Origin: a virus
Virus genome (UHGV): UHGV-0084588
DNA length: 64,000 bases
Direction: 5' to 3' (one strand)
Program-made: the position numbers and the translations under genes
Shown: piece by piece, positions 1 through 64,000 of the stretch
How positions within the stretch are numbered: the stretch's first letter is position 1
Layout of the letters: every line of letters begins with the position of its first letter
Notes under the pieces: model-generated
Told to the model about the DNA's origin: nothing
What the model saw: the letters and a program-made list of their open reading frames with translations, nothing else
The model's database searches: none

Positions 1-106
1 GTCATGCGTGGCCTGATTACTGTCCCTGGACCACAACCCAGTCGTGGGACTGTGAAGCGTAAAGCTTCGTACAGTAACCTGCCGAGATGGTGGTCGTAGG
101 TATAAT

Positions 107-135
107 AAAAAGGGGTGCACCACCACCCCTTTTCA
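107..135. terminator. hairpin with flanking A-run and T-run (bidirectional terminator candidate)
   Basis: aaaaaGGGGTGcaccaCCACCCCtttt. Confidence 0.4.
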
Positions 136-433
136 TAGCTTTAACTTTTCCAAAGAGAAGTTAAAGCAGCAGAGACTGGCGGAACAGTCTCTGCTGTACG
201 GTGTCAACACATAAAGTTGTTGACGTTTTTACAACATTACGAAAGGTAATGAAAAATGAACGAATATCAAATACAGATGTTCAATACCGCGATGCGAAAT
301 CGTGAAAAACAAATTCAGTTTAACCAACGCATGGACGAATATGTTCGTCTCGGCCTCGTTGCGGCACCGAAAACGGTTAACAACCACAATGTTCAGCAAC
401 CATCTCTAAGGAGATAAGTTACTAACTAATAAA

Positions 434-454
434 GGGGGTGGTGACAACACCCCC
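434..454 (-). terminator. hairpin followed by a T-run on the minus strand, downstream of 559-2121
   Basis: GGGGGTGgtgacaaCACCCCC with aataaa upstream on plus (T-run on minus). Confidence 0.4.
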
Positions 455-558
455 TACTTAGTTCGGTAGTTGTTTTCCGTTCATAATTAATAGCCTTCTG
501 TTTTTTTTGCTTTTCGAGACGCATAAGGGGTTATAGGGGGAGCCGAAGCTCCCCAGAC

Positions 559-2121
559 TCAAAAGAGTTCGTCACCCATGCCGCCGGTAAATACGTTAAT
601 CGACGAGGCTGTTACAGTTTCTTCTTTATCACAATCCCATGGCAAAATGCCAACATCACGGAAAGGTATTACAGTATAATGATAAGCTTCTTTGGTATCA
701 ATAATGGTACGGTGTTTACCGCGTTGTACTTCTAAATAGCTGTGACCGTTGACGACACGTTTGTTAAAATACATCTCACCGTCAGCTTCGTTGTCTAAGC
801 TAGAGCAGTTGTCGTAAAGACCACGACCAGGTAAGTTCTTACAGAAACTCGCTGGGTCGAGTGCTTTTAATTTTTTGCCTTCTGGTGAGATTTGGTGTGG
901 TGCTAACAGGAAACCACGATTACGTACCACTTGGATGTTTCGTGCGATACGATAAATTTCTTTAATGTCGCTACCCGCAATGCCGTTACCGTGCCCTGCT
1001 TTGCTGATAGTACCGAAATAGTCTCCGCGTATTCCAGCTACATGATAACCTCGACGTTTTAAATCTAAAATCAAATCATTTAAATAGTGAATTTTAAAAT
1101 CGGAGTTTGTGTGTTTTTGGAAAATATACTCCCAACCGTTCGCCCGCATTTTACTACAGAGGTAGTCTGACATTTGTGCATTATGTGACGCTTTTTCTTC
1201 GTCAGTTGCGGTTTCTGGCGCAACCATTACCGGGGCTGTACCTTCAAAGTGTCCGTAAAGTGCCTGATACGCGTAAGCCAAGTTAACATCCAATTCGTTT
1301 TCTAAACTTAAATCTAGAATAACCGGTTGTAGATCACCTTTAACATTCGCCATCACCTTTTCTGGGGTGTTGAAAACAGGAATGCTAATAGAGAGCAATA
1401 AACTGAATAATGACTTACAGTTAAAGGGGAGAGCAGGCATCAGCCAGAGTTCTTCGGTGATCCCTTTGTTACAACCGAGCATCTGGTTAATTGCTTTCCA
1501 ACCTGTACGCAACCCGTTCCCTGCCGCTTTCTTACTGATAGAGTCGAAAACGTGTACGAAAGGTGCTTTATTGTCAGTAATCAATTCCCCTACCAGAGAA
1601 GGAATCTTATTATGAGAGCGTTCACTGAACGTGGATAAGGTATCCTTAAGGTCGTTGAGCGCCGTTTGTAAATCAACGCGCGTTTCGGTACCGTTCAGTG
1701 CGCCTAACGTACGACCCAATTTTTGTTTCAGTTGTACGCCTTGAATAGCTTGACGTAACTGAAAGTAGTATTGTGCTACTTGGCGATTAAGATGCTCGAT
1801 GCGTGCTTCTGGTTCTTCTGGAATATCATCTTCCAGGAATTTGGTAATCGTATCGTATAGAGGACGTATTTGCGTAGTGGCCAGTTTCAAACGTTTCATG
1901 ACGTTTGTGTGGTCGTAAGGCATACCGCCGTCTATGATGGATGTGATGATATCCTTGATTTCGACGAGGGCGGCACGTTCGTCACCTTCCTCTGCGTAAT
2001 CAGGAAGCTTAGCCTCTAACAGCACTTTTCTTATGATGTCGTGGTCCTTTTCAGGATCGGTCAGAAGACTTTCAGCGTATAATGTGGCTAAGGCGGTTAT
2101 CAACATCATTTTGTTATTCAT
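559..2121 (-). CDS. hypothetical protein (520 aa)
   Basis: Long uninterrupted ORF; minus-strand hairpin with T-run lies just downstream (434-454). No motif I can assign. Confidence 0.6.
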   Translation of the reverse strand: MNNKMMLITALATLYAESLLTDPEKDHDIIRKVLLEAKLPDYAEEGDERAALVEIKDIITSIIDGGMPYDHTNVMKRLKLATTQIRPLYDTITKFLEDDIPEEPEARIEHLNRQVAQYYFQLRQAIQGVQLKQKLGRTLGALNGTETRVDLQTALNDLKDTLSTFSERSHNKIPSLVGELITDNKAPFVHVFDSISKKAAGNGLRTGWKAINQMLGCNKGITEELWLMPALPFNCKSLFSLLLSISIPVFNTPEKVMANVKGDLQPVILDLSLENELDVNLAYAYQALYGHFEGTAPVMVAPETATDEEKASHNAQMSDYLCSKMRANGWEYIFQKHTNSDFKIHYLNDLILDLKRRGYHVAGIRGDYFGTISKAGHGNGIAGSDIKEIYRIARNIQVVRNRGFLLAPHQISPEGKKLKALDPASFCKNLPGRGLYDNCSSLDNEADGEMYFNKRVVNGHSYLEVQRGKHRTIIDTKEAYHYTVIPFRDVGILPWDCDKEETVTASSINVFTGGMGDELF

Positions 2122-2134
2122 GGAGCATCCTTAA

Positions 2135-2659
2135 ATGCAAATTCGTTTTAGTCCACCGTGGGAAGTTCAACCTAACATAGATAAAGGCGCTGCCGTTAAA
2201 AGTATAGAATTGCTCCAGGCAGGGTTCTTTAACTGGTTATATGACTGTCCGAATGGTTTCAGTTCTATCATCTTACCTGAAGTAAGTCGTTCTGCTATTT
2301 ATAAAGCACTGATGGCTCCGCCTGTGCTTCCAGGTAAATATTATGATCAGGTGTTACGTCTGGTCGAATCAGGCGAAAAGGTTTCCCTTGACGATTTATA
2401 TGGGGAAACAATTCCTTGTCGCGTACGTTGGGTGTTTACTCAACGTGGTGATACGATTGTGGCGTCATTTGCAGAAGCAAAGTCCGGTTCGGGTTTTTCT
2501 TCGGGTGAAGACCACGCTGCGAAAAAGATGTTCTGCGCAGAACTTTTTAAATATATGCGTACCAAGACTCGCGTCGTGGATGACTGCTTCAGTACCTCAA
2601 CGCAGTTTGCCGCTAACGAAGTGCTGACGCAATTATACGCATGTCATTTATCTCATTAA
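2135..2659 (+). CDS. hypothetical protein (174 aa)
   Basis: ORF whose ATG is 13 nt from the divergent start of 559-2121; sits immediately upstream of the capsid gene. Confidence 0.55.
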   Translation: MQIRFSPPWEVQPNIDKGAAVKSIELLQAGFFNWLYDCPNGFSSIILPEVSRSAIYKALMAPPVLPGKYYDQVLRLVESGEKVSLDDLYGETIPCRVRWVFTQRGDTIVASFAEAKSGSGFSSGEDHAAKKMFCAELFKYMRTKTRVVDDCFSTSTQFAANEVLTQLYACHLSH

Positions 2660-2671
2660 GGTATTAAACAA

Positions 2672-4966
2672 ATGAAAGATACCCGAATCTCTAATCTGGA
2701 GAAACTCGTACAAGCTGGTAACTCGCTGGTACAAAGCGTCATTAGTAACAACAGTGCTGGCGAAATGTGGAACACCATCGTTGCTGGTGAATCTGTACGT
2801 AGCAACACGAAAGTTTTTGGTACCCTGCGTGACGACGCTGCACAGCACTACGCAAACGCGTTTGCTGGCGGTAAGAAAATGTCCCACGCTGCGGAAGTTG
2901 CTTCTGCAATGATTCTGGGTGCTGCTGGTCACGGTATGGACCTGCAAGAAAAAGTAGCGCAAGAATACGCTAAACCAGAATTCCATAGCCGTTTTAACCT
3001 GGACGTTGCGATTCCTGGTTCCCAAGCTGGTAACGGCGACTGGGGCAAAGAGCGTATGGTTGTCGCTCAGGAATACTACACCAACAAAGACTACGACAAA
3101 AACCTGGGTCTGACCTGGACGCTGAACGTACGTGCTCTGGAAACTCAGTCTCGTTTCGCTGAGACTCTGTTCCCGACCATTACCGTTGACACCAACGATG
3201 TTGGTATTACCGTACGTACCAAAGTGACCACCGTTTCTCGCGGTGTAATGAACGCACTGCTGAGCAAAGACGTTGTTGAAGATCATCGTCGTCCGCTGCA
3301 CAACGCACTGACCGACCACACCGTTCTCCAGGACGAAGCGATCAACATCGTTCCTTACGTAATGGAAACCGGTGAAAACGCTGAATACTTCGTAAGCGAA
3401 GATCTGGTGCCGAACGAATCTGTTCGCCTGGGCCGTGTACCTCCGTACCCGACTAACTACCTGAGCTTTGCTAAAGACACTCTGAACCTGTTCCAGCTGT
3501 CTGCGCATCCGGGTATCGTTCAGGAAGGTTACGACGAAACTGATGAAATCGCACCGGGTTGTGCTCTGGGCAGCCTGCTGATTTCTGTACGTAAACCGAC
3601 CGAAGAAGCGAAAGCAGGTAAGTTCATCAAACTGCACGTTCGTGACATGCAGTTCGCAACCTTCCAGCGTCCTGCTGAAGGTGATGGCCGTGAGCTGGTA
3701 CTGCAATTCCGTCGTACTGCGTTCTCTCTGAACGCGAAAACTACCGACTGGACTGGTGCGGCTATTCCGGCACTGCAAGCGCTGGGTCAGAACTCTTACA
3801 CCCTGCGTTATGTGATCACCATCAACATGTCTCTGTTCACTACCGGTCAGTTCGGTGGTAAAGTTGACATCGCTGGTCACAAACTGGAAATCGAAGGTCT
3901 GTACGACGCTACCGGTAACAAAGTTGATACCAAATCTGGTACCGGCAAAGTTATCCTGGACGGTCTGAAACTTGAACTGATGGGCTGGCGCTTCGATGGT
4001 ACTCGTACCAACGAAAACCGTCGTACCCAGGGTCTGCTGCTTGACCCAATCTGGGAACAAGAAAACTACAAACTGCAATACGGTTCTCCGATTCTGACCA
4101 AGTCTCCGGTTGGCGTTGAATACGACGACACCGAACGTCTGGACGACCTGATTTCCGCAGTTAACATCCGTAACGAACAGCTGGCTATCACTCAGACGCT
4201 GTCTTACACCGAAGCGGTACGTAACGCTGCTGCAAGCATGATCACTCCGTGGGACAAACCGGCCATTCGTGGTCTGGGCCGTCACTGGGTTGCTCCGTGG
4301 TTCAAAGAGTCTGACTACAACGTTGATGAAGTTGTACAGTCCCTGGATACCAAAGATGCACTGATCAACGCTCGTCAGGGCCTGGTACAGCGTATCGGTA
4401 ATCAGGTAACTCAGGCTATCCAGGAATCTCGCTTCATTCCTGCGCTGCGTCTGTACACCGCCGATCCGGACATTCTGCCGAAAGTTGTTATTGCAACTGA
4501 CGAACCGACTGCATCTATGCTGCTGCTGGTACAGGGCGACCAACGTCTGCTGGGCGATCGCTACGAATACGAAGTGATCACCACCAACGATGACCGCTGG
4601 CGTATCTACAACGCAGCTGACGGTTCCTGGACTCGTCGTCTGCAATGGTTCCTGAAAGTTCCGACTGCGGACGATGGTTCCTACAACGTGCTGAACTGGG
4701 GTAACCACTTCTGGTCTCCGATCATGGTTACTAACATCAACATTCAGCGTAACGGCTCTACCTCTAAAGAGCTGGCCGTACAGCCGCGCAACGCACACAT
4801 CTGCCACTGCCCGATCACTGGTCTGATCTGGGTTAAAGGCATCACCAAACTGGTTGAAGAAAAACTGGCTTACAATGTTTCTGTTGAACAGAACGGTCAG
4901 AAGCAAACCGACGGTGGTGTAGCAGGTAACGTTGCTGGCGATGGCAAAGCTGCTGCTGGTAAGTAA
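2672..4966 (+). CDS. putative major capsid protein (764 aa, jumbo-phage size class)
   Basis: Strongest codon bias in the window (ctg, cgt, ggt, gaa, aaa dominate), SD taagg upstream, strong terminator directly downstream. Size matches phiKZ-type capsid proteins; homology was not verified. Confidence 0.5.
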   Translation: MKDTRISNLEKLVQAGNSLVQSVISNNSAGEMWNTIVAGESVRSNTKVFGTLRDDAAQHYANAFAGGKKMSHAAEVASAMILGAAGHGMDLQEKVAQEYAKPEFHSRFNLDVAIPGSQAGNGDWGKERMVVAQEYYTNKDYDKNLGLTWTLNVRALETQSRFAETLFPTITVDTNDVGITVRTKVTTVSRGVMNALLSKDVVEDHRRPLHNALTDHTVLQDEAINIVPYVMETGENAEYFVSEDLVPNESVRLGRVPPYPTNYLSFAKDTLNLFQLSAHPGIVQEGYDETDEIAPGCALGSLLISVRKPTEEAKAGKFIKLHVRDMQFATFQRPAEGDGRELVLQFRRTAFSLNAKTTDWTGAAIPALQALGQNSYTLRYVITINMSLFTTGQFGGKVDIAGHKLEIEGLYDATGNKVDTKSGTGKVILDGLKLELMGWRFDGTRTNENRRTQGLLLDPIWEQENYKLQYGSPILTKSPVGVEYDDTERLDDLISAVNIRNEQLAITQTLSYTEAVRNAAASMITPWDKPAIRGLGRHWVAPWFKESDYNVDEVVQSLDTKDALINARQGLVQRIGNQVTQAIQESRFIPALRLYTADPDILPKVVIATDEPTASMLLLVQGDQRLLGDRYEYEVITTNDDRWRIYNAADGSWTRRLQWFLKVPTADDGSYNVLNWGNHFWSPIMVTNINIQRNGSTSKELAVQPRNAHICHCPITGLIWVKGITKLVEEKLAYNVSVEQNGQKQTDGGVAGNVAGDGKAAAGK

Positions 4967-4981
4967 TCTTGCTTAAAAAGA

Positions 4982-5022
4982 GTCTAAGCCCTTCGGGGCT
5001 TAGACCTTTTATTTTTTTTTCT
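4982..5022 (+). terminator. rho-independent terminator after the capsid gene
   Basis: GTCTAAGCCC-ttcg-GGGCTTAGAC followed by ccttttattttttttt. Confidence 0.8.
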
Positions 5023-5149
5023 TTCTATTATTTTTTGGATAGATATTATTAAAGGGAGACAGTCAGTTGGTTTTAAAGGAGTATGTATGGAAAAAATACA
5101 GTTTAAACTAAAGATATGTATCATCATTAAAATTTAGCTTGGGTCACCC

Positions 5150-6160
5150 ATGAAACGTCTTGATATTGATGTGGTGCCCAGTATCTCTGAACGCTCGTTG
5201 TATCAAACGTCAGGATTGAGGAAACTTGTTACGTTTGAAAATAACACTGGCGTACCTATTCACGTCACTGAAACCAGTGGCGGTAGCTTTATTTTAAATG
5301 CTTCGAAAAACCCCGCTGATGAGCATGGGGTTATCGTTTACGTAACGTATCAATCGTACGGAAGATGCGCGAATCTCAATGGGTTTGCTGAGCTGATGCC
5401 GGGAAAACATTTTTCTCGCTTTTGCGACCAATTGAAAGAAAAAGGGGAGGTAACGTTAGAGTATGCAGTAAACGATGTTGGCGCGTTGCTGCGAGGAGAT
5501 TTGGTTGTACTAAAGCAATTAGGGTTTGCTTTCTCAACAACACCTATACGCTTAGATAGTAAACCCCCAACTATGCGCCCTGGAGGTGAGCGCACTGAAT
5601 TTACATTGGGTGTTGTTGTTGTGCAGCGCTACGATGAGCCCGACAATTATCGGTGGCTACGTTTCTACGGTACGAAAATGAAAATCGAACCAATAACGTC
5701 ACGCTATTATGATCCGGGTGTTTACATGATAATAGGAGGTGGTACGAGGGTGGAAGGGAGTCGTATGATTCATTTTGAATTCGACGACATTACTTCACCG
5801 TTTAGATTATTTAAGGATGAGGCATCGGCGGACGCGTTTCGATGGCAAGAAGCAGTTCCCGGTCTTTATGAGATTAAGCAGCGTTTAGAGGAGCAGTACA
5901 AAGAAAAATTAGAAAGCTTGGATTCGGCAAAAGACAAGCTAGAATTGGAACACAAGAAACAACTACAGAGTATGGCTTTAGAAAAGGAGCGATTGACTTT
6001 AGCATTCAAACAACAGGAATTGGAAGCGAAGTCGCGGGCTGAGGCGCGTAAAGAATTCTACGAGACGCGTTCTTACATTCGTAAGGACGGCTCAGACCTA
6101 TTTAAATCTGTCCCTGCGTATTTGGCGGCGGGTGTCGCATTTATAGGGATGCTAACGTAA
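5150..6160 (+). CDS. hypothetical protein with C-terminal coiled-coil (336 aa)
   Basis: ORF after the capsid terminator; C-terminal third is E/K/L-rich heptad-like; ends in a hydrophobic segment. Confidence 0.55.
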   Translation: MKRLDIDVVPSISERSLYQTSGLRKLVTFENNTGVPIHVTETSGGSFILNASKNPADEHGVIVYVTYQSYGRCANLNGFAELMPGKHFSRFCDQLKEKGEVTLEYAVNDVGALLRGDLVVLKQLGFAFSTTPIRLDSKPPTMRPGGERTEFTLGVVVVQRYDEPDNYRWLRFYGTKMKIEPITSRYYDPGVYMIIGGGTRVEGSRMIHFEFDDITSPFRLFKDEASADAFRWQEAVPGLYEIKQRLEEQYKEKLESLDSAKDKLELEHKKQLQSMALEKERLTLAFKQQELEAKSRAEARKEFYETRSYIRKDGSDLFKSVPAYLAAGVAFIGMLT

Positions 6161-6170
6161 GGAGCATGGC

Positions 6171-7946
6171 GTGTTTAAAGATGCAATCAAAAAGCTTAAA
6201 GAGAGTGGTAAAATAGTACCCTTTAACCGTGCGATTGCGGAAGGAGTCGGTTATACGCAAGCCAAAGATGGTATTCATGATCGCGTTCATCGAATCTTGA
6301 AACGTGAGCTAGATTACCATCCTGTAGAGAACCCTCGTGTTCCTGAAGGCTTGGCCGTGTTGGGTGTTCGTTTAATGTCGCCGTTCGAAACTTTTATCTA
6401 TAAGTTGTCTCGCTCAGAGAGCAGCAGAATGGATAAGCGTCGCGGGGTGATGTCTATCGCGAATACCGATGCGTATATGGTCATGTCGTCGTTCCGTATT
6501 CCTGGAGACTCAAGACCAATCTCAAGACCGATTAACTTGCCATTCATTCGTCGTGGTGGGTTGATGAACTATTACGGGACAACGTACCACGTTGCACCTG
6601 TTATTCATCAGCCGGGTATCTGTCGTGAGCATGGCGGGGTGTTTGTTAATTTTGACTTTAAACGTAAAGCGTCATTAAAATTCTGTAAGCATCCAGTACG
6701 TATTTTAGTGAATGGGAAGAAAGAAGAGTTGTTCTTGCCCGGAACAAACAATTTGTTTAAAGCCAAAAACGCCACACATCCTGACACGGACGAAAAACCG
6801 TTAATGTACTGGTTATTCGGACGTTATGGATTTAAGGAAGCCATCAAACGTTATACTGGCGTGGATGTGGAGATATATCCTGCATTCAAAGTACCTGAAA
6901 TCGATCTCGATAAAAAAGTAGTAATCGGTTCAGGTGAGCCTAAACATAATCGGTCGATTATGTACGTAGTGACGGTTCCTGCAGAGGCTTTACCGAATCT
7001 CGATAAAGCAGGATGGGATCAAAACGAGCACTTATTACTCGTGGCGATTTCTGCATTCTTTAAAGCAGCGCACTATTATTGCGGAAAGCAAGCGATTAAA
7101 AACGGCAACGTTGTTCCTTTACCGCCGTTGTTTACCGCTATTAACGAACTTGCAATGGAGGACGATGTTCTAAACCTGAATTCCTCCGCAATTTGGCGGG
7201 AGATTTTGGGGAGAAGTATTGTTGGACTTAAACCGTCTGATATTGAACTGGCACACAGCATGACGAAACACTATACGGAGTGTGAACGCTACGTTAACTC
7301 AACATTCCGTGGCGAGTTAATGATGTCAGATCCCGATATCCCAGACGATATGGATATGTTTGATTTCTTCTGGTACGCGACGAAGTTGATGGTGAGAACG
7401 CGCCTCACGAAACAAGGCGATATTCCGTCAATGTATGGAAAACGTCTGACCGTAACAGATTACCTGTTATTAGGTGAGCGTGGCTTTACACCTACCATTG
7501 CTGCGATTCGTTTTCACTTGGGACAAACGGAGAATAGAACACCGGAGTCTTGTGCGAACATGATACGCAGTGCGTTGAATAAAGACATTGTAACCAGCCT
7601 GGTATTGCGCAACATTACCGGTAACGGCGGTGTAAGTTATTTCAACGCTTCTACAGAGTCTATGGTGCTGGGGGTTTCAACCCATGCTATCAGCCAGACA
7701 GAAACAGAATCAAAACGTAGCAGCAAGGGCGGTAAGACGGTTAACCTTAACGACCGGACAAAACATGCCTCTGCATCTCATCTGGAATGTGGTAACGTGT
7801 ATTACATTCCGAAATCATCACCGTTCAAATCGGGCATTCTCAATCCGTATATGAAGACGAATACCCAACTGGTGATGGTGCGTAATCCAAAACTCAACGA
7901 CTTGATCCAAGCAACTGAAGAAGACATTGCGAAGATTGGCCGTTAA
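6171..7946 (+). CDS. hypothetical protein (591 aa)
   Basis: Long ORF, 10 nt after the previous stop, same strand. Confidence 0.65.
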   Translation: MFKDAIKKLKESGKIVPFNRAIAEGVGYTQAKDGIHDRVHRILKRELDYHPVENPRVPEGLAVLGVRLMSPFETFIYKLSRSESSRMDKRRGVMSIANTDAYMVMSSFRIPGDSRPISRPINLPFIRRGGLMNYYGTTYHVAPVIHQPGICREHGGVFVNFDFKRKASLKFCKHPVRILVNGKKEELFLPGTNNLFKAKNATHPDTDEKPLMYWLFGRYGFKEAIKRYTGVDVEIYPAFKVPEIDLDKKVVIGSGEPKHNRSIMYVVTVPAEALPNLDKAGWDQNEHLLLVAISAFFKAAHYYCGKQAIKNGNVVPLPPLFTAINELAMEDDVLNLNSSAIWREILGRSIVGLKPSDIELAHSMTKHYTECERYVNSTFRGELMMSDPDIPDDMDMFDFFWYATKLMVRTRLTKQGDIPSMYGKRLTVTDYLLLGERGFTPTIAAIRFHLGQTENRTPESCANMIRSALNKDIVTSLVLRNITGNGGVSYFNASTESMVLGVSTHAISQTETESKRSSKGGKTVNLNDRTKHASASHLECGNVYYIPKSSPFKSGILNPYMKTNTQLVMVRNPKLNDLIQATEEDIAKIGR

Positions 7947-7985
7947 CGAATTAAATTATAGAAAAGACGTAACAGGAGTATAATA

Positions 7986-9638
7986 ATGGCAACTGTCAAT
8001 AAAGACGTAATTCGTAATCACATCTATAGCACAATCTCTAGTGGCCGCGACGAACTTTTATCATACCTTTGTAATCAAGCACGTGCTGCCGGATTGAATG
8101 ACGACAAATACATGGATAATGCCGTTACCGTCGCCACGTGGTTTGTATACAACCGTCGTCCAGATAACGAAACTGCATCGGCGATTCTGGCAACATTTAA
8201 ATCGACGCTGTATAGTGACTTACTGGGGCGTGGTATGCAGCCATTGGACCCGCGTATTCACAGCCAGCTGGAACAGGAATTCCGTACGGCGAATCAGTAT
8301 GCGGTACAAGCTAAACAGCTTATGGCGCAATCAAACACATTCGGTGGTCCAGCAATGGGCGGGTCGCCGAGCTTAGCGATGCCCGCGTCTGGCTTTCCAG
8401 GCAACGGCTATGGTAGCCCGCAACCAACGCCTGCGGTACAAGGGGGTTCTATCCCAATGTCAACTTACGATCCGCGCACAGCGGCACAGAAGCAAACAGC
8501 GCAACCGCAAGGTAACTTCGGTCAGCCTGCACAACAGCCTGCACAACAACCCGTGCAACAGGCACAGCCACAACCGACTGTTTCGCAGTCTATGGTGGAA
8601 GCTAACAAGCCGCGTGAGCTCGACGAGAAAACCATCGAAGAACTTGTCGAACGTTACAATAAACCTATCATCGACCATTTCCGGGTAGAAATTGTGGAAG
8701 ACTATTTAGATCACGAACTCAGAGAACAGATTAAGAAAAATATTCTTACGCCAAAAGAACTCAACGAACGCATCAAAAATTCACCGTATTCAAGCCACCA
8801 CAATTGGTCTGAAAAGGTTGACGAAATCATCGATAATGAAGACGTCGATTATTGCGTCTATGATGAAGCGGACGTGATGGTGAAAACCGAAAGTGAGTAT
8901 AAATTGTTCCCGATGGTAAGTACGGACTCGAGCAAAACTTACCTTCAAGAATTTTATACTGCCACCCGCCAGGCAATTGATGGTATTGAAGACATTCGCG
9001 ATATTGACGATCCAGAAGAGATGCTGAAGCGTACGATCGATGAGGTGTTCCGCATCCGTAAAATGTCTGAACGCCTACTGCAATATTTCAATACTCAGGC
9101 AGAAGAGCCGGATACACTGAAACAAAGTTGTGTGGAGTTCTGTCAACAGTTTAACGCAACACTCACTGTTTTGGTTCACAACGCGATTGCTGTTGCGACA
9201 AACTACGGTAAAGGTATTCCAGGTACGAAATTTGTGCAATTCGATTGCAACTTAAGCGATCTCGAATATTTCCGTGACACTCTGTTCCCGCGCACTATCG
9301 GTGAAAATGGCGTAACCACGGCTGCGGATTTCTTCCGCGAACTGTGCTTGCTGGTTGCACGTTCTGTTCGTAAGCTGCATTTCCGTCTGAAATCTAACGA
9401 TCGTGCTATTGAAATTTGCCGCGTAACATACACCATTCAACTGCCTGCGGATTATCCGTCTGCGAAAGGACGCAATATCGTAGAGATTTCCTCATTCGGT
9501 AATGCGTTTGAACCTATCGTCGGTATCTATGAAGCAATTAACCAACGCGCACCTGAAGCTATTGTGAAGCTGGCTACGCCGTCGGCATCGTACACGCTGC
9601 TTAGCAATGGTGAAATTACCGCGCCGGTGCGTTACTAA
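7986..9638 (+). CDS. hypothetical protein with Gln/Pro-rich low-complexity linker (550 aa)
   Basis: Long ORF with SD aggag upstream; internal QPQ/AQQP low-complexity stretch. Confidence 0.65.
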   Translation: MATVNKDVIRNHIYSTISSGRDELLSYLCNQARAAGLNDDKYMDNAVTVATWFVYNRRPDNETASAILATFKSTLYSDLLGRGMQPLDPRIHSQLEQEFRTANQYAVQAKQLMAQSNTFGGPAMGGSPSLAMPASGFPGNGYGSPQPTPAVQGGSIPMSTYDPRTAAQKQTAQPQGNFGQPAQQPAQQPVQQAQPQPTVSQSMVEANKPRELDEKTIEELVERYNKPIIDHFRVEIVEDYLDHELREQIKKNILTPKELNERIKNSPYSSHHNWSEKVDEIIDNEDVDYCVYDEADVMVKTESEYKLFPMVSTDSSKTYLQEFYTATRQAIDGIEDIRDIDDPEEMLKRTIDEVFRIRKMSERLLQYFNTQAEEPDTLKQSCVEFCQQFNATLTVLVHNAIAVATNYGKGIPGTKFVQFDCNLSDLEYFRDTLFPRTIGENGVTTAADFFRELCLLVARSVRKLHFRLKSNDRAIEICRVTYTIQLPADYPSAKGRNIVEISSFGNAFEPIVGIYEAINQRAPEAIVKLATPSASYTLLSNGEITAPVRY

Positions 9639-9653
9639 GGGGCTTCGTGCCCC
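9639..9653 (+). terminator. short GC hairpin after 7986-9638 (weak terminator or RNA-stabilising stem)
   Basis: GGGGC-ttcgt-GCCCC, with only a weak T tract after it. Confidence 0.3.
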
Positions 9654-9682
9654 CTAATCTATAGACACCACAGGACAGTATC

Positions 9683-9931
9683 ATGGCAGCCTATGTTGAT
9701 TATAGTAAAACAAAAATTGAGTTAAAGGAGATTGATACCGCCGCTCGTTTAAAACAACAACTTAATCTGGAGTTATACCAACTCCAAGTTCGGATGCACG
9801 AACGCGAACAGCTCATTGAAAAACGCCCAATTTTCATTGACGAGCGCCAAGTGAAACTGATCACTGCGGAACTGGAGGTAATGGCCGCAGAGAAATTGTT
9901 GTTAGAAGAACGCATTGCCGCTATTGTTTAA
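9683..9931 (+). CDS. small coiled-coil protein (82 aa)
   Basis: ORF flanked by hairpins at 9639-9653 and 9943-9975; heptad-like L/E/K-rich sequence. Confidence 0.45.
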   Translation: MAAYVDYSKTKIELKEIDTAARLKQQLNLELYQLQVRMHEREQLIEKRPIFIDERQVKLITAELEVMAAEKLLLEERIAAIV

Positions 9932-9942
9932 TCGCCCCCACA

Positions 9943-9975
9943 GGAGAGCTTCGGCTCTCCTCCTTTATTTTTATT
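9943..9975 (+). terminator. rho-independent terminator
   Basis: GGAGAGC-ttcg-GCTCTCC followed by tcctttatttttatt. Confidence 0.65.
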
Positions 9976-10019
9976 CCCCAATTTATTATAGCCGCCCACT
10001 ATAGTGAGGGAATGAGGAA

Positions 10020-10319
10020 ATGATTAAATATGTTGTTATTAATGTAAACTACGAACGTAGCCCACGTTTTCGCTTCGAATTACCTGAAACCGAAGCAACC
10101 ATGGAGTTTAATCGCTATTTATTAGAACATTCAAACACCAAAATTAATCACGGTAGATACTGGCTTATCTACTATAATGCCCGTAATGAATTACTGAAAG
10201 CCGTCAAGAAATCAGGTCAGTCGGAGCTGTTAGCGAAACTGATGGCGTACGATAACGATCCCTTAGCAATAGGAGTTATGTTAGACCTTGTTATTAAGAA
10301 AGATGAAATAGCGTGGTGA
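10020..10319 (+). CDS. hypothetical protein (99 aa)
   Basis: ORF with SD gaggaa upstream; ends at a bidirectional terminator. Confidence 0.5.
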   Translation: MIKYVVINVNYERSPRFRFELPETEATMEFNRYLLEHSNTKINHGRYWLIYYNARNELLKAVKKSGQSELLAKLMAYDNDPLAIGVMLDLVIKKDEIAW

Positions 10320-10332
10320 AAAAAGAAAAGCT

Positions 10333-10357
10333 ACTCCGACCCCAGAAGGGTCGGAGT
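10333..10357. terminator. bidirectional terminator between convergent genes
   Basis: ACTCCGACCC-caga-aGGGTCGGAGT flanked by an A-run upstream and ttatttttttttt downstream; lies between 10020-10319 (+) and 10384-13101 (-). Confidence 0.65.
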
Positions 10358-10383
10358 AAGCTCGAATTATTTTTTTTTGCTAT

Positions 10384-13101
10384 TTAGAGGGTTTCATCGG
10401 CGTTGTCGTCTGTACCGGTATCCGTCTCGTCTGTGCCTTCAGCAGAAACGTCTTCTTCCGTTGTCGTATCGGTTTCCGTCGTTTCATCATCAGACATGTC
10501 CAAGTCTTCATCACCGCCCATATCGTCACCTCCTAAGTCCTCATCGCCCCCTAAGCCGCCGTCGTCTTCAGACCCGCCACTGTAGTCACTACCGCCACCG
10601 AAGTTATTGGCGTCCTCAGGATTCAAATCAGCCGCTTTTGCCAAGGTTTCAACTTTACCTGTTGCACGCTTTGCTAACTGAATCAACGTTTTAGATGCTG
10701 ATGCGATTTCATCAGAAATCATCTTGACGTTTTCGCCACGTTTATCTTCGTCGTAGATCAAATCAAACAGATCGGTTTCGATGCCCTGATTGCGTAGCCA
10801 GTTACGCGTATAGAACGATTTAATCATCGTCTTGAGATCATCAGGCTGCATTTCGATACCTTCATTCTGAAGCATATTTGAAATGTCGTCGGTAACAACC
10901 AGATCCGCCAGTTTCTCAATGAACTCATAGCGTTTATCGAACAGATCCGCTTGTGAAGAAGAAGCTGATGTGTCTGGTGGTGGTAAGGTGACTTTCATGC
11001 CATTGATGAACTTCGCCAGATACTCTGACGTTTGCTTGGTCAAGTCTTCACTTGTTACGTTAGGATTTTGATTGCGAATATACTCAACGATAATACGAAT
11101 CAATTCTGCTTGTAACTTAGGAGAGGCTTGCAAACTGTTTGTCACGTAGCGTGTTAACGGCGTAGACAGGATTTCTTGTTTCTTCACGATTTGCTGAGTA
11201 ACCAGCAGTGACTTGGAATAAATCTGCGAAGCAAATTCCAGGTTTTCTGGGGTCAAAACAAGATCCGGGTCTACACACGCGATGTGGCAAGTACGGCGGA
11301 GTAAGTTTTCATCGATTTGCTGATCGGGCACTTTATACTCAGGCGTTGTGTCCGAAACGGACACTTTATGACTGGCGTAGTATTCGTTACCCGTCACGTT
11401 AAATGCAATCCCGGCATTAGCCCCCATTGACCAGGCATCGTTGATATCGCCCCACATCGGTAAACGACGATTATAGGAGTTGAGGATATCCGATTTAACT
11501 TGGTCAACTGTTTTCTGACCGTTCATATCGTCCGGCGATAACTCAATGTCATATTGCATGTGACGCGCTGAGTTCAACACTGAAGAGTTCATTGTTGCGA
11601 ACAACAGCGCCATCCTGACCGTAGAGATGATAAAGGAACGTTCGGTGATAGACACCCCGATACCATCTTCGTTAAAGTCCGTTGCAAAGTAGCATAAGTT
11701 ATTAACCGGGATATAGACAACCTGTGTGTGACGTTTTGCGAGATGACGTGCCAGTAGAATACGACCGAAGGTTTCGGTAATTTTCATGCTGATTTCGGCA
11801 CCACCCAACGCCTGACTTAAAGCGCGGGTAAATTCGTTCTCAGCAATCTCGCTGCAACGTGCGCTTAAACGGTTGGCGATTTCAGGCGTTATACGAGAGG
11901 TATTACCCAAGCCTAAATTAGAGCGGTTGATAATACTGTCTGTCATGCCATCGTTATTAAGGTAGTTCATAAAGTTCGCGTCCCCGTAGAGTGAGGAACG
12001 TGAGTTGATGAAGTTACCCATATCGTCAATAATGGTCAGAAACCCAATAGGGTTACGAACGTCGTCACCAATAACCAACGGGGCGGTAGACTCAGCAGGG
12101 AGTAAGCATTCGAAATAGTCGATCTGGTTGTTTTCATCCATCGAAATAATCGGGATGTTACCATAAAGCTGAGTTTTTGGTGTACTTTTGTACGCTTCGT
12201 TCAGATCACCTAAGTTAATGAAACCTTTTTCAGCCGCATCACGCTGACGATCGTTAAACTGTTGATTAACTTCGTACGGCGCAGCACCTGTCGGTGTGGC
12301 TGGCTTTTCATATGCGGCTTGCTCTAATTGGCCGTAGAGACCAGTACGTGCGTTCTCATGCGCGATTCGACGATAAGCATGGGGCAGTAACGTGATACGT
12401 GGGTTGTCGGTAATCGAGATGTCCATTTCGAACTTATCTGAGAACATCTTATCATGGTTACTGAAATTGATTTTCAGTGATTGTGGTCCTTTAACAGGTC
12501 CACGGACACGGCTCAGAATAGATTCCACACCCACCCGTTGTCCGTCTTCTTGCGCGTTAATTGGGCCGAGAATACCGAGTTGTTCTTCGAAATAGGCGGC
12601 TTGAGAACGACGCATGGATTCGGTAGCGACTTTGGTGTCTAAACCGAATAGCTGGTCAAATCCATTGTCCGAGATTATCATCACTGGACTTGCGCCTTTT
12701 GTTTTTAACGCGTCGTAAATCCACTGATATAATTTCTTAGGTAATTGACGTACGTTATCATGGTAATCGCGCGTTGGCGTCAGTAAGTCATTACGTAAGT
12801 CAATTGGAATGTCTGCGATGTTGTCGTAAATCAACGTGGTGTTGATTAAGTCTTTTGTCGACAGCAAGCTCGAAGTTGCAATGGTAACAATCGTTTCGAG
12901 TTCAGGTAACGCATCAAAGATACGTTCCGCGCTTTTGATAGTACGAATACGCGAACTTACAATTCCTGCAAGTTCTTGACGTGTTGGCGTAGAACCACCC
13001 TCGCTACGCGTACCGCGTTGTTGCTGGGGTGCTGGGCCCGTAGTTTTACGAAGAATTGCAGCTACGGCGGGGTCGCCCGTTAATTTACTAATATCGTCCA
13101 T
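10384..13101 (-). CDS. large hypothetical protein with acidic Gly/Asp/Glu/Thr-rich C-terminal tail (905 aa), possibly virion-associated
   Basis: Long minus-strand ORF; last 90 aa are poly-acidic low complexity. A portal-like role is a guess from size only. Confidence 0.6.
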   Translation of the reverse strand: MDDISKLTGDPAVAAILRKTTGPAPQQQRGTRSEGGSTPTRQELAGIVSSRIRTIKSAERIFDALPELETIVTIATSSLLSTKDLINTTLIYDNIADIPIDLRNDLLTPTRDYHDNVRQLPKKLYQWIYDALKTKGASPVMIISDNGFDQLFGLDTKVATESMRRSQAAYFEEQLGILGPINAQEDGQRVGVESILSRVRGPVKGPQSLKINFSNHDKMFSDKFEMDISITDNPRITLLPHAYRRIAHENARTGLYGQLEQAAYEKPATPTGAAPYEVNQQFNDRQRDAAEKGFINLGDLNEAYKSTPKTQLYGNIPIISMDENNQIDYFECLLPAESTAPLVIGDDVRNPIGFLTIIDDMGNFINSRSSLYGDANFMNYLNNDGMTDSIINRSNLGLGNTSRITPEIANRLSARCSEIAENEFTRALSQALGGAEISMKITETFGRILLARHLAKRHTQVVYIPVNNLCYFATDFNEDGIGVSITERSFIISTVRMALLFATMNSSVLNSARHMQYDIELSPDDMNGQKTVDQVKSDILNSYNRRLPMWGDINDAWSMGANAGIAFNVTGNEYYASHKVSVSDTTPEYKVPDQQIDENLLRRTCHIACVDPDLVLTPENLEFASQIYSKSLLVTQQIVKKQEILSTPLTRYVTNSLQASPKLQAELIRIIVEYIRNQNPNVTSEDLTKQTSEYLAKFINGMKVTLPPPDTSASSSQADLFDKRYEFIEKLADLVVTDDISNMLQNEGIEMQPDDLKTMIKSFYTRNWLRNQGIETDLFDLIYDEDKRGENVKMISDEIASASKTLIQLAKRATGKVETLAKAADLNPEDANNFGGGSDYSGGSEDDGGLGGDEDLGGDDMGGDEDLDMSDDETTETDTTTEEDVSAEGTDETDTGTDDNADETL

Positions 13102-13112
13102 TGGGGTCTCCG

Positions 13113-15296
13113 ATGCAGAGATTTAACATATTTCGTGATCAGAACATCGCGTTGGCGAAATCACTGATTATTAAATCAGAATCAATCGCGCAACAGATGA
13201 ATCTGGCAATAACCGAGAACGGCGGTTTCGTTTCCGATAACCGTAGTACGTGGCGATACTACCTGCATTTAGCAGGACAACGTCACGAAATGGATAAACC
13301 CATTTACATAACGTCGCTCGACACGCAAGAGCAGATAGAATTAACGACAGCCAACCTGTCCCGTCATAAAAAGACCTCTAACGTTTTTCGTTCGAATGCT
13401 GAGTATATTGAGGCATTGATCGCAACTTATCCTGAATACGCGATTTATATTCGCGGCGTCTTTACGCCAATCGATTTAAACTACGCGTTACGTGTAGACG
13501 ACTGTTCTATTTTGTACTACGACAGTTCGTTGGTAGAATCACAAGAGACGTCCTTGATTAGCCGTCTGGAGGCGAGAATTCGTGCAGCCCACGTCCGTTA
13601 CATGGCTGAGGGTTGGAAGGTCCACAACGACGCGTTTGTGTTAGCTTTCTATTGCATGTTGTTTCCGCAGCTACCAGGCATAATTGGCTATATTCGTTCT
13701 TCTTTACAGCATACGACAGAAACACACTCTTTCTTCGTTACCGAATTTTTAGCTTCGCATCAGGAACTGCACGAGTTTATGCCGTACCTGACTCAGAAAC
13801 AAAAATTCATTCTTTATCGAAATATTCGATACTGGGAACGTAACTCAGGGAAAGAAGAGATCTTCGATTGGCAAATCGATGCGCTACTGACAGGTTGGGG
13901 AATGCCTGCGGTCGGGTATAATGTTGCGCAGCAGATTCACGAACCGAAAGATAACGATGATAATTCCTTAACACCGTTGCCTATCGGTTATCAGCAATCT
14001 TTAAACTACACAGAGAAAGACTCTGGACGCGATTTGGATATTGTTACTACTACGGACATAATCCAAAAAGAGGTGGGGTTAGCGTATAATAACCCGGCGT
14101 ACGAACCGGAGTATCAAGAAGACCTAGACACACGGCTGAGTCTGACACAGTATCCCAACTTAACGACGAAGCTCGTAGAAGTAACCGCCGTTGACCCAGA
14201 AGCTATTGAGCGTTTTGAATACACACATAACCTCTTTAATGAATGGGTACATTTGGTAGCGAAGGGAAAATACAGCATCTACCACGAGATTCTTAACCCG
14301 ACAAACGGCGACACGTTAAAACTGAGTTCGAAAGAGCTGTTGGCGCTGTTTTTGTACGCGACGTATAAAGGTTACTCCGATGTTGCACTTGAAGAAATCC
14401 CCGTATTTAACGTTTTTGATGTCTTGATTAAACGTTGGGTTTCGTTCGATGAAATGGAACAACATCTTATCCCGAGTTGGGAACACCGTTTCGACGCACT
14501 GATTAACTATTACACCGACACCCACACCGAAGTGGTCGGAACGATTCTCAGTGCCGATGAACTTTACGACACGGTTAATGAAATTATCTTACAGAAACGC
14601 CGTCGTTGGCGTTATAGTCAAAACCGTCGTAAGATTCCCGACCGTGCTGCGGGTTTAATGTTGTTCGATTACCACTATCGCGATTACCGATGCGATTTAA
14701 AGTTAAAGTATCGTAACTACGACGAGTTCTTTAAGACCTTCGGTTTAGACTACACACTGGTCTCCGCAGAAACGTGGCAAGATATCGCAGTCGATGCATT
14801 GAACACCGCAACAAACCTTGAAACGCGTGCAACTATTTCGCAATCTGAAATACAGCGTGCGATGGTCCGATTAATGACCAAGCTTTCGTCGTATACCGTA
14901 CATTTTGCTGCGCGGATGGGGTCAGATTCTTACGACGTTATGGACCCGCTTTGTCCGATCTTAGGGGATATCCCTATGAGTGGGGAGGGTACAGTTACCA
15001 TCATTGAACCTCTCTTAGGCGTACAGTCAGTTACGCGACACCAATACATGACGACGGACAAAGTGCTCCCCGCAGCGCCGGTGATTAAAGAGCTGTCCAT
15101 GCCGCAACACATCAAACTACGGATGAACATTTACATGGGTATCCGTGTGAGAGTGAATCAGCAAGTCGTGGTGGATATTAATGAACCGACCACCGGGGTT
15201 GTTAAGGTCAAGTCTTCACTTGACGACTGGGCGTTAAACGAACAGGTGAAAATTAACGATCTCGAAGGGTTTACGTTAGACCAGCTACCTAAGTGA
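13113..15296 (+). CDS. hypothetical protein (about 727 aa)
   Basis: Long ORF; I prefer the ATG at 13113 over the TTG at 13101 given by the track. No Walker A motif seen, so I do not call it a terminase. Confidence 0.6.
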   Translation: MQRFNIFRDQNIALAKSLIIKSESIAQQMNLAITENGGFVSDNRSTWRYYLHLAGQRHEMDKPIYITSLDTQEQIELTTANLSRHKKTSNVFRSNAEYIEALIATYPEYAIYIRGVFTPIDLNYALRVDDCSILYYDSSLVESQETSLISRLEARIRAAHVRYMAEGWKVHNDAFVLAFYCMLFPQLPGIIGYIRSSLQHTTETHSFFVTEFLASHQELHEFMPYLTQKQKFILYRNIRYWERNSGKEEIFDWQIDALLTGWGMPAVGYNVAQQIHEPKDNDDNSLTPLPIGYQQSLNYTEKDSGRDLDIVTTTDIIQKEVGLAYNNPAYEPEYQEDLDTRLSLTQYPNLTTKLVEVTAVDPEAIERFEYTHNLFNEWVHLVAKGKYSIYHEILNPTNGDTLKLSSKELLALFLYATYKGYSDVALEEIPVFNVFDVLIKRWVSFDEMEQHLIPSWEHRFDALINYYTDTHTEVVGTILSADELYDTVNEIILQKRRRWRYSQNRRKIPDRAAGLMLFDYHYRDYRCDLKLKYRNYDEFFKTFGLDYTLVSAETWQDIAVDALNTATNLETRATISQSEIQRAMVRLMTKLSSYTVHFAARMGSDSYDVMDPLCPILGDIPMSGEGTVTIIEPLLGVQSVTRHQYMTTDKVLPAAPVIKELSMPQHIKLRMNIYMGIRVRVNQQVVVDINEPTTGVVKVKSSLDDWALNEQVKINDLEGFTLDQLPK

Positions 15297-15303
15297 GAAA
15301 ACC

Positions 15304-15831
15304 ATGGCATATCGTGTCGATTTAACGAAAGCACCTAAACAAATTTTAGTAGACCGGATTAACTACGTATTTAGTCTATCCTATACTGCTGATAACATCG
15401 AGTTTAACGCAAACGGCGTTCAACCACTAACTTTAGCAGAACGTCAACGTTACGGGCTAGAATCAAAGGTTGCTGCCGTCTTCCGTAACGGCGTTGTCGG
15501 AAACCAGGAATTCATTTTAACTCGCGTTGATTTGGCAACGTTCCTGGCCGATGAACCGGTGAGTGTACCGAAAGGCGCAGTAACGTCCAGCGAAGAGTTG
15601 GCCGATTATATCGTTGCGCAAACAGGGATTGACCTGCGTGCCGACGACATTATGATTGAGCCGATTTCAGAGGAGCTGGATTCTTATGATGTTCGTCTCG
15701 TCCCGAATCATTTGTCTTTTAAAGGAACGATTCCGGTCGTATTTACTGATTCCACTCCACGCAAATTGGCGTCTCTTGTGACGAAATTGGCGTTGGATGG
15801 GTTCCGCCCAGGAGAATTAATCAATGTCTAA
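15304..15831 (+). CDS. hypothetical protein (175 aa)
   Basis: ORF 8 nt after the previous stop, same strand. Confidence 0.55.
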   Translation: MAYRVDLTKAPKQILVDRINYVFSLSYTADNIEFNANGVQPLTLAERQRYGLESKVAAVFRNGVVGNQEFILTRVDLATFLADEPVSVPKGAVTSSEELADYIVAQTGIDLRADDIMIEPISEELDSYDVRLVPNHLSFKGTIPVVFTDSTPRKLASLVTKLALDGFRPGELINV

Positions 15832-16711
15832 TGTCAAAGTTTACGACGGTAAACTCTCGACGGTAACGCTTAATGCGATGCGTTTGGCTACCGCATTAAT
15901 TACCGGTGCTGACGTGCAATACCCACAAAAATCCACACTGAATGAGTTCTATAAACTCATGCAAACACCAGTGCCGGACGGTAAAGCGCGTCCTCATTTG
16001 CAGTACATGGCAATTGGTAACCGTGGCCATATGGTCGACACCTCTGATGTGGTGGCTGACGTTGTGCCTGTAGGTAAAGAGCCCATTGCTTCCGGGATGT
16101 TTTCCCGCGTTCCGTTTGTCCTGCGTACAAAAGACAATGATCTGTCTGACGAACAACGTCGAAACTATGCTTTTCGTACTTTGGAAACGTTTAACAAACG
16201 CGAATACTGGGCGTATTACTTAAAACGCATCGATATGCGCGCTGTAAAAACCACCGATTACGATATCAAGCGTGAGAACGGTGTTGAGACTGTCGAAGAC
16301 TTTGTATACACCGACACGGAGTTAAACCCCGTGCCGAAAGTATTGCCTGATTACGATTACGACGACGATGGCACCGTTGCAATTCCAGACGGACGTTATG
16401 TCGAATCGGGTGCTGACCTGGTTATTCCGTGGACAGACTTCGATGTTCAGGAATATATGAACGTAACGAGCATTATGCGTGGCAGCCCGCGTAGTTCAAT
16501 CATCTCTGAACTGGCACTCTGCTCAGGGTTAGACCAGGTAGCGTCCGGGGACTCTGCAACTGGGTCTAAATTCAGTTATAACGAGGCGATTGGGGTCCAG
16601 GCGCTGTACTATATTTCGATGTTTACCAACCTGGCACAGACGAATGACAAACTGTCTTTGACCATTCGCATCGGACAACCTGCGCCGTTCTTCCTGGGGA
16701 CTGCTAACTGA
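15824..16711 (+). CDS. hypothetical protein (295 aa)
   Basis: ORF overlapping the upstream stop by 8 nt (operon-like coupling). Confidence 0.55.
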   Translation: MSNVKVYDGKLSTVTLNAMRLATALITGADVQYPQKSTLNEFYKLMQTPVPDGKARPHLQYMAIGNRGHMVDTSDVVADVVPVGKEPIASGMFSRVPFVLRTKDNDLSDEQRRNYAFRTLETFNKREYWAYYLKRIDMRAVKTTDYDIKRENGVETVEDFVYTDTELNPVPKVLPDYDYDDDGTVAIPDGRYVESGADLVIPWTDFDVQEYMNVTSIMRGSPRSSIISELALCSGLDQVASGDSATGSKFSYNEAIGVQALYYISMFTNLAQTNDKLSLTIRIGQPAPFFLGTAN

Positions 16712-17355
16712 TGTTGATACCCGAGCCGAGACTTCCAGATAAGATGGTAAGAATCGCGGCAATAGACCCCGGTACGAGCCATCTTGGTATGGCAGTATTG
16801 GATTGGGAATACGGCAGCGATCAAGCCGAAGTGGTTTGGGCTGATACCATGCATGTATTAGACCCAACGCATCCAAATGCGTTCGCAGAGTGTGTCGGTA
16901 AACGTGACGATCGTTTAGTTAAGCTCGAAGCTTGTTACCGTGAATTTCTTCGGATTGCCTGCCCAACTTTCGTTGCAACTGAGACACCGTTCATGCGGAG
17001 AGCAAAACTCTCCGCTTATGAATCTGGCGTCGAACTACAATTAATGTTGCGACGTACTTTGTGGGATATTTACCCGGAGAAAATTTTACACGGCTTCAAT
17101 CCTATCATTGTAAAATCATTCGTTGGGGTGGAGGCGAAGGGGACGGATAAAACCGATATGTTTCGGGCCGTGACCAAACTCTACCGTGAACATGCTTTGT
17201 TTGATATTACAACGTTAGATGAGCACAGCATTGATGCTGTGGCGGTGGGAAATATTTTCGTCAGGGTAAATCTGTTAAACTTAAACAGCTTGCTACCGCC
17301 TAAACAAAAGTCGACCAAGACCTCCAGGCGGAGAAGGCGTCGGAGAAAACGTTAA
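16711..17355 (+). CDS. RuvC-like Holliday junction resolvase with poly-Arg C-terminal tail
   Basis: N-terminal IAAIDPGTSHLGMAV resembles the RuvC catalytic Asp motif; later ETPF and HSIDAVAVG acidic motifs fit the RuvC fold; C-terminus KSTKTSRRRRRRRKR. Confidence 0.65.
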   Translation: MLIPEPRLPDKMVRIAAIDPGTSHLGMAVLDWEYGSDQAEVVWADTMHVLDPTHPNAFAECVGKRDDRLVKLEACYREFLRIACPTFVATETPFMRRAKLSAYESGVELQLMLRRTLWDIYPEKILHGFNPIIVKSFVGVEAKGTDKTDMFRAVTKLYREHALFDITTLDEHSIDAVAVGNIFVRVNLLNLNSLLPPKQKSTKTSRRRRRRRKR

Positions 17356-17933
17356 TGGAACCAAGCACACAAGCAATACCCACCGAAATACTTGACTTAC
17401 TGATTCAAGCTGGAAACAGAAAGTTAAGTAAAGAACAGTCTGAACAGTTAACGAAACTCTTGAAAGCGGCGTATGGGGATGAAGTCGATGTTGACGTCAC
17501 CCGTTCGGGAACAAAGATTCTTTCCGATCTACGACCGACGCTAATCGATAATTTAGGCAAAATATCAGAACAATTCCATCAGCAGGCAACCGATGCTGTG
17601 GAATCTCTCGGGGATGAGATTAGCAAAGAAACCATGCTAACCTTGTGGCCGAAATTAGCCGCTCCTCAGAAGTTCATTATTGCCCTCTTGACATTGGCGA
17701 CGGTTATTGTAACCGGATTCTTGGGTTACGACACGCACCAACATTTTCCAGAAGACAGTCTAGACGTTCTGATTGTGACGTTGGTACCGTTCTTTGCATT
17801 GGTTGTTTTTGCGACTTGGCCGATTAAAACGTTGGCTTATAAGTCTCTTGAGATAGCCACAAAAGTTGTTGAGAAGAAGCTTGAGAAATCAGGCCAGCTT
17901 AAGTCGAAGACAGAAAGCCCAGCAACGAAATAA
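17355..17933 (+). CDS. membrane protein (two predicted TM helices)
   Basis: Two hydrophobic segments (FIIALLTLATVIVTGFLGY and VLIVTLVPFFALVVFATWPI); terminator downstream. Confidence 0.55.
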   Translation: MEPSTQAIPTEILDLLIQAGNRKLSKEQSEQLTKLLKAAYGDEVDVDVTRSGTKILSDLRPTLIDNLGKISEQFHQQATDAVESLGDEISKETMLTLWPKLAAPQKFIIALLTLATVIVTGFLGYDTHQHFPEDSLDVLIVTLVPFFALVVFATWPIKTLAYKSLEIATKVVEKKLEKSGQLKSKTESPATK

Positions 17934-17937
17934 TATT

Positions 17938-17977
17938 AACCTCTACCTTCGGGTAGAGGTTACTTCTTTTTATTTTT
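17938..17977 (+). terminator. rho-independent terminator
   Basis: AACCTCTACC-ttcg-GGTAGAGGTT followed by acttctttttattttt. Confidence 0.7.
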
Positions 17978-18023
17978 ACAATTTTTAAACATAGTGTGAG
18001 ACTTAAAAGAAGGAGTGTTAATT

Positions 18024-18677
18024 GTGGAACCGTTACGCTTAATGACCAGAACGTTGCTGATACCTATTCAAGAGCTGAAGGTTGGGCCGTTGGTCGCCTC
18101 TAATGGGGAAATTGTTGATTTCGTTAAAGAAGAAAAAATTGTTACGACCGCTTTCCAAGAGACGGTTCATCGCTATTATCATGCAGTACCCTTATCGGGC
18201 AGTTTAGATTGCCCTGGTGTGGAGGGGAGTACATCTGCGTTAATAGTGGAGCACTTAGAAAAGAAAGGGTTTGGAGTTGGGAAGGGGCAGGTTTTTGTAG
18301 ACATCTCTAAACTGAACGAGTATCAGAAAGACCTAACGTTTCAGATAAGAAGATTACTTACCCGCTACGGTCTTTTCTCGATTAATTGTAAGTTCGACGA
18401 CGTTCGGATGTTAGACCACGGTTTTACTACCGCCCTTAAAATCTATCGCGGTAAAAGATACATTCAGTTTGCTTGGTGGGTGCCGACCCTGCGAGGTGAG
18501 AGAAAAACGGTGGAAGGGTTGTACGGTTGGGCTTTATGGAGCGAAGTTCCAGTAACGAAACTCGATGCAATTATTCCACAACATCGAAACGTTCCACTTA
18601 GCAGTTTATTTACTTCTGGTGGGAACACCACGTGGGATGAATTTGTTAAAAATGTTTTATCGATAGGGGAACAATAA
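18024..18677 (+). CDS. hypothetical protein
   Basis: ORF in track from 18015; GTG at 18024 has better spacing to SD aaggag (18009-18014). Confidence 0.5.
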   Translation: MEPLRLMTRTLLIPIQELKVGPLVASNGEIVDFVKEEKIVTTAFQETVHRYYHAVPLSGSLDCPGVEGSTSALIVEHLEKKGFGVGKGQVFVDISKLNEYQKDLTFQIRRLLTRYGLFSINCKFDDVRMLDHGFTTALKIYRGKRYIQFAWWVPTLRGERKTVEGLYGWALWSEVPVTKLDAIIPQHRNVPLSSLFTSGGNTTWDEFVKNVLSIGEQ

Positions 18678-19153
18678 TGCAACAGCTAGATATCACCGAA
18701 GACAAAATCTCCGCTAAATTTCCTGAATTACGTGAATATGTGAAAGATTTAAATTCGATTCGAGAAACGCCGGTTAGAATCACTTTGGCCGTTGAAGACG
18801 ATATTACACATGGGGTTGCAATCTGGGAACCGGGGAACCTTATTTATCTGGTGGTGGCCGAGGGTTCTCGTCGCAGCGGTGTAGGTTCCTTTTTACTGAA
18901 ATACGTTCAACTCAATTCAGATCGTCAAATGGTGATGTGTCGTGTTCATCCTTCAAACATCGACGGGCTGTGTTTCTTTTCCAAAAAAGGCTTCCAAATA
19001 GACCGATGGTTTATTGCCAGTGACTCCCGTCGGTATTTTCGTATGACGAACAGTAACGTTGATTCGTCATACGCCCCGCCGGAAGAAGGATATTTGGTGG
19101 ATTTTATTGAAAACACCCCCATCTTTCTCTCTGTTGCGGATAAGATTTATTAG
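18677..19153 (+). CDS. GNAT-family N-acetyltransferase (158 aa)
   Basis: Acetyl-CoA binding-like motif RRSGVGSFLLKYV with the expected preceding beta-strand pattern. Confidence 0.5.
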   Translation: MQQLDITEDKISAKFPELREYVKDLNSIRETPVRITLAVEDDITHGVAIWEPGNLIYLVVAEGSRRSGVGSFLLKYVQLNSDRQMVMCRVHPSNIDGLCFFSKKGFQIDRWFIASDSRRYFRMTNSNVDSSYAPPEEGYLVDFIENTPIFLSVADKIY

Positions 19154-19172
19154 AAACAGTTGAGAGCCCAAA

Positions 19173-19649
19173 ATGATTCGTGTCGAATATGAGACGCGGT
19201 GCTTGGAAGGCAATAAAGCAAAAGTGTTACGTTGCGTTGAAGTTATCCCCGCACACGAGGTTGATTTATGTACAGGTCGTGTTCGGGGTGTTCCTGTAAC
19301 GATAATACAGCATAATCCTTGTTCGCAATTTAAAGAGAAGGCAACTCCAGCAGTACGTTCTCGTCGACGAGAGGACTTTTCTGATCTCCGCAAATCTTTT
19401 ACACGGCACTACCGACGCAGTAAATGGAAAGTGCTGGTATTAATTTTAGTGGATGATTTTATTAAAGACCTGGTTTGGGAGGAGGTGCTAAAAGAGCGCG
19501 GTTTTACACCCAAACCTTTCTCGTATCACTGGGAACGTTTCAAAAAGAAATATCGTGAAGCGTTATGGTTTTCGCCTAACACACGGAACATGATTCCGCG
19601 TTTAGAGTCGATGCCATGGCTACGCGATCATCTTGATGAGGTAGACTGA
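19173..19649 (+). CDS. hypothetical basic protein (158 aa)
   Basis: ORF, same strand, Arg/Lys-rich. Confidence 0.5.
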   Translation: MIRVEYETRCLEGNKAKVLRCVEVIPAHEVDLCTGRVRGVPVTIIQHNPCSQFKEKATPAVRSRRREDFSDLRKSFTRHYRRSKWKVLVLILVDDFIKDLVWEEVLKERGFTPKPFSYHWERFKKKYREALWFSPNTRNMIPRLESMPWLRDHLDEVD

Positions 19650-20041
19650 TGAAACGAACTGTCATTACCCTATTTCTAACGTTACTTTCATTTTCCGCGT
19701 TAGCGGAATTTAAACCGCACGATATTAGTCGTTTTGAACCTACGGTGCCAGGCGATAAACCTGTTGTATTTAAACCCACAGACGATCCAGTCGTTGCAGT
19801 TCAAAACGACGAGTTTGCCACGGTAAATTATGGCAAAACCGAACTGTGCCCAGCGGGTGGCTTCTATTTGGTAAATATCAAGCGTCGTACATATCAGTTT
19901 GTTGATCCTGGAAGCTGTTCTGCCAGTGTAAAGGTAACGTTAGAAACTGTACCCTATGCAAATAAAAGTATTAATATTCAACGTTTAACTTTTTATGTTG
20001 GTGATGAGATCACCGCACGCTACCCGTTATACGGGTATTAG
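19649..20041 (+). CDS. secreted protein (signal peptide)
   Basis: N-terminus MKRTVITLFLTLLSFSALA is a typical Sec signal peptide. Confidence 0.55.
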   Translation: MKRTVITLFLTLLSFSALAEFKPHDISRFEPTVPGDKPVVFKPTDDPVVAVQNDEFATVNYGKTELCPAGGFYLVNIKRRTYQFVDPGSCSASVKVTLETVPYANKSINIQRLTFYVGDEITARYPLYGY

Positions 20042-20064
20042 CGATTAACCCCCGCGGAGTTTGT

Positions 20065-20703
20065 ATGTCTTTTGTAATTGATTTTGAAGTTGGCCATAGA
20101 CAGAACTTACTCAACCTCGTCAGTTACTGTAATAGCGGCAGTGTACGTAAAAAGCTTTCGGCTGAGAAAGTGGATGTTTCTTTAATAGGCGCACCCACAC
20201 CGGAAGGTCGGTATCGGGTAAAGTTAACTAACCGCAACGATATTAACGACGCGGTGATGGTATCTTACACGAAGCTTCAATTGAACGACTTTCTTGATAT
20301 TCCCGGTAAGTATCTGGATTGGTTCGATTTCGAAAACGGCCAACCGAAAAATTACGATAAATGGGCAGAGTCCGCGAAAGCGTCAGTAGAGAAGACGTGT
20401 CAGGATCGTGGTATGGTTTTGTCACGTGCATGGGATACTGGCTCGCAGTGCCATGTTGAGTATGATGAAGATCTCGAGCGCTATGCGGTAATTTACGAAT
20501 GTGATTCGTTTATTTATAGCGCACGAAATCGATTTATTCTACCGCTTCATATTGGGCAAATTATTACGAATAAAACCCTTGACGGACTTAACTACAACAA
20601 CGAACTGAATAAACGTCCTTTAGGGAGTGTAGATGGTGAGTTGGATGTCTGGATGGGCAAAGCGTTACTCGAAACTGTTGTTTTAAGTGGTTTAGAAGAG
20701 TGA
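20065..20703 (+). CDS. hypothetical protein (212 aa)
   Basis: ORF followed by a strong terminator. Confidence 0.55.
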   Translation: MSFVIDFEVGHRQNLLNLVSYCNSGSVRKKLSAEKVDVSLIGAPTPEGRYRVKLTNRNDINDAVMVSYTKLQLNDFLDIPGKYLDWFDFENGQPKNYDKWAESAKASVEKTCQDRGMVLSRAWDTGSQCHVEYDEDLERYAVIYECDSFIYSARNRFILPLHIGQIITNKTLDGLNYNNELNKRPLGSVDGELDVWMGKALLETVVLSGLEE

Positions 20704-20716
20704 TGACGTTGGCGAT

Positions 20717-20762
20717 AGGAGAGAACCTTTTCGGGGTTCTCTCCTGCTTTCTTTTTTTTTCG
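20717..20762 (+). terminator. rho-independent terminator
   Basis: AGGAGAGAACC-loop-GGTTCTCTCCT followed by gctttcttttttttt. Confidence 0.65.
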
Positions 20763-20790
20763 CTTCACAACTTCAGTATGGAGGTGACAA

Positions 20791-21339
20791 ATGTATAAAA
20801 TTGCTATTATTGGTTCTCGAGAAACGCCCGAAGACACGATGCAAGAAATGTTGGACGTGTTGCAACGTGGATTCAAAATTCTTCGTAATAAACAGCACAA
20901 TATCGAAACCCGATCGGGGGGTTGTTATAAAGGACCAGACCAATTACAGTTTATGTTAGCACGCACTGAACCAGGTCCACACATTTGCTATTTACCTGAC
21001 GATCGTAAGTTGTGGTTACGTAAGTTACATCCGAACGTGGATTTTCGCGTTATCCCTCAAGACATTCGTTATCGTGGGATTGTGGCATCGCTTCACCCTA
21101 ATCCTGATAAGCTATCGGACATAGCTTGGGCACTGCATGGACGAAACTTAAATATTGTGTCAGGTGATTCTTTGGACGACCATGTAGACGCCGTTTATTA
21201 TTACGCCGAACACGATAAAAAGGGAAATCCAAAGGGTGGGACAGCGATGGGTGTCCGTTATGCGCAGTCGCTGAACATCCCTTGCTACTATCATGTTACC
21301 GACGCATCTAAGTGGTTAGAAGACCTACGCTTATTATGA
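20791..21339 (+). CDS. SLOG-superfamily Rossmann-like protein (DprA/DUF2493-like)
   Basis: IAIIGSRETP followed by a SGG..G.D-like motif and a C-terminal GGTA.G motif resemble the DprA/SLOG nucleotide-binding fold; weak by-eye call. Confidence 0.35.
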   Translation: MYKIAIIGSRETPEDTMQEMLDVLQRGFKILRNKQHNIETRSGGCYKGPDQLQFMLARTEPGPHICYLPDDRKLWLRKLHPNVDFRVIPQDIRYRGIVASLHPNPDKLSDIAWALHGRNLNIVSGDSLDDHVDAVYYYAEHDKKGNPKGGTAMGVRYAQSLNIPCYYHVTDASKWLEDLRLL

Positions 21340-21389
21340 AGTTAGTCAGGGCGGGCTTCTCCCCGCTTTAGCTTAAAATGGGGTAAAGG

Positions 21390-22523
21390 ATGTCAACATT
21401 AGATTCCGATTTAGAAGTCCTTTGCGATGACTACGATCGATTGGTCGCGTTAGAATCGCTTAATGTTAAAGACAATTATCCGACGGTTGTCGCTATCCGA
21501 AAACGGTGGGCTTTAGATGATGTCCACGTTGCGCTGGAGTCTGCAGCGATGATGGAACGCGCGCAATTTGTTGCGGACACCGAGCCTTACGCAGGGGTAG
21601 GTAAAGCGGTCGCACGCGCGACAGGCAGAGCGGTTAAAGGAGTTGGACGCGTTGCTGGAAAAGCAGCGGTGGCAGGAGCCAAAGCGTCTGGAAAAGTCGC
21701 AGGTAAACATTCTAAGCAGCTGGCGTTACGTTTTATCGACTTCGCGGAAGCCGCCGGTAAAGAAGTTATTAATGAACTGAAAGAAGCGACGTCCAAAGCA
21801 TCGTCGTTAGAGCGCAAGCTACAGAAGTTAGAAGCACGTTTAAGTTTACTCGGTATCAAGGACACTTTAAAACCGGTTGACTGTGACACGGGAAGTTGGA
21901 CAACCAAAGTTTGTTTAGAAGACAAACCTAACGTAAAAGCATGTATTGAGTTCAGTAAGAACCTGAGCGCAATGGATGCGATGGTCAACGAGTATACCGT
22001 TAAAACACGTACGTTAATCGGTAAGAGCAAGAAAGTTACCGAAAGCGGTTTGGAGAAAGTGGGTCGGTCAACGAACTGGGCGATTAAACGAAGCGCAGGG
22101 CTGTTCGGTATTATCGATCCGTTTAAAACGGTGAAAGCATATCCGTGGCCAGGTAACGTGGTGGTCGTTGAACACGACAGCGGTAAGATTGAGTGGGCGA
22201 TTGCCCGTGACGGTGATTTTGGTCACACGATCAAATCTCTGAACTTGCACGAAATCGGTTCAGCTCTTGATGCTGTTAGAAACATTATCCGGGCGTTACG
22301 TCAGCGTGGTACGAAACGACGTAGCGTTGGGTATACAGGAATTTATGATGAAATTCAACGTATGCGTAAGGAACTTAAGTCGCTTGAAGGGCGGGAGTTA
22401 CGCGACGCTACCGTACGTTATAAAAACGCACTGCGTTTAGAAGATGCGTTTACTACCTCGTTAGTGCGCGTTGCGGAAGGATTACTGGAATGGTGCAGGT
22501 TGTCGCTGATTGAGGTTAAATAA
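21390..22523 (+). CDS. hypothetical protein with Ala/Gly/Lys-rich repeat region (377 aa)
   Basis: ORF with internal low-complexity segment (GVGKAVARATGRAVKGVGRVAGKAAVAGAKASGKVAGK). Confidence 0.55.
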   Translation: MSTLDSDLEVLCDDYDRLVALESLNVKDNYPTVVAIRKRWALDDVHVALESAAMMERAQFVADTEPYAGVGKAVARATGRAVKGVGRVAGKAAVAGAKASGKVAGKHSKQLALRFIDFAEAAGKEVINELKEATSKASSLERKLQKLEARLSLLGIKDTLKPVDCDTGSWTTKVCLEDKPNVKACIEFSKNLSAMDAMVNEYTVKTRTLIGKSKKVTESGLEKVGRSTNWAIKRSAGLFGIIDPFKTVKAYPWPGNVVVVEHDSGKIEWAIARDGDFGHTIKSLNLHEIGSALDAVRNIIRALRQRGTKRRSVGYTGIYDEIQRMRKELKSLEGRELRDATVRYKNALRLEDAFTTSLVRVAEGLLEWCRLSLIEVK

Positions 22524-22990
22524 TGCGTATCACTATTATTCTCAAACCCGACAGTAAATACGGAAAGTTATATGGCGACCAGGTACTCAAACTGCACAAC
22601 ATGTTGTTCGCAGAAGAGAAGGTTCGTATTAGTCAGTTAACCGGTCGCGACACGTTCAACCCAATTGAGCACCTAGAAGAGATTTGGCCTCAAGATTATC
22701 TCTGTGCGTGTGCGGTGGACGACAACGAACAACTTTTGGGTTTCATGACGTTTTCAATGGGTTCTTGCTCAAAGGACACATTTGTTTATATTGGGAACTA
22801 CTACGTGATTCCCGAAGCGCGTTCTCAAGGAGTAGGACGTGCGCTTATGGACAAAGTCCGTGAATACGGAAAGTCCAAAGGTTGTGGTTGGATGAGTTTG
22901 GATGTGTTAGACAACAACGTTAAAGCTATCTCCTTGTATGAGAAAATGGGATTCCGTACCGAATGCAGGGAAATGATAAAGGAAATCTAA
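22523..22990 (+). CDS. GNAT-family N-acetyltransferase (155 aa)
   Basis: Motif ARSQGVGRALMDKV..G matches the GNAT acetyl-CoA binding loop; start overlaps the upstream stop (TAATG). Confidence 0.65.
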   Translation: MRITIILKPDSKYGKLYGDQVLKLHNMLFAEEKVRISQLTGRDTFNPIEHLEEIWPQDYLCACAVDDNEQLLGFMTFSMGSCSKDTFVYIGNYYVIPEARSQGVGRALMDKVREYGKSKGCGWMSLDVLDNNVKAISLYEKMGFRTECREMIKEI

Positions 22991-22991
22991 A

Positions 22992-23624
22992 ATGGCTGCA
23001 AGATTCGTACCGTTTCACGACGGGTCTAGATATACTTTTGGTGTAGAGCGTTACGCTGTGGGTTTTCGTCCTGGTTGGCGAGTGGTACGAATCGATAAGG
23101 CGTGTTGGTGTTTACCGACGGGCATTTTTGATTACTTTACACCTGAAGCTTTAACGCGGTTTGTTTCTCTGGGTTCGCCCACCCAACGTGCTGCGTGGGA
23201 AAAGAATATTCGTTGTCGTTATTTAGGTAAAACACGAAACGCCACAGCACGGGCTGTTTATCACGTTGGGAGTCGTTGGTTGCATGTCGAACCGACACAC
23301 CCACGATGTGCAGTGACGCCCTTTAATGGGGAGTATAAAGGTCAGGTATACACAGGGTTGCATTTTGCTTTTCCAGACAACCCCGAACTGAATTACTTTT
23401 TAGCCACCCCGAAGGACGTTACGTTAGCTACGTTCTATAAATACCTTTTGTTCTATCCTGCGTATGTCGTTGCAGAATTTGAACACAAAGCATTTCCTCT
23501 GCCATACGGTAGAGACAGGAGATTAGCAGGATGTTCTATCGAGAACTTCAGCAATACACCGACGCTCTCCGAAAAGCGACCATCGATGCAGACAACAACC
23601 TCAGAGATGTCGTTAGCGCTATAG
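22992..23624 (+). CDS. hypothetical protein (210 aa)
   Basis: ORF 2 nt after the previous stop. Confidence 0.5.
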   Translation: MAARFVPFHDGSRYTFGVERYAVGFRPGWRVVRIDKACWCLPTGIFDYFTPEALTRFVSLGSPTQRAAWEKNIRCRYLGKTRNATARAVYHVGSRWLHVEPTHPRCAVTPFNGEYKGQVYTGLHFAFPDNPELNYFLATPKDVTLATFYKYLLFYPAYVVAEFEHKAFPLPYGRDRRLAGCSIENFSNTPTLSEKRPSMQTTTSEMSLAL

Positions 23625-23902
23625 AACAGTGTTCGGATGTATTGTATGCGGAAACGATTGAATCGCCAACTCACGATGGTGTGAAATCGCTCCAGCTACA
23701 CGTTTGTAGTAAGCACGGTAGTCTGTCGTTAAACTTCCGTGTAGGTTTAGATTATTACATGGTTCGTAAGAGCTATTTAAGTTGTGACGGCGACCTCTAT
23801 CCGGTTGTCTGGAACAACGATTATTCTAAGTTTGTTTATCCGCTTGAAGAACACCGACGCACGGTTTACGAATTTGTGAAAGCTGTTCTTGAGGGGTTCT
23901 AA
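23531..23902 (+). CDS. hypothetical protein (123 aa)
   Basis: ORF with SD aggaga before the ATG; overlaps the upstream gene by 94 nt in another frame. Confidence 0.4.
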   Translation: MFYRELQQYTDALRKATIDADNNLRDVVSAIEQCSDVLYAETIESPTHDGVKSLQLHVCSKHGSLSLNFRVGLDYYMVRKSYLSCDGDLYPVVWNNDYSKFVYPLEEHRRTVYEFVKAVLEGF

Positions 23903-23916
23903 GAGAGGGCCTTGTA

Positions 23917-24522
23917 ATGTCAGAGATGATTCTCGATTCATTACTATTGATTACAGTATCGTACATCAACAAAACGGGCAAGTTGCCTAAACGTGGCGTT
24001 ACTATCGAACGTGACGGGTTTAAACACCGCTACCCCTTAACGAAAATTTTGGATTTAGCTGCACGTTTAGCCAAGATGCGTCGACCAAATAGCGAAGCGG
24101 CACCGAAATACGTTTTGCTGGTTTTACAACGTGCGATTTCTGAGGTGCGTCGTAAACGCCGCCGCGCCGCGTTTCGATTTTATCCAAACTCGACGCAACA
24201 AGTGGTGGGGGAATATAACGATATGGTTGTTGATCTTCGTGCAGGTCGGAGTAATGTAACCGGGCTGGCGTATAACCGCCTTAAACGCATTCTGGACGAC
24301 AGTGATGCTTTAACCACACCACAGGAGGGGCAAGCGGCTCTAACGCTTCTACGTGGCGCTGAGCTCGTTATTGTAGACACCGCCGTGCAGGCAGCAAGAA
24401 TGCAACATTATCTTGCTAAACAAGGGCTAGTCTTGCTCTGCGTAACATCCGCACAGGCTGCTAACCTTACCACGCCGGAAACGTCGGAAGTGTGGAGTGA
24501 TCCGATTGTTGATCATCAATAA
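23917..24522 (+). CDS. hypothetical protein (201 aa)
   Basis: ORF followed by a terminator at 24530-24565. Confidence 0.5.
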   Translation: MSEMILDSLLLITVSYINKTGKLPKRGVTIERDGFKHRYPLTKILDLAARLAKMRRPNSEAAPKYVLLVLQRAISEVRRKRRRAAFRFYPNSTQQVVGEYNDMVVDLRAGRSNVTGLAYNRLKRILDDSDALTTPQEGQAALTLLRGAELVIVDTAVQAARMQHYLAKQGLVLLCVTSAQAANLTTPETSEVWSDPIVDHQ

Positions 24523-24529
24523 AACCTTA

Positions 24530-24565
24530 CCCCTACTTAACGGTAGGGGCGGGTTTCTTTTTTAT
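24530..24565 (+). terminator. rho-independent terminator
   Basis: CCCCTAC-ttaacg-GTAGGGG followed by cgggtttcttttttatt. Confidence 0.6.
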
Positions 24566-24614
24566 TGTAAATTATTACAACTGTTACTCTCATTGTGAGA
24601 GGTTTCACTTAACG
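24566..24614 (+). promoter_or_regulatory. promoter-like AT-rich motif plus palindrome (variant copy)
   Basis: aaATTATTACaactgttaCTCTCAttgTGAGAGgtttCACTTAACg upstream of the kinase-like gene at 24637. Confidence 0.35.
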
Positions 24615-24636
24615 TGCGTAAAAAGGTAAAACTATA

Positions 24637-25260
24637 ATGCTTAAGACAGTATCTATTGATGGTCCTGATTTTTCTGGGAAATCAACGTTGTGTAAAATGG
24701 TAAAAGCGATGTTGGAGTCCGCAGGATTAAAAGTGTGTATTCGGAACCATCCGACGTCTGAAACCGAGGCGGGCATTCGTGCACGTAGCTTGGTTGTACA
24801 GTCTGCTTCGAAAACAAAAATTGCTGAAGCAATGTGTGATGATTTCCTTCACACGTTGGACCATGTTGTTGACGAGTACGATGTCGTTATTTTCGATCGC
24901 TTCTGTCCTTCAACGATCGTTTATCAGGGGACAGATGGTAAGGATGTGGTTTTCCAACGTAAACTAACTCGTCATTTCCACACTCCTGACCTTTATGTTT
25001 GGACAGATGTTGATTACCCAACAGCGTTAGCGCGATTTAAGAAACGCGTAGAAGAACAAGGTAAGAATTGGGATGATGAGGTACTTACTGTTAAGTATCT
25101 AAAGGACAACCAATGTTGGGATGGCTTACGCGACCATTATCGTTTCGCACATCACATCTTAACAGAAGGCGGTTGTCTTCACACGTTATTACCGGTAACG
25201 CAGAATGACGATTACCGTTTGAAAGCTGCAGAGATTGTTACGCATATTTTAGCAAACTAA
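24637..25260 (+). CDS. P-loop nucleotide kinase, thymidylate/dNMP kinase-like
   Basis: N-terminal P-loop IDGPDFSGKST and a DRF..ST.VYQG motif reminiscent of the thymidylate kinase DR(Y/F) motif. Confidence 0.5.
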   Translation: MLKTVSIDGPDFSGKSTLCKMVKAMLESAGLKVCIRNHPTSETEAGIRARSLVVQSASKTKIAEAMCDDFLHTLDHVVDEYDVVIFDRFCPSTIVYQGTDGKDVVFQRKLTRHFHTPDLYVWTDVDYPTALARFKKRVEEQGKNWDDEVLTVKYLKDNQCWDGLRDHYRFAHHILTEGGCLHTLLPVTQNDDYRLKAAEIVTHILAN

Positions 25261-25268
25261 CCGCTTAG

Positions 25269-25304
25269 GTACCACCCAACGGTGGTGCCTATATTTTATT
25301 TTTT
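25269..25304 (+). terminator. rho-independent terminator, immediately upstream of a promoter-like element
   Basis: GGTACCACC-caac-GGTGGTGCC followed by tatattttatttttt. Confidence 0.55.
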
Positions 25305-25350
25305 CTCAGATATATATTACTTAAGTGAGAGTTACAATTAACTCTTTACA
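25305..25350 (+). promoter_or_regulatory. conserved promoter-like element with downstream inverted repeat
   Basis: CTCAGATATATATTACttaaGTGAGAGTT...AACTCT, 45-75 nt upstream of the HTH gene. Confidence 0.45.
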
Positions 25351-25379
25351 CTGAGTTGTTAACCTAAAGGAGTATTACC

Positions 25380-25739
25380 ATGGCTTACAATCACAATTCC
25401 ATCGTTCTGACAAAACGTAAATTCGGTCTTCACTTGTCTTACGTAATTCGTCATTTGACCACGAAAGATATTACTCAGCGTGAGCTTGCCCAGCTTGCGA
25501 AAGTTTCACAACCCGTTATCTCATCTATTAAGAACGATCACTCAGAACGTTTAAGCTTACCGATTATGATGAAAGTTGCTGATGCGATTCGTTTGAAGTA
25601 TCAGATTAGTTTTAATTCCGTTAAGGGTCGTTGCTCAGTAACTGTCCACGTAGAGTCCGCATTGGACTACGTTGCAAACACCTCCATTAAACGCACCACG
25701 AAGAATGTGCGTTTTATCACTAACACCGCAGCACACTAA
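25380..25739 (+). CDS. XRE-family helix-turn-helix DNA-binding protein
   Basis: ITQRELAQLAKVSQPVISSIKN matches the Cro/C1-type HTH pattern; a promoter-like element lies directly upstream. Confidence 0.5.
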   Translation: MAYNHNSIVLTKRKFGLHLSYVIRHLTTKDITQRELAQLAKVSQPVISSIKNDHSERLSLPIMMKVADAIRLKYQISFNSVKGRCSVTVHVESALDYVANTSIKRTTKNVRFITNTAAH

Positions 25740-25760
25740 TCAACCTGAAGGAGTATTATC

Positions 25761-26432
25761 ATGCCACCGAAAATTGGTAAAACCGTAATTGAAGAAACTG
25801 TAAAGAACGAGACTAAAGCCAACGAAGTTCAACATGCTGCGAAGGTTGAACTTTTACCCTGCGTTAATGAAATACTCGGGGTGAAATTCTTAACTTTTAG
25901 CCCGTATACTGACCTGGTTTTCGATTTTTATCAAGACCAGCCTTTCAACCTATTCACACTTGTCTGCACTTATAATGGCGATGTTCTGGCAGTTGCTCCT
26001 GGTCTTAATAGAGACAAGTTACTTACAGGTACGGTTATTACTGAAATTCTTCTGCGGTTAATGCATAAGTTTGAAGGACCTGAACTTGACAAAATTGCTG
26101 TTAAGTTAGCTGACTTACTAATCAATGCTGTCACCTGGTTGAGTTTTAACCCTTCTATCTATTTCCATTTCAATACAAATATTCTTCACGCCGTAACAGA
26201 CGATGGTAAAAAGTATCGCATCTTAATTAAGGGTGGGGTGCAACAACCTTTGTTCTCTAGACAAAACTGCCATATTAAGTTTTCGCCTGACTTGGTAGAA
26301 GTTTACGGCCAGCGAGTAGCGGCTGGCCACTACGATACCCATCTCAGATTTTTCAATTACCTGTATGAAAAATTAGGGAAAGCTGGCTTGACACCCAATC
26401 TTGCTTTCACAAGTTCTGCCCCTTTTGCGTGA
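25761..26432 (+). CDS. hypothetical protein (223 aa)
   Basis: ORF with SD gaaggag; terminator downstream. Confidence 0.55.
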   Translation: MPPKIGKTVIEETVKNETKANEVQHAAKVELLPCVNEILGVKFLTFSPYTDLVFDFYQDQPFNLFTLVCTYNGDVLAVAPGLNRDKLLTGTVITEILLRLMHKFEGPELDKIAVKLADLLINAVTWLSFNPSIYFHFNTNILHAVTDDGKKYRILIKGGVQQPLFSRQNCHIKFSPDLVEVYGQRVAAGHYDTHLRFFNYLYEKLGKAGLTPNLAFTSSAPFA

Positions 26433-26444
26433 TGTTTAATAATT

Positions 26445-26478
26445 GGGGAACTTCGGTTCCCCTTTCTTTTTTGTTTTT
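26445..26478 (+). terminator. rho-independent terminator
   Basis: GGGGAAC-ttcg-GTTCCCC followed by tttcttttttgttttt. Confidence 0.65.
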
Positions 26479-26526
26479 ACAGCTTTAGCGTATTGTTTTG
26501 AGACGACCTTTTAAGGAGTAATTAAC

Positions 26527-27525
26527 ATGGCTTTTAGGAAGACTATAGAACGTACCGCCACGGATTTAACAGTAGGTCGGTTGGCACGTAGAGATATTCG
26601 CAACCCTCAACTTCAGGCTTGTTTATCGGGTCCTAACGGTGCGGTGATTCGTGAGGCGTTGTGCAATAGTGAACTGAATACGTTCTCTTTACAAAAAGGA
26701 AAAACAATTCAAGGGTTTATCATCACAAAACACATTTACGGCGACCCAACGTTACACTGCTTGTATATGCATGAGATTGTACCGGGTTGTTTGAACAAAC
26801 TGAACCTACTACTGGTACTCGACTATACCGGTTTTACGTACCTTAACCGAATTGCCAGTGGTGTAGAAGAAATCGCTGAGCTTAATGACCTGGGATTTAG
26901 ACACGCCCACTCTACGTACCGTTTAGGCACACGTAAGTTACTGGATGTCGCACTACCAACGAACGTGAAGAACATCTCTGGCGATTTTTATAAAGAGTTA
27001 ACTGCCACACAACGCGAACAGCTTATGTTGCTTTTGGGTACGAGCGTCGTTGAAAACATCAACGCTGACCCTGTGGGCCGCACACGACAAATCATGCCAC
27101 AAGTCGAAACGTTGGTGGAATTAGTACGTCACGTCAACCACCACACCTACGTTTGGATGGACGGCAACGATGTTGTGGGCGTGGTGCAAGTTAAATTGCG
27201 TAATCTTAACGAGTGTGAATTAAAAGCCATTGCGGTGAGTGAAACACACCGGGGGCGTGGTATCGGACGGACTTTGTTATACCGTGCTCTGCAGATTGCA
27301 TCGACAACAGCGGCACCATTGGAGATAGGGTGTTTCAATAACAACCCTGCATTTAGACACCTGGTCGTCGAATTATTTAAATTTCGGCCCTACGATTACG
27401 AATTTGTTTTAGTGCGCGACGATGACGTCGTCAGTTGGGAGCGTCGGAAAAATCGTGTCGAGTTGGTGTTAGGCGACGAAGTGTCATCGTTACAAGGCGG
27501 ATATAATGCGGAAACCAATTATTAA
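26527..27525 (+). CDS. protein with C-terminal GNAT acetyltransferase domain (332 aa)
   Basis: C-terminal AIAVSETHRGRGIGRTLLYRALQIA matches the GNAT acetyl-CoA binding motif; N-terminal half unassigned. Confidence 0.55.
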   Translation: MAFRKTIERTATDLTVGRLARRDIRNPQLQACLSGPNGAVIREALCNSELNTFSLQKGKTIQGFIITKHIYGDPTLHCLYMHEIVPGCLNKLNLLLVLDYTGFTYLNRIASGVEEIAELNDLGFRHAHSTYRLGTRKLLDVALPTNVKNISGDFYKELTATQREQLMLLLGTSVVENINADPVGRTRQIMPQVETLVELVRHVNHHTYVWMDGNDVVGVVQVKLRNLNECELKAIAVSETHRGRGIGRTLLYRALQIASTTAAPLEIGCFNNNPAFRHLVVELFKFRPYDYEFVLVRDDDVVSWERRKNRVELVLGDEVSSLQGGYNAETNY

Positions 27526-28321
27526 GTGGATGGGTGGGAAAACACGTGTTTTAGGGGAATTACAAAAGGTCTTACCTAAACGTACAACCTTTGTAGAACC
27601 GTTTGTGGGTGCAGGGTCTGTTTTCCTAAATACGAACTACAGCCGGTATATTTTATCGGATTCTAACCCTGATTTGATACGCTTACTTTGCGTTGCGCGT
27701 GAACAGCCTGAAGAACTGATCGCTGCGTCGCAGCCGTTGTTCTTAGACGGTAATACCACTGTAAAGTATATGGAGCGTCGTGAGCTGTTTAATAGCGGTA
27801 AAACAATGTCAGAAGTTGAACGGGCAGCGATGTTTTTATACTTAATGCGTCACGGTTATAACGGGATGTGTCGTTATAACGGTAGCGGTGGGTTCAATGT
27901 TCCGTTTGGACGTTACCCGAATGGGGTTTATTATCCGTTAGAAGAAATTCGGGATTGGGCTAAACGTTGCGCAGAAGTCGACTATCTGGAGATTGTTTGT
28001 GAGGACTTTCGTTCCGTATTAGCACGGACGCCTGAGGATGCTGTGATTTATGCTGATCCTCCGTATATTCCGTTATCGGATACCGCGAAACATGCGCAAT
28101 ACCACCGTAAAGAATTCTCACAAACGGATCATCGAGAATTAGCCAAGTTACTACAGCAGCAGGTGGAACGTGGCAACAGTGTCGTGTTGTCAAATGCAGA
28201 CACCCTGCTCACCCGAGAAATTTATTACGGTTTTGAGTGGCGCAGTATTGAGGTCGGTCGCTATATGGGTGCGTCTGGCGCTGCTCGGAAAACGGTGACT
28301 GAATTACTGGGAGTGCTCTAA
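27506..28321 (+). CDS. dam: DNA adenine methyltransferase (Dam-type, GATC N6-adenine MTase)
   Basis: Near collinear with E. coli Dam as I recall it: KWMGGK, VEPFVGAGSVFLNT..SRYIL, FLYLMRHGYNGMCRYN, catalytic DPPY, TREIY. Confidence 0.95.
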   Translation: MRKPIIKWMGGKTRVLGELQKVLPKRTTFVEPFVGAGSVFLNTNYSRYILSDSNPDLIRLLCVAREQPEELIAASQPLFLDGNTTVKYMERRELFNSGKTMSEVERAAMFLYLMRHGYNGMCRYNGSGGFNVPFGRYPNGVYYPLEEIRDWAKRCAEVDYLEIVCEDFRSVLARTPEDAVIYADPPYIPLSDTAKHAQYHRKEFSQTDHRELAKLLQQQVERGNSVVLSNADTLLTREIYYGFEWRSIEVGRYMGASGAARKTVTELLGVL

Positions 28322-29094
28322 TGCGCATAGTGGATATTCACGATTATCGTAATGACCATTTAGCAATTGGTGTCGACGGGAAAATGGTTTCACTAACCCG
28401 TGTACGGAAAGGGTTACTGGAAAAGGACGTCATTCGCGAGTCTGAAGATCCGACCTTTATCATTCTTTCGAACACGAATCAGCTACAAGGAATCTTCTCC
28501 GGTCGTGTCGATGGTAAGTTTTTCTACATGTCGGCAATCGTTGTGTTTGCGAAGAAGAAAATTAATTTCGCACAACTCAAACGTTTGTTAAAAGTGGAGA
28601 TGTTTGATGTCACATACCCTGCCAACGACCTAAAACGTCGTGACCAGTTAATGGTGTATTTGGGTATGCAGCCGACGTCTATCGACTATGACCTGACGTT
28701 TACTGAAGAACCTGAAGTTCGCACCGATTTACCTGATGTAGATGATATTGAATCTCTAACGTTAGAAGAAACGTTTACGATCCCTAAGGTGGTTAATGTC
28801 AGTTTAGATACATACTGTCTGGGATTGTTAGCTATTGGGGCTGCTGAAGGGCTGTGCTGTCGTAAAGACGGTAAAGTTGAAGGTATCTTAGTCTATTCGA
28901 AAATCAACGAAAAGACGTTTGCAACCGAAGGTTTCTTTTATAACGACTGTACTTACGGGATTGCGCTCTTGACCACATACTACCGTATTGCGTATTTAAA
29001 GGGTGCAACCGTGCGTCTTACTTTTCCATACTCAGCACCTCCAGCAATGTCTGGTGTTGAGGTAGAAGCATTAACTGGCCATTTTATCTTTTAA
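28321..29094 (+). CDS. hypothetical protein (257 aa)
   Basis: ORF start overlaps the Dam stop (TAATG). Confidence 0.55.
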   Translation: MRIVDIHDYRNDHLAIGVDGKMVSLTRVRKGLLEKDVIRESEDPTFIILSNTNQLQGIFSGRVDGKFFYMSAIVVFAKKKINFAQLKRLLKVEMFDVTYPANDLKRRDQLMVYLGMQPTSIDYDLTFTEEPEVRTDLPDVDDIESLTLEETFTIPKVVNVSLDTYCLGLLAIGAAEGLCCRKDGKVEGILVYSKINEKTFATEGFFYNDCTYGIALLTTYYRIAYLKGATVRLTFPYSAPPAMSGVEVEALTGHFIF

Positions 29095-29103
29095 GGACAT
29101 TGA

Positions 29104-29331
29104 ATGGAAATCAAGCGTATTGTAACCAAAGACAAAAAGATTACTTATGTCGCAGGTGATAACGAATTCTCGGCGGTTATTAATGACGAGAACGTGCTGA
29201 TTATCGGTTATCCGGGTAAAGTTATTACCCGCAGTCATCAGCGCGTGATTGACAAGCTTATCGCCAAAGCAAAAGCGCGCGACGGTGTTGGTTCAGTACA
29301 AACCCATACCGGGTTAACGTTGGCTCTCTAG
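29104..29331 (+). CDS. hypothetical small protein (75 aa)
   Basis: Short ORF in operon context. Confidence 0.4.
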   Translation: MEIKRIVTKDKKITYVAGDNEFSAVINDENVLIIGYPGKVITRSHQRVIDKLIAKAKARDGVGSVQTHTGLTLAL

Positions 29332-29369
29332 CCAGCAGGTAATATGACCTCTTAACTGGAGACTTAGAG

Positions 29370-29876
29370 ATGAAAGAGACTCTGGATTTTAATCAGCTGG
29401 AGCAGCACGATTTTGATCTCGGTGTTCGCGACTTAGAAACTGACTACGAAACACGTTGTAAAGAATTCTTTAATCGCTACGGGCAATTGATTACCGGGGC
29501 ATCTGAAGACACCGAATTCTCGTTAGACGATTTCGAAAAGATTCTGTCTTGCTTTATCACCGACAGCTTAGCGAAACAGGCATTGCTGGTAGAACAGAAC
29601 CTGCAAATGGTGGAGCCTACAGATGCTCACGCTGTGCTAAAAGAATCCATTATTCCGAACGACGAAATTATGGATGCGGTAGCAGGTATTCGTGGTACGT
29701 TCGACACAGCCGTAGAAGACTATGCCGAACAGCTTCGTGAGTCTGGGCTAACGTTGTGTGCGCCTGCGGGCGAACAGCTACCTTCTGAAGAAGAAACGGA
29801 AGAAGCACGTAATCGCTTAGCGCGTTATGTGATTACTTCTGTGTTAGTAGACGATCGCGAAGAAAACGTACTGTAA
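29370..29876 (+). CDS. highly acidic protein (168 aa)
   Basis: Asp/Glu-rich throughout; terminator downstream. Confidence 0.5.
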   Translation: MKETLDFNQLEQHDFDLGVRDLETDYETRCKEFFNRYGQLITGASEDTEFSLDDFEKILSCFITDSLAKQALLVEQNLQMVEPTDAHAVLKESIIPNDEIMDAVAGIRGTFDTAVEDYAEQLRESGLTLCAPAGEQLPSEEETEEARNRLARYVITSVLVDDREENVL

Positions 29877-29881
29877 ACCTT

Positions 29882-29918
29882 CCCTCTCTCCGTTTGGAGA
29901 GAGGGAGTATTTATTTTT
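29882..29918 (+). terminator. rho-independent terminator (hairpin copy 1)
   Basis: CCCTCTCTCC-gttt-GGAGAGAGGG followed by agtatttattttt; same hairpin as 30929-30952. Confidence 0.65.
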
Positions 29919-29974
29919 ACGCTTTCGCGTCTAATTATGCACACGTAAACAAAATTAATTGAGGAACAGCTTAA

Positions 29975-30292
29975 ATGTGGTTAAGTGCGATTCACCGTGA
30001 TTTACCAAAACAAGAAATGGTATTTACCGTTGGGGAACCAGCAACTGTAGTAGGTGTTGCTAAGTTCGAAAGGGTGGAAGAAGGTCAATTCGTCGTAGTA
30101 GACGACAACGAGAACGAATTCATGTTGTTCCACCCTGAGGTCGATACCTCTGAAATCTGTGAGGGTTCTCTTCTGTTGTCCTGGCAAAACCCTGAAACCG
30201 GTGCATGGATGTGGTGTGTTGCTAAACCGACAAATGAAGCCGGAACCGCATACGTGTTTGGGGAAACTTATGTCGAGCCAAAACCACACTAA
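29975..30292 (+). CDS. hypothetical protein (105 aa)
   Basis: ORF after a terminator. Confidence 0.45.
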   Translation: MWLSAIHRDLPKQEMVFTVGEPATVVGVAKFERVEEGQFVVVDDNENEFMLFHPEVDTSEICEGSLLLSWQNPETGAWMWCVAKPTNEAGTAYVFGETYVEPKPH

Positions 30293-30578
30293 TACCGACG
30301 AAACGAATTTACAGCGCTTGCAACGGGCACTAACTGCACCGCTAGGTGGCGAGATTCACGAACGTTGGGTAATTGCGAGGGTGGTAGAAATTGACTATTC
30401 TCAGGATCAGTTGCTGTTAAATAACTGCTCGTCGAACGTGCCTTTCACGTTACCGCGTGCTGTATTCCGCCTTACCCCCAACGTTGATGAAATACTGACT
30501 ATTGACAGGAAACTTCTATCGATAGAACTTCAGCATTTCCCGCTACCTGGTAAGTCGGTTAATATTGCGCTGTGTTAA
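30270..30578 (+). CDS. hypothetical protein (about 102 aa)
   Basis: Track ORF 30159-30578 trimmed to the in-frame ATG at 30270, which overlaps the upstream stop by 23 nt. Confidence 0.4.
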   Translation: MSSQNHTNTDETNLQRLQRALTAPLGGEIHERWVIARVVEIDYSQDQLLLNNCSSNVPFTLPRAVFRLTPNVDEILTIDRKLLSIELQHFPLPGKSVNIALC

Positions 30579-30597
30579 TGACAGTCTAAAAAACTTA

Positions 30598-30632
30598 AGA
30601 TATATTTCATCTATGTGAGAATTCTCACTTAA
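30598..30632 (+). promoter_or_regulatory. promoter-like AT-rich motif plus palindrome (variant copy)
   Basis: GATATATTTCATctatGTGAGAattCTCACTTAAC upstream of 30652. Confidence 0.35.
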
Positions 30633-30651
30633 CTAAATGGAGTAATCTAAA

Positions 30652-30921
30652 ATGGCTAAGATTTACATTGTTGAGAAACGTGCGGGTAATGTTCTTTCTT
30701 ATTACGAAGAAGGTAAGCCTGAGAAAATCAAAACACTCAAACTCGACGGGTACGATGTGAAGAGTTTACGTAAGGGTGTGAAGATTACCTTTAAAGGTCT
30801 GGTTCGCGCAGGTAACCTACACATTGTTAAGACTGACGGTACGATGGCTGCGTTAGCACCTGTCAGTGCTGCGAAAACGACAGCAGGTCGTGGCTGCTAC
30901 GGTAGCAGTCGTAAGATTTAA
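30652..30921 (+). CDS. hypothetical basic small protein (89 aa)
   Basis: ORF preceded by a promoter-like element and SD aatggag; terminator downstream. Confidence 0.45.
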   Translation: MAKIYIVEKRAGNVLSYYEEGKPEKIKTLKLDGYDVKSLRKGVKITFKGLVRAGNLHIVKTDGTMAALAPVSAAKTTAGRGCYGSSRKI

Positions 30922-30928
30922 GCAGTGC

Positions 30929-30968
30929 CCCTCTCTCCGTTTGGAGAGAGGGTACTTTTATTTTTCTT
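30929..30968 (+). terminator. rho-independent terminator (hairpin copy 2)
   Basis: CCCTCTCTCC-gttt-GGAGAGAGGG followed by tacttttatttttcttc. Confidence 0.65.
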
Positions 30969-30979
30969 CGAGGTGTGTG

Positions 30980-31468
30980 ATGACAACGGTATTAGTAACA
31001 AAGGATTACATTTTAGCTGACCGACTTGTGGATTATGGTGGCACGGTTAAAGAATTGCCCAAACTGCACAAACACAAAAACAAGTTTGTTTTCTACACGG
31101 GAGAACGTGTACTGGACACCGAATTTTGGAAAATATCGATTACCGCTGCTATAGAAGAATATTTAGACGAGGATAAACGTCAGAAAGTTGAGCCCTTGCT
31201 TGCAGATCTTTTCGAAAAAGAGCGAATATTCGATCAAATCGTCATTTTTACGGCTAGAGAAACACATTGGTTGACATTAGTGGCAGATAAGTTTAAAACG
31301 TTTGTAATAAATAAAAATGCGGTTTGGGCAACGGGTTCTGGTGGAGGATTTGCGCGGGCTGCTTGGGCAACTGGAATATCAGAAAAGAAAATTATGCCAT
31401 TGGTAGGTTCTATTGATCCGTCTAGCTCGACCACTTACGACTTGTTTTACAGGAAGGGTTTACGATGA
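30980..31468 (+). CDS. hypothetical protein (about 162 aa)
   Basis: Track ORF 30866-31468 trimmed to the ATG at 30980, downstream of the 30929-30968 terminator. Confidence 0.5.
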   Translation: MTTVLVTKDYILADRLVDYGGTVKELPKLHKHKNKFVFYTGERVLDTEFWKISITAAIEEYLDEDKRQKVEPLLADLFEKERIFDQIVIFTARETHWLTLVADKFKTFVINKNAVWATGSGGGFARAAWATGISEKKIMPLVGSIDPSSSTTYDLFYRKGLR

Positions 31469-31986
31469 AGATAAATGCGGTTTTAATCGGCGATGAAATA
31501 TTCGTGAATACAAAAACACAATATTTGTATTACGAAGGTATTACTGTAATAGACGATTATTACGGTAAATACGGTTGGTGGATTCCGTCCCCTAACTCTT
31601 TACGATTAGAAGATGCATTAACCGCCGAAAAGAACAAATTGGATACCGATTGGACTTATATCAGTTCCGTAATTGACGCCAGTGGCCGAATTAAAGATGT
31701 CTACTGGACTAAGGAGTCAGGTTGGCGCGTTACGCTTCATCAACCCGCACCGGTAAGAGTGCTGTACGATCACTCGGACAGTTCAGAATTAGCGTTTACC
31801 ATTGAGACGCTCTCGCTACGTAAAGATTTAGATAACGTAGGTAAAGGGAAGTGGTCGATTGAGCGTGTAGAGGAGATTCTCAGTCACTTTAAAGCCAACA
31901 ACAAATTTAAACGTTGGTGTACATTACCTGAGCTAGTAGAGGAGTTGAAAAAGCGGGGTTGCAAGCCGCTACCTTTTAATCCGTAG
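31465..31986 (+). CDS. hypothetical protein (173 aa)
   Basis: ORF start overlaps the upstream stop (ATGA). Confidence 0.5.
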   Translation: MKINAVLIGDEIFVNTKTQYLYYEGITVIDDYYGKYGWWIPSPNSLRLEDALTAEKNKLDTDWTYISSVIDASGRIKDVYWTKESGWRVTLHQPAPVRVLYDHSDSSELAFTIETLSLRKDLDNVGKGKWSIERVEEILSHFKANNKFKRWCTLPELVEELKKRGCKPLPFNP

Positions 31987-32032
31987 TCTTTTTTACAACT
32001 GCGGCTATTCTAATGATTAGGAGAATATAGAG

Positions 32033-32428
32033 ATGACCGCAATATTAGGTATAATGTCAAGAAAAGCTGATGCCATTACGACATTTATTGACCAATATAA
32101 CAACTCACCGTATACACGTCTTAGATTGCGTAAACCCCAGAATAGTACAGAATGGGTTCGCTGGTTTAATATTTGGGATAAAACAATAAGTAAAATCAAT
32201 CCGTTATTCAGAATTAGGGTTGAGCCTGCTTATTGGATTGTAATGGAAATATCGCTATTACGTATTATCGAAAAACGTCCTATAGACGTAAAGACGATGT
32301 TTGGGGTAGATACGTATAAAATGTTGAACAATGGTTTTGTGGGTAATGGGGAACACACGTTGTATCAAGCGATGCTGGAAATGTGTTTGTTCGATTTAGT
32401 TACTTACGAATTGGGGATTTCAAAATGA
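32033..32428 (+). CDS. hypothetical protein (131 aa)
   Basis: ORF with SD aggaga upstream. Confidence 0.45.
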   Translation: MTAILGIMSRKADAITTFIDQYNNSPYTRLRLRKPQNSTEWVRWFNIWDKTISKINPLFRIRVEPAYWIVMEISLLRIIEKRPIDVKTMFGVDTYKMLNNGFVGNGEHTLYQAMLEMCLFDLVTYELGISK

Positions 32429-32889
32429 ATTGCTTCGAATCTAAAGAAATTGTTGAGTTGTTTAAGCAGCGTGAGAAAACCGCTTTCCGTGACCTGTACG
32501 ATTCTGATTATCGTCCACTGTTTGCGGTATTAATGCGACTGGATAAAGAACCCGAAGTCGCGTTAGCAGAGGTACAGCACCACCACGTCAGTTTCGTATT
32601 AACCGAAAACATGAGCCGGTGGGTAGATGCTATGCTGATCCGTATTGGGCTCTTGGAAACACCACACCGTTGGGAAGTGGTTATTCAGAAATCATTATTC
32701 CCACGGGAAGACATTTTCAACAACTATCGTCCGAAACAGTATTACAACCACGACGGGTCGCCGAAACGTGCTTTTCTGGCACCGCAACACTTCGTAACCT
32801 ACGTAACGTTGCGTTACAAAGACACCGTGGTGCCGTTTGACACCTACCTGGAAATGCGTGAGATAATTTTAGGGAAGAATCCGTCATGA
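32425..32889 (+). CDS. hypothetical protein (about 154 aa)
   Basis: Track ORF 32383-32889 trimmed to the ATG at 32425, which overlaps the upstream stop. Confidence 0.45.
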   Translation: MNCFESKEIVELFKQREKTAFRDLYDSDYRPLFAVLMRLDKEPEVALAEVQHHHVSFVLTENMSRWVDAMLIRIGLLETPHRWEVVIQKSLFPREDIFNNYRPKQYYNHDGSPKRAFLAPQHFVTYVTLRYKDTVVPFDTYLEMREIILGKNPS

Positions 32890-33368
32890 TTCAATTTTCC
32901 GTTGATGCAGAAAGATTGGCGTCATTTAAAGAGCGTGCTCAGCTTGCAATCAAAAACGGCTATATTGAAAAAGGAGTTCGTGACACCTGTAAGCTAATCA
33001 ACGACCATCCACATTTGGCGACAATGTGGAGTTGTGAAGGCCACGGTATGTATTCTAAGTCACCTGGAAATCTGCATATCGTTTTTGCAACAGACGCTAT
33101 TGGAAGTCAGATTCCAATGCAGATTATGTCTATACTTGCAAAATCGGATTTACCGAATTTCTGGAATCTTAGTTTGTGTCGTCTTTATATACCAGATGCG
33201 TACACGGATTTGGTATATCTTGAACCTGACTACGGATTAAATACCGACGACACTTCTTACTGGTCTTGGAAAATCGGATACATGTGCTTGATTAATCGCC
33301 CTGCGTTAGTTGAGACACGTCAAGCTCTTTATAAAGCATTTCACACAGTATTAGTTGAGAATAAATAA
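32886..33368 (+). CDS. hypothetical protein (160 aa)
   Basis: ORF start overlaps the upstream stop (ATGA). Confidence 0.5.
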   Translation: MIQFSVDAERLASFKERAQLAIKNGYIEKGVRDTCKLINDHPHLATMWSCEGHGMYSKSPGNLHIVFATDAIGSQIPMQIMSILAKSDLPNFWNLSLCRLYIPDAYTDLVYLEPDYGLNTDDTSYWSWKIGYMCLINRPALVETRQALYKAFHTVLVENK

Positions 33369-34060
33369 TGGCTACCAAACAAAAGAAACCTCGTAACAAA
33401 AAGTATAACCCGAAAGCAGCTGCTAACCGTACCGCGCACACCATCGCTGAAAATGCGTTAAACCGCATTACTTTCGTCGGTAGCTCTATTCGTCCTATCG
33501 GTCCGTACGCAGGTCGTGGTTTCCAGTTTACAACGTCACCGCGTATGCGCATGGCAGCGACTGATATGTTAATCGGTGGTCTGTTTGACGAACCGCGTAA
33601 CTGGAAACTTTGGGTTGCGCATCTCTACGAAACAGATAATGGTGTACAGGCAGAAACCATCGTTGCAACGCTTGACGACTACACGTTAAGTGATTTCTGT
33701 CAGCACGGTGACAAAATCATTAAATCGCTACGTGAGACAGAAGAAAACTACTTCGGTTACGCTTTCGTTGCTGCACCTAACGAACGTTATGATTTTGACC
33801 AGGGAGAAGAACGCTTACTGGAAAACTTCATGCATTCTGGACTGTTAGACAAATCCCTACACTTACCTGAAGAAGAACTGATGGTTACGCGTAAGGATAT
33901 GGTAACGTTGCTGTTAGCCGATCGTGGTCGTTTTGATGTTACCGAATCCCATGTACGTAAAGTACAGAAGCTCGTGGATAAGGTCGACGAAACTGACCTG
34001 GACACTAGTGAAGTCGCAACGCGTATCCAATCGGTAGTCAATCAGGAAGAGGATTACTAA
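33368..34060 (+). CDS. hypothetical protein with basic N-terminus (230 aa)
   Basis: ORF; N-terminus KQKKPRNKKYNPK is Lys/Arg-rich. Confidence 0.5.
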   Translation: MATKQKKPRNKKYNPKAAANRTAHTIAENALNRITFVGSSIRPIGPYAGRGFQFTTSPRMRMAATDMLIGGLFDEPRNWKLWVAHLYETDNGVQAETIVATLDDYTLSDFCQHGDKIIKSLRETEENYFGYAFVAAPNERYDFDQGEERLLENFMHSGLLDKSLHLPEEELMVTRKDMVTLLLADRGRFDVTESHVRKVQKLVDKVDETDLDTSEVATRIQSVVNQEEDY

Positions 34061-34062
34061 AC

Positions 34063-34593
34063 GTGATAGCGCGACTTGCGAGTCGGTTTAAGCAACGTCG
34101 GGCAAAGGCGGTCGAATGGCCGCCTATTACGCATGACGAGAAAGTAGTTTCTTTTTTGGAATATAACAAAGACCTGAAAAGATTAGGTGAGTTAATGCAC
34201 TTAACGGAACGTCAGGTTTTTGCTAAGATTTCAAGTAGTGTTTTACGTAAACAGGTAATTCCACACCTATCCTTTTCAGGGCAGGTTTTTGCAATAGCGA
34301 CAGAGGAATTTTTATCGATAGCGGGGAATGAAACCCCACGTATACGGTACTCAGTTACAGGTTCATCAGATGCGGTTGGTACAGTTGATTTCGGACGGTT
34401 GTATCAGAGCATTAAAAGTACGGGCCATATACATGTTAAACGGGTATCAGAAACTTCTGTAGTGATTTATCACCGTACTGAGAATGATTTGTTCGGGCGT
34501 GTTATAAGGCTAACAAACTTACGCAGTTTTTACGTTGATTTGCTTACAGAGTTTTATCCAGAACCATGGTGCTTTATAGATGAAAATAAATGA
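34063..34593 (+). CDS. hypothetical protein (176 aa, GTG start)
   Basis: GTG start with SD aggaagagg upstream. Confidence 0.5.
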   Translation: MIARLASRFKQRRAKAVEWPPITHDEKVVSFLEYNKDLKRLGELMHLTERQVFAKISSSVLRKQVIPHLSFSGQVFAIATEEFLSIAGNETPRIRYSVTGSSDAVGTVDFGRLYQSIKSTGHIHVKRVSETSVVIYHRTENDLFGRVIRLTNLRSFYVDLLTEFYPEPWCFIDENK

Positions 34594-34792
34594 CGGATAT
34601 ATCATCACGGCAATTGTTTCAACTGCGCTGATTGTAACAATGTTGATGTTCTACGTTAAGACTTCCGACGAATCACGTAAAGAATCTCTTTATCGTGAAT
34701 GTATGGCAGGTACTACGGTAGATAATCCACGCTACGCTGAATTGGTAATGGCGTGTACGGATTACGCTAAACGAATGGGAGGTGGAGGATGA
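34580..34792 (+). CDS. small membrane protein (70 aa, one TM, two Cys)
   Basis: N-terminal hydrophobic helix YIITAIVSTALIVTMLMFYV; paralog of the next ORF. Confidence 0.4.
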   Translation: MKINDGYIITAIVSTALIVTMLMFYVKTSDESRKESLYRECMAGTTVDNPRYAELVMACTDYAKRMGGGG

Positions 34793-34986
34793 AAATTTGG
34801 TTACCGATTCTAGTTTTTATCCTTATCGCAGGAGCACTAGCAAGTGCTGAGTACGATAATCGTGTTCTAGAAACAAAGCGCGAACTGTATCAGGACTGTA
34901 TAAAGGATTACACACCGGGTACAGAGCTTCATGCACAGGCTGTAAAAAGTTGTGCACTGATGGCCGAATCGCAGACTCGTTCCTAA
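34789..34986 (+). CDS. small membrane or secreted protein (65 aa), paralog of 34580-34792
   Basis: N-terminal hydrophobic segment WLPILVFILIAGALASA; shares the LY..C...T......A....C pattern with the upstream ORF. Confidence 0.4.
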   Translation: MKIWLPILVFILIAGALASAEYDNRVLETKRELYQDCIKDYTPGTELHAQAVKSCALMAESQTRS

Positions 34987-35360
34987 TGCGAATCTGGACG
35001 CTACAACTCGCTAAGTGGCGATTAGCTAAGCAGAAAGGATTTCGCGCAGTGGATATCACTGTGAAGTCAGGGCGAAAGGAACTCGCCCCAGACTGGGATT
35101 TCCTAATGGCGTATAAAAACTCTGCCCAAGACGCCGCCGCTGAGCGTGAATACACGATAAAGTATTTGTACAAACTCGAACGACTGTTAGATACCGATGC
35201 CGAAACGTTGGTCTCGTTGCTTAGACACGAAGATTTGGTTTTGATGTGCTATTGTCCCGCAGGTAAGTTTTGTCATCGTCACCTACTGGCGAACAAACTT
35301 CAAGAAGTGGGAATGACGTTCGGTATCGATGTTGAGTTATGTGGAGAACTAACGGTCTGA
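34986..35360 (+). CDS. hypothetical protein (about 124 aa)
   Basis: Track ORF 34950-35360 trimmed to the ATG at 34986 (TAATG overlap with upstream stop); terminator downstream. Confidence 0.45.
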   Translation: MRIWTLQLAKWRLAKQKGFRAVDITVKSGRKELAPDWDFLMAYKNSAQDAAAEREYTIKYLYKLERLLDTDAETLVSLLRHEDLVLMCYCPAGKFCHRHLLANKLQEVGMTFGIDVELCGELTV

Positions 35361-35386
35361 TTTGATATTTAGCTGCAAAATGACCG

Positions 35387-35431
35387 CCTACCGCCCGATT
35401 CTATGGGCGGTAGGTGTTTTTATTTTTTTTT
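35387..35431 (+). terminator. rho-independent terminator before the fibre module
   Basis: CCTACCGCCC-gattctat-GGGCGGTAGG followed by tgtttttattttttttt. Confidence 0.65.
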
Positions 35432-35447
35432 GATCTGGGAGGTTTTA

Positions 35448-36008
35448 GTGACTGCTTACGTACCTGATTTAAGTTTGTCCTCAGCCGAACTAGTGGTCGC
35501 TTTAATCAACCACGATAACGGTTCACGGTTGTCTCTAAGCGAAATCCGTATTAGCAACACTACGGCAAACCCATCCCCGACCACTTCGCGTCGTAACACA
35601 CTGACAGAGATTACAAAAATCAGGAAACCTGATGGTGCTTCTGTAGTTGTTTATTACGACCGTTTGGATGCGGACGAAGTGTTAGCGTCTGAACCTATTT
35701 TGATTTCGTTAGATGGTACTGAAGACAACCTTCGTGACATTTTAGGTGTTGTAAATGAATTCTGCGGAACGAACTTACAACCCGAGGATTTACGTGCTTC
35801 AGATATCACCTTAGGTAAAGAACCCATTGCTGTCAACGTTGCTGACGATTCCCCTGCGTGGATGAATGCGTTTATGGTGACGTTATTTGATACAACCGAA
35901 CGGGCATTGGCAAACGAAGAAGATGCAATCTTCTGTATTGATGATGAGGCCGTTCTTACCTTTGAGGTTCCAGATGACGGTACGGCTGAAGAAAATCCGG
36001 CTATATGA
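35448..36008 (+). CDS. fibre-module accessory protein, member of a six-copy paralogous family
   Basis: GTG at 35448 preceded by gggagg; the track start at 35403 falls inside the terminator hairpin. Paralog of 42163-42678. Confidence 0.5.
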   Translation: MTAYVPDLSLSSAELVVALINHDNGSRLSLSEIRISNTTANPSPTTSRRNTLTEITKIRKPDGASVVVYYDRLDADEVLASEPILISLDGTEDNLRDILGVVNEFCGTNLQPEDLRASDITLGKEPIAVNVADDSPAWMNAFMVTLFDTTERALANEEDAIFCIDDEAVLTFEVPDDGTAEENPAI

Positions 36009-36212
36009 GCTTGACGCTTTTACTGGTAATGGAGGCCAAAGTAAACTTTTATCAAGACTTAGTAAACCCAGATCATGAGAACGCGGAATTGGACATCACT
36101 TTCACGTTAGAAGTTGATGGATTAAAACCAGTATAATAATCCGCTTATAAAAATGTTGGGGAGGTGCTTTACCTCCCCAGATCTTTTAGCTCCAGATAGA
36201 GAATTAAATATC

Positions 36213-39200
36213 ATGGCTAAAGCGGTAAAGAAAATACGTTTACACGATTTGCGTCCATACACCGGGGATATCGGTGAAGGCGTTTTACTTTTTTCGAAAG
36301 ACGAAAAAGATTATAAGTTACCCGTCCGCGAAATCGTTGCGGATATTGACACCGTCAGAAACGCGGTTGCTGATGCACAAACAGCTGCAGCCAAATCGCA
36401 GCAGTCTGCAACAGAAGCTACGCAAGCAAAAAATTTAGCGGAAACCGCGAAGCAACAAACTGACACGTTAGCTTCCACAGTCAGTGAGCAAGCGGGAACC
36501 GTTGCCACTAAAACTGCTGAAGTTAACAAAAAACACGCTGAAGTTTTAGCAGCGAAAACTGCCGTAGATACTGTTTCACAATCAGTAAATGAGAAGGCTC
36601 AAGCTGTCGCCACATCCGAACAATCTGTGACGGCTACGGCGGCTGATGTAACTAAGAAAGCAGAAACGGTTACGCAACAGGCCGGACAAGTTCAACAGAC
36701 GGCTACCAGCGTTGAAAATACCGCAGCTTCAGTCGAGGCCAGTAAAGGTGCAGTGGAGAAAATCGCTGCACAGGTCGCGAAAGATAAAGAAAGCTCAGAA
36801 GGGGCAGCTACGCGTTCGGAGTCAGCTGCCCTACGTGCGGAGAAAATCGCTGCCCAAGGATTAGTTGACGCTACTACAACCGGTAAAGGTATTGTTAAAC
36901 TTAACGATACCCTGACAAGCGATTCCGTGACTGAGGCTGCTACACCGTCCACGGTTAAACAGCTGAACGACGATTTACAGTTAAAAGCCAATAAACATTC
37001 GCCGAATTTTACGGGTAACCCGACATCCCCAAAACCGCCGAAGGACTCGAATGACACGAGTATCTCCACAACGTCCTGGGTGCGTGACGCGATTGCGGAA
37101 TTGGTTGGTTCTTCACCCGAGACGCTAAATACCTTAGCGGAATTAGCTGAGGCGTTAGGTAATGACCCTAACTTCGCAACAACGATCACTGAGGAACTTG
37201 CGCAGAAACAACCTCTCAGCCCGTTACTCACCGCTATTGCCGCAGTCACCACAGCGGCAAACAAACTCATGTATTTCACCGGCAGTAATAAAGTCGGATT
37301 AACAGATTTTACAGAAACGGCCAGATCCTTGTTAGCGAAAGGGTCAACTGCGGATATCATTAACTTCCTGGGTTTGAAACCCACCGTTGATAAAGCAAAC
37401 GGCGCATTACAGAAAAACTCTAACGGTGCTGATATCCCAAATAAAGAAACTTTTGCTCGCAACATCGGCCTATCTCCTGATACCTATCTGCGTTTCCGTG
37501 GCGAAATGCCTGTAGATGCTGATATTAACACATTTGCTCCAGATGCTAATTACACAGGAACATGGTCCAAGTCGACATCAACCAATGCGTCGATGGCAAA
37601 ACACTTCCCAGAAGACGGTGCAGTCGGTTATCTGGAAGTGTATAAAGCGGGCAACTACAGTGGAGCGCAACGTTTTACCTGCCGTAATGGTAACGTGTAC
37701 AACCGTATGTTGTCAGGTGCGTGGAACGGAACTAATGGCCCGTGGTCACCGTGGAGAATGGTAACTACCGGTGTACGTCCGTTATCTACATCGATCGATC
37801 TGAACTCCTTAGGCGGCGCTGAGCACATGGGTAACTGGCGTAACTCGTCCAGTTCGTTAGCGGTGTTCGACAGACATTATCCTGAAGAGGGCGGTAATGC
37901 GCAAGGCGTATTAGAAGTCATGGAAGGCGGTCTTTATGGACGGTTGCAACGATACACCACACGACATGGTACGATGTATGTCCGTGGTTTGACTGCGACT
38001 TGGGATTCTTCTAATCCGCAGTGGGAAGATTGGATTCAGGTTGGGTATCAGGTAGACGGTGCCTACTATAAGGGTAGCTTTAACGACTTAACTAAACCGG
38101 GCCGCTTTAGTGTTACCGGTGAGGCTACAGACAGTCCGTTAACAGACTCTGCTGGCGCAACCTTGCTAGGTGTTTGCGAAGTTACCTTACGCTTAGACGG
38201 TTCAGGCGTTGAACAAAATTATACCACATACGGTACAGGCGCAACTTCGAAAGGTCGCAAGTTCCAACGAATTCGTACAGGAAACGCCTGGAGCGAATGG
38301 CGAGAGATTTTCACATCCTATTCACTCCCGTTGACTTTAGGGATCGGTGGGGTTGCTGCTAAGGTCGATCCGTTAGACTGGCAAACATTCGACTTCGTTC
38401 CTGGCCAGATGATAAGTACACCGTTGAATACCATGAAAAATATTCCTGCGGGAATGGATTGGGGTGTTATCGACGGTAACTTGGTCACTATTCTTGTAGG
38501 GGCGTCGGAGGACACCGGTACTGGCCGGAGTATGTTGGTCTGGCGTGGTACAGTGTCTACTGCTAACTATCGCTTCTTTGCTGTTCGCGTCGCTGGTGAA
38601 AAGGGTAAACGTACTATTACTAGCCGCCAGATGCCCGTATTGAATGCAGCGCATACGTGGGCAGAAAAACAGACCTTTGCAAAAGGGTTATCGGGCGAAT
38701 TGACAGGTAATGCGTCAACGGCAACAAAACTGAAAACAGCCCGTTTAATCGGCGGTGTAAGTTTCGACGGTAGCGGCGACATTAGCCTCCCTGGTGTGAA
38801 CCAACAGGGTAATCAAAACACCTCTGGGAACGCGGGAACCGCAACCAAATTACAAACGGCTCGAAACATCAACGGTGTGAAATTTGATGGGTCTAGAGAC
38901 ATCAATATCAACACGTTGGTAGGACGTGGACGTGTTACTGCACTGTCTGGTTCAAACAAAGGTACACCCGGTATTCAGATGTACGAAGTTTACAATAACG
39001 GTTATCCAACCGCTTATGGTAACTTACTGCATTTGGGTGGCGCTACTGCGCTAGGTGAAGGCGAGCTGTTAATCGGATGGCCGGGGACGAGCGGTGCGCA
39101 CGCGCCTGTTTATATTCGTAGTCGACGTGATACGGCTGATGCACCGTGGTCAGATTGGGCACAAGTTTACACTGCCCGTGACAGCATTCCTGGCGTAAAT

Positions 39201-40655
39201 GCCACCGGTAATCAAGATACTACCGGCAACGCCGCTACCGCGACGAAACTGAAAACCGCTCGCAGGATCGGAGGCGTTACCTTTGACGGTACAGGTGATA
39301 TCAATTTACCGGGCGTTAACCAGCAAGGCAACCAGAATACGACAGGTAATGCAGCGACCGCTACTAAGTTACAAACCGCACGTAAGATCGGCGGTGTGCT
39401 TTTCGATGGGACAAAAGACGTTAATCTTCCTGGCGTAAACCAAACCGGTAACCAATCGACTACGGGGAATGCGGCGACAGCGACTAAGCTCCAGACTGCG
39501 CGAAATATAGGTGGTGTAGCTTTTGATGGTACTAAAGACATCAGTTTACCTGGAGTAAACCAAACAGGTAATCAGGCGACTACCGGAAACGCAGCCACGG
39601 CAACAAAGTTGCAAACCGCAAGAACCATTAACGGTATCGCATTTGACGGCACTAGAAATATATCGTTAGGACCTGCCGATATAGGTTGTCCGGCATCGCC
39701 TAGTGGTTGGTTAGAAACTGGCAAAGATGGCGGCGCAATAACTACAGCACAGCTAGTGACGTTATTGAAAAATAACGGCGCATTTACCACAAGATCGTGG
39801 GTTGCTCGCTGTGCATGGGCTTATGCCGCTAGTGCGTCCATACCACACAGCGAGACGGGTTGTGGTGTTATTCCGTTAGCTGGGGCCGTTATAGAAGTGA
39901 TTAGTAACGGTAATAGCACAAACAACTACACGATCCGTATAACGACTGCCACAACGGCGAGCGTCGGTGGCGCACTCACTAATGCGGAGTTTATCTACGT
40001 ATTTAACGGCGATACATACTCACCAGGCTGGCGTCGTGCTTACAATACGAGAAACAAGCCAACTGCTGCAGAAGTGGGTGCACTACCTTCGGGGGGCGGT
40101 ACTATAGGCGGCGATTTAACCGTTAACGGTAAATTGGCCACTAAATACCCTGATTTTCGAATCGCTTACGGTACCTACGGTTTTATTTTACGTAACGACG
40201 GTGCCAATACCTATTTCTTAGTAACCGACGCCGGACAAGCCGCAACGGGTTCCTGGAACGGATTACGCCCGTTGTCTTTTAATAATTCTAACGGCCAAGT
40301 AAACTTTGGACATAACGTTACTGGCAACGGTAACGGTTCGTTTAACGACGTACAGATTCGTTCTGACCGTCGTAACAAACGTAATCTGGTGAAGCTGGAT
40401 AAAGCTTTGGATCGGTTAGAGTTACTAACCGGTTATTTGTACGAAATTCAGCATCCGGATGACGGCTGGCAGACTTCTGTAGGTCTAATTGCTCAGGACG
40501 CATTAGAAGCGTTACCTGAACTTGTGTCTGAGGATGATGATGCCATTTCAGGCGAAAAACGTTTACGTCTAAACTACAATGGCGTTATTGCGCTGTTAGT
40601 AGAGGGTATGAAAGCGTTGCGTCAAGAGGTTAACGAAATTAAAGGAAGATCCTAA
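36213..40655 (+). CDS. tail fibre protein with Ala-rich coiled coil, 40-aa tandem repeats and C-terminal intramolecular chaperone (S74-like) domain
   Basis: 1480-aa ORF; repeats GNAATATKLQTAR.IGGV.FDGT.DI.LPGVNQ.GNQ.TT; C-terminal SDRRNKRN...GLIAQD...YNGVIALLVEGMKALRQE resembles the self-cleaving chaperone domain of tail fibres and tailspikes. Start moved from 36153 to 36213 by paralogy with 42678. Confidence 0.85.
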   Translation: MAKAVKKIRLHDLRPYTGDIGEGVLLFSKDEKDYKLPVREIVADIDTVRNAVADAQTAAAKSQQSATEATQAKNLAETAKQQTDTLASTVSEQAGTVATKTAEVNKKHAEVLAAKTAVDTVSQSVNEKAQAVATSEQSVTATAADVTKKAETVTQQAGQVQQTATSVENTAASVEASKGAVEKIAAQVAKDKESSEGAATRSESAALRAEKIAAQGLVDATTTGKGIVKLNDTLTSDSVTEAATPSTVKQLNDDLQLKANKHSPNFTGNPTSPKPPKDSNDTSISTTSWVRDAIAELVGSSPETLNTLAELAEALGNDPNFATTITEELAQKQPLSPLLTAIAAVTTAANKLMYFTGSNKVGLTDFTETARSLLAKGSTADIINFLGLKPTVDKANGALQKNSNGADIPNKETFARNIGLSPDTYLRFRGEMPVDADINTFAPDANYTGTWSKSTSTNASMAKHFPEDGAVGYLEVYKAGNYSGAQRFTCRNGNVYNRMLSGAWNGTNGPWSPWRMVTTGVRPLSTSIDLNSLGGAEHMGNWRNSSSSLAVFDRHYPEEGGNAQGVLEVMEGGLYGRLQRYTTRHGTMYVRGLTATWDSSNPQWEDWIQVGYQVDGAYYKGSFNDLTKPGRFSVTGEATDSPLTDSAGATLLGVCEVTLRLDGSGVEQNYTTYGTGATSKGRKFQRIRTGNAWSEWREIFTSYSLPLTLGIGGVAAKVDPLDWQTFDFVPGQMISTPLNTMKNIPAGMDWGVIDGNLVTILVGASEDTGTGRSMLVWRGTVSTANYRFFAVRVAGEKGKRTITSRQMPVLNAAHTWAEKQTFAKGLSGELTGNASTATKLKTARLIGGVSFDGSGDISLPGVNQQGNQNTSGNAGTATKLQTARNINGVKFDGSRDININTLVGRGRVTALSGSNKGTPGIQMYEVYNNGYPTAYGNLLHLGGATALGEGELLIGWPGTSGAHAPVYIRSRRDTADAPWSDWAQVYTARDSIPGVNATGNQDTTGNAATATKLKTARRIGGVTFDGTGDINLPGVNQQGNQNTTGNAATATKLQTARKIGGVLFDGTKDVNLPGVNQTGNQSTTGNAATATKLQTARNIGGVAFDGTKDISLPGVNQTGNQATTGNAATATKLQTARTINGIAFDGTRNISLGPADIGCPASPSGWLETGKDGGAITTAQLVTLLKNNGAFTTRSWVARCAWAYAASASIPHSETGCGVIPLAGAVIEVISNGNSTNNYTIRITTATTASVGGALTNAEFIYVFNGDTYSPGWRRAYNTRNKPTAAEVGALPSGGGTIGGDLTVNGKLATKYPDFRIAYGTYGFILRNDGANTYFLVTDAGQAATGSWNGLRPLSFNNSNGQVNFGHNVTGNGNGSFNDVQIRSDRRNKRNLVKLDKALDRLELLTGYLYEIQHPDDGWQTSVGLIAQDALEALPELVSEDDDAISGEKRLRLNYNGVIALLVEGMKALRQEVNEIKGRS
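38706..38912 (+). repeat. two tandem copies of a 120-bp (40-aa) fibre repeat inside the tail fibre gene
   Basis: Encodes GNASTATKLKTARLIGGVSFDGSGDISLPGVNQQGNQNTS followed by a diverged copy. Confidence 0.7.
39225..39680 (+). repeat. four tandem copies of the 120-bp (40-aa) fibre repeat inside the tail fibre gene
   Basis: Copies begin at 39225, 39345, 39465 and 39585; each encodes GNAATATKLQTAR.IGGV.FDGT.DI.LPGVNQ.GNQ.TT with synonymous codon drift. Confidence 0.8.
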
Positions 40656-41437
40656 TGGCAGTTGTCGGCGTAGGTGGTTGGATTGGTTCTTCAGCAAAAG
40701 CTGAAGCTGGTAACGAATGGATGTCTGGCGCGATGCGCACACTTGGTGTGCCGGTTCCAGGCTGGATGTCGCAATTGGCGGGAAAATCAAAAGAGGTCCA
40801 TTATTCTATTGGTGCTAACCATAGCTATAATAAGGATACTCTTATTAACTATTTACGTTCTTTAGGCTCTACTGCTGTCGTTGTGACTATTACGGGGGAT
40901 TTAGTGTCCCATAGTAGCACGGTTCCTTGTTTAGAATTCCCTAGCAATCTTCCAAATTCGTATATTACCCTCATCATCAATCCTGGGGTTACAGTATACG
41001 GCAGAGGAGGCAACGGCGGTTCTAACTCACCAGGCGGTGCAGGTGGAACCGCAATACAGAACGGAATAGGAAACAGACTGCGTATAACCAACCGTGGCGC
41101 TATTGCCGGAGGCGGTGGCGGCGGTGGCGGCGGTAACAGGGGTAGACTAACATTTGGTGGTGGCGGTGGTCGCCCATTCGGTGCTGGTGGGTCTTCCTCT
41201 CATATGAGTTCCGGTGCGGCTGCTGGTACTATTTCCGCTCCTGGTAGAGGATCTGTTGGTGAGGGGTCTCTTAGTGCATATACAGGCGGTTCGGGTGGTA
41301 ATGTCGGTGCTGCTGGAGGAAGATGTAATACTCATGGTAACGGTACAGAATATAACGGCGGAGCAGCTGGTAAAGCTGTTACTGGTAATGCGCCAAGATG
41401 GGACGCAGTAGGTGCAATATATGGTTCACGTGTTTAA
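40655..41437 (+). CDS. glycine-rich protein (260 aa), likely fibre-associated
   Basis: Start overlaps the fibre gene stop (TAATG); contains GGGGGGGGGNRGRLTFGGGGGRPFGAGGSS. Confidence 0.6.
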   Translation: MAVVGVGGWIGSSAKAEAGNEWMSGAMRTLGVPVPGWMSQLAGKSKEVHYSIGANHSYNKDTLINYLRSLGSTAVVVTITGDLVSHSSTVPCLEFPSNLPNSYITLIINPGVTVYGRGGNGGSNSPGGAGGTAIQNGIGNRLRITNRGAIAGGGGGGGGGNRGRLTFGGGGGRPFGAGGSSSHMSSGAAAGTISAPGRGSVGEGSLSAYTGGSGGNVGAAGGRCNTHGNGTEYNGGAAGKAVTGNAPRWDAVGAIYGSRV

Positions 41438-41497
41438 TTTGAAAAAGTATGGGGGTACTCACTCCCCTCCTCGCATCTTTCAAAAGGTGGGGGTAAA

Positions 41498-42010
41498 ATG
41501 GCGGTAGCATCAGGATGGGTCGGATCTTCAGCTAAGAATGAAACTGGCGAACAATGGATGAGCGCTGCGGGTAGTAAATTAGGATTGGGTAGACCATTTA
41601 TGATGAGTCAAATGGTGGGCCGATCTACGGGTTGTAAAATTGCGACCGCTTACTACAAAGGGAATCCTCCTGATAAAGTTGAAAACTGGGGGGCCGTAGG
41701 TTCAGATTGGCCATTGGCTGAAAAGAACAAAGGCACAATTACTGGTGCTTCGAGCTGTGGTTTAGGTCGTTTAGTGGGGATCGTACTTACGCAAGCTCAC
41801 TACATTTCTGGTGTTCCACCCACTGCGGCTTTATACATCGCAGGAGGAAGGGCAAGTAATATTACAGTAACAGTTGGTGGGGTCTCACAAGTTTTCACCT
41901 ATAATAGTGTTATTAACGGTTTTCACTATTACTGGCAAGGAACACCTAGTTCGGCCTTTATAGCAGCAATGAAGAGAACGGGTGTTACACAAGATTTGAA
42001 AATTAGTTAA
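41498..42010 (+). CDS. paralog of the glycine-rich protein (N-terminal domain only, 170 aa)
   Basis: N-terminus MAVASGWVGSSAKNETGEQWMSAA aligns with MAVVGVGGWIGSSAKAEAGNEWMSGA of 40655-41437. Confidence 0.55.
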   Translation: MAVASGWVGSSAKNETGEQWMSAAGSKLGLGRPFMMSQMVGRSTGCKIATAYYKGNPPDKVENWGAVGSDWPLAEKNKGTITGASSCGLGRLVGIVLTQAHYISGVPPTAALYIAGGRASNITVTVGGVSQVFTYNSVINGFHYYWQGTPSSAFIAAMKRTGVTQDLKIS

Positions 42011-42162
42011 CTAATTGGGGTAAAACGACAACTAATGCTAGTAAAATAAGAGTTAGTGAATTCGTAATTCAATAATTTTTTATAGAAAGGCTGATTTATT
42101 AGAATCGGAGGGGGTAAGATGTTGCTAGAAACATTTCACCCCCTACCATAGGGAGTAAGCTT

Positions 42163-42678
42163 ATGGGGCAATTCGTGCCGGATTTGTCGTTAACTTCACT
42201 TAACATGGTTATTTCACTGGTTAACCATGACCTCCAGCTCGACTTGCAAGAGAACGAGGTTGAAGTCAGCGACGTAAAGACCAGTAACGAAATGGATCGT
42301 GACACCACTGCTGTTGTAAAGATAAAACGTCCGGACAACAGAACGTTGCAGATATATTACAACCGTTTAACCGCAGAGCGGTGGTTAAACCAGCAACCTA
42401 TCCTAGTAAAGGTTTCCGGTAATGGCTTTACCGCACACGATCTAATCGACGGAATTAACGCGGCTTGTGGTTGTAATTTACAACCCGACGATCTTACCGA
42501 CGAATCATTTACCGTAGGGAAAGACGCTGTAACGTTACAGGTTTCACCCAACTCGTTAGGTTATAAAGGCCAATTCTCCGTTCTGGTTTTCGGTAACGAT
42601 GAAGAAGCTGCTGTAGTAAAAGACAACGATTTAATCGTTACCGCAGATAACCGTGTCTTAACATTCGGAGGCCGCTAA
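42163..42678 (+). CDS. fibre-module accessory protein, paralog of 35448-36008
   Basis: Shares PDLSL..., IYYNRLTA and CGCNLQPDDL motifs with 35448-36008; SD gggag upstream. Confidence 0.55.
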   Translation: MGQFVPDLSLTSLNMVISLVNHDLQLDLQENEVEVSDVKTSNEMDRDTTAVVKIKRPDNRTLQIYYNRLTAERWLNQQPILVKVSGNGFTAHDLIDGINAACGCNLQPDDLTDESFTVGKDAVTLQVSPNSLGYKGQFSVLVFGNDEEAAVVKDNDLIVTADNRVLTFGGR

Positions 42679-43298
42679 TGGCTGAACTGGTAGGAAAGGT
42701 GCGCATTCATGAACTGGAGACACTTTCAGAAGACATCACGGGTGTAGTAGTCTTAGCGTCTAAGGAACAAACTGAATACCAACTCCCGATTGAGAAATTA
42801 GGGGGTACCGAGGTTACAGTGAGTCCGTCAGCGAATAACATCCTTAAGTCTAACAACGATGGGTTGTTTGTTGACGGCACTCATCCGATTATACCAAAAA
42901 TGGATGCAAAAACCTTATCGGGAAATATGGTGGTAGAAAAAACGTTGACAGGTGGTGCGGTAATCTGCAAAACAACAGTTGACGTTAATAATAGACTGGG
43001 GGTTTCGCAATTATCTGGAGTGTCAATTTATAGCCAGTGTCTGTTGGAAAATAAATTGGTTTATCTGGGAGAAGACGGCAGTATTATTGATGCGTACTTC
43101 TACATTAGTAATACAAAGACCACAGCCAGTACAATAACCCACACCATTCGTGTTGTTTTAGCGAAGATACCCTCTAAAGTTATCGATATCACCGATTTGT
43201 CTGAAACCGAAGTACAATACGAGAATAGTAATTTACCTGTTAAGATCGTTATTAAACATCTTGCAGGGACAACACTTTCCCAGAACGGAATGAAATAA
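42678..43298 (+). CDS. putative second receptor-binding or fibre protein sharing the N-terminal domain of the 1480-aa fibre (206 aa)
   Basis: N-terminus MAELVGKVRIHELETLSEDITGVVVLASKEQTEYQLPIEKL aligns with MAKAVKKIRLHDLRPYTGDIGEGVLLFSKDEKDYKLPVREI of 36213; terminator downstream. Confidence 0.5.
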   Translation: MAELVGKVRIHELETLSEDITGVVVLASKEQTEYQLPIEKLGGTEVTVSPSANNILKSNNDGLFVDGTHPIIPKMDAKTLSGNMVVEKTLTGGAVICKTTVDVNNRLGVSQLSGVSIYSQCLLENKLVYLGEDGSIIDAYFYISNTKTTASTITHTIRVVLAKIPSKVIDITDLSETEVQYENSNLPVKIVIKHLAGTTLSQNGMK

Positions 43299-43304
43299 AT
43301 TTTA

Positions 43305-43352
43305 GGTAGTAGGGGCTTAAGCCCCTACTACCTTTTCTTTTTTTTATTTTTT
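43305..43352 (+). terminator. rho-independent terminator after the fibre module
   Basis: GGTAGTAGGGGC-ttaa-GCCCCTACTACC followed by ttttcttttttttatttttt. Confidence 0.7.
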
Positions 43353-43398
43353 CTCAGATATATATTACCTAGGGGAGAGTGAAATTTACATTCACTCC
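43353..43398 (+). promoter_or_regulatory. conserved promoter-like element with downstream inverted repeat
   Basis: CTCAGATATATATTACCTAGGgGAGAGTGAAatttacaTTCACTCC upstream of 43426. Confidence 0.45.
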
Positions 43399-43425
43399 AT
43401 TAGTTATAGCCGAAAGGAGGATTAG

Positions 43426-44277
43426 ATGTATCACCCGTATTATCTCCCGCGTATTCTAGCAAATAGGGACCCTGGTTATTACTACGAACAAACAAAGGGG
43501 TCTTTTAATCGACTTTACATTCGTGAATTTAATACCGACGAAATGACCGATGACCAGTATCTGGAGTATCTAAAAGACCTTTACAGTTTTTCAAAATCGA
43601 ATAAAGATGGCTTTGGACGTTCCGCAGTCATTAGAGATGGTGAATATCGCCATTTGGCTAAGCCTGTTACGTACCCTATTGTTACGCGAGCTTATACGTC
43701 GGATAGGCAATATATTGCTGAACTAAAATTTCCTTTACGGATAGACGGGCCTCAAATTAGCGCTATAGAAGTAGAAATTCAACCAATTGCTGAAAACTAT
43801 ATTGAGGACTACTTCAAGAAAGCTAAAGACGTACTCGACGAGGGTTTAAGTTACTCTGAAGAAGGCACGATTTGTCTTCTCTCGTTACTCACGAAGACTT
43901 ACGTCACGGCAAATTTCCGTGTCTCTGATTCCAGTAACTACAATACACTTACTCCCTCTAAGACAAAATCGGTTTATTGGGACGATCGGTTAGTCGACAG
44001 ACAACGCTGGCTTACTATCTTAGATAGAGTAAAATTCGAACCCCCTAAACACACCGAAGACAATTTTATTTTATTGCACAACTTCGAACCAATTTATATT
44101 CCAACGCATTTTGATCAAGCCTTACGTCATCGGTTGAAGTATGTGTTGGAATTACGGTACGGAAAGATAAACGGACTAACCTGTTCCGGTGAATTGGGTG
44201 AAGAAGAACGCGAGAAGATAAAAATCGTGTTTGATAAGTTGGTTGAAGATTACATTAAGAAGGAAGGGCAATTATGA
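43426..44277 (+). CDS. hypothetical protein (283 aa)
   Basis: ORF preceded by a promoter-like element and SD aaggagg. Confidence 0.5.
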   Translation: MYHPYYLPRILANRDPGYYYEQTKGSFNRLYIREFNTDEMTDDQYLEYLKDLYSFSKSNKDGFGRSAVIRDGEYRHLAKPVTYPIVTRAYTSDRQYIAELKFPLRIDGPQISAIEVEIQPIAENYIEDYFKKAKDVLDEGLSYSEEGTICLLSLLTKTYVTANFRVSDSSNYNTLTPSKTKSVYWDDRLVDRQRWLTILDRVKFEPPKHTEDNFILLHNFEPIYIPTHFDQALRHRLKYVLELRYGKINGLTCSGELGEEEREKIKIVFDKLVEDYIKKEGQL

Positions 44278-44717
44278 AACCAAATACTACTAACGGCATT
44301 ATGCTACTTTGTGATTCTGAAACGTTAGCAAATCGCATTCGTGGTTTGATGCAAGTACGTTGGCGGCAGAAAGTTCTCGTGGATTACGATGCACCGTTTG
44401 TTCACATTACCTGGCTGCCAGAAGCTAGTGATTTCAAAGAACGTATAACCACGAGAAGAATTAAAGAATGGTTATCGGCAATCATTAATAAACAGATTAC
44501 CGTTATCAATTTCCAACTTTTCGGTACCGCTGAAGAACATGAAATCTTGAAGCAGTGTTTAAGAGACTTGGGTCTTTCCTCTTCTGTTCGTGGTAGCTGC
44601 TACACGGCTTACTTTATCGGTTCACTTGAACTGTTTAAGAATACACTAATGCTTCAACTAAAAGACGACTACAAACTTTTAGATAAAATCGATTTCGAAT
44701 TCCCAGGCATGATTTAA
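44274..44717 (+). CDS. hypothetical protein (147 aa)
   Basis: ORF start overlaps the upstream stop (ATGA). Confidence 0.5.
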   Translation: MKPNTTNGIMLLCDSETLANRIRGLMQVRWRQKVLVDYDAPFVHITWLPEASDFKERITTRRIKEWLSAIINKQITVINFQLFGTAEEHEILKQCLRDLGLSSSVRGSCYTAYFIGSLELFKNTLMLQLKDDYKLLDKIDFEFPGMI

Positions 44718-44763
44718 GGAATCATAGCTTAATCACCCCACCATTTACCTAAAGGAGCATTAA

Positions 44764-45279
44764 ATGTCAGTAAATATTAACATGAATCTTTATACTAAAC
44801 GTGAACGTCAGATTCTGGCGAATCAACCTGGTGTTACGACTATCGACGGTAAACCTATTGACCGTTTAAAAGTTATCGTTGCGCGAAATTGTCATGAACA
44901 CGATTGGGACATTACCTACTTCCGTTGTTGTTCGGTCGCAAATGCGCTTACTCAACTCTCTAACTACCACTCAGGACCGCTATTAAAAGACTGGGTTTGG
45001 TTAGTGCCAAGAACACCCACAGCAATTGAGTATCCCGCTGGACTAGTTTATATTCGACCTGTCGCTTATCCAGAGCGTCTGAAAGAATATCTTGAAGTTA
45101 TCTGGAACCGTCCTCGTAAAGAGCTGGTGACGATTATTAATTTACTGCAGCAGATCGAAATCCCCGGCGTTTCGAATTTGAAACTCACGTCTCGCGATAT
45201 TAACCAGGCTTACTGGGAACTGGAGTGGACAGAACCGAAATTCGAAAACACTAACCGTATTTTCTTGCACCGGGGGTAA
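44764..45279 (+). CDS. hypothetical protein (171 aa)
   Basis: ORF with conserved leader acctaaaggagcatta upstream. Confidence 0.5.
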   Translation: MSVNINMNLYTKRERQILANQPGVTTIDGKPIDRLKVIVARNCHEHDWDITYFRCCSVANALTQLSNYHSGPLLKDWVWLVPRTPTAIEYPAGLVYIRPVAYPERLKEYLEVIWNRPRKELVTIINLLQQIEIPGVSNLKLTSRDINQAYWELEWTEPKFENTNRIFLHRG

Positions 45280-45281
45280 AA

Positions 45282-45563
45282 ATGTTAGATTGGTTGTTGG
45301 GTTTAATTAACACACGTCAACAGGAGCTTTATAAAGAAAACACGCGATTACGGCAGGAGCTTAGTAACAATCGTCAGACCAAACGACAATTAATTCGGAT
45401 GGTAAAACAACAGGCGCGTTGTATACGTGATATCGATTATCAGTATCACCGTCTGAATACCTTAGACCCAACAACAAAAGCCCTCGGTGGGACAATCGGA
45501 CACGCACGTAAAGTCAGTCACGATGCGTTAGTTCGATTAGATACAATAGAAGAGAAACTGTGA
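45282..45563 (+). CDS. small coiled-coil protein (93 aa)
   Basis: ORF with basic heptad-like sequence; hairpin 45578-45604 downstream. Confidence 0.45.
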   Translation: MLDWLLGLINTRQQELYKENTRLRQELSNNRQTKRQLIRMVKQQARCIRDIDYQYHRLNTLDPTTKALGGTIGHARKVSHDALVRLDTIEEKL

Positions 45564-45605
45564 TATAACCCCTCTCAGGAAATCCTGAGAGGGGGGAGTA
45601 ACGAT

Positions 45606-45980
45606 ATGTCATTACTGTTATACAAATTCAGATGTTGGCTAGACACTTCGTTTAAAACCTGGGCTTGCGGCAAGAATGTCACAACGGTAGTTAAATCGGG
45701 TGACTGGTATACGGAAATTATTACATTAGCAAATGGAGGATTGCAAAACGTACAAGTTCGTAACGTAGTTGTTAGAATAGGACGTGAAGGAGGTGCAATC
45801 TTCAACTCTGAATACTATCAAGTTTCTGCCCTGGAGTTAAAAAACGGTCCGATTTTATTTATCGGTACAGCACAACACCTTTACGATACAGTTGTTAAGT
45901 TTGCTGAAAGGGTAAAACGTTTAAATGATTCGCTTAGTAAGTTTATTAAAGAAACTGAACGAACTACGGTGGAGATTTAA
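45606..45980 (+). CDS. hypothetical protein, tandem paralog A (124 aa)
   Basis: Shares W.CGK.V..VVK.GDWYTE..T..NG.L.NV..R.V.V..GR.GG..F.SE with the next ORF. Confidence 0.5.
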   Translation: MSLLLYKFRCWLDTSFKTWACGKNVTTVVKSGDWYTEIITLANGGLQNVQVRNVVVRIGREGGAIFNSEYYQVSALELKNGPILFIGTAQHLYDTVVKFAERVKRLNDSLSKFIKETERTTVEI

Positions 45981-45983
45981 AAG

Positions 45984-46370
45984 ATGCGTTTATTTTACTT
46001 AAAAAGGCGTTTGTCATTAAAAGCCCAACTGTTTGTTAACGAGAAAGTTAAAAACTGGCTGTGCGGTAAAAGGGTACAATATGTCGTTAAAGAAGGAGAC
46101 TGGTATACGGAGGTTGTGACTTCCCCTAACGGTGAACTTATAAACGTTACTATTCGTGACGTTATGGTTAAGGTTGGTAGGGGTGGCGGTCGGTTGTTTG
46201 AATCGGAAACTATAAGAGTCGCTGCTAAACAATTGAAAGATGGTCGAGTTTTATTCAATGTTACCGCCCAGAAATACTACGACAATTTATTCGAGTGTCA
46301 ACGAGCAATGGACAGAATGACCCGTGAGATGCGAAGAATGCACATTACGGAGATCACAATAGGAGTTTAA
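45984..46370 (+). CDS. hypothetical protein, tandem paralog B (128 aa)
   Basis: See 45606-45980. Confidence 0.5.
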   Translation: MRLFYLKRRLSLKAQLFVNEKVKNWLCGKRVQYVVKEGDWYTEVVTSPNGELINVTIRDVMVKVGRGGGRLFESETIRVAAKQLKDGRVLFNVTAQKYYDNLFECQRAMDRMTREMRRMHITEITIGV

Positions 46371-46681
46371 TGATGGAAAATAAAATCGCGAACACATCGG
46401 CACCTGAGAACATTGTCAATTATATTCTCAGAGGCGGGTTATTAGAAGACAACAAAGAAACGTGCGATAAACTCGTTTCTCAACTACTGCCTATTCGTTC
46501 AGAATACTGCGAAATCGTTATCTTAGGTTCCGAGTATTGTGTACGCTCTTACTGCCGACGTTTCGAAGCCCTACGTGTACCTCGTACGTTAGGTGGTGTG
46601 ATCTTACTGATCTCATCTTTTCAAGACGCCCATGTGCGTGTGGCGACCTGGATTGCCAGAGGAGGTAACAGTGGTTTTTAA
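46370..46681 (+). CDS. hypothetical protein (103 aa)
   Basis: ORF start overlaps the upstream stop. Confidence 0.45.
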   Translation: MMENKIANTSAPENIVNYILRGGLLEDNKETCDKLVSQLLPIRSEYCEIVILGSEYCVRSYCRRFEALRVPRTLGGVILLISSFQDAHVRVATWIARGGNSGF

Positions 46682-46979
46682 ATTGCTAGGTTTCGGAAAA
46701 TGCAAAGAGTGCGCAAAGCACGAAGAATTTATCAAGCTATTAGAAGAAACAGTTGAAACACAACAAGAACTCATTTCTGAATACCGTGCGAAAACTGGTT
46801 CAGTAGAATATCTGACCATCCTTGTTTGTGCTATTGCTGAGTTGGGTTGTGAGGGGGAATTGCCTAAAGAGGAGATATTAAAACTATTAAAAGAAAAAAC
46901 GTCGTTTTACCGTAAAGATATTGAAGCGTGTAAACGTGAGGTTAAAAGAGCTAACTGGGAGGTTATCAATGAAGCGTGA
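46671..46979 (+). CDS. hypothetical protein (about 102 aa, GTG start)
   Basis: Track ORF 46632-46979 trimmed to the GTG at 46671, which has SD ggaggt 5 nt upstream. Confidence 0.4.
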   Translation: MVFKLLGFGKCKECAKHEEFIKLLEETVETQQELISEYRAKTGSVEYLTILVCAIAELGCEGELPKEEILKLLKEKTSFYRKDIEACKREVKRANWEVINEA

Positions 46980-47250
46980 AACTATTGTATTTTGTCAAAA
47001 CGGTGATGTAAAACAATACCGGGGCAAGAAGTTAATTCGTACGTTAGATTATCGCGAAGCAAAACGTTTCGTTGAAGAGTGTGCGTGGTTAATGCATTAC
47101 GAAGGGAACTATCGCGCCATCTTAGAAGCACCGCGTTTAGAACGTGCAGTTGCGCAGATGGCAATAGGTAATCCTAAGAACTGTTACCTGGCCCGTAAGC
47201 CCAAATACCTACAGCGTGTCTCGCTAGGCAGTTTTATTGCGGGTTTTTAA
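46969..47250 (+). CDS. hypothetical protein (about 93 aa)
   Basis: Track ORF 46921-47250 trimmed to the ATG at 46969 with SD gggagg upstream. Confidence 0.4.
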   Translation: MKRETIVFCQNGDVKQYRGKKLIRTLDYREAKRFVEECAWLMHYEGNYRAILEAPRLERAVAQMAIGNPKNCYLARKPKYLQRVSLGSFIAGF

Positions 47251-47260
47251 TAAAAATATT

Positions 47261-47307
47261 TTCAGATATATATTACCTAGGTGAGAGTTCAGTTACTCTC
47301 ACTTAAC
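47261..47307 (+). promoter_or_regulatory. conserved promoter-like element with perfect palindrome
   Basis: TTCAGATATATATTACCTAGGTGAGAGTtcagttACTCTCACTTAACG upstream of 47332. Confidence 0.45.
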
Positions 47308-47331
47308 GAAACCATTTTAGGAGAATATACC

Positions 47332-47826
47332 ATGAACTTCACTAGACTTGATTACACTAACGAATTAGTCGACAAAGAAAAATACAAATTCACGATTGAC
47401 TTGGGTTACGGGCTGTGGGACGTAGAAAAAGATATTCTACACAAAGAATTCCGTGAGCAATTCGGTGCATTATTCTGCGCAGGATTCCGTAGAAATTCTA
47501 TTGATATCGGTTATGGTGCAACACCGTATAGCGACGAAGAAATGTTTACGCTGATAACACAGATTATCGGAACTCGTGTGGCTAAACGTTTTAATTATTC
47601 TAACGAACTTGTTTCGAAAGAACATTACAAGTTCACTGTTAGACTACCTGTTCCTCTCTTTAAAGAAGATAAGAATAGACTCTATAAAGCCCTACAAACC
47701 GAATTCGGTAAAACGCTCAAAATAGGGTTCCGCAGTCGTAGTATCGATATCGGAATTAGCGTAGACGTGTGCAGTGACGATGACCTTTACGAATTAGTTT
47801 CGGAAGTTATCGGAAAACACCTCTAA
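47332..47826 (+). CDS. protein built from two tandem copies of an 80-aa domain (about 164 aa)
   Basis: Halves align (Y.NELV.KE.YKFT..L...L......L.K.....FG.....GFR..SIDIG); track start 47281 lies inside the promoter-like palindrome, so the ATG at 47332 with SD aggag is preferred. Confidence 0.5.
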   Translation: MNFTRLDYTNELVDKEKYKFTIDLGYGLWDVEKDILHKEFREQFGALFCAGFRRNSIDIGYGATPYSDEEMFTLITQIIGTRVAKRFNYSNELVSKEHYKFTVRLPVPLFKEDKNRLYKALQTEFGKTLKIGFRSRSIDIGISVDVCSDDDLYELVSEVIGKHL

Positions 47827-47870
47827 GCGTAAATTAACGCTTCAGCTTGTAAAACCAAAAGGAAAATAAA

Positions 47871-48647
47871 ATGAAAACTATCGAGTTTAAGAATAGTAGT
47901 CTTTGGGCATACACGCACATCATTACGAGTTTCCTGAGAAACGTTACTCCACATCTTGCTTATCAGATTTATGGGAATGAGCTCACTATCGGTGGTTTTA
48001 ACGAGGATGAATTAAAACGAGCAAAAGAGTTCATTGACGATGTTCTTCGTGGTGAAGCAACGTGTTTAGTTGCAAGTTACGTTGCTAAAGACAAAGGAAG
48101 ATTAAACGTCATGGCAATTTTCAGATCGTTCTCCGAAAAAGTATACGAAGTTGAGAAGATTAGTCATACCGTTTATATTGTTTACTTTAAACGTTCGGCG
48201 GAGAAAAACGCTGATAAAATTCTGGAGTATTTCGACTGTAACCCGGGGGAAGGTATGGATGTCTATACGCTCGGTTACGATGGGGTACCTCACCGGAATA
48301 ACCTTATTCGCATTGACGAACCTTTTTCAGTCAATGACGATTCCTCGCCTATAGAGATGGTTCTGGTACACAAAGATCGTTTCGCGCATTACGACTCTGA
48401 TACTATTCAACGTGTCCTGAACAACGTTAATATACAGTTTTCACAAACCGAGCACTTAGTACGTGCATGTCTTAGGTCTAATGGCACAACATCATTTTTC
48501 TTCGAACGTCAAACCGTTTGGCAAACTTATCTGGCTCTGATGGAAGAACTTGATAGGATCGAGCCAGTTCAGGTTGGTGCAAATTGCTTATATTGGATAA
48601 AAACAAAAGGGTTCATGAATGAAAACGCTCAATTCAGATTTGCGTGA
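47871..48647 (+). CDS. hypothetical protein (258 aa)
   Basis: ORF with SD aaggaaa upstream. Confidence 0.5.
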   Translation: MKTIEFKNSSLWAYTHIITSFLRNVTPHLAYQIYGNELTIGGFNEDELKRAKEFIDDVLRGEATCLVASYVAKDKGRLNVMAIFRSFSEKVYEVEKISHTVYIVYFKRSAEKNADKILEYFDCNPGEGMDVYTLGYDGVPHRNNLIRIDEPFSVNDDSSPIEMVLVHKDRFAHYDSDTIQRVLNNVNIQFSQTEHLVRACLRSNGTTSFFFERQTVWQTYLALMEELDRIEPVQVGANCLYWIKTKGFMNENAQFRFA

Positions 48648-49047
48648 TTACATCCGTCAGTACCCAGCCAGTATTCCTGTACTGGCTTCACTTACGCTTT
48701 CAGGTACTGACGTTAACATCTTAACGGTGGAACAGTTCCACGAGATAATAAAAACCGCCTATAACTCCATTACCGCAACGTCAGTACGTAAACGTTGCGA
48801 TTATCCCGACGGGGATTTCGGCACCGAGATGTTTACCGATTACGCAGTTGCGTTTCTGTTAGGACGACACTGCCTCGATAAACTTAACACTGCAGTAGAA
48901 GGGGAAACAGTGACGGAAATAGTCAACGCTTGGCAGCAACGTATTCTGAGCGACCCTTACTGCCGCCAGGCGTTAAAACGAATGTCCACAACGGCGATTA
49001 CAAACGACCAGCGTGCTTTAGAGTTCTTTAAGCACAACTACAGCTAA
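48619..49047 (+). CDS. hypothetical protein, paralog of 49908-50339 (142 aa)
   Basis: N-terminal L.D.IR.YIR..P....VLA.....TD....L...E...EI..T.Y..I shared with 49908-50339. Confidence 0.5.
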   Translation: MKTLNSDLRDYIRQYPASIPVLASLTLSGTDVNILTVEQFHEIIKTAYNSITATSVRKRCDYPDGDFGTEMFTDYAVAFLLGRHCLDKLNTAVEGETVTEIVNAWQQRILSDPYCRQALKRMSTTAITNDQRALEFFKHNYS

Positions 49048-49069
49048 TTTACCAAAAGGAAAAAATGAC

Positions 49070-49831
49070 ATGTTTAATATCGAAATTACCCCGCTCGTTA
49101 AAACTGAAATCCGTCCGGTTCCTGAAGCACAGTTACTCGATCAACTTTATCGCATATTCCTGGATAAAGGTGTACATTTCCGTGTAGAGCAGGTCAACGA
49201 TGAAAGCATCGTATTCTACTGGACTCACTGCAACGATTATCTTTGCGACACTATTGCGAAAGAAATCGGTGAGTTACTCAACTCAGCAGAAGGTACCACG
49301 AACACTCGGGTGGAAACGACCGAGACTGAACAACCGAAAGTAGAAGAACAGCAGAAAGACGAACCACACGTCCTCTGGTACGAAGGTAAGAAGATTAAGG
49401 AAATTAAAGAAGCGTTAGAGACCCTCTATCCCGACGATTTAGGTATTTATTCGGATAACGATAAGATCGTCGTTCGATTGAAGAAAGACGATCGTAATCT
49501 CATGGAAGAAATTAGTTCCATCGCTGAGCTGATCGATAACGATGCCGTTCGACTTATTTCGATTCATGGTATCGGAAAAGATACCGCTGATGAACTCATG
49601 CGTGTGGCTGTGCACGAACACAAGGAGAAAATTCATCAATCCGTTTACAAAGGTGAAACACTCACCGTTTTGATCGACAACGATGTTGAGGTTTTCAAAT
49701 CATTAACGAACTTTTTGCGAATTGTTTCAACGGATTCTTATATCGAAAAAGCACGTGCCTTGGTTCTCGAAAAGCTTTTTAATATTTACAACAAAGATTG
49801 CGATTGTCCTAATTGTCAAAAACGTCGTTAA
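49070..49831 (+). CDS. hypothetical protein with C-terminal CDCPNC motif (253 aa)
   Basis: ORF with acidic mid-region and C-terminal Cys cluster. Confidence 0.5.
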   Translation: MFNIEITPLVKTEIRPVPEAQLLDQLYRIFLDKGVHFRVEQVNDESIVFYWTHCNDYLCDTIAKEIGELLNSAEGTTNTRVETTETEQPKVEEQQKDEPHVLWYEGKKIKEIKEALETLYPDDLGIYSDNDKIVVRLKKDDRNLMEEISSIAELIDNDAVRLISIHGIGKDTADELMRVAVHEHKEKIHQSVYKGETLTVLIDNDVEVFKSLTNFLRIVSTDSYIEKARALVLEKLFNIYNKDCDCPNCQKRR

Positions 49832-49907
49832 TTAACGACATTCTAAATTCAACCAAGGGGTGGTTTACCGCCCCTCTATTATTGTATTTACCTAAAGGAG
49901 TATTAAA

Positions 49908-50339
49908 ATGTTTTTCGTATTAAATGATGAAATCCGTAACTACATTCGTAACAATCCGATTGCTCTGGGCGTTTTAGCAGGTTTCTGTCGCCCAAATACT
50001 GACTTCGATTTAGTTAAGTTAGAAGAATATCAGGAAATTGTGAATACTAACTACATGCACATCTGTAGCTGGGGTAAACGTCCTCGTGAAGAGTACCCTG
50101 TAGGTGAGTTAGGTGACACTATGCATCGTGACCAGAATCTGATGCACGAATTCGTTGAATACACACTGGAAAATCTTAACTATCCGCTTCTGGTCGACAC
50201 TGTACCAGAAATGGTTGACGAATGGTTAAGTCGTGTTTACAATGACCCTACTACCAACAAGTTACTGAGTCAGATGTCGCAAACTTCTCGTGATATCGAC
50301 ACTCGCACCCTAATGTACTTAGCACACAACGTTCGCTAA
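49908..50339 (+). CDS. hypothetical protein, paralog of 48619-49047 (143 aa)
   Basis: See 48619-49047; conserved leader acctaaaggagtatta upstream; terminator downstream. Confidence 0.5.
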   Translation: MFFVLNDEIRNYIRNNPIALGVLAGFCRPNTDFDLVKLEEYQEIVNTNYMHICSWGKRPREEYPVGELGDTMHRDQNLMHEFVEYTLENLNYPLLVDTVPEMVDEWLSRVYNDPTTNKLLSQMSQTSRDIDTRTLMYLAHNVR

Positions 50340-50346
50340 CCTCACT

Positions 50347-50400
50347 CCGCTATAGACCGAAGTCTATAGCGGAATTAATTTTCTTTCCCTTTTCTTTTTT
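50347..50400 (+). terminator. rho-independent terminator
   Basis: CCGCTATAGAC-cgaa-GTCTATAGCGG followed by a T-rich tract. Confidence 0.6.
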
Positions 50401-50505
50401 GTTATTTTGACGCTACGTTACTTACCTTCTACTCGGCTATTCCTATGCTGGCTGAGGGATGTAAAACGACCTCTTAAACCTTTTTACTTATTGTGAGTTA
50501 ACGCG

Positions 50506-51354
50506 ATGTCTCTTACGTCAAAACAGAAACTGCTAAAACTCATCAACACTGAAAACAATATTGTTCCGCCATTGACCTTCAGTGATGTTGATATCGGCGA
50601 ACCTACTGGTACTGGGGTTGATACCCAGGTGGTTCTGACTTCTAAACTCAAAGGCGATGAGTCTACTACTTTAACGGTGACTTACCATCGTCGTAATTTG
50701 CCAGAATACCTAACAGGCGAGTTGGTATTCGGTAACGACGGTGTTGTAACTGCTGCAGATTTGCTTAATGCAATCAACGCAAAATACGATTTAAATATTC
50801 TGCCGTCAGATATCGTTGATGCGAAAGTTGAAGGTAAAACCCACCAACTTGCCGCTAACGAGAAATCCTACGAGTGGTGTGGCGAAGTGACACTTACGCT
50901 ACGCGATCCTATTGATCTGGCTAAACTGCTACCTGTTACTCAATTAGAAAACCTGGTAGAGTATCCGTCCACCAAGAAAGGTAACGCTGCGGTTTATTCT
51001 TATCCGATTGACTTCACCGCAGAAAAAGATTACCTTGATCCGATTACCATTAACGACACCGTAGACTTAGTAGAGTTAGCTACTAAACTGACTAACGTTG
51101 TTGACGAGAAATGGGTAAGCGTACCTAAGAACGCTGCTAATAACTTGTTCGGTGCTAAGGTTATCTACGATGGCCCTACCGCAGGTTTCGAAGGCGCAAA
51201 TGCGAAGTACACGCGTGTGCTGGTACTCGCCCTAAGCGGTATGTGTTCTAACCTGACCGGTAAACTGTTAATTCACTTTAACGGAACCGATCGTCCGAAG
51301 TCGAAGATTGAATTAGCCAAGACTAATTCGGTCTTACCGGGATTCTTAGATTAA
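50506..51354 (+). CDS. member of a six-copy paralogous protein family, possibly structural (282 aa)
   Basis: N-terminal pattern L..LIN..N......T..DV..GEP.....G..T.V.LT.........(Y/H).R shared with 51368, 54511, 55107, 35448 and 42163. Confidence 0.55.
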   Translation: MSLTSKQKLLKLINTENNIVPPLTFSDVDIGEPTGTGVDTQVVLTSKLKGDESTTLTVTYHRRNLPEYLTGELVFGNDGVVTAADLLNAINAKYDLNILPSDIVDAKVEGKTHQLAANEKSYEWCGEVTLTLRDPIDLAKLLPVTQLENLVEYPSTKKGNAAVYSYPIDFTAEKDYLDPITINDTVDLVELATKLTNVVDEKWVSVPKNAANNLFGAKVIYDGPTAGFEGANAKYTRVLVLALSGMCSNLTGKLLIHFNGTDRPKSKIELAKTNSVLPGFLD

Positions 51355-51367
51355 GAGGATTACAGTA

Positions 51368-51844
51368 ATGACCAGTCAAGAAACTATCTTCGACCTTATT
51401 AAAAAGGCTAACCCAGACGCCGAGCTCGACACCGCCAAAGTCACATTGGGTGAGCCCGTCGTAAGTACCGGTACGTACAACACCGAAATTACGGTTGCGC
51501 CGGTGAAGAATCTCGGTTATGTTAATAAGCAAACGTTCCAGTATAACCGCATTGATGCAGGTTTGTATTTCCTCAACGTATTGCCGAAACTGTTAGTTGA
51601 AACAGCCACCACGACTGCGGACTTGCTGCCTGTAATTAACGAGCAGTATGGCTTAACCCTTACCGAAGACGATGTGTGGGTAGAGCAGGTTGGTGCGTTA
51701 CCGCTAGACGGCAGTGCAATCGAGCACGGTATTTTCTTCCGCCCAGAGTGTCTAACCTGGGTCGGTGGTTTTACAGTGCGTGTTGCGCGTAAACCGTCTG
51801 TCGAGACACCGCCAGCTAAGCCATCGCGCGCTAAGAAGAAATAA
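51368..51844 (+). CDS. member of the same paralogous family (158 aa)
   Basis: Family pattern as above; terminator downstream. Confidence 0.55.
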   Translation: MTSQETIFDLIKKANPDAELDTAKVTLGEPVVSTGTYNTEITVAPVKNLGYVNKQTFQYNRIDAGLYFLNVLPKLLVETATTTADLLPVINEQYGLTLTEDDVWVEQVGALPLDGSAIEHGIFFRPECLTWVGGFTVRVARKPSVETPPAKPSRAKKK

Positions 51845-51848
51845 CTAC

Positions 51849-51884
51849 AGGGTGGGGTAATCCCACCCTCTTTTCTTTTTTTGT
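51849..51884 (+). terminator. rho-independent terminator before the lysis cassette
   Basis: GGGTGGGG-taat-CCCACCC followed by tcttttctttttttg. Confidence 0.5.
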
Positions 51885-51906
51885 GTAAAAAGAGGAGTTA
51901 AACAAA

Positions 51907-52497
51907 ATGGCCGAACGTTGGACTAAAGAAGGTATTATTGAATCAAAAACAGATTTAGAGGGTGGGTACGTGAACGACCCTGACGATAAAGGTGGGGAAA
52001 CCTGTCACGGGGTAACACTGACAACTGCACGCGAATACGGGTACAAAGGAAGAATGAAAGATCTGACCCGTGCGCAAGCGTTTGATATTTACGATCGTGG
52101 TTGGTGGAAGAAACTTAAACTCGATGAGATTTTCGCTATCTCGCCGATACTCGCAGACCGGATGTTTGATTTTGGTATTAACTCTGGCCGTGTTAACTGT
52201 GTGAAATCATTACAACGTATTCTCAACGTTTTAAATAACGAAGGGAAACTTTACGCAGATATTGACACCGACGGTGGCATGGGCCCTAAAACGCTAGGTG
52301 CCCTGAATGCTTATCTGAATTACCGTAAAGGCGAGGGATTAGGCATCTTAATCTTTGCGTTAATCTCACACCAGGTAACCTACTACACGGAAATCTCCGA
52401 AAAGCGTAAGAAGAATGAAAAATTCGCTTACGGCTGGTACGGACGCGTGTACAGGGAAATGCCGGATTATGTAGTGAAGGCGGGGTTAGTAAAATGA
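51907..52497 (+). CDS. endolysin, glycoside hydrolase family 108 muramidase with peptidoglycan-binding C-terminal domain
   Basis: N-terminal EGGYVNDPDDKGGETCHGVT is the hallmark GH108 motif; the C-terminal half resembles the associated PG-binding domain. Confidence 0.8.
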   Translation: MAERWTKEGIIESKTDLEGGYVNDPDDKGGETCHGVTLTTAREYGYKGRMKDLTRAQAFDIYDRGWWKKLKLDEIFAISPILADRMFDFGINSGRVNCVKSLQRILNVLNNEGKLYADIDTDGGMGPKTLGALNAYLNYRKGEGLGILIFALISHQVTYYTEISEKRKKNEKFAYGWYGRVYREMPDYVVKAGLVK

Positions 52498-52613
52498 ATT
52501 GGTTTGCTAAACTCTTAGCACTATTGTGGAAAGCGTTAACGTCTGGACGGAAACGTAAAGACGAAAAGCGTGGGTACGAATTTTTCTGGTTTCTATAAGG
52601 GAAGGTGTGGGTA

Positions 52614-53279
52614 ATGGAGAAGCTTCAATATAAACGTTTAGACAATAAGTGGTTTGTATTAACGGAGGATTACCATTATCCGTTTACGTTACGCGAGATT
52701 TATCACGACCACGTACACTTAGACCGTGCGGTTTATTTAACGGGTGTATTGCCTGACACGCAACTGTGGTTAACAGCACCGAAAGGGTTCGTTACCGATT
52801 TAGCGTCAATTCCTGATCACCTCCAGGGAATTTTCCATCCTGACGGACCGTGGGCACCTGCGGCCTGTATTCACGACTTACTCTATCAAAAATGCAACAC
52901 AGAGCGTAGCTATCCCATGACACCGGGTGGTAACGTTTCGCGTTTTATCGATAAAGAGTTCTCTGACTTAACTTTCCTGCGTATTATGCAGTCGTTGGAA
53001 ATCTCGCCTTATATCTGCCAAACATTTTATAAGGCTGTTGTTGAATTCGGCTGGGATGCCTACGTAGATCCTAATGCAAAGCCATCCTACAACACTAACG
53101 CGTTTCGTACGTTAGATTACAATCGAAACTATTTATTCGTTCGCGAGTTTAAGGAACCTGCAATCCCTGACCACGAACGTATTGATATCACCACAGATTG
53201 TCCCGTTAATGTCAAATACCTGAACATCAAACGGGCATTTCTGTCTGGGAGGGAAGATGTTTCATCCAAATCCGAGTAA
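52614..53279 (+). CDS. DUF1353-like phage protein
   Basis: GFVTDLASIP...HD.LY resembles the DUF1353 signature as I recall it; ATG at 52614 preferred over the track start 52605. Confidence 0.4.
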   Translation: MEKLQYKRLDNKWFVLTEDYHYPFTLREIYHDHVHLDRAVYLTGVLPDTQLWLTAPKGFVTDLASIPDHLQGIFHPDGPWAPAACIHDLLYQKCNTERSYPMTPGGNVSRFIDKEFSDLTFLRIMQSLEISPYICQTFYKAVVEFGWDAYVDPNAKPSYNTNAFRTLDYNRNYLFVREFKEPAIPDHERIDITTDCPVNVKYLNIKRAFLSGREDVSSKSE

Positions 53280-53772
53280 CTTTAAACTCAGAGAGTTAGT
53301 ACCACAGTCCTATATTGCCAAATACGGTGATTCCGCAATTCGGTTTATGAATCCGTTGTTAATGATTTCCCTACAACAGATTCGTAACCGTTTCGGTAGA
53401 ATGGTGATTAACTCAACTGCCGCACAACAGCGCGGACTAAGAACCTTAGATTTCTTTATTAATCAAGAAAAGCCTAAGGGTGGTAGTTATAAACAACGTG
53501 CGTTGCAGCTTTACGCCGATTCAGGAAGTCAACACAAATTCGGTAACGCTATTGATGCAACGTTGTTGGATAGCACCGTAAAACAGGTTCACGACTATAT
53601 CGCTGCTAACCCTGACGAGTTTCCGTTCATTCACTTTATTGAATGTGATATCAGTTGGTTACACATCGACGTTCGTAACCAACCTAACATTACTTTCTGG
53701 TCACCAAACCGTGGCACTGTGAAGGTTGTTAAGCAAAAGCCAATCGATTGGAGCGCCTTAGTCGAGATTTAA
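53257..53772 (+). CDS. peptidase M15-like cell-wall hydrolase
   Basis: SQHKFGNAIDA fits the S.H..G.A.D zinc-binding motif and WLHID fits the second His motif of M15/VanY-type peptidases. Confidence 0.55.
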   Translation: MFHPNPSNFKLRELVPQSYIAKYGDSAIRFMNPLLMISLQQIRNRFGRMVINSTAAQQRGLRTLDFFINQEKPKGGSYKQRALQLYADSGSQHKFGNAIDATLLDSTVKQVHDYIAANPDEFPFIHFIECDISWLHIDVRNQPNITFWSPNRGTVKVVKQKPIDWSALVEI

Positions 53773-53855
53773 CTATTTCTAAGGTGTTTATACCTTATTT
53801 TGTATAAAGACGCTTAGAATGCGTTTTACGCACGATTTGGCGGTTAAAATGAATA

Positions 53856-53892
53856 TACCCTACTCCCGTTAAGGAGTAGGGTACTTTTTATT
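53856..53892. terminator. bidirectional terminator between convergent genes
   Basis: TACCCTACTCC-cgttaa-GGAGTAGGGTA with a flanking A-run and ctttttattg; lies between 53257-53772 (+) and 53888-54379 (-). Confidence 0.65.
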
Positions 53893-54379
53893 GTTCCGCA
53901 GGATGGAGCATTGTTCCAGTGTCAGGCGCTACACCTTCTATACAGCGGAAGAAAGTAATGCCTTTACCATCGCCCGTTTTATATTCTAAAGTAGAATACG
54001 CAAATGTTGGTGTTTTTGAAAGCAAACCATTTACACGGTAGTAACGTTGTCCCGTGATAGGATCAATATTCCCATTAACTTTACCTAATAAATCTTTATA
54101 AAGTTGGGGCGACTCAATCTTACCATTTGGCCAAGTGGCTACCCAATTAGCACCAGTATCGACTACGGTTACTGAGCCTAACATTAGATTAGTCGAGCTG
54201 ACGACAGGTTTGTAATTTGCAAAATCTTGCTCTACACCCATGCAGGTGTAAATAACCATGTCGTGTGGCTCCACCGGCACAGTCGAGAATTGGCCGTTAC
54301 CATTTGGTTGTAAGGCACATCCTGCTAATGAAAAAACACCAAGCATAACGATAAGAAAACGCTTTATCATACTTTTCAC
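53888..54379 (-). CDS. lipoprotein (163 aa)
   Basis: Signal peptide with lipobox LAGC (MKSMIKRFLIVMLGVFSLAGCALQ); lone minus-strand gene between plus-strand genes; bidirectional terminator downstream. Confidence 0.65.
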   Translation of the reverse strand: MKSMIKRFLIVMLGVFSLAGCALQPNGNGQFSTVPVEPHDMVIYTCMGVEQDFANYKPVVSSTNLMLGSVTVVDTGANWVATWPNGKIESPQLYKDLLGKVNGNIDPITGQRYYRVNGLLSKTPTFAYSTLEYKTGDGKGITFFRCIEGVAPDTGTMLHPAEQ

Positions 54380-54434
54380 CTTTTTTATAAAAAGTTAAAA
54401 AAAATATTTTTACAGACAACCCTTACTGCCGACT

Positions 54435-54463
54435 GTCATAACAATTAACACCACTTCTATAAT
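54435..54463 (+). promoter_or_regulatory. sigma70-like promoter candidate
   Basis: Perfect -10 TATAAT (54458-54463) with a weak -35 gtcata at 17-bp spacing, about 45 nt upstream of 54511. Confidence 0.3.
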
Positions 54464-54510
54464 CCGAACAATACTATGCAATCCACCCTGCCAACCACGA
54501 GGTAAATACG

Positions 54511-55041
54511 ATGGCTAAAACCTTCCAACAGCAACTTATTGACGCTGTTAATACCAAAAACAGTACCCTGGACCCCGCACTCACCGTAGCTGATGTTGAC
54601 TTTGGTGCTGTTGCTGAGTTCACCGGAGAAGCTGGCCGCAACACTAAAATTACCCTGACCGCCAAGGAAGAAAGCCAGCACTTCAAGGGCGAGAAAGAAT
54701 TCCACTATACTCGTCTTTCATGCGACATCGTTGGTGAAGTTGAAGTAACTGCACCTGCTACCGATTTCGATTCAGCAGCGAAAATCCTGGCGAAAGTTAA
54801 CGCAGCCATGGCTGAGAAAGGGTACACCGATGACGAGTTCGGTGAAAACGACCTGCAAAGTATTTCTCGTGAAGAAGAAGGCAAAACCATTTACGTAGTA
54901 ACTGTTGTGGCCGGACACCTGAAGTTCCTGCCAGGCACTGTTGCAACGTATAAAGTTACTCCTCCGGCTCCTGAGAAAGTAGCACTGGACGGTCTGGAAG
55001 GTGAACTGGATAGCTTCACTGCACCGCTTCCTAAAGAGTAA
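54511..55041 (+). CDS. member of the six-copy paralogous family, codon-biased (176 aa)
   Basis: Family pattern; host-like codon bias suggests high expression; a sigma70-like -10 element lies upstream. Confidence 0.6.
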   Translation: MAKTFQQQLIDAVNTKNSTLDPALTVADVDFGAVAEFTGEAGRNTKITLTAKEESQHFKGEKEFHYTRLSCDIVGEVEVTAPATDFDSAAKILAKVNAAMAEKGYTDDEFGENDLQSISREEEGKTIYVVTVVAGHLKFLPGTVATYKVTPPAPEKVALDGLEGELDSFTAPLPKE

Positions 55042-55106
55042 TTGAACCGGGGGGGGGGTAACCTCCCCCGATATTTCTTTAACCCGCATTTTAAGGATTT
55101 AAGATA

Positions 55107-55637
55107 ATGGCCGCTACTAACCAGATGATGTTGGTCGCGCTTTATAATGCTGCTAACACTGAGCTACCACATCAGATTACTGATAAAGAAGTGTCCTTTG
55201 GTCTCCCTACTGCGCTGGAAGGCAAAAGTAAGAATACCAAAGTTACCATGACTGCACTACCGGGTTCTGAGAATTTCAAAGGCGCAATCGAGCTGCATTA
55301 CGATCGTCTGGAGCCGGGTGTTGTAGGACGTATTGAACTAACTGACGATTTGTCTCGTTGGGAAGATCAAAACGAATTGCGCGCATGGTTACAATATTAC
55401 ATCAACAAAGTAAAACCTGACGACGCTATCGCACCTGGTGACGTTGTGTACAGCACCGAAGACCAGAAAGACGAACATGATAACGTCACACTGCGTACGG
55501 TAACGTGCACCGTTACTGAAAAGAACCTCCGTTATAAACCGGGTGTAATGGCAACTTTCGTAATTACGCCGAAAGTTGTTGACAATCGTATTGACCTGGC
55601 CACTACCAACGGCGAGCTGGACGGCTTTACGTCCTAA
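55107..55637 (+). CDS. member of the six-copy paralogous family (176 aa)
   Basis: Family pattern; bidirectional terminator downstream. Confidence 0.6.
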   Translation: MAATNQMMLVALYNAANTELPHQITDKEVSFGLPTALEGKSKNTKVTMTALPGSENFKGAIELHYDRLEPGVVGRIELTDDLSRWEDQNELRAWLQYYINKVKPDDAIAPGDVVYSTEDQKDEHDNVTLRTVTCTVTEKNLRYKPGVMATFVITPKVVDNRIDLATTNGELDGFTS

Positions 55638-55638
55638 G

Positions 55639-55691
55639 AAAAATAAAAAAATACCTACCTCCCGTAATAGGAGGTAGGTATATCTTTTTTT
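55639..55691. terminator. bidirectional terminator between convergent blocks
   Basis: aaaaataaaaaaa-TACCTACCTCC-cgtaata-GGAGGTAGGTA-tatcttttttt; lies between 55107-55637 (+) and 55701-56372 (-). Confidence 0.65.
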
Positions 55692-55700
55692 CACTGTCGA

Positions 55701-56372
55701 TTACAGCCCTTGCTCTAACGCAAACGCTTTTATCGAATCGTAATCACGCGCCTCAGCCCAAGCCCTGACTTCTTTTTTCTGCTCAGACATTGCGTGGTGT
55801 AGTCTTTGATCACGCGCAACGATTGCTGCCATCAGCGCTTTGCACTGCTCTAACGAAAAAGGTTCGATGCGGGTGTTAGCCGTGTCCAACCAATAACTCG
55901 GTGCTGTTTCAGACTGGATATACTGGCCCAACATTTGACGAGACGTTTCGTCCGCTTGGAAGTAGCGACCATCGACTTCAATATATCCGTGGCGCTGATC
56001 TTCATAACGGTGTTCCATCTCCAACATGATTTTCTGGATATCGAGATAGATGTAACGCGCCGTCGAACGCATATTCGTTCGAATCTCTTCCAGGTTAATC
56101 TCCAGAACGTCAGTAATGAATTCTTTTGCTTTGTTCAGTGTAAACTTCGACTCGATAGGAGACATTTCGTAAGTTTTCATCTGGGCTAAAGCTTCTTCAT
56201 CACTCATCCCTTCAATCAACTTGTAGTGCAGTAATGCACAGAACCCCGTACGTCCACGGTCTTCGTTACCTACACGTTCCATGTAGTTACCATGGCGGTC
56301 AATTGGTAGATCGTGCGCGAAATAACGTGCGCGAATCTCTTCTTTCGTTAAGCTTTTGTTAGAAGCAGACAT
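55701..56372 (-). CDS. hypothetical protein, last gene of the radical SAM operon (223 aa)
   Basis: ORF overlapping the upstream gene; HD..H-like motif near the N-terminus is too weak to call. Confidence 0.5.
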   Translation of the reverse strand: MSASNKSLTKEEIRARYFAHDLPIDRHGNYMERVGNEDRGRTGFCALLHYKLIEGMSDEEALAQMKTYEMSPIESKFTLNKAKEFITDVLEINLEEIRTNMRSTARYIYLDIQKIMLEMEHRYEDQRHGYIEVDGRYFQADETSRQMLGQYIQSETAPSYWLDTANTRIEPFSLEQCKALMAAIVARDQRLHHAMSEQKKEVRAWAEARDYDSIKAFALEQGL

Positions 56373-56938
56373 TCTTCTTCTCCAACCATACCTAATTCTT
56401 GCAGCAAGCCAAAATCAATCAACTGGAAGGTTTCAGAGAGATCGTTTGACCACACCACGTTTGCAATGTCGCGTTCTTCATCGGATAATTGCGGTAACAC
56501 ATTTTCGTTGAACGTCTGATGCTCTACGTAATAAGCATCGTAGATAGACGTAGAACGCAAGCAACGGATTGGCAGTCTTGGGAAAGACACCGCTAATGCA
56601 GCAATAGATGCGCTGCTCGGATTCTCCGCAGAATAGCGAAGCAATTCGATTTTGTGGCGCGGATAGTCCAGTACGCGTTGCTCGAAACCCGGATTACGTT
56701 TTTCGATTTCAACAACGGACTCATGACCTGTTTCTGTACAGTAAACGGGAATCATCACGTTTAGCCCGTACTTAATTAACAGAGGTTTAATCTCATCTGT
56801 AAAGTCTTCGCCAGGGATAATGGCGTGAACGTTATAGAGTTTATGTTTGCGCAGAAAACGCTCAACCAGATGGAGTTTACGCTTCGTAAAATTGTGGATC
56901 AGAATTGATTTCATTATTTGCCTCAGTAGGTTGTGCAT
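56348..56938 (-). CDS. hypothetical protein in the radical SAM operon (188-196 aa)
   Basis: ORF overlapping the rSAM gene stop; an alternative ATG at 56914 has SD gagg. Confidence 0.5.
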   Translation of the reverse strand: MHNLLRQIMKSILIHNFTKRKLHLVERFLRKHKLYNVHAIIPGEDFTDEIKPLLIKYGLNVMIPVYCTETGHESVVEIEKRNPGFEQRVLDYPRHKIELLRYSAENPSSASIAALAVSFPRLPIRCLRSTSIYDAYYVEHQTFNENVLPQLSDEERDIANVVWSNDLSETFQLIDFGLLQELGMVGEEECLLLTKA

Positions 56939-58211
56939 TTAAAGCACGTTTAGCTTGCTCACGCTCACGCGTACATTTCGGACAGTAACAAACAGACGAA
57001 TCGTGCAGTGACGATGCGTGGACGGTACCCGTACGTTGACGCCAGTATTCTGCTGCCATCAGTTTTGCGGTCGTCCAGCCACATTGACGACGTTCAGCGT
57101 GGTACGCCTTACGGTCTTCCAGTGTCCCTTCACCGTTTTCGTAGGAAGCAGCTGCACAGCTGCCACAACCGTGTTTCATCGGACAGCCTAAGCACGTTTC
57201 AGGGTAGTTAGTATATTGCGTCTGAATCTCTTCCAGCAGCTTCCCGTCATCTAAACTAACGAACTCGCGACCAACTAATTCAAACACCGCAGAACGTGAC
57301 GTTACCGTTGACATAAAACGGTTACAACCGTATACCTTGCGGTCAAAACCTAAACAGGTCATGAACGTTAACGTACCACAGAACGGACGTAGGCGATCTG
57401 GGTTATAACGATGCGTGTCGTCATACAGCAGCTTATCGCGCCAATCTGGGTCCCAAATCTGACGGAAATCCAGACCTTCGGGAATGATATGTGACAACAC
57501 GTTACGTGGATTGGTGTGCAACCCTTTCTCAATCCAATAATCCATCACGTCGATCATCTGCAACGCAATATCCGTTGCCATGCTCCGTGGAAGAATATCT
57601 TCGTACGTAACGTTACCTGAAATCGTACCGCCACCGGCAACATCGATTAGCGATTTCATACTCGCTGCATAATGCGGTAACGTTTCGGTCGTAAAGGTTG
57701 CCTTGATACCCAGTTCAGCAATACCGACTTCTTTTAAGTAGTTATAGCCACGAACAGCGGCTTCGTAAGAACCTTGACGCGTCGTGGTAAAGATACGATA
57801 GCGGTCATGGACTTCTGGTAAACCGTCGATAGAAACACCGATGGAGAGTTTGTCTTTCCAACGCTCAACAATCTCACGGTTTAACGGGCGATCTAACAAC
57901 GTACCGTTAGTTGAGATACTGAACATATACGGGCGATTGTGCTCCTTACACAACTGTTCTGCGGTTTCGAACGCCGCTAACAGCAGTTTCGGTTGCATAA
58001 AAGGCTCACCGCCGATGATATCAATAATGACGTCGATGTTCGGAATATCTTTATCGCGCTCAAAACACGCGTGTAAGAAATCCACGATATCCGCCGCTTT
58101 GTTATTACGCGGATACTTACGTTCGTAACAATACTCACAGTCTAAGTTACAAGACAGATTCGTTACCACCTGGTAAGTACGTTGAGAACGTGGTGCTTCA
58201 TTATTGCTCAT
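56877..58211 (-). CDS. radical SAM enzyme with C-terminal SPASM-like Cys-rich domain (444 aa), candidate peptide maturase
   Basis: Canonical CNLDCEYC (CxxxCxxC) near the N-terminus; C-terminal clusters FCGTLTFMTCLG...GCNRF and CLGCPMKHGCGSCAAA fit the auxiliary Fe-S pattern of SPASM/twitch domains. Confidence 0.75.
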   Translation of the reverse strand: MSNNEAPRSQRTYQVVTNLSCNLDCEYCYERKYPRNNKAADIVDFLHACFERDKDIPNIDVIIDIIGGEPFMQPKLLLAAFETAEQLCKEHNRPYMFSISTNGTLLDRPLNREIVERWKDKLSIGVSIDGLPEVHDRYRIFTTTRQGSYEAAVRGYNYLKEVGIAELGIKATFTTETLPHYAASMKSLIDVAGGGTISGNVTYEDILPRSMATDIALQMIDVMDYWIEKGLHTNPRNVLSHIIPEGLDFRQIWDPDWRDKLLYDDTHRYNPDRLRPFCGTLTFMTCLGFDRKVYGCNRFMSTVTSRSAVFELVGREFVSLDDGKLLEEIQTQYTNYPETCLGCPMKHGCGSCAAASYENGEGTLEDRKAYHAERRQCGWTTAKLMAAEYWRQRTGTVHASSLHDSSVCYCPKCTREREQAKRALNAQPTEANNEINSDPQFYEA

Positions 58212-59118
58212 CTTTGCTTATCCTTTTACGCTCTGCATAAATCACGCGTTTAATGTACTCGTAAGCACCTACTCCAATAGAGCAAGCGAGCTGATTGCAG
58301 CCACCGTTTAAGATAGCTGGGGCATTCTGAAGCTGATGTTCTGTTCCATCTGCGTTCAAATACAACTCTTCGCTACAAACATTACACTCGTTTTCGAAAA
58401 TCTTGCTGACAGACACGCCGCACGATTCTCCAGTTTGGACGTTCAACCGTTCCATATTCTCCTGAATTTTTAAATAGCCATAAACGAAGTTCATGACGTG
58501 ATCAGGAGACAATGGTTTTGGCATCTGCGCATCAAACATTAGAGAAAACGCACGGGGACGATAGTGGTACATCGCACGATGCAAATCCACAATATCTTCA
58601 TACCAGCGCTTATCCGCTAACTGGTCACGCGTAATCACAGCCCAGGTTTGGAAATTATCGAGTTCGTATAACGCTTCCAATGCTTCGTGGCTATCCTCTT
58701 CAATAAAGCGCATAAAAGGGCGCTCAGAACGCTTGTAGCCATCAATTGATACAAACACATGCTCAAAGTCTTTTAGCAGCGTAAGATGCGATTTACGCAG
58801 TTTTAAGCCGTTGGTATACAAGTGATGCTCAAGGTGCGGATGAGACACTTTCAATTCGTTAACGAAATCCTCAATCTTACGTTGGACGAGTAGCGGCTCG
58901 CCACCGGTCCAATGTATTTCCTTAATAGCCGGATTCTCTTGTAGTAATTCCAGGATACGTTCGCGTTGAAAAGCACGAGACGAATCTTCACGATTCATGT
59001 AGTAGGCTCCACCGCAGAAACTACAATCTAGGTTACACTTAGACGTCGTAACTACGGACAATATAGTGGGTTTATCGTACAACTTCGTCGAGATCCTGGA
59101 TTCCACATTGTCTATCAT
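58201..59118 (-). CDS. radical SAM enzyme (305 aa)
   Basis: CNLDCSFCGG (CxxxCxxC) motif; GGEPLL glycine-rich SAM motif; C-terminal CNVCSE...GGCNQLACS Cys cluster; overlaps the downstream rSAM gene by 11 nt. Confidence 0.7.
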   Translation of the reverse strand: MIDNVESRISTKLYDKPTILSVVTTSKCNLDCSFCGGAYYMNREDSSRAFQRERILELLQENPAIKEIHWTGGEPLLVQRKIEDFVNELKVSHPHLEHHLYTNGLKLRKSHLTLLKDFEHVFVSIDGYKRSERPFMRFIEEDSHEALEALYELDNFQTWAVITRDQLADKRWYEDIVDLHRAMYHYRPRAFSLMFDAQMPKPLSPDHVMNFVYGYLKIQENMERLNVQTGESCGVSVSKIFENECNVCSEELYLNADGTEHQLQNAPAILNGGCNQLACSIGVGAYEYIKRVIYAERKRISKDEQ

Positions 59119-59138
59119 TGCAGGTTGCTCCAGTATTT

Positions 59139-60026
59139 TTAAATATAATCGATGGCGAATAAAGGATCTTCGTCGAAGTTAACACCTGGTTTTAAAATCA
59201 GTGGTGAATTATACGCTTCCAGTAAACGGTTAAGTTCGTTGTAGCGGCTATTCATCCGTTTGAGGTCTTCTAAGGTTACAACACGGTCCAGCATCGGTTT
59301 AACCGCTGCGGCTTCCTCGTCAGTCAATTTAACTTTCGACAACAGGAAACTGACGAGTTTAGAAATGTCCGCTTCGGTGGCTGGACTCTGACCGAAACGT
59401 ACCTGAACCATGTGCTGCATCCACGGTTTACGAATGCGTTTCGTAATCACGTGTTCGTCAGTAATGGCTTTCCAAACCGAACGCTCACGAATCCATTCAA
59501 ACTTATAGCTGTACGCCATTAAGTCAGCCAGATGCGTAATTCCGAGTTCTTGATAACCTTCAATATCGATATACGGTTCCGTATCAAAATACTCTTTGGT
59601 ATCCTTTTCAACCAAAGCGTAGTAGTTAGGGAACGCACCCAGGTAGTCTGGGCTCCACCAACGACGGGCCATCGGTTTAGCATCGAGTTCTTCAAACGGC
59701 GTGAACATAAGTTCTAAGTCAACTGTATTATTTAACACACCGTCGCTAAAGAAATATTTGCCGTCGATAAGTTTACCGCGTTGTGAGTTATCACCGGTAA
59801 AGACAACAATGCTTTCGCCAACCATATCACGAATTTTAAACGTGTTCTCAACCGTAAAGTTGTCACGATTAGCGATATGACGGCCGCGCACTTTCGGCCA
59901 TTCCCCAGGAATCATGGCAATTAAACGTACGTCGTCGGCAAGATGGTGACGTACCGAATCAGGGGAAGAGATGTGAAGTGGATGATTGAACGTTGTCGTA
60001 TATGCAAGATGTAGATCGTTCTTCAT
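59139..60026 (-). CDS. hypothetical protein between the peptide genes and the rSAM genes (295 aa)
   Basis: ORF in operon; function unassigned (could be a leader-recognition or processing protein). Confidence 0.55.
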   Translation of the reverse strand: MKNDLHLAYTTTFNHPLHISSPDSVRHHLADDVRLIAMIPGEWPKVRGRHIANRDNFTVENTFKIRDMVGESIVVFTGDNSQRGKLIDGKYFFSDGVLNNTVDLELMFTPFEELDAKPMARRWWSPDYLGAFPNYYALVEKDTKEYFDTEPYIDIEGYQELGITHLADLMAYSYKFEWIRERSVWKAITDEHVITKRIRKPWMQHMVQVRFGQSPATEADISKLVSFLLSKVKLTDEEAAAVKPMLDRVVTLEDLKRMNSRYNELNRLLEAYNSPLILKPGVNFDEDPLFAIDYI

Positions 60027-60094
60027 TGATTACTCCAATTATTTCACGGTCAAACGGTCATTCAGGCTATAGAGTCTACCACTGGAGGGTTTAC

Positions 60095-60301
60095 TTACCT
60101 TCCCCCCGCACCTTTACTACAGCTACCACTGCACGCCCAGCTACAACTGCCGTTACAGTTATAGTGGGTTAATGGTAATCCTGCCAAGTTATTCGTCGTG
60201 GACACCGTACCTTGGTTAGCGATGTAGTTATTCGCGTCTGAGGTTTTGATGTAGCCTTCAACCTGACCGATTCTGTCTCGAATATTTTTGAGGGAAATCA
60301 C
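60095..60301 (-). CDS. Cys-rich peptide, short paralog (68 aa), candidate RiPP-type precursor
   Basis: GTG start with SD ggaggt; hydrophilic leader then core CNGSCSWACSGSCSKGAGGR. Confidence 0.55.
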   Translation of the reverse strand: MISLKNIRDRIGQVEGYIKTSDANNYIANQGTVSTTNNLAGLPLTHYNCNGSCSWACSGSCSKGAGGR

Positions 60302-60311
60302 TTCTCACCTC

Positions 60312-60707
60312 CTATCGTCCTGTACACGCTGAGCAACCGCCAGTACAGCTACTGGAACACGATGCTGTGCACCCGCCAGAACAAGTGCCTGAGCACAGGT
60401 TAGCACACCCACCTGAACAACTCCCCGAGCACCCTGAACACGAAGTGGAACACCCTGACGTACAGTTTGCAGAACATGAGGAACCACAACCGCCGGACGC
60501 GTTCCCAGTACACCCACCAGAACAACTCGAACAGGTAAACGAACACGTACCCGCACAGTCGTAATGCGCACGATTCTGACCGCCGAACAGGTCTGCGTTA
60601 TTCGTACCTTTATTGCGGATATAGTTCTGTACACCCGTGGTATTTTTCAGTGCGATACTATCGACGTTATTAAGACGTCTTACTAATTCAGATAAACCGA
60701 CTGCCAT
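60312..60707 (-). CDS. Cys-rich CXXX-repeat peptide (131 aa), candidate RiPP-type precursor
   Basis: ATG with SD gggggaag; about 50-aa leader then an 80-aa core with roughly 22 Cys at mostly 4-residue spacing in a Gly/Ser/Thr matrix. Confidence 0.6.
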   Translation of the reverse strand: MAVGLSELVRRLNNVDSIALKNTTGVQNYIRNKGTNNADLFGGQNRAHYDCAGTCSFTCSSCSGGCTGNASGGCGSSCSANCTSGCSTSCSGCSGSCSGGCANLCSGTCSGGCTASCSSSCTGGCSACTGR

Positions 60708-60716
60708 TTCTTCCCC

Positions 60717-61109
60717 CTATCGTCCAGAGCATCCGCCGGAGCAAGCACCCGAACAGTTATGCGAACAACGTCCAGTACAACTTCCGGTACAGGTACTTGT
60801 ACAACTGCTAGAACAACCGCCAGAACAGCCAGAGCATCCTGAACAGTTACCCCCACAGGACGAAGAACAGCTACCCACACAAGCGGCTGAACAGTTACCT
60901 GAACAGCTAGAGCAACCGTGACTACATCCGTTAGAACATGTCCACGAACACGTTCCTCCGCAGTCTAAACGTGAAGGTGTCCAACCAGAAAACGAATCTG
61001 CCGCGTTATGCGCTTTCGATGCGACCTGCGCATCGACACGAGGGCCGGTAGCGACTGTATTTTCTACTACGGTTAACCGATCGCGCATTTGTTTAACACT
61101 AATCGCCAT
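60717..61109 (-). CDS. Cys-rich CXXX-repeat peptide (130 aa), candidate RiPP-type precursor
   Basis: ATG with SD aggaag; leader then core CGGTCSWTCSNGCSHGCSSCSGNCSAAC... with roughly 21 Cys, ending GR. Confidence 0.6.
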   Translation of the reverse strand: MAISVKQMRDRLTVVENTVATGPRVDAQVASKAHNAADSFSGWTPSRLDCGGTCSWTCSNGCSHGCSSCSGNCSAACVGSCSSSCGGNCSGCSGCSGGCSSSCTSTCTGSCTGRCSHNCSGACSGGCSGR

Positions 61110-61174
61110 TACGCTTCCTTAAAATTAAAATAGAGGAGGAACCAGCCATAAGCATAGTTCCTCCTGTAATAAAA

Positions 61175-62374
61175 TTATCTCGTACCTGCTTCTGCCTGAA
61201 CGTCATCACGGGACGTCAAGTTAGCGTTAACGTGCACTGAAGCCTGAACCACACCGCCGTATTTCTTGTGCAGGTAACCTGTGTGTGGGTTATCCGCCGC
61301 AATATGGTTTTGTAGGTTCTGATTCGCCTGACTGATTGCGTTCGTGTTATTCGCAACCTGTTGTTTAAGCGCATCCAAGTTTTGTTGCAGATTATCAATT
61401 TTCTGATCGGTCTCATTACCCCGCTGTTCTAACGCAGCAATGCGCTGAATCGCTTGGTTGAGCTTGGTGTTCAGATCGTTGATATTTTTCTGTAACTGTA
61501 ACACTAACGAGTTTAGGTTCGCCAGTGCCAGTGCCATTTTCTGGTAGTTTTGTGCAACGACGTTAAGTTGGTCGTTCCACGCTTCCAGAGATTTGACAAC
61601 AGCATCAATACGTTTTCCTAACGCTTCGTCCGCTTTCTTCAATGCGTTGATTTCAGTAATCGTTGCATCAATGGCAGACTGCACGTCGCGGATAAGCGCA
61701 CGGATTTCCGTTTCCGTTAACCCGTTAACCTGATGAATATCCAGATGGTGGACATTACCAGTGGAGTTAATGTGCGCGTTCAGCGCGTCCAGGAAATCGT
61801 TTTTCAGGCTATCGAGAATCGCTTTGATGTTCTCAAGCTGTACAGCATCGCCCGCAGTTATCGCATCTTTAATACCGGCGAGCACTGTAATGATGTATTC
61901 GAAGCCGTAGATATCGCCGACGTCTTTATACGTTGGTGCCGAAGGAAACGTGTCCGGCACATTTCGCAAGTCTTTAAAGCCAACAGTTCGATTATCGAGA
62001 TTCAACTCGGCAATCGCTTGCTCAATCGCGGTCACAACTGCAGACTGTGGACCACCAACTACTTGCGCCGATACCGTGATATCGGTCGGAATCGCGGTGT
62101 TCGTTACAACAACCGCCATTACTACTTCCCGGTTCTTCGTCAATTTCTCGTAAGCCGGGTGTGCAAAAATCAGCTCATAGTCCGTTCCACGCTCATACGT
62201 CGCTCCAGGTCGATTGGCAACCCGCAAGCGGAACGTATCGGCATAAAACGGGCCATCAGGGAAAGCAAACGCACGGTTAACTTTACCTGTACCTAACGTA
62301 ATCTGACGCTCCACGGCGTTAGAGGTTAGGGTTCCCGTTAAATCTAAAGGGTATTGGTATACAATGGAGGCCAT
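61175..62374 (-). CDS. fibre-like protein with long coiled-coil segment (about 400 aa)
   Basis: Track ORF 61175-62482 trimmed to the ATG at 62374 (SD aaggagag); central Q/N/L/A-rich heptad region typical of fibrous phage proteins. Confidence 0.55.
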   Translation of the reverse strand: MASIVYQYPLDLTGTLTSNAVERQITLGTGKVNRAFAFPDGPFYADTFRLRVANRPGATYERGTDYELIFAHPAYEKLTKNREVVMAVVVTNTAIPTDITVSAQVVGGPQSAVVTAIEQAIAELNLDNRTVGFKDLRNVPDTFPSAPTYKDVGDIYGFEYIITVLAGIKDAITAGDAVQLENIKAILDSLKNDFLDALNAHINSTGNVHHLDIHQVNGLTETEIRALIRDVQSAIDATITEINALKKADEALGKRIDAVVKSLEAWNDQLNVVAQNYQKMALALANLNSLVLQLQKNINDLNTKLNQAIQRIAALEQRGNETDQKIDNLQQNLDALKQQVANNTNAISQANQNLQNHIAADNPHTGYLHKKYGGVVQASVHVNANLTSRDDVQAEAGTR

Positions 62375-62414
62375 GGCCACTCTCCTTAATCCGAGACGTC
62401 CTTGTCTCGTGGCG

Positions 62415-64000
62415 TTAAGATGTAAACATAAGATTGAACTGGAGCTTATCGATATCGCGAGTTTGTGCTGGGTTAACCGCATCGTACGTGGTTGCCACGT
62501 AGACCGTTAACGTGCCGTCAGAAAACGCGGTTTTCACCGGTGGTGTAGTCCCTGTCTGTCCATCAGTTACAATGACGACAGGTTGAGCCGGGAGTTGACG
62601 AAACTGACTCTTAACCGCTTTATACACCAAACCAGATTGTGCCGCTTGCTCTGTGGCGGTGTACACGATAAACGGTGTGTCGATATCTGTCTGTTTAATG
62701 ACAGTGTTCGTCTCAACGTCAATCAGCTGAACAGCACCAAATTTGGTCCGGTAACTATCGTATTCATTTTTTGGAATGACAAACGTAGCATGAAGGCGGA
62801 CTTCGGCGGCTGGCTTAAATCCCGCGTGTTCTTTTTCCAGGTAACTGTTAGCAGTTAGCGTTACTGTCTGTTCAGTCATCGTACCGCCAGACTGATTTAG
62901 CCCGTAACGAACTTGAGTTATACCTGTCGGGGCCGCAAGCCTGATTTTCAGTCGACGATTAGTAGTACCAGGATCGCCAGGTACTTTAACACGCAGACTC
63001 AATGCCAGATATGCATACTCGCCGGTAGTCGGTTTCGTATACGCACCCAACCACTTCATGTTCGCGGTTGCTGCTTGTTTGTTCTCAGAAGCAGTAGCCG
63101 CTGCAACGTTCGCAGCAACCGCTTTCTGCCAGAACTGGTCAGCGCAGTTCTCATACGCCACCCTGCTGATACTTTTATAACCTGAATAGGTTTCCTGTAC
63201 CGGCAACCTGGGCCGCGTTGCAATCCCGGACAACGTATTCCATTTCTGGCCATCGACATACCCAGCACCCTTGCTCGCAGATGCTGTAATGGCTTTAACG
63301 GGTTTATTAACCACTGTTAATAGTGGACCAGTTTTCCTGTCGAACGCCTGCGCCACATCGTGCTGATCAACAACCGAGGCATGATTTTCCAGCTCTTTTA
63401 CACGACCTAACCGTTTTACTTTATCGATACTGATATCCGTAATACGGTTCGAATCAGTGGTTACTGTCCCAACAAACAGTCTCGACGAGGTATCAGCTAA
63501 CTGCTCTAAACCGATGCGGTATTGGGCAGTAGAACCGACCACTTCAGCATAAACGTAGAATGTCTGGTTAGCGTGATTAGTCGGGAATTCATCGCTTAAA
63601 TCAACGGACCATCTTGGAACGGTATATCTTTTATTTCCAAAACTTAACTCGGTTTCCTCCGTCAGATAGAAATTCCAACCGCTCTGTGTTTGTACGCCGC
63701 CAATAATAATCTTATCGATAACAGTATATTTTTTGTTAAACAAATCAGAGATTCTATACTGTTCGCCACCGAGATACAACTCGTTTAAATCTTCCGAGTT
63801 ACAAGTCAATAGCGCGATGCCCGAGAGATCGGGTATATAGACTTCAGATGTATTATTCAGCGTATACGTATAGCCCCACGCCCGATGAATTTCGCCGGTA
63901 AACCATTCTCCTTTTTTAGTCAAGTTTATCCCAAAAGCAAAAGAAATCTCTGATCCTACAAGATTCCCGCCAACCAGGTTATGTATTGAGAATCTGAACT
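62415..64000 (-). CDS. large structural-type protein, 5' end outside the window (partial)
   Basis: Reading frame stays open from 62415 to the window edge; the TTG at 63923 given by the track is probably not the true start. Confidence 0.5.
   Translation of the reverse strand, partial: FRFSIHNLVGGNLVGSEISFAFGINLTKKGEWFTGEIHRAWGYTYTLNNTSEVYIPDLSGIALLTCNSEDLNELYLGGEQYRISDLFNKKYTVIDKIIIGGVQTQSGWNFYLTEETELSFGNKRYTVPRWSVDLSDEFPTNHANQTFYVYAEVVGSTAQYRIGLEQLADTSSRLFVGTVTTDSNRITDISIDKVKRLGRVKELENHASVVDQHDVAQAFDRKTGPLLTVVNKPVKAITASASKGAGYVDGQKWNTLSGIATRPRLPVQETYSGYKSISRVAYENCADQFWQKAVAANVAAATASENKQAATANMKWLGAYTKPTTGEYAYLALSLRVKVPGDPGTTNRRLKIRLAAPTGITQVRYGLNQSGGTMTEQTVTLTANSYLEKEHAGFKPAAEVRLHATFVIPKNEYDSYRTKFGAVQLIDVETNTVIKQTDIDTPFIVYTATEQAAQSGLVYKAVKSQFRQLPAQPVVIVTDGQTGTTPPVKTAFSDGTLTVYVATTYDAVNPAQTRDIDKLQFNLMFTS

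What the first reader, a model, noticed from the sequence alone, without database searches (positions are those of the whole stretch)
18677..28321. Three GNAT acetyltransferases clustered with Dam methylase and a dNMP-kinase-like gene in the early-type region
Three separate GNAT-motif proteins (18677-19153, 22523-22990 and the C-terminal domain of 26527-27525) lie within 9 kb alongside Dam, a SLOG-like protein, RuvC and a nucleotide kinase. Multiple GNATs in a phage early region suggests acetylation of host proteins or small molecules for takeover or anti-defence; the 332-aa protein has an extra N-terminal domain that may confer target specificity.
Basis: partly seen in the sequence, partly recalled or inferred. 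Interest (0 to 1): 0.5.

Follow-up and report, generated by a model that had tools for sequence, protein, structure and literature searches.

The report
Three conserved jumbo-phage GNAT acetyltransferases
The three acetyltransferase-type genes are real, but they are unrelated, separately transcribed and already annotated genes of the Salmonella phage SPN3US group of giant phages; the most notable point is that the SPN3US counterpart of one of them is packed inside the virus head and so probably enters the cell with the DNA.

Summary

The window comes from a ~220 kb E. coli-associated jumbo phage. Its 16.7-29 kb block is gene-for-gene syntenic with Salmonella phage SPN3US gp84-gp107. The three GNATs are orthologs of SPN3US gp88, gp95 and gp104, which were annotated as acetyltransferases in the GenBank record JN641803.

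- **GNAT1:** misses Pfam's cutoff, but is 60% identical to gp88, whose crystal structure is PDB 7DQG.
- **GNAT2:** follows an internal-head-protein gene with an ATGA overlap. In SPN3US, gp95 is a head protein by mass spectrometry and showed no spermidine acetyltransferase activity.
- **GNAT3:** a tandem GNAT, with a degenerate N-terminal GNAT domain and a C-terminal domain that keeps the acetyl-CoA motif (MshD/VipF-like architecture). It is missing from some relatives.

The three are not paralogs, lie in three terminator-bounded units and are under strong purifying selection (dN/dS 0.02-0.08). "Early-type region" is not supported: in SPN3US the block mixes head, tail and non-virion genes. I found no sign of a joint GNAT-Dam-kinase system. 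Substrates remain unknown. My best inference is that GNAT2 is a capsid-delivered enzyme.

The parts
18677..19153 (+). GNAT1: minimal single-domain GNAT (158 aa), ortholog of SPN3US gp88 (PDB 7DQG). Motif A is SRRSGVG. Phe101 aligns with GNAT2's Tyr139, the position where many GNATs carry a catalytic Tyr. It has an invariant C-terminal tail.
   Evidence: dN/dS 0.035
18015..18677 (+). 220-aa protein of unknown function (phrog_8034). Its stop overlaps the GNAT1 start (ATGA), as in SPN3US gp87/gp88.
21390..22523 (+). Internal head protein (phiKZ_IP family), ortholog of SPN3US head protein gp94. It keeps A-x-E protease-type motifs (ALE-22). Its stop overlaps the GNAT2 start.
   Evidence: PF12699, 33 bits; phrog_2497, 1e-73
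22523..22990 (+). GNAT2: single-domain GNAT (155 aa), ortholog of SPN3US gp95, which is a capsid (head) protein. Invariant residues: R100-x-x-G103-V104-G105, N131, N132, Y139.
   Evidence: dN/dS 0.021; SPN3US proteome
23531..23902 (+). 123-aa protein, positional counterpart of SPN3US gp97 (a head protein), in the same unit as the internal head protein and GNAT2.
26527..27525 (+). GNAT3: 332-aa tandem GNAT, ortholog of SPN3US gp104 (31% identity). It overlaps the Dam start by 20 nt.
   Evidence: dN/dS 0.078
26566..26925 (+). GNAT3 N-terminal domain (residues ~14-133). The model has GNAT topology (b1-a1-a2-b2-b3-b4-a3-b5-a4-b6) but no R/Q-x-x-G-x-G/A motif, so it is a probable non-catalytic pseudo-GNAT.
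   Evidence: model pLDDT only 64.7
27103..27465 (+). GNAT3 C-terminal GNAT domain, which keeps motif A (HRGRGIG).
27506..28321 (+). Dam-type (D12 class) N6-adenine DNA methyltransferase with a DPPY motif.
24637..25260 (+). Thymidylate kinase, alone in its own terminator-bounded unit.
20791..21339 (+). DprA-like (SLOG superfamily) protein, first gene of the unit that holds the internal head protein and GNAT2.
25380..25739 (+). XRE-type HTH protein, preceded by the conserved 25-nt AT-rich motif at 25307-25331.
20716..20746 (+). Intrinsic-terminator-like hairpin plus T-run, separating the GNAT1 unit from the GNAT2 unit.
24530..24549 (+). Terminator-like hairpin ending the DprA-like / internal head protein / GNAT2 unit.
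26445..26462 (+). Terminator-like hairpin just upstream of the GNAT3-Dam unit, followed by T-rich ...TGTTTTTAC.
29880..29907 (+). Terminator-like hairpin ending the GNAT3-Dam unit.

Best explanation
The 9.6 kb stretch is not a dedicated acetylation or takeover module. It is part of a conserved, mixed (virion plus non-virion) gene block of SPN3US-like giant phages. This copy comes from a ~220 kb E. coli-associated relative.

The block carries three evolutionarily unrelated GNAT-fold acyl-CoA N-acyltransferases, each in its own transcription unit and probably each with its own substrate.

(1) GNAT1 is the gp88-type minimal GNAT with a solved structure. It is a non-virion enzyme of unknown substrate.

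(2) GNAT2 is the gp95-type enzyme. It is encoded immediately after an internal head protein, with an ATGA stop/start overlap. I infer that it is incorporated into the capsid, ejected with the DNA, and uses host acetyl-CoA to acetylate a host (or co-injected) target before any phage gene is expressed. That would make it an acetyl-CoA counterpart of T4's packaged ADP-ribosyltransferase Alt.

(3) GNAT3 is an accessory, non-virion tandem GNAT. A degenerate N-terminal GNAT domain probably helps form the acceptor-binding site for the C-terminal domain, which retains the acetyl-CoA motif, as in MshD-type enzymes.

Shown here: the GNAT folds and motifs, orthology and synteny, purifying selection, and separate terminator-bounded units.
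Shown by others, for SPN3US: gp95 is in the head, and gp95 gives no spermidine acetylation.
Inferred: packaging in this phage, ejection, catalytic action on host targets, and the role of the N-terminal domain.
For: - Synteny with SPN3US gp84-gp107 and with Parshik and phiEaH2.
- Orthology at 60%, 48% and 31% identity.
- GNAT evidence for each protein.
- Motif A is invariant in all three families. GNAT2 also keeps N131, N132 and Y139.
- dN/dS against an 82%-identical relative is 0.035, 0.021 and 0.078; GNAT2 is the lowest and GNAT1 third lowest of the 13 genes that gave a value (Tmk is 0.031).
- No pairwise similarity among the three.
- Strong terminator-like hairpins at 20716, 24530, 25266, 26445 and 29880 split the region into units.
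- SPN3US gp95 averages 41 PSM in wild-type virions and 32 PSM in tailless heads. It is classed 'Head', with an intact N-terminus and no cleavage. gp94 gives 48 and 34 PSM. gp104 and gp100 are at trace level and classed 'Non-virion' (PMC10052503 supplement).
- The internal-head-protein to GNAT2 adjacency holds in the four relatives examined: SPN3US, phiEaH2, Parshik and NZ_CP173450.
- The GNAT3 N-domain is found only in ~320-330 aa orthologs among 1.8 billion representative proteins.
Against: - No data exist for this phage itself. Packaging of GNAT2 is extrapolated from an ortholog that is 48% identical.
- Ejection and catalysis have never been shown for gp95. The proteome paper's head-protein table (Table S6) lists no function for it.
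- The closest solved sequence relatives of GNAT2 are small-molecule amine acetyltransferases (SSAT2, nourseothricin acetyltransferase, Dpa, AAC(6')), not protein acetyltransferases. A small-molecule substrate is therefore quite possible.
- GNAT1 has Phe at the position aligned with GNAT2's Tyr139, where many GNATs carry a catalytic Tyr.
- Transcription timing is unknown.
Confidence: 0.6

Rival explanations
1. One reading: the three GNATs, together with Dam, the kinase and the SLOG-like protein, form an early-expressed host-takeover or anti-defence cluster that acts in concert.
For: - The genes are physically close.
- The units that hold GNAT1, Tmk, HTH and GNAT3-Dam each start after a terminator followed by an AT-rich ...TTAC motif. 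This resembles the ~10-nt AT-rich early-promoter elements described for RNAP-encoding jumbo phages (PMC7598289).
- Jumbo-phage GNATs have been proposed to modify host proteins as Rac does (PMC7824862).
Against: - The three GNATs are unrelated to each other and lie in separate terminator-bounded units.
- In SPN3US the block is interleaved with tail (gp84, gp91) and head (gp94, gp95, gp97) proteins.
- GNAT3 is absent from Erskinevirus (phiEaH2-type) and CR5-type relatives that keep GNAT1; phiEaH2 also keeps GNAT2 and Dam.
- None of the three is detectably related to Rac beyond the superfamily level (hhalign probability 3.4%, 0.2% and 0.1%).
Confidence: 0.1
2. GNAT2 is a polyamine or other small-amine acetyltransferase (SSAT/Dpa/streptothricin-type) that changes the host polyamine pool or detoxifies a small molecule. 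It is not a protein-modifying effector.
For: - The best solved sequence relatives are thialysine/diamine acetyltransferase SSAT2 (E 8e-10), nourseothricin acetyltransferase (7e-9), Dpa polyamine acetyltransferase (1e-6) and AAC(6')-Iy (1e-6).
- NCBIfam hits include AAC(6'), STAT and PaiA models, all far below their cutoffs.
- Other phages do encode active spermidine acetyltransferases (PMC9992855).
Against: - The SPN3US ortholog YP_009153389, expressed in E. coli delta-speG, gave no N-acetylspermidine (PMC9992855).
- No NCBIfam equivalog cutoff is approached.
- Packaging in the head is harder to explain for a bulk metabolic enzyme.
- Putrescine, cadaverine and other amines are not reported in the section I read, so this rival is weakened rather than excluded.
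Confidence: 0.2
3. GNAT3 works with the overlapping Dam gene as a DNA-modification pair, adding a Mom-like acyl modification to adenine.
For: - GNAT3 and Dam overlap by 20 nt here and by 8 nt in NZ_CP173450.
- They are adjacent in SPN3US and Parshik.
- Mom-type DNA-modifying enzymes belong to the GNAT superfamily and occur in some jumbo phages (PMC7824862).
Against: - No Mom-type family appears among the Pfam, PHROG or NCBIfam hits of GNAT3.
- phiEaH2 keeps Dam at the same position without GNAT3.
- Stop/start overlaps are common throughout this block, so the overlap carries little weight.
- The best structural matches are small-molecule and protein tandem GNATs.
Confidence: 0.05
4. One or more of the GNATs is a catalytically dead structural or binding protein, as in chimallin, whose C-terminal domain has a GNAT fold without active-site residues. 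The presence of GNAT2 in heads would then be structural or incidental.
For: - Chimallin is a precedent for a non-enzymatic GNAT fold in this phage family (PMC9365700).
- GNAT1 has Phe at the position aligned with GNAT2's Tyr139.
- The GNAT3 N-domain lacks motif A.
- Trace amounts of clearly non-virion proteins are also detected in SPN3US preparations.
Against: - The pyrophosphate-binding motif R/Q-x-x-G-x-G/A is invariant in GNAT1 and GNAT2, and its final I-G is invariant in the GNAT3 C-domain.
- GNAT2 also keeps N131, N132 and Y139.
- gp95 PSM counts are about ten times those of the proteins classed as non-virion contaminants, and they persist in tailless heads after two CsCl gradients.
Confidence: 0.1

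Closest known systems
Salmonella phage SPN3US gp88 / gp95 / gp104 (Seoulvirus) and their orthologs in Erwinia, Cronobacter and Proteus jumbo phages
   Same: Same gene order from the RuvC-like gene to Dam and beyond. Orthologs have the same lengths (158/160, 155/154 and 332/332 aa) and the same stop/start overlaps. GNAT1 occurs in 62 phage records, full-length GNAT2 in 59 and GNAT3 in 48.
   Different: Only 60%, 48% and 31% amino-acid identity, with no megablast match over the region in the phage collection. The window phage is a distinct lineage. It is known only from ~220 kb metagenome and isolate-assembly contigs, plus an 82%-identical relative deposited as a circular 'plasmid' of E. coli.
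PDB 7DQG, 'Crystal structure of Salmonella phage acetyltransferase' (SPN3US gp88)
   Same: 59-60% identity over the full length of GNAT1. It is the top Foldseek hit of the model.
   Different: No associated paper was found in the library, so neither substrate nor activity is known. The label is 'putative acetyltransferase'.
Tandem-GNAT enzymes: mycothiol synthase MshD (1OZP), Legionella VipF (6WQB), M. abscessus MAB_4324 (7Q3A)
   Different: About 10-12% identity. The MshD equivalog model scores 18.6 bits against a cutoff of 163. The N-domain family is restricted to this phage clade, and the model is only of moderate confidence.
T4 Alt (capsid-packaged, injected ADP-ribosyltransferase)
   Same: The concept only: a small host-modifying enzyme carried in the head and delivered with the DNA. 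SPN3US gp95 is a head protein.
   Different: Different fold and chemistry (ART rather than GNAT). gp95 is not processed by the prohead protease; from my own knowledge, Alt is. Ejection and targets of gp95 are unknown.
[quoted passage not shown]
   Same: A small, stand-alone, phage-encoded GNAT. It is the model invoked in the literature for jumbo-phage GNATs.
   Different: No specific sequence relationship to any of the three families (hhalign probability 3.4%, 0.2% and 0.1%). Rac serves phages that depend on the host RNA polymerase, whereas the phiKZ-like jumbo phages to which this one is related encode their own RNA polymerases (literature).
Spermidine/spermine N-acetyltransferases (SpeG, SSAT, PaiA) and Dpa
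   Same: They are the best sequence matches of GNAT2 among solved structures.
   Different: The PaiA model scores 25.8 bits against a cutoff of 250. The SPN3US ortholog was inactive on spermidine in vivo.

Membership tests
GNAT superfamily - GNAT1 (18677-19153) | Match to a curated GNAT profile above its gathering score | tested here: not met
   The best match is Acetyltransf_7 at 22.9 bits against 27. NCBIfam matches are far below their cutoffs, and PGAP names the ortholog 'hypothetical'. Several orthologs (P0015, P0018, P0019) do carry precomputed PF13508/PF00583 hits.
GNAT superfamily - GNAT1 (18677-19153) | GNAT fold (b1-a1-a2-b2-b3-b4-a3-b5-a4-b6-b7) | tested here: met
   60% identical to the protein of crystal structure 7DQG. 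The AF2 model has the element order E-H-E-E-E-H-E-H-E-E. Foldseek gives 7DQG plus 55 further matches at E<=1e-3, and all rows shown are GNAT-type acyltransferases. hhalign against the GNAT2 family gives probability 88%.
GNAT superfamily - GNAT1 (18677-19153) | Acetyl-CoA pyrophosphate-binding motif A, Q/R-x-x-G-x-G/A | tested here: met
   R65-R66-x-G68-V69-(G/A) is invariant in 11 orthologs.
GNAT superfamily - GNAT2 (22523-22990) | Profile match above cutoff, motif A, and the conserved Tyr at the usual general-acid position | tested here: met
   Acetyltransf_1 at 70.6 bits against 20.7. R100-x-x-G103-V104-G105, N131, N132 and Y139 are invariant in 5 orthologs.
GNAT superfamily - GNAT3 C-terminal domain | Profile match above cutoff and motif A | tested here: met
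   Acetyltransf_1 at 47.5 bits against 20.7 over residues 199-278. The motif is H-R-G-R-G-I-G, with I246-G247 invariant; Parshik has R in place of the middle G.
GNAT superfamily - GNAT3 N-terminal domain | GNAT fold and motif A | tested here: inconclusive
Any GNAT (all three) | Acyl-CoA-dependent N-acyl transfer activity | not testable with these tools
   This needs enzyme assays. The only published test I found is negative for spermidine with SPN3US gp95.
Spermidine/spermine N-acetyltransferase (SpeG/PaiA/SSAT) | Equivalog-level profile match and spermidine acetylation | tested here: not met
   SpmdActasePaiA scores 25.8 bits against a cutoff of 250. The SPN3US ortholog gave no N-acetylspermidine in E. 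coli delta-speG (PMC9992855).
RimI (ribosomal protein S18 N-acetyltransferase) | Equivalog-level profile match | tested here: not met
   TIGR01575 scores 51.4 bits (GNAT2), 26.9 (GNAT3) and 18.6 (GNAT1) against a cutoff of 86.4.
Mycothiol synthase MshD / tandem-GNAT enzymes | Two GNAT domains in one chain; MshD equivalog profile | tested here: inconclusive
Rac (phiKMV-like phage GNAT) | Specific sequence homology to LUZ19 gp28 | tested here: not met
   hhalign probability is 3.4% (GNAT2), 0.2% (GNAT1) and 0.1% (GNAT3).
Mom-type DNA acyltransferase | Match to a Mom family profile; modified adenine in phage DNA | tested here: not met
   No Mom-named family is among the Pfam (E<=1), PHROG or NCBIfam hits of any of the three. 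I did not verify that each library holds a Mom model. The DNA chemistry is not testable here.
Capsid-packaged, injected enzyme (T4 Alt-like) | Present in purified heads; ejected with DNA; active before phage gene expression | not testable with these tools
   The first feature is shown for the SPN3US ortholog gp95 by mass spectrometry. Nothing is known for this phage, and ejection and early activity have not been tested anywhere that I could find.

The most novel reading that the evidence does not exclude
GNAT2 (gp95-type) is a capsid-loaded effector. It would be brought into the prohead together with the internal head protein encoded just upstream, present at a few copies per head, ejected with the genome, and able to use host acetyl-CoA to acetylate a host target within seconds of infection, before any phage gene is expressed. 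The target could be a host protein, a defence component, or a small amine near the entry site or early infection vesicle. This would be the first characterised stand-alone injected acetyltransferase of a nucleus-forming jumbo phage. The head location of a GNAT is present in published SPN3US tables but is not discussed in the papers I could read: the word 'acetyl' does not occur in the SPN3US papers I searched, and no function is listed for gp95.
Probability: 0.35. Interest if true: 0.6.

Novelty: new member of a known kind. Interest (0 to 1): 0.3.

Why it matters
As found, this is mostly a re-annotation. The three GNATs are the counterparts of genes already labelled in the SPN3US genome record, and the idea that jumbo-phage GNATs modify host proteins is already in the literature.

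What is worth keeping is narrower:
- One of the three is a strongly conserved enzyme that is physically packaged in the capsid of the model phage, next to an internal (ejection) head protein. That makes [quoted passage not shown] testable in an existing genetic system, the SPN3US amber mutants.
- The 332-aa protein is probably a tandem GNAT whose N-terminal half is found only in this phage clade.
- The same gene block occurs in an E. coli-associated ~220 kb phage that is common in metagenomes and is deposited as a "plasmid". This widens the host range in which these questions can be asked.

Tried and rejected
- **A fourth GNAT downstream of Dam.** I tested whether the 257-aa protein at 28321-29094 (SPN3US gp106/gp107 family) is a degenerate GNAT. 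hhalign against the GNAT3 family gave probability 8.7%, and there were no Pfam or NCBIfam hits. Rejected.
- **Other GNATs in the window.** Pfam scans of the other large ORFs I submitted found none, and family HMMs against all six-frame ORFs found none.
- **Distribution of the GNAT3 N-domain.** Against 1.8 billion representative proteins it returned only six clusters, essentially all orthologs, so it gives no functional lead.
- **Deeper alignments for structure prediction.** The search for homologous proteins returned only 4-6 GNAT3 relatives even with a profile query, so the GNAT3 model rests on 5 sequences.
- **A paper for PDB 7DQG.** None is in the library.
- **Text on gp88, gp95 or gp104 in the SPN3US papers.** There is none. 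Only the supplementary tables were informative.
- **A transcriptome for SPN3US-like phages.** None found, so temporal class is unresolved.
- **Sigma-70 promoters.** Not enriched: 20 found against 20.6 expected.
- **Rac, RimI, SpeG/PaiA, MshD and Mom membership.** All rejected at the sequence level.
- **AcrVA5 (GNAT anti-CRISPR).** Not directly compared. No chain with that name is among the 45 PDB hits of GNAT2 at E<=0.01, which is a weak test.

Full report
**What is in the sequence.**

The stretch 16.7-30 kb is a tightly packed run of plus-strand ORFs.
- 22523-22990 (155 aa, "GNAT2") matches Pfam Acetyltransf_1 at 70.6 bits against a cutoff of 20.7.
- Residues 199-278 of 26527-27525 (332 aa, "GNAT3") match at 47.5 bits.
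- 27506-28321 is a D12-class N6-adenine methyltransferase (193.6 bits, with a DPPY motif).
- 24637-25260 is a thymidylate kinase (69.4 bits).
- PHROGs adds a DprA-like (SLOG) protein at 20791-21339 and a RuvC-like resolvase at 16711-17355. It also identifies 21390-22523 as an internal head protein (phrog_2497, E 1e-73; Pfam phiKZ_IP, 33 bits).

The third candidate, 18677-19153 (158 aa, "GNAT1"), fails all Pfam GNAT cutoffs; its best score is 22.9 bits against 27.

**GNAT1 is a GNAT.**
- It matches phrog_7861 "acetyltransferase" at E 1.7e-70.
- It is 60% identical to SPN3US gp88.
- gp88 is the protein of PDB entry 7DQG, "Crystal structure of Salmonella phage acetyltransferase". I found no paper for that entry.
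- A profile of 11 orthologs hits 14 PDB sequences, all of them GNATs.
- An AF2 model (pLDDT 69.8) retrieves 7DQG and then 55 more matches at E<=1e-3; all rows shown are GNAT-type acyltransferases.
- hhalign of the GNAT1 family against the GNAT2 family gives 88% probability (E 2.8e-6), with the acetyl-CoA motifs aligned.
- The motif R65-R66-x-G68-V69-(G/A) is invariant.
- Phe101 aligns with GNAT2's Tyr139, the position where many GNATs carry a catalytic Tyr. The family also has an invariant C-terminal tail (RYFRMTN...PPEE...PIFLS) of unknown meaning.

**Where the window comes from.**

There is no nucleotide-level match over the region in 50,697 phage records. At protein level, however, the whole block is collinear with Salmonella phage SPN3US gp84-gp107, with Erwinia phage Parshik and, apart from GNAT3, with Erwinia phage phiEaH2.

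The three GNATs are orthologs of SPN3US gp88, gp95 and gp104, at 60%, 48% and 31% identity. All three carry putative acetyltransferase annotations in the GenBank record JN641803.
- GNAT1 is present in 62 phage records.
- Full-length GNAT2 is present in 59.
- GNAT3 is present in 48.

The exact GNAT2 protein occurs on 220-224 kb contigs in many metagenomes and in NCBI isolate assemblies. An 82%-identical relative is deposited as a 221,873-bp circular "plasmid" of a urinary E. coli isolate, NZ_CP173450. There PGAP labels GNAT2 and GNAT3 as GNATs and GNAT1 as hypothetical. The rest of the window carries the major head protein, a DnaB-like helicase, large virion proteins, a 1,500-aa tail fibre with a T-even-type gp38 adhesin, an endolysin and radical-SAM genes. 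No further GNAT was found.

**The three are independent genes, not a module.**
- They show no pairwise BLAST similarity.
- None reaches any NCBIfam equivalog cutoff.
- Strong hairpin-plus-T-run terminators at 17937, 20716, 24530, 25266, 26445 and 29880 cut the region into five units:
  - 18015-20703: GNAT1 plus a gp91-like protein, whose SPN3US counterpart is a tail protein.
  - 20791-24522: the DprA-like protein, the internal head protein, GNAT2, and the gp96, gp97 and gp98 counterparts.
  - 24637-25260: Tmk alone.
  - 25380-26432: the HTH protein plus a hypervariable ORF.
  - 26527-29876: GNAT3, Dam and three more ORFs.
- Sigma-70-type promoters are not enriched. That fits a phage that, like its phiKZ-type relatives, uses its own RNA polymerases (PMC7598289).
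- GNAT3 is accessory. All 48 records that carry it are listed, and they exclude phiEaH2, Asesino, Stratton and CR5, which do have GNAT1. In phiEaH2 the HTH-to-Dam interval simply lacks it.
- All three are under strong purifying selection against the 82%-identical relative: dN/dS is 0.035, 0.021 and 0.078. GNAT2 is the lowest and GNAT1 the third lowest of the 13 genes that gave a value (Tmk is 0.031).

**"Early-type region" is not supported.**

SPN3US virion proteomics (PMC10052503, supplementary tables) gives these assignments:

| SPN3US protein | Window counterpart | Assignment |
|---|---|---|
| gp84, gp91 | gp91: 20065-20703; gp84: by synteny probably 15824-16711 | Tail |
| gp94 | internal head protein (21390-22523) | Head |
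| gp95 | GNAT2 | Head |
| gp97 | 23531-23902 | Head |
| gp100 (Tmk), gp104 | Tmk, GNAT3 | Trace level, "Non-virion" |
| gp88 | GNAT1 | Not listed |

gp95 averages 41 PSM in wild-type virions and 32 PSM in tailless heads after two CsCl gradients, similar to gp94 (48 and 34). Its N-terminus is intact, it is not cut by the prohead protease, and no function is listed for it.

As a crude estimate of my own, I normalised PSM per kDa in the 37-slice experiment to the 12-copy portal (portal 480 PSM at 72.3 kDa; gp95 54 PSM at 17.6 kDa; gp94 78 PSM at 41.6 kDa). This suggests a handful of copies per head, very roughly 3-6.

Gene arrangement agrees with a link between the two. The stop codon of the internal-head-protein gene overlaps the GNAT2 start (ATGA) here, in SPN3US and in NZ_CP173450, and the two genes are adjacent in phiEaH2 and Parshik. 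Such overlaps are common throughout this block, so the overlap alone proves little. The window's internal head protein keeps A-x-E motifs (ALE-22) of the kind proposed as cleavage sites in gp94. I found no transcriptome for this phage group.

Several units do begin with a terminator followed by an AT-rich ...TTAC element. This resembles the AT-rich early-promoter elements described for RNAP-encoding jumbo phages. No such element precedes the internal-head-protein gene. Timing therefore remains open.

**GNAT2: what it may do.**

Its invariant residues (R100-x-x-G103-V104-G105, N131, N132, Y139) argue for a working enzyme. The nearest solved sequences are small-amine acetyltransferases: SSAT2/thialysine, nourseothricin, Dpa and AAC(6'). 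The best NCBIfam model is RimI, well below its cutoff. The SPN3US ortholog YP_009153389 was tested as a candidate spermidine N-acetyltransferase in E. coli delta-speG and produced no N-acetylspermidine (PMC9992855).

Putting head location and intact catalytic motifs together, the most likely mechanism is an enzyme that is packaged, ejected with the DNA, and uses host acetyl-CoA on a host or co-injected target at the very start of infection. This is conceptually like T4 Alt. Packaging in this phage, ejection and the target are all inferred. A non-spermidine small-molecule substrate remains a serious alternative.

**GNAT3: the extra domain.**

An AF2 model built from 5 sequences (pLDDT 64.7) gives residues 14-133 the canonical GNAT order of elements (b1-a1-a2-b2-b3-b4-a3-b5-a4-b6). 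This is followed by a linker and the Pfam-detected GNAT domain.

- VipF 6WQB: 181 aligned residues.
- MAB_4324 7Q3A: 185 aligned residues.
- Single-domain GNATs align only about 100-140 residues.

The N-domain has its own invariant residues (G72-D73-x-T75-L76, L98-D99, G102, Y105, G123-F124) but no R/Q-x-x-G-x-G/A motif. It occurs only in ~320-330 aa orthologs among 1.8 billion representative proteins. The moderate model confidence is the main caveat.

GNAT3 overlaps Dam by 20 nt and is adjacent to Dam wherever it is present. However, Dam persists without it in phiEaH2, and nothing links GNAT3 to Mom-type enzymes.

**Comparison with known systems.**

The literature already notes many GNATs in jumbo phages and proposes Rac-like modification of host proteins (PMC7824862; PMC13282480). 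I compared LUZ19 Rac (gp28) directly with the three families and found no specific relationship: hhalign probability is 3.4%, 0.2% and 0.1%. Chimallin shows that a GNAT fold can be non-enzymatic in this phage family (PMC9365700), but the conserved CoA motifs argue against that here.

**Verdict.**

The feature is a new member of a known, already annotated gene set. The one lead worth following is that a highly conserved GNAT is a capsid component in the model phage and that its function is entirely unknown. Interest is 0.3.

Noticed in passing
window 25307-25331, 43355-43379, 47263-47287 (+): A 25-nt motif, CAGATATATATTACYTARGKGAGAG, occurs three times against 0 expected by chance. Each copy sits after a T-rich stretch and is followed by an inverted repeat (a possible 5' hairpin). 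The same motif lies upstream of the SPN3US HTH gene gp101 (L001, ~10393), and a variant lies upstream of the HTH gene in NZ_CP173450 (L010, 9218-9245). It is a candidate virion-RNAP early promoter or regulatory site.
   Followed up: partly
window 17972, 24571, 26470, 29913, 31989, 54406 (+): Intergenic terminator hairpins are followed within ~10-25 nt by a T-rich element ending in TTAC (for example TTTTTATTTTTAC). This may be a second, weaker promoter class at the start of several units, including the GNAT1 and GNAT3-Dam units.
   Followed up: partly
window 25761-26432 (+): This 223-aa ORF, between the HTH gene and GNAT3, is only 39% identical to its positional counterpart in NZ_CP173450, while the flanking genes are 88-98% identical (dN/dS 0.28). 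It has no PHROG or Pfam hit. It looks like a hypervariable or replaceable slot.
   Followed up: no
L010 (NZ_CP173450.1); L005 and L009 (NCBI isolate assemblies); L006-L008 (ENA metagenomes): Close relatives of this ~220 kb phage appear as a circular 'plasmid' of a urinary E. coli isolate and as contigs in bacterial isolate assemblies and many metagenomes. No close relative is in the isolated-phage collection. This could reflect a carrier state or pseudolysogeny, or contamination of cultures.
   Followed up: partly
L005 977-1861; L003 15051-16040; L008 5127-5741: Gene content varies among relatives. A second phiKZ_IP-type internal head protein lies upstream of the gp94-type gene in L005 and in phiEaH2, and L008 has an extra 204-aa gene before Tmk.
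   Followed up: no
window 36153-40655, 40655-41437, 41498-42010 (+): A 1,500-aa tail fibre with T-even long-tail-fibre distal-subunit matches is followed by a T2/T-even-type gp38 adhesin (PF05268, 237 bits) and a second ORF that has only the Gp38_N domain. This is an apparently T-even-like receptor-binding module in an SPN3US-type jumbo phage.
   Followed up: no
window 35403-36008, 42163-42678, 50506-51354, 51368-51844, 54511-55041, 55107-55637 (+): There are six paralogous ORFs with Pfam DUF7941.
   Followed up: no
window 56877-58211 and 58201-59118 (-): Two adjacent radical-SAM genes lie on the minus strand (phrog_1802; PF04055).
   Followed up: no
window 19010-19150 (GNAT1 residues ~112-158): GNAT1 orthologs share an almost invariant C-terminal tail (W-x-I-x-x-D...RYFRMTN...S-x-x-P-x-EE...PIFLS-x-A). 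At least its last ~30 residues are modelled with low confidence and their role is unknown.
   Followed up: no
window 34950-35360 (+): This is a DUF488-N3a ('active DUF488-N3 subclade') protein. The corresponding SPN3US gene is annotated as a DUF488 family protein.
   Followed up: no

Follow-up and report, generated by a model that had tools for sequence, protein, structure and literature searches.

Candidate early promoters with a hairpin at the predicted transcript start in an uncultured SPN3US-like jumbo phage

The window, its phage and the encoded RNA polymerase

The stretch of DNA analysed here (the window, 64,000 nt) is part of the roughly 220-225 kb genome of an uncultured, SPN3US-like jumbo phage. 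Its capsid protein contains a PhiKZ_MCP domain (PF25620, E=1.4e-208), and the counterparts in Erwinia phage Asesino and SPN3US share 81% and about 80% identity with it, respectively. All features described below lie on the + strand. The capsid gene is followed by a terminator-like hairpin with a T-run (4982-5005; 10 pairs, 6 of them G-C), directly 5' of an AT-rich site at 5035-5056. Downstream of this site come a 16-codon mini-ORF, an ORF at 5150-6160 and a gene for a non-virion RNA polymerase (nvRNAP) subunit at 6171-7946, all within a unit predicted to start at 5056. The product of the latter gene matches PHIKZ123, one of the subunits in the known structure of the phiKZ nvRNAP (7ogp_E, E=2e-17), as well as phrog_2943 'polymerase' (E=7e-170), and shares 77% identity with Asesino gp94, which bears the annotation 'putative RNA polymerase beta subunit'.

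No virion RNA polymerase (vRNAP) genes were found within the 64,000 nt of the window. A relative with 90% nucleotide identity to the window encodes a 1387-aa RNAP beta-like protein that matches Asesino gp263. By size and adjacent-gene context, rather than by direct comparison, we take this protein to be the counterpart of SPN3US gp241, a 159-kDa vRNAP subunit of the virion (PMC5694885). Likewise, we take Asesino gp40 and gp94, both annotated as RNAP beta-like subunits, to be nvRNAP, and gp262/gp263 to be vRNAP genes. The original prediction had supposed that the phage carries its own RNAP, and the PHIKZ123 homologue and the beta-like protein of the relative bear this out; the search for split RNAP homologues that it had suggested gave an nvRNAP subunit in the window and a presumed vRNAP subunit in the close relative.

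Copies of the AT-rich element and their placement

A 20-mer, TCAGATATATATTACYTAGG, occurs three times in the window, where none is expected by chance (0.00 matches in 100 dinucleotide shuffles): exact at 43354-43373 and 47262-47281, and with one mismatch at 25306-25325. From motif start to ATG the distance is 74 nt for the gene at 25380, 72 nt for 43426 and 70 nt for 47332, in agreement with the 45-75 nt foreseen for near-identical copies. A weight matrix of 46 columns, built on 42 sites from related jumbo phages, scores these copies at 46.7 (25306), 40.6 (43354) and 60.2 (47262), and two further, degenerate sites at 30596 (21.2) and 5035 (16.2) exceed the shuffle maximum of 11.6. The element spans 20-45 nt with the invariant positions GATAnATnTnA-(7N)-G, and the G at predicted +1 is invariant in all nine aligned sites; the +1 positions were set by analogy and may be off by 1-2 nt.

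Two classes of core can be distinguished, class A (TATAT(A/T)TTAC-YTAGGTGAGAG) and class B (GATAGATATTATCTTGGTGA). The first class-A candidate promoter (25306-25327) consists of TCAGATATATATTAC TTAAGT followed by G(+1) at 25327. It is preceded by a terminator-like hairpin with a T-run (25266-25291; 11 pairs, tail TATTTTATTT) that separates it from a thymidylate kinase gene, and is followed by a regulator gene (25380-25739) in whose product a helix-turn-helix (HTH) domain was found. GNAT acetyltransferase and Dam methylase genes come after this unit, but their membership of it is uncertain because another terminator-like hairpin (26445-26462) intervenes. The second (43354-43375; TCAGATATATATTAC CTAGGG, then G(+1) at 43375) stands directly behind a strong terminator-like hairpin with a T-run (43304-43333; 13 pairs, 8 G-C) and before two ORFs (43426-44277 and 44274-44717) with no PHROG or Pfam match and no Asesino homologue. 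The third (47262-47283; TCAGATATATATTAC CTAGGT, then G(+1) at 47283) is the window copy closest to the family consensus; megablast matches to Erwinia and Salmonella jumbo phages at this site are limited to its 40-60 nt, and no family match was found for the downstream ORFs (47332-49831). The degenerate candidate at 30596-30617 (TAAGATATATTTCATCTATGT, then G(+1) at 30617) lies upstream of an 89-codon ORF (30652-30921), while the site at 5035-5056, which is early-promoter-like and of class B (TTGGATAGATATTATTAAAGG with G(+1) at 5056), contains GATAGATATTAT exactly at 5038-5049.

All five accepted sites are on the + strand, 35-94 nt 5' of a gene, with a terminator-like hairpin immediately 5' of three of them. 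Non-coding DNA makes up 8.0% of the window and holds all five cores, for which the chance probability is about 3e-6. The original prediction had placed the motif before at least five genes and proposed a matrix scan from its five copies; the scan with the matrix from related phages recovered four of these copies, including the degenerate one before 30652, lost the one before 24637 and gained the site before 5150, outside the range that the prediction covered. The rejected candidate (24566-24601; TTGTAAATTATTAC, then hairpin CTCTCATTGTGAGAG) has its supposed motif at about 24566-24585, which is absent among the matrix matches and does not belong to the motif family. It breaks three of nine invariant core positions of alignment A1, in GATA and AT, and with T instead of G at predicted +1 four of ten invariant positions in all; the orthologous Asesino spacer, before gp117, is without the motif.

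In Asesino, motif sites are found at the orthologous positions before gp93 (window 5150), gp118 (25380) and gp127 (30652), although the proteins are only 24-77% identical, and also at gp142 and gp152, which are equivalent by position. Genome-wide, 16 Asesino sites exceed a score of 10, where shuffles reach at most 7.9; every one is on the + strand, co-oriented with the genes and 29-103 nt 5' of an ATG, and 15 of them are intergenic. Some stand 5' of gp39-gp40 and gp93-gp94, while the same scan returned no site in front of gp262/gp263.

All RNAP-encoding jumbo phages have an AT-rich motif of about 10 nt, centred near -10, 5' of early operons, which is read by the virion RNAP (PMC7598289). The early promoter is TATATTAC in phiKZ and ...BTATATTACDWHDGTG, including ...TATATTACDWHDGTG, in 201phi2-1 (PMC7058600, the former in Table 2), and AAATATATATTAT-6N-G(+1) in AR9; in phiKZ and phiR1-37 transcription starts 6 nt 3' of the element (PMC5312081; see also PMC11512511 for the known consensus). 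At the level of sequence, the window motif matches the experimentally mapped consensus of phiKZ, 201phi2-1 and AR9. Published consensus tables, phage relationship and Asesino synteny agree on the likeness to phiKZ-type virion-RNAP promoters that had been suggested at the outset. The five sites thus very probably serve this SPN3US-like, phiKZ-related phage as early promoters, a reading supported by homology, position and synteny.

Possible recombination and the hairpin at the predicted transcript start

The repeat could, in addition, be chiefly a regulatory cassette of terminator, promoter and leader that is mobile or prone to recombination, similar to the PeSLs (promoter-early stem-loop cassettes) of T4. 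Its sequence identity would then be kept by recombination and not just by the specificity of the polymerase. Promoter, hairpin and leader together make up cassettes of about 90 nt, which show 81-82% identity when separate loci are compared, within one genome or between near-identical ones (L070 and L098 against window 47232-47335), and the promoters at 43375 and 47283 are directly followed by genes without Asesino homologue. The PeSLs combine a terminator with a promoter and mediate indels (PMC4122927). However, the 90%-identical relative is collinear with the window over 46.5-61 kb, so that no shuffling event is directly caught, and such a cassette would add to promoter function, not replace it. 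We regard this as possible but on the unlikely side.

Most motif copies are directly followed by a short hairpin at the predicted transcript start. At class-A sites it has 6-9 bp and takes its 5' arm from the initial bases of the predicted transcript (GAGAG...), with 0-1 nt left unpaired at the 5' end. TATATTAC-type copies have a covarying hairpin from predicted +1, and in GATAGATATTAT-type copies it is absent. Behind the 25306 promoter it lies at 25327-25346 (GAGAGUUA-CAAU-UAACUCUU; present in the centroid fold; -8.0 kcal/mol, z=-2.2). The 5'-proximal hairpin at 43375-43398 (GAGUGAA-AUUUACA-UUCACUC) has its stem at 43377-43397 and an optional closing pair G43375-C43398 (leader fold -10.4 kcal/mol, z=-2.7), and that at 47283-47300 (GAGAGU-UCAGUU-ACUCUC) is flush with predicted +1, the DNA repeat spanning 47281-47302 (folds of -8.9 kcal/mol, z=-2.1, and -12.2 kcal/mol, z=-4.5). 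The weaker sites show little or no hairpin: a weak, short palindrome, GTGAGAATTCTCAC, lies over the predicted start at 30615-30628 (5 bp as DNA, only 3 bp as RNA from +1; leader z=-0.5), and the 5035 site has no 5' hairpin and an unstable leader fold.

Of 52 sites, 40 have a hairpin with 5 bp or more whose start lies no further than 6 nt from GTGA, compared to 27% among 4262 GTGA sites used as control (Fisher 9e-14), and a site's own 3' arm fits its 5' arm better than the arms of other sites do (perfect 8/8 in 27% vs 3%, p=0.001), with p-values that are inflated, here and for fold stability below, since the sites are partly orthologous. The mean fold z across sites is -2.1. Pairing at the 5' terminus is an established mRNA stabiliser (Emory 1992; Bouvet & Belasco 1992, cited in PMC3997798). 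Our best guess, held with slightly less than even confidence, is that the class-A hairpin would stabilise the first phage messages by blocking 5'-end-dependent decay (RppH, the RNase E 5' sensor).

It is rather doubtful that the repeat at +1 to +25 works instead as a DNA element or a pause/attenuator, either as operator for the HTH protein of 25380 or by making early transcription pause or end at the hairpin and a U-run. The HTH gene does lie directly 3' of one hairpin-bearing promoter, but the stems differ in sequence and the loops in length (3-12 nt) from site to site, which is ill-suited to one dimeric DNA-binding protein, and function at the DNA level is made less likely by 16 G-U vs 5 A-C pairs in the stems and by folds that are more stable in sense than in antisense (-6.5 vs -5.1 kcal/mol, p=2e-4), both of which point to RNA. 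For pausing, a CTTTT (short U-run) follows the stem at many related sites, and phiKZ transcription is known to terminate prematurely within 5' UTRs (PMC10914365); against it, no more than three U follow the stem in the three strong window copies, and the stems, being short and AU-rich, would make poor terminators.

The presumed polymerase and comparison with known systems

On the early-promoter reading, an injected multisubunit virion RNAP would bind the AT-rich core near -10 and start at the conserved G, 7 nt past TATTAC/TATTAT, without host sigma-70 and without new protein synthesis. The units driven by the five sites would then be early; they contain the genes for the nvRNAP subunit and the HTH regulator, and a series of small ORFs for which no relatives are known. 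Use of the sites as sigma-70 promoters by the bacterial RNAP, with TATATT as -10 hexamer and an A/T-rich UP-like region, is improbable. TATATT agrees with TATAAT in five of six positions, and the absence of a -35 element, claimed originally for the motif, holds at 25306, 43354 and 5035 but not at 30578 (ATGACA-17-TATATT, 10/12) and 47247 (TTAATA-16-TATATT, 9/12), where a consensus scan found weak -35-like hexamers, so that some use by the host RNAP is possible. However, conservation reaches well past the -10 hexamer (TCAGA upstream, AC-YTAGGTGAGA downstream), a -35 is absent at three of the five sites, sigma-70-like sites across the window are no commoner than in shuffles (26 vs 33, 20 vs 26 and 30 vs 31, found vs expected), and in phiKZ and AR9 the same consensus drives rifampicin-resistant transcription without protein synthesis (PMC7598289, PMC5312081). 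Middle or late promoters of the nvRNAP are the least probable reading. The phage does encode this enzyme, and class B, which differs from class A, could be another temporal class, but the nvRNAP promoters known so far (phiKZ late T(-3)ATG(+1), a weak AT-rich middle element at -24, AR9 AACA-6N-TA/G; PMC7598289) look unlike the motif, which stands before nvRNAP subunit genes needed before nvRNAP can exist and has no copy before structural or presumed vRNAP subunit genes.

The AT-rich early promoter itself is an element of a known kind, and the hairpin at the predicted transcript start is the less familiar part. The phiKZ-related early promoters and the window sites share an AT-rich core around -10 with a T/A-rich stretch upstream, a GTG whose last G is the expected start, and placement between genes ahead of early operons, those for nvRNAP included; the phages also have in common a split multisubunit RNAP of their own. 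The promoters of phiKZ and 201phi2-1 have the form of class A, and those of OBP and N1M2 (...TTTCARRYAKATATTATYWAAGTGWA), as well as AR9, that of class B, whereas the window phage has both core variants in one genome. Class A differs from phiKZ in its covarying hairpin at predicted +1, which is not consistently seen at seven phiKZ sites; in the literature searched, neither a mention of a 5' hairpin at phiKZ-type early promoters nor an in vitro characterised jumbo-phage vRNAP was found.

The T4 PeSLs (PMC4122927, PMC2839356) share the composite of terminator hairpin and early promoter, repeated among small variable early genes, with novel genes adjoining conserved copies, but their polymerase specificity is sigma-70 and their sequence unrelated, and recombination at the window sites is hypothetical. 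The ompA and papA stabiliser leaders have in common with class A a short hairpin at the message start, 0-1 unpaired 5' nt and a purine-rich initial transcribed sequence. The T7 phi10 leader, which begins GGGAGA, is counted among the 5'-terminal stabiliser stem-loops as well. Compared to these leaders, class-A stems are AU-rich (-6 to -12 kcal/mol), their stabiliser role is putative, and the hairpin is tied to a phage-specific multisubunit-RNAP promoter and not to a sigma-70 or T7 promoter. In N4, the hairpin is a DNA structure 5' of +1 that is recognised by a single-subunit RNAP. The early promoters of the N4 virion RNAP (PMC4496689) resemble the window sites in the injected polymerase and the promoter-associated hairpin, which in the window, in contrast, lies 3' of predicted +1, has RNA-type G-U pairs and would go with a multisubunit polymerase.

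Promoter-like sites in an SPN3US-like jumbo phage

The PhiKZ major capsid domain (PF25620, E=1.4e-208) is found in the product of ORF 2672-4966, which shares 81% identity with its counterpart in Erwinia phage Asesino, the main relative compared here, and ~80% with the capsid proteins of phiEaH2 and SPN3US. The gene order of the window is collinear with Asesino 68.5-137 kb. ORF 6171-7946 is 77% identical to Asesino gp94, annotated as 'putative RNA polymerase beta subunit', and also matches PHIKZ123, one of the chains in the solved non-virion RNA polymerase of phiKZ (nvRNAP; 7ogp_E, E=2e-17); the exact protein is present on contigs of 219-225 kb from metagenomes, and 198 blocks of the metagenome collection contain it. 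Since this protein is so widespread, and given the likeness in gene order and capsid, the phage is considered an uncultured but common, SPN3US-like jumbo phage. The original prediction proposed that it carries its own RNA polymerase, and the corresponding search for homologues returned the nvRNAP subunit within the window; genes for the virion RNA polymerase (vRNAP) are absent from the window, and a candidate for one of its subunits was found only in relatives. A 1387-aa RNAP beta-like protein (phrog_3148) with 82% identity to Asesino gp263 is encoded on an IMG/VR contig that matches the window at 90% identity over 46.5-54.7 kb. By its size and the neighboring second RNAP beta-like gene, we take it to be the counterpart of the 159-kDa SPN3US gp241, which is detected in virions and required for vRNAP incorporation (PMC5694885).

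A recurring motif had been described upstream of the genes at 24637, 25380, 30652, 43426, and 47332, and matrix scores uphold it at four of these places. The weight matrix (46 columns) was built from 42 non-identical sites on related jumbo-phage contigs, collected by an exact-match scan of IMG/VR with TCAGATATATATTAC and filtered for a jumbo-type downstream RTGA, and the threshold was the best score among 20 shuffles (11.6). Five + strand matches in the window exceed this maximum, starting at 47244 (score 60.2), 25288 (46.7), 43336 (40.6), 30578 (21.2), and 5017 (16.2), and the next scores are 7.9 or lower; on the minus strand the same scan gave no outstanding match and no site on the structural cluster. 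The last of the five sites, with its core at 5035-5049 and an exact GATAGATATTAT at 5038, is new: it was missing from the original list and lies beyond the coordinates considered there. The degenerate copy upstream of 24637 was rejected, as it has no matrix score, breaks three of nine invariant core positions and carries T at the expected start (four of ten invariant positions with the +1 included, T for G), and the orthologous Asesino spacer holds no counterpart.

The 20-mer TCAGATATATATTACYTAGG occurs on the + strand at 25306 (one mismatch) and exactly at 43354 and 47262, and was not matched within three mismatches in any of 100 dinucleotide-preserving shuffles. The 8-mer TATATTAC, exact at 25313, 43361, and 47269, is not significant alone (five found vs. 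2.5 expected), and therefore the signal resides in the extended motif. In the alignment of nine window and Asesino sites (A1) the core positions GATAnATnTnA are invariant; the G at the predicted start is present at all five window sites and invariant in nine of nine aligned sites. All accepted cores are located in non-coding DNA, which makes up 8.0% of the window, co-oriented with and 35-94 nt upstream of a + strand start codon, and three are directly preceded by a terminator-like hairpin and T-run (4982-5005, 25266-25291, and 43304-43333).

Likeness to known early promoters and rival polymerases

Phages with phiKZ-type early promoters are jumbo phages with two sets of split beta/beta' RNAP subunits, one of them packaged in the virion. 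All jumbo phages that encode an RNAP have an AT-rich motif in front of their presumed early operons, and wherever it was tested it turned out to be an early promoter read by the virion RNAP (PMC7598289). Published early-promoter consensuses are TATATTAC for phiKZ, TTAWTAVAA_HYWTTTRARR_BTATATTACDWHDGTG for 201phi2-1, ...TTTYARRYAKATATTATYWWADTG for OBP, and ...TTTCARRYAKATATTATYWAAGTGWA for N1M2 (PMC7058600 Table 2). The AR9 early promoter reads AAATATATATTAT-(6N)-G(+1), and the starts of phiKZ and phiR1-37 also lie 6 nt past the element (PMC5312081). The suggested likeness to phiKZ-type promoters was confirmed, as the window consensus TTTCAGATATATATTACYTAGGTGAGA is the same element as these published forms, with an AT-rich core of ~10 nt near -10 (TATATTAC or ATATTAT). 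The 6N rule puts the predicted start on the final G of G(T/G)G, at 5056, 25327, 30617, 43375, and 47283. The sites are intergenic and co-oriented and precede presumed early operons, including nvRNAP genes; none precedes structural genes.

The complete Asesino genome, assembled from six pieces, was scanned with the same 46-column matrix and the matches were compared with the annotation tables. Scores above 10 (shuffle maximum 7.9) were reached by 16 sites, all on the + strand and co-oriented, each 29-103 nt upstream of a + strand gene; 15 lie in annotated intergenic spacers and the exception inside a 74-codon hypothetical ORF. Sites are found before gp39-gp40 (gp40 is annotated as RNAP beta subunit) and gp93-gp94 (gp94 is the PHIKZ123 homologue), and the gp39-gp40 layout resembles that of phiKZ gp54-gp55, the likeness for gp39 being one of layout only. 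The scan placed no site before gp262/gp263, which we take to be the vRNAP genes, nor before the capsid gene or tail genes. Orthologous promoters precede window ORFs 5150, 25380, and 30652 and their Asesino equivalents gp93, gp118, and gp127 (54, 34, and 46% protein identity, respectively). The other two window sites have positional equivalents before gp142 and gp152, where the window ORFs have no Asesino homologue, and megablast of 43200-47900 gave matches in other phages that were confined to the 40-60 nt of the promoter. Between window and Asesino, proteins have diverged to 24-77% identity and the surrounding non-coding DNA is unalignable; that the promoters were nevertheless kept in place argues for function.

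Homology, position, and synteny support the reading of the motif as a putative early promoter, which, judged by sequence, is a fresh instance of an already known kind of element. The injected five-subunit vRNAP would recognize the AT-rich core and start at the conserved G, and transcription from the five sites would be early and would not need the host RNAP. Middle or late promoters read by the nvRNAP are an unlikely explanation of the sites because the known nvRNAP motifs differ and the motif precedes the nvRNAP genes themselves. It is very improbable that the sites are host sigma-70 promoters. The core does contain TATATT, and at two sites a consensus scan pairs it with a weak -35-like hexamer (9-10 of 12 matches), which limits the original statement that a recognizable -35 is lacking; that statement stands for the near-identical copies 25306 and 43354, which are preceded by a T-run only and are not called as sigma-70 sites. 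However, conservation reaches far past a -10 hexamer, the other three sites do not show a TTGACA-like -35 and a TATAAT-like -10 placed 16-18 nt apart, and across the window sigma-70-like sites are at or below shuffle expectation, with no overall enrichment. N4-type promoters, which have a DNA hairpin upstream of +1 and are read by a single-subunit vRNAP, were dropped, since the hairpin described below lies downstream of the predicted +1 with an RNA-type asymmetry, and no single-subunit RNAP was found among ten large window ORFs scanned (including every ORF of at least 591 aa). The same scan disposes of a T7-like single-subunit RNAP promoter, considered for its likeness to ...TAGGGGAGA and also countered by the match of the motif to the jumbo-phage consensus.

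The 1500-codon ORF 36153-40655 was likewise rejected as a polymerase; by its domains (T4 gp34-like trimerisation and C-terminal S74 intramolecular chaperone) it is a tail-fibre gene. Megablast of this ORF against the phage collection gave no nucleotide match, so it is probably a host-range determinant of the phage.

Promoter subclasses and the hairpin at the predicted start

Two core variants coexist in both the window and Asesino. Class A, TATAT(A/T)TTAC-YTAGGTGAGAG, is found at window 25306, 43354, and 47262 (30596 is intermediate) and resembles the phiKZ/201phi2-1 form, whereas class B, GATAGATATTATCTTGGTGA, found at window 5035 and before Asesino gp39, gp47, gp92, gp93, gp142, and gp243, resembles the OBP/N1M2/AR9 form. 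The two may be functionally distinct early subclasses. In Asesino, class B precedes operons with the RNAP beta-like gp40 and gp94 and other larger genes, and class A is mostly located before small hypothetical genes.

In class A, the first transcribed bases, counted from the predicted +1, are the 5' arm of a hairpin: GAGAGUUA/CAAU/UAACUCUU at 25327-25346, GAGUGAA/AUUUACA/UUCACUC at 43377-43397, and GAGAGU/UCAGUU/ACUCUC at 47283-47300, all on the + strand. Of 52 related sites, 40 have a hairpin with 5 bp or more that starts no farther than 6 nt from GTGA, vs. 27% of 4262 GTGA control positions from the same DNA (Fisher 9e-14, which like the other hairpin p-values is optimistic because the sites are partly related by descent). 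The pattern itself is plain on inspection. Stems at the related sites are mostly 6-8 bp long, loops are most often 3-6 nt (range 3-12), and in 33 of the 40 hairpin-bearing sites the hairpin starts at offsets 0-3 of GTGA (-2 to +2 of the predicted +1). Sense folds are more stable than antisense folds (-6.5 vs. -5.1 kcal/mol, Wilcoxon p=2e-4) and leader folds have a mean z of -2.1 against shuffles. The stems contain 16 G-U pairs vs. 5 A-C, an excess that points to RNA and not to a DNA cruciform or operator. As loop lengths are too variable for an unbiased alignment, a comparison of own and other arms took the place of a covariance model: the arm was fixed at +1..+8, pairs were not picked by complementarity, and sites with a different arm served as comparison. 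The own downstream sequence matched the arm better (perfect 8/8 in 27% vs. 3%, p=0.001). At orthologous promoters the stem is kept with a changed loop, or both arms have changed together; the arms GAGGAAU/AUUCCUC before Asesino gp127 correspond to GAGAAUUCUC before window 30652.

In the same genomes, no such hairpin is present at class-B promoters, with a mean MFE in Asesino of ~-3 kcal/mol vs. ~-8 for class A; the hairpin-free class-B promoters of the Asesino genome (L119-L123) are located at 16356, 16448, 24575, 74000, 74919, 111675, and 195753. At seven phiKZ TATATTAC sites the hairpin is inconsistent (z below -1.5 in two of seven leaders, stems beginning at the first base in two of seven), and on this small sample the +1 hairpin was rejected as a general trait of phiKZ-type promoters. 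Rfam at gathering thresholds and tRNA scans gave no match in the window. We found no literature on a 5' hairpin at jumbo-phage early starts in a search whose scope did not extend to the primary promoter-logo papers (Lavysh 2016; Ceyssens 2014), and the sole features for which we could find no description are this +1 hairpin and the division of the promoters into two subclasses. A short leader motif, TCACTTAAC(G/T), recurs just past hairpins at 24595-24615, 30623-30635, and 47297-47312, also past that of the rejected 24566 site; Asesino and SPN3US-type leaders have another common motif, TAATCGAC...TAAAGGAG.

Protection of the triphosphate 5' end of early mRNA is our preferred reading of the hairpin, which by analogy we rate at slightly under an even chance. 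RppH-type pyrophosphohydrolases and the RNase E 5' sensor would act poorly on a stem with 0-1 unpaired 5' nucleotides, an expectation drawn from the studies of 5'-terminal stem-loops by Emory, Bouvet and Belasco and from the need of B. subtilis RppH for at least two unpaired nucleotides (both summarised in PMC3997798). Alternatively, the hairpin could signal pausing or attenuation, in line with the short run of U behind the stem at several related sites. It could also help the polymerase to escape from the promoter, or tag early mRNAs produced within the early infection vesicle for handling (PMC13282480). If the hairpin observation holds, it offers a simple handle on how SPN3US-like phages protect or route their first mRNAs, and a means of telling the two early-promoter subclasses apart.

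Early transcription units and the promoter cassette

Taken alone, the finding is routine annotation that marks early transcription units of an uncultured, widespread jumbo phage of ~220 kb, and the motif is a ready and very specific sequence for early-gene prediction across SPN3US-like phages. The unit from 5056 would supply the nvRNAP subunit and that from 25327 an HTH regulator. Genes for a GNAT acetyltransferase and a Dam methylase come next (26527-28321); a terminator-like hairpin (26445-26462) separates them from the HTH unit, so it is uncertain whether they belong to it. Runs of small ORFs (43426-47250 and 47332-49831) lie directly behind the two strongest promoters. Most of these ORFs have no Asesino homologue (exceptions are 44764, 45282, and 46370), and none of the four that were scanned (43426, 44274, 47332, and 47871) belongs to a PHROG or Pfam family. 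The small ORFs may be early genes specific to the clade that serve host takeover or anti-defence, and the marked units flag them as likely host-takeover genes.

Several further features were observed in the window. The 94-nt leader between the predicted start 5056 and ORF 5150, which has no obvious Shine-Dalgarno, contains a 16-codon mini-ORF (ATG 5087, MEKIQFKLKICIIIKI, stop ending at 5137) with a good Shine-Dalgarno, AAAGGAG, at 5075-5081; no counterpart is present before Asesino gp93. The terminator-like hairpins 29880-29907 and 30929-30952 have the common core CCCTCTCTCCGTTTGGAGAGAGGG and look like one terminator module repeated on either side of the small unit from the 30596 promoter. At 55048-55070, on the boundary of the + and - strand gene blocks, lies an unusual hairpin that contains ten consecutive G (CGGGGGGGGGGTAACCTCCCCCG). 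Within the minus-strand block, a radical SAM gene (56877-58211, PF04055) adjoins ORF 58201-59118. The pair is in synteny with Asesino gp180-gp181, each of which bears a radical SAM annotation, and the second window ORF is placed by synteny alone.

Promoter, hairpin, leader, and Shine-Dalgarno together form a stretch of ~90 nt that is 81-82% identical at unlinked loci of the same or near-identical genomes, namely window 47232-47335 and the related-phage loci L070:9475-9569, L098:1997-2080, and L092:6021-6112. In a contig that shares 97% identity with window 67-5490, one cassette copy is found ~1.6 kb to the left of where the window begins. Downstream of two conserved promoters the genes are non-homologous relative to Asesino; no recombination junction was identified, and a 90%-identical relative is collinear across this region. 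We tentatively propose, as a possible but rather doubtful overall picture, that the strongest SPN3US-like early promoters belong to ~90-nt cassettes made up of a terminator, the vRNAP promoter, a covarying RNA hairpin placed right at the 5' end, and a conserved leader. The clade-specific hairpin would fix the fate of early mRNA (stability or handling at vesicle exit), and the whole cassette would seed and shuffle new early genes. In T4-like phages, the promoter-early stem-loop cassettes (PeSLs) are composite terminator/promoter motifs that mediate gene shuffling (PMC4122927). The juxtaposition of terminator and promoter at three of the five window sites, together with the paralogous cassettes in related genomes, lends modest support to an analogy with these PeSLs.

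Follow-up and report, generated by a model that had tools for sequence, protein, structure and literature searches.

The window analysed in this work, a 64,000-nucleotide stretch of the uncultured virus genome UHGV-0084588 (about 222 kb in full), carries a dam gene whose product is, in our judgement, likely to be an active, vertically inherited orphan Dam, which would methylate the phage's own genome as a GATC self-mark against methylation-sensitive nucleases. In this lineage, presence of Dam is paired with avoidance of GATC: the pairing is the only unexpected feature, and the single lead that merits pursuit. The gene itself was already known, being annotated in every cultured relative since SPN3US, with near-identical copies named "DNA adenine methylase" at NCBI; some public copies are mislabelled as "Cytosine specific methyltransferase".

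The gene lies within a five-gene unit, composed of a GNAT gene, dam, a GNAT-like gene and two small ORFs, with terminator-like hairpins at both ends:

26445..26472, + strand: terminator-like hairpin GGGGAACTTCGGTTCCCC followed by a T-run, delimiting the unit upstream (hairpin scan)
26527..27525, + strand: upstream gene, 332 aa, with a C-terminal GNAT acetyltransferase domain (PF00583, phrog_8663)
27506..28321, stop codon included, + strand: dam, predicted orphan Dam-family (D12 class, alpha group) N6-adenine DNA methyltransferase (ORF, PF02086, TIGR00571, 2g1p, AF2 model, PADLOC)
28321..29094, + strand: downstream gene, 257 aa, tentatively of GNAT-like fold (predicted structure)
29104-29331, + strand: small gene, 75 aa (ORF)
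29370-29876, + strand: small gene, 168 aa (ORF)
29880..29917, + strand: terminator-like hairpin with a 12-bp stem, followed by a T-run, delimiting the unit downstream (hairpin scan)

The dam frame is intact from ATG to TAA (27506-28321, + strand) and encodes a product of 271 aa. A sequence-only reading had described a Dam gene at this location, nearly collinear with E. coli Dam, and the description was borne out: phmmer aligned residues 3-269 to residues 5-266 of the E. coli enzyme (2g1p; E=1.7e-64, 98% of the length), while BLASTP found 115 identities over 268 positions (43%), with 4 gaps accounting for 7 positions in all, a similarity far beyond chance. The two proteins are collinear, at a moderate overall identity. 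The BLASTP comparison suggested by the same reading gives matches to both enterobacterial and phage Dams, 43% identical for E. coli Dam and 65-73% for the jumbo-phage orthologues.

Scores lie well above the curated thresholds for both Pfam PF02086 (E=6.4e-57; 193.6 bits, the cut-off being 22, with coverage of profile positions 1-248 out of 253) and NCBIfam TIGR00571 "dam" (252.3 bits against 114.85); the family motifs are present, and the regions follow the order of the alpha group (AdoMet region, target-recognition region, catalytic region). The top PADLOC model is "orphan methyltransferase" (E=1.7e-85), and Type II methyltransferase models also match (E=9.4e-79). The NCBIfam equivalog for the chromosomal enzyme (NF008152 / PRK10904) is scored at 255.3 bits, below its cut-off of 441, so that the product cannot be equated with chromosomal Dam: orthology to the chromosomal Dam of Enterobacterales is ruled out by this score, by position in the tree and by location in a phage genome. 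Family models, motifs, GATC-contact residues and predicted fold together lend strong in silico support to the earlier proposal of a GATC-methylating Dam, here encoded by a genuine and intact gene.

The AF2 model (pLDDT 88.8, pTM 0.88) predicts a Dam fold, formed by a Rossmann-like catalytic domain and a helical DNA-binding domain with a beta-hairpin. Foldseek matched it to E. coli Dam (E=1e-28) with TM scores of 0.81-0.83 when normalised on the query and 0.85-0.91 when normalised on the target; values were 0.79 for DpnM and about 0.70 for T4 Dam. These top three structural matches are all GATC enzymes, although they share only 20-40% identity with the dam product.

The four blocks quoted in the sequence-only reading as shared with E. 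coli Dam are all present in the translation: VEPFVGAGSVFLNT..SRYIL at residues 30-50, FLYLMRHGYNGMCRYN at residues 110-125, DPPY at 184-187 and TREIY at 236-240. The functional elements may be located as follows:

27524..27541, + strand: N-terminal motif K7-W8-M-G10-G11-K12 (K7 corresponds to EcoDam K9)
27596..27622, + strand: motif I / AdoMet-binding loop, E31-P-F-V-G-A-G-S-V39 (alignment with E. coli Dam)
27659-27661, + strand: D52, acidic residue of motif II (invariant in the alignment)
27854..27916, + strand: DNA-recognition beta-hairpin, G117-Y137 (column-by-column conservation)
28055..28066, + strand: catalytic motif IV, D184-P-P-Y187, encoded by gat cct ccg tat (invariant in 122 sequences)

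K7, W8, G10 and G11 are present in every sequence covering these columns of the 122-sequence alignment, and K12 recurs in no fewer than 90% of 30 aligned sequences. Retention of this N-terminus supports the start codon at 27506; the annotated N-termini of the ChrisDB, Wellington and SPFM3 orthologues coincide with it. The dam annotations of two reference genomes have truncated start codons. E31, P32, F33, G35 and D52 are invariant across the 122 sequences, and the stretch of the AdoMet loop aligns with an identical VEPFVGAGSVFLNT in E. coli Dam.

The roles of the GATC-contacting residues of EcoDam have been established experimentally: K9 recognises the first G:C pair, Y119 intercalates and R124 contacts the Gua of the fourth base pair (PMC4417163). 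All the GATC readers of that enzyme (K9, Y119, N120, L122, R124, P134 and Y138) have equivalents in the phage protein, those within the hairpin being Y118, N119, M121, R123, P133 and Y137, respectively; the only replacement, of L122 by M121, is conservative, and Met occupies this position in 7 of 28 sequences of the jumbo-phage clade and in 13 of 94 others. N119 and R123 are invariant (122/122), P133 is found in 28/28 jumbo-clade sequences and 92/94 others, and the K, N, R and P contact residues are invariant in the 28 jumbo-phage homologues.

As to the neighbourhood, dam overlaps both adjoining genes: the stop of the upstream GNAT gene overlaps the dam start by 20 nt, and the ATG of the downstream gene overlaps the dam stop (TAATG). 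The upstream protein matches PF00583 over residues 199-278 (E=2.5e-12), with weak matches to GNAT proteins in PDB, and recurs as SPN3US gp104, ChrisDB gp120 and Wellington gp132. The downstream 257-aa protein can be called GNAT-like only tentatively, because of the low confidence of its model (pLDDT 64). The two small genes (29104..29876), which precede the downstream hairpin, match phrog_7896 and phrog_8221. A single phrog_9941-type gene follows dam in the window, versus two or three in relatives, where the second and third such genes, only 8-15% identical to the ORF of the window, were left out of the profile.

No restriction-enzyme partner or defence gene was found near dam, in a search covering six flanking ORFs by Pfam, PHROGs, PADLOC, PDB sequences and the fold of the downstream ORF. 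Judged by this gene content, dam is a solitary (orphan) methyltransferase, and not part of a Type II restriction-modification system of the DpnII/MboI kind. A scan for sigma-70 promoters gave 12 sites, against 11.7 in shuffled sequence; no excess is to be expected for a phage that would rely on RNA polymerases of its own. Both flanking terminator-like hairpins are followed by a 16-nt motif, TTTAC(A)GCTTT(A/C)GCGT, of which the window has two good copies alone, too few for it to be called a promoter.

The dam product is orthologous to SPN3US gp105 and Asesino gp121, and its identity to these and to the phiEaH2, Stratton and SPFM orthologues is 65-73%. In the literature searched, gp105 and gp121 are mentioned at the annotation level alone; matches to "gp105" are most likely to proteins from other phages. 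In the tree, jumbo-phage Dams form a separate group (bootstrap 93.5%), within which the Dam of the window falls in a subclade with those of Seoulvirus and Erskinevirus (99%); the group of E. coli Dam excludes it. The gene occupies a conserved syntenic position in five genera: position and neighbours are the same in Seoulvirus, Machinavirus, Wellingtonvirus and the present phage, and in Erskinevirus (Asesino) the position is kept but the upstream GNAT gene is missing. Recent capture of a host dam was rejected, because of this conserved synteny and of the separate, well-supported clade. As judged from tree and synteny, dam is a vertically inherited accessory gene of a PhuZ-less clade of nucleus-forming jumbo phages (Chimalliviridae). 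All catalytic residues are kept in the 28 jumbo-phage homologues, despite divergence down to about 50% identity; this, together with the intact frame, points to purifying selection.

By its gene content and synteny, the phage is an SPN3US/Asesino-like, predicted nucleus-forming jumbo phage of Enterobacteriaceae, probably belonging to the proposed genus "Bapsvirus". The window is syntenic with SPN3US genes from 73 onward and with Asesino; among its products are a divergent DnaB, a major capsid protein of the phiKZ type (E=1.4e-208) and phiKZ internal head proteins. Megablast of positions 26500-29100 against 50,697 phage records gave no match, so that the phage is not a sequenced isolate and relatives of this region are found at the protein level only. 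Phage nuclei have been demonstrated for Asesino and SPN3US (PMC13282480, PMC11724907), and chimallin is encoded by all 299 Seoul-like genomes surveyed (bioRxiv 10.1101/2024.12.31.630880); the chimallin gene was not identified within the window, and its Asesino counterpart, gp039, maps upstream of the window-equivalent region.

The window resembles only jumbo phages of Erwinia, Salmonella, E. coli, Proteus and Cronobacter. NCBI assemblies labelled E. coli, Shigella flexneri and Salmonella enterica carry members of the 90%-identity cluster of this Dam on contigs of about 225 kb, and a Shigella sonnei assembly contains the downstream 257-aa gene. The enterobacterial host range previously read from the similarity to E. 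coli Dam is thus right as a conclusion, by virtue of these contigs and of the resemblance to jumbo phages, but the argument was weak: jumbo-phage Dams fall in a clade of their own, and the protein is about equally distant (43-49% identity) from the Dams of Enterobacterales and from those of Rheinheimera, Shewanella and Alkalimonas. The hosts themselves are Dam+, in line with the conservation of this enzyme in gamma-proteobacteria (PMC4417163).

Among known systems, the closest are the "DNA adenine methylase" orthologues of SPN3US (gp105), Asesino (gp121), the Erwinia phages phiEaH2 and Stratton and the SPFM phages of Salmonella, which have the same length, belong to the same nucleus-forming clade and share the location, after a thymidylate kinase - HTH regulator - GNAT block and before phrog_9941 genes; the present phage is a different, uncultured one, with structural genes about 77% identical in nucleotide sequence. 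E. coli Dam (2g1p, 4rtj; NF008152) shares family, domain order, fold, AdoMet-binding and DPPY motifs and GATC contacts, whereas the window enzyme is phage-borne, has Met for L122 and, by position, would have no role in the replication and repair circuitry of the host chromosome. Klebsiella phage ST16-OXA48phi5.4 and the "phage DNA adenine methylase" of Pectobacterium atrosepticum are phage orphan Dams with 45-49% identity; these temperate-phage enzymes differ in belonging to another clade, often exceed the window protein in length (280-321 aa) and are encoded by small phages replicating in the cytoplasm.

T4 Dam (1yfj, 1q0s), the orphan GATC adenine methyltransferase of a virulent enterobacterial phage, has the same fold but is distant in sequence (E=1.3e-10, 20-22% identity). 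Among jumbo phages, Dams of the T4-like type are the most frequent (PMC7824862); the dam product, unlike them, is of the E. coli-Dam-like type. Finally, the phage GATC methyltransferase Dmt of P1 resembles Dam in its N-terminal part (38.8% identity over residues 3-123), but is a larger fusion protein, and no GATC cluster similar to P1 pac is present in the window. P1 shows that the function of a phage Dam may lie in packaging instead of defence (PMC12707154).

GATC is the site specifically avoided by the Dam+ lineage. The window has an observed/expected ratio of 0.57-0.61, with z=-6.2 relative to synonymous shuffles, and in four other Dam+ relatives the ratio is 0.21-0.49. In contrast, the Dam-less Goslar and RAY, hosted by E. 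coli and Erwinia amylovora, contain 4.8-6.8 GATC per kb, 2 to 7 times the density of the Dam+ clade, and show no comparably strong avoidance; the association between Dam and GATC avoidance is drawn from one Dam+ clade against these two outgroup genomes. Within the window, GATC density is 0.85 per kb in intergenic DNA versus 2.48 per kb in coding DNA, with no intergenic enrichment. The 149 sites of the 64-kb window are not significantly clustered: the tightest groups of 3-6 sites are within random expectation (P = 0.11-0.77), and only that of 8 sites reaches a marginal value (P = 0.04, with no correction for the five tests).

Taken by analogy with the solved E. coli enzyme, the phage Dam would bind AdoMet through the EPFVGAGS loop and D52, track along DNA and then insert the 117-137 beta-hairpin into the major groove. 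R123 would read the guanine opposite the C of GATC, M121 and P133 the third base pair, K7 and Y137 the first one, while Y118 would intercalate; the adenine would then be flipped into the DPPY pocket and methylated at N6, yielding G6mATC. Expression would be that of a five-gene unit with overlapping stop and start codons. The replicating phage genome would be methylated by the phage enzyme probably inside the nucleus, out of reach of host Dam, where both the nuclear localisation of the former and the exclusion of the latter are assumptions. Progeny DNA would so leave the cell with a GATC mark matching that of the Dam+ enterobacterial hosts, which would blunt methylation-sensitive GATC nucleases (DpnII/MboI-type, MutH) acting on exposed DNA; the GATC avoidance of the lineage may represent a second layer against the same pressure.

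Evasion of GATC-sensitive restriction, also put forward in the sequence-only reading, is plausible, and has already been proposed for SPFM phages (PMC6614189). A protective role is made doubtful, in turn, by several features. The phage nucleus of the closest cultured relatives excludes restriction enzymes (PMC13282480, PMC12908238), and the vesicle of early infection similarly shields DNA from them (PMC12908238); hosts are Dam+; and the lineage avoids GATC, which would be unnecessary if methylation gave full protection. Since the Dam-less, GATC-rich Goslar and RAY infect the same hosts, GATC methylation is not generally needed by nucleus-forming phages here.

A possible, if somewhat unlikely, alternative is that Dam serves a signal internal to the phage (packaging, replication timing or gene expression), placed on the few retained GATC sites, rather than counteracting restriction. 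P1 offers a precedent, since its pac must be Dam-methylated and its own methyltransferase is essential in dam- hosts, and what T4 Dam does in vivo has yet to be settled (PMC12707154). Maintenance of dam across five genera, though the nucleus already protects DNA, and a GATC depletion strong enough to fit retention of functional sites alone, are both compatible with such a signal; the absence of significant clustering among the 149 sites, within 64 kb of about 222 kb, and their rarity in intergenic DNA argue against it.

It is improbable that the enzyme acts mainly in the cytoplasm, on host DNA and processes, where over-methylation would disturb mismatch repair, SeqA/oriC sequestration or Dam-regulated genes in the course of a prolonged, carrier-like infection. 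Host DNA is left undegraded by Asesino (PMC11724907), and genomes of Seoulvirus-like and "Bapsvirus" phages persist in bacterial isolates, suggesting carrier-like states (PMC12768965; bioRxiv 10.1101/2024.12.31.630880), as would fit the presence of members of the Dam cluster in many isolate assemblies. Hosts being already Dam+, however, extra Dam would produce little beyond faster remethylation, and the GATC avoidance of the phage genome itself would be left unexplained.

A non-GATC or relaxed specificity is very improbable: an identity to E. coli Dam of no more than 43%, Met (M121) in place of L122 and a score under the equivalog cut-off speak in its favour, but base-contacting residues are all conserved or conservatively replaced, Met being found in other members; moreover, the EcoDam, DpnM and T4Dam structural matches are all GATC enzymes, and it is GATC that the lineage avoids. 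Hardly credible, finally, is that dam is half of a restriction-modification system, to which the Type II PADLOC matches might point but for the lack of any nuclease-like neighbour, or an inactive relic, given its intact frame and conserved catalytic residues.

Orphan Dam genes are common in phages, and the present one adds little by itself, beyond a slight value for the annotation of relatives, as regards mislabelled copies and truncated starts. The lead is a comparative one: a lineage whose close relatives hide their DNA within a nucleus has kept dam over deep divergence and has purged GATC, while sister lineages on the same hosts do neither. This contrast opens the questions of whether host DNA-modifying enzymes are excluded from the phage nucleus, of what still attacks Dam+ jumbo phages at GATC, and of whether methylation is tied to the reported carrier-like persistence.

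Joining these observations, we advance, as a rather unlikely conjecture, that Dam goes with GATC avoidance in Seoulvirus, Erskinevirus, Machinavirus, Wellingtonvirus and the "Bapsvirus"-like phage for one of two reasons: either the nucleus excludes host Dam, so that a lineage in long, carrier-like association with Dam+/MutH+ hosts would supply its own mark and minimise GATC, or Dam would signal at few sites. Either reading, if true, would tie the phage nucleus to epigenetic self-marking in a new way.

The open reading frame at 27506-28321 (+) runs exactly from ATG to TAA in the ORF listing of the window and encodes a protein of 271 aa, whose translation holds all the blocks quoted in the sequence-only reading (VEPFVGAGSVFLNT..SRYIL, FLYLMRHGYNGMCRYN, DPPY and TREIY). 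There it had been called a Dam methyltransferase nearly collinear with E. coli Dam (EcoDam). Among all PDB chains, the top phmmer match is the EcoDam structure 2g1p (E=1.7e-64), with query residues 3-269 aligned to EcoDam 5-266; BLASTP against the aligned EcoDam stretch gives 115/268 identities (43%), with four gaps totalling seven positions. The description as nearly collinear is therefore correct, at an overall identity that is moderate, the long identical runs coinciding with the catalytic motif, the recognition hairpin and the AdoMet loop. The DPPY codons, GAT CCT CCG TAT, contain a GATC (28055-28058), one of three within dam.

The enzyme name holds as well, by family models, residues and fold. 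The Pfam family PF02086 (D12-class N6-adenine methyltransferase) matches the protein end to end (E=6.4e-57), and the score against TIGR00571 'dam' (NCBIfam), 252 bits, lies above the cut-off of 114.85; NF008152, the equivalog for enterobacterial chromosomal Dam, is not passed (255 bits, under the cut-off of 441). By these models, the protein belongs to the Dam family without being the housekeeping orthologue. Aligned with EcoDam and 120 homologues, it keeps the functionally defined residues K7 (EcoDam K9), Y118 (Y119), N119 (N120), M121 (L122), R123 (R124), P133 (P134), Y137 (Y138), D52 and D184-P-P-Y187. For EcoDam, experiments assign the reading of the first base pair to K9 and Y138, contacts with the third to L122 and P134, reading of the guanine in the fourth to R124, and intercalation to Y119 (PMC4417163). 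An AlphaFold2 model built from 30 sequences is confident (pLDDT 88.8, pTM 0.88) and superposes on EcoDam with TM 0.81-0.91; DpnM and T4 Dam, GATC enzymes like EcoDam, give 0.79 and about 0.70. Family models, kept residues and model similarity thus strongly suggest a predicted GATC specificity, and the enzymology can be read, by analogy, from EcoDam. Some public copies in the cluster of the window's Dam protein, the metagenome-assembled Caudoviricetes records DAG37541.1 and DAY66627.1, carry the name 'Cytosine specific methyltransferase', which conflicts both with DPPY as an N6-adenine motif and with membership of the Dam family.

The window is part of a phiKZ-like jumbo phage. Among its products are a divergent DnaB, phiKZ internal head proteins and a major capsid protein of phiKZ type (E=1.4e-208); at the DNA level, the structural genes share about 77% identity with those of Asesino (an Erwinia phage) and SPN3US (a Salmonella phage), and gene order tracks SPN3US from gene 73 onward. 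The clade to which these phages belong corresponds to the chimalliviruses without PhuZ of Prichard et al. (PMC11724907). At the protein level, Dam is 72.5% identical to the Asesino homologue, 67.5% to SPN3US gp105, and 50-53% to those of ChrisDB/Caitlin (Machinavirus) and Wellington/Kwan. In SPN3US, SPFM3, ChrisDB and Wellington, dam has the same position as in the window: it follows a GNAT-domain gene of about 320-332 aa and precedes one to three phrog_9941 genes of about 270 aa; Asesino, in contrast, lacks the GNAT neighbour. By neighbour-joining, jumbo-phage Dams cluster apart from EcoDam and from the many Enterobacterales (pro)phage Dams (bootstrap 93.5% of 200; 99% for the subclade of the window, Seoulvirus and Erskinevirus). 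Fixed position and separate grouping thus mark dam as an old accessory gene that has passed down vertically within the clade. Nor is the gene new: ever since the SPN3US genome, orthologues have carried the annotation DNA adenine methylase, as do near-identical proteins in NCBI.

Two deposited starts are probably too far downstream: that of SPN3US gp105 (JN641803.1; 28876 instead of 28852 in the compared stretch L007) drops 8 residues and that of Asesino gp121 (KX397364.2; 6088 instead of 6001 in L001) drops 29, in both cases with loss of the conserved K-W-x-G-G-K motif, to which EcoDam K9, a reader of the first base pair, belongs. GTG and ATG codons are available in frame from which the N-terminus would be complete, as it is in the annotated SPFM3, ChrisDB and Wellington proteins.

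The upstream gene runs 20 nt into dam, whose own stop is overlapped by the ATG of the next gene (TAATG). The five-gene unit (GNAT-domain protein, dam, a 257-aa protein, a 75-aa and a 168-aa ORF) is bounded by:

26445-26462: terminator-like hairpin with T-run
29880-29907: terminator-like hairpin with T-run

Just 3' of both hairpins lies a 16-nt motif, TTTAC(A)GCTTT(A/C)GCGT (26476-26491 and 29915-29930, +), whose only good copies in the window are these two; it is possibly a phage-RNA-polymerase promoter element, or a coincidence. The conserved module spans 26527-29094 in the window, 27847-31305 in the SPN3US stretch, 26815-30963 in ChrisDB and 24625-28066 in Wellington; the upstream protein (320-332 aa) carries its GNAT domain C-terminally, and for the window's copy of the downstream proteins (about 260-270 aa), structure prediction tentatively gives a GNAT-like fold. 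Another GNAT gene stands alone at 22523-22990. We know of no functional link between these acetyltransferases and Dam. No nuclease or PADLOC defence model matched among the dam neighbours, and the top PADLOC model for Dam itself is 'orphan methyltransferase'.

Elsewhere in the window, two adjacent radical-SAM genes (PF04055, 4Fe-4S cluster domains; 56877-59118, -) are shared with Asesino (gp180 and gp181). Downstream of dam, a 1500-aa tail-fibre-like protein (36153-40655, +) differs in length, 1480 against 1532 aa, between contigs that are otherwise near-identical (L003-L006, about 18300-20816), and on related contigs it features Phage_fiber_2, Gp34_trimer and Peptidase_S74 domains; it is likely a host-range determinant, variable within the phage population.

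An enterobacterial host had been proposed from Dam similarity. The conclusion is right on other grounds; Dam similarity is a poor argument for it, since the nearest cellular Dams (43-49% identity) come not just from Enterobacterales but also from Rheinheimera, Shewanella and Alkalimonas. At least 20 metagenome contigs of about 221-224 kb encode the identical protein, the 90%-identity cluster has members on contigs of about 225 kb from NCBI assemblies whose labels are Escherichia coli, Shigella flexneri and Salmonella enterica, and the gene downstream of dam is also found in a Shigella sonnei assembly. Near-identical contigs of about 221-228 kb come from metagenomes, some with cohort-style sample names, and from isolate assemblies that bear the labels E. 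coli, Shigella and Salmonella. The phage appears to be uncultured, and fits as a candidate member of the proposed genus 'Bapsvirus' (about 220-226 kb, Chimalliviridae, no PhuZ, synteny with Seoulvirus), which has been recovered from assemblies of Salmonella, E. coli and Shigella (PMC12768965). This occurrence agrees with published accounts in which virulent jumbo phages persist in isolates of bacteria (PMC12768965; bioRxiv 10.1101/2024.12.31.630880).

The window contains 149 GATC sites, against 244 expected by base composition (O/E 0.61) and 263 by a second-order Markov model (0.57); among palindromic tetramers, CTAG alone is lower. Synonymous-codon shuffles within 78 genes predict 206 ± 10 sites, against 144 observed (z=-6.2), so that neither protein sequence nor codon usage accounts for the deficit. 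Depletion is stronger in the other Dam-carrying members of the clade; in 50-kb samples of the four, no palindromic tetramer is avoided more than GATC.

GATC content of four Dam-carrying phages (sampled length; O/E mononucleotide; O/E Markov; GATC per kb)
SPN3US: 50 kb; 0.49; 0.41; 1.92
ChrisDB: 50 kb; 0.34; 0.28; 1.32
Asesino: 62.7 kb; 0.25; 0.21; 0.96
Wellington: 50 kb; 0.26; 0.22; 1.02

Strong avoidance is absent from Goslar (E. coli; 4.8 GATC per kb, O/E 1.24 and 0.69) and RAY (Erwinia amylovora; 6.8 per kb, 1.75 and 0.97), nucleus-forming phages of the same hosts, whose full genomes yielded no Dam homologue (best HMM E-values 0.45 and 0.14). GATC avoidance in enterobacterial phages is classical, as quoted in PMC5014478 (McClelland 1984; Deschavanne and Radman 1991; see also PMC6286503); what is unexpected is that, within one virus family, such avoidance goes together with a phage-encoded Dam. 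The two co-occur in a single clade, so that the five Dam-carrying genomes, four of them sampled over 50-63 kb, represent a single evolutionary observation.

The sequence-only interpretation, which also raised evasion of restriction by methylation, is supported in part. Such evasion has been suggested for jumbo phages generally. It has been suggested for the SPFM phages too (PMC6614189), but this role, unproven for the present Dam, is complicated by the phage-nucleus lifestyle: Asesino and SPN3US build a chimallin nucleus (PMC13282480; PMC11724907), and such nuclei keep out restriction enzymes and CRISPR nucleases (PMC12908238). According to Iyer et al., DNA-modification systems are few in nucleus-forming phages, and the phages that do have them might put them to use right after their DNA enters the cell (PMC7824862). 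Alternatively, methylation may serve as a packaging, replication or regulatory signal, with a precedent in P1 (PMC12707154), or Dam might act on the undegraded host chromosome. We prefer a reading in which the nucleus would also keep out host Dam, so that the phage would provide its own enzyme; we infer that phage Dam may stand in for the excluded one, and would give progeny DNA the GATC mark of its Dam+ hosts. The gene itself is of low interest; the association of Dam with GATC avoidance is a modest lead, which can be tested cheaply.
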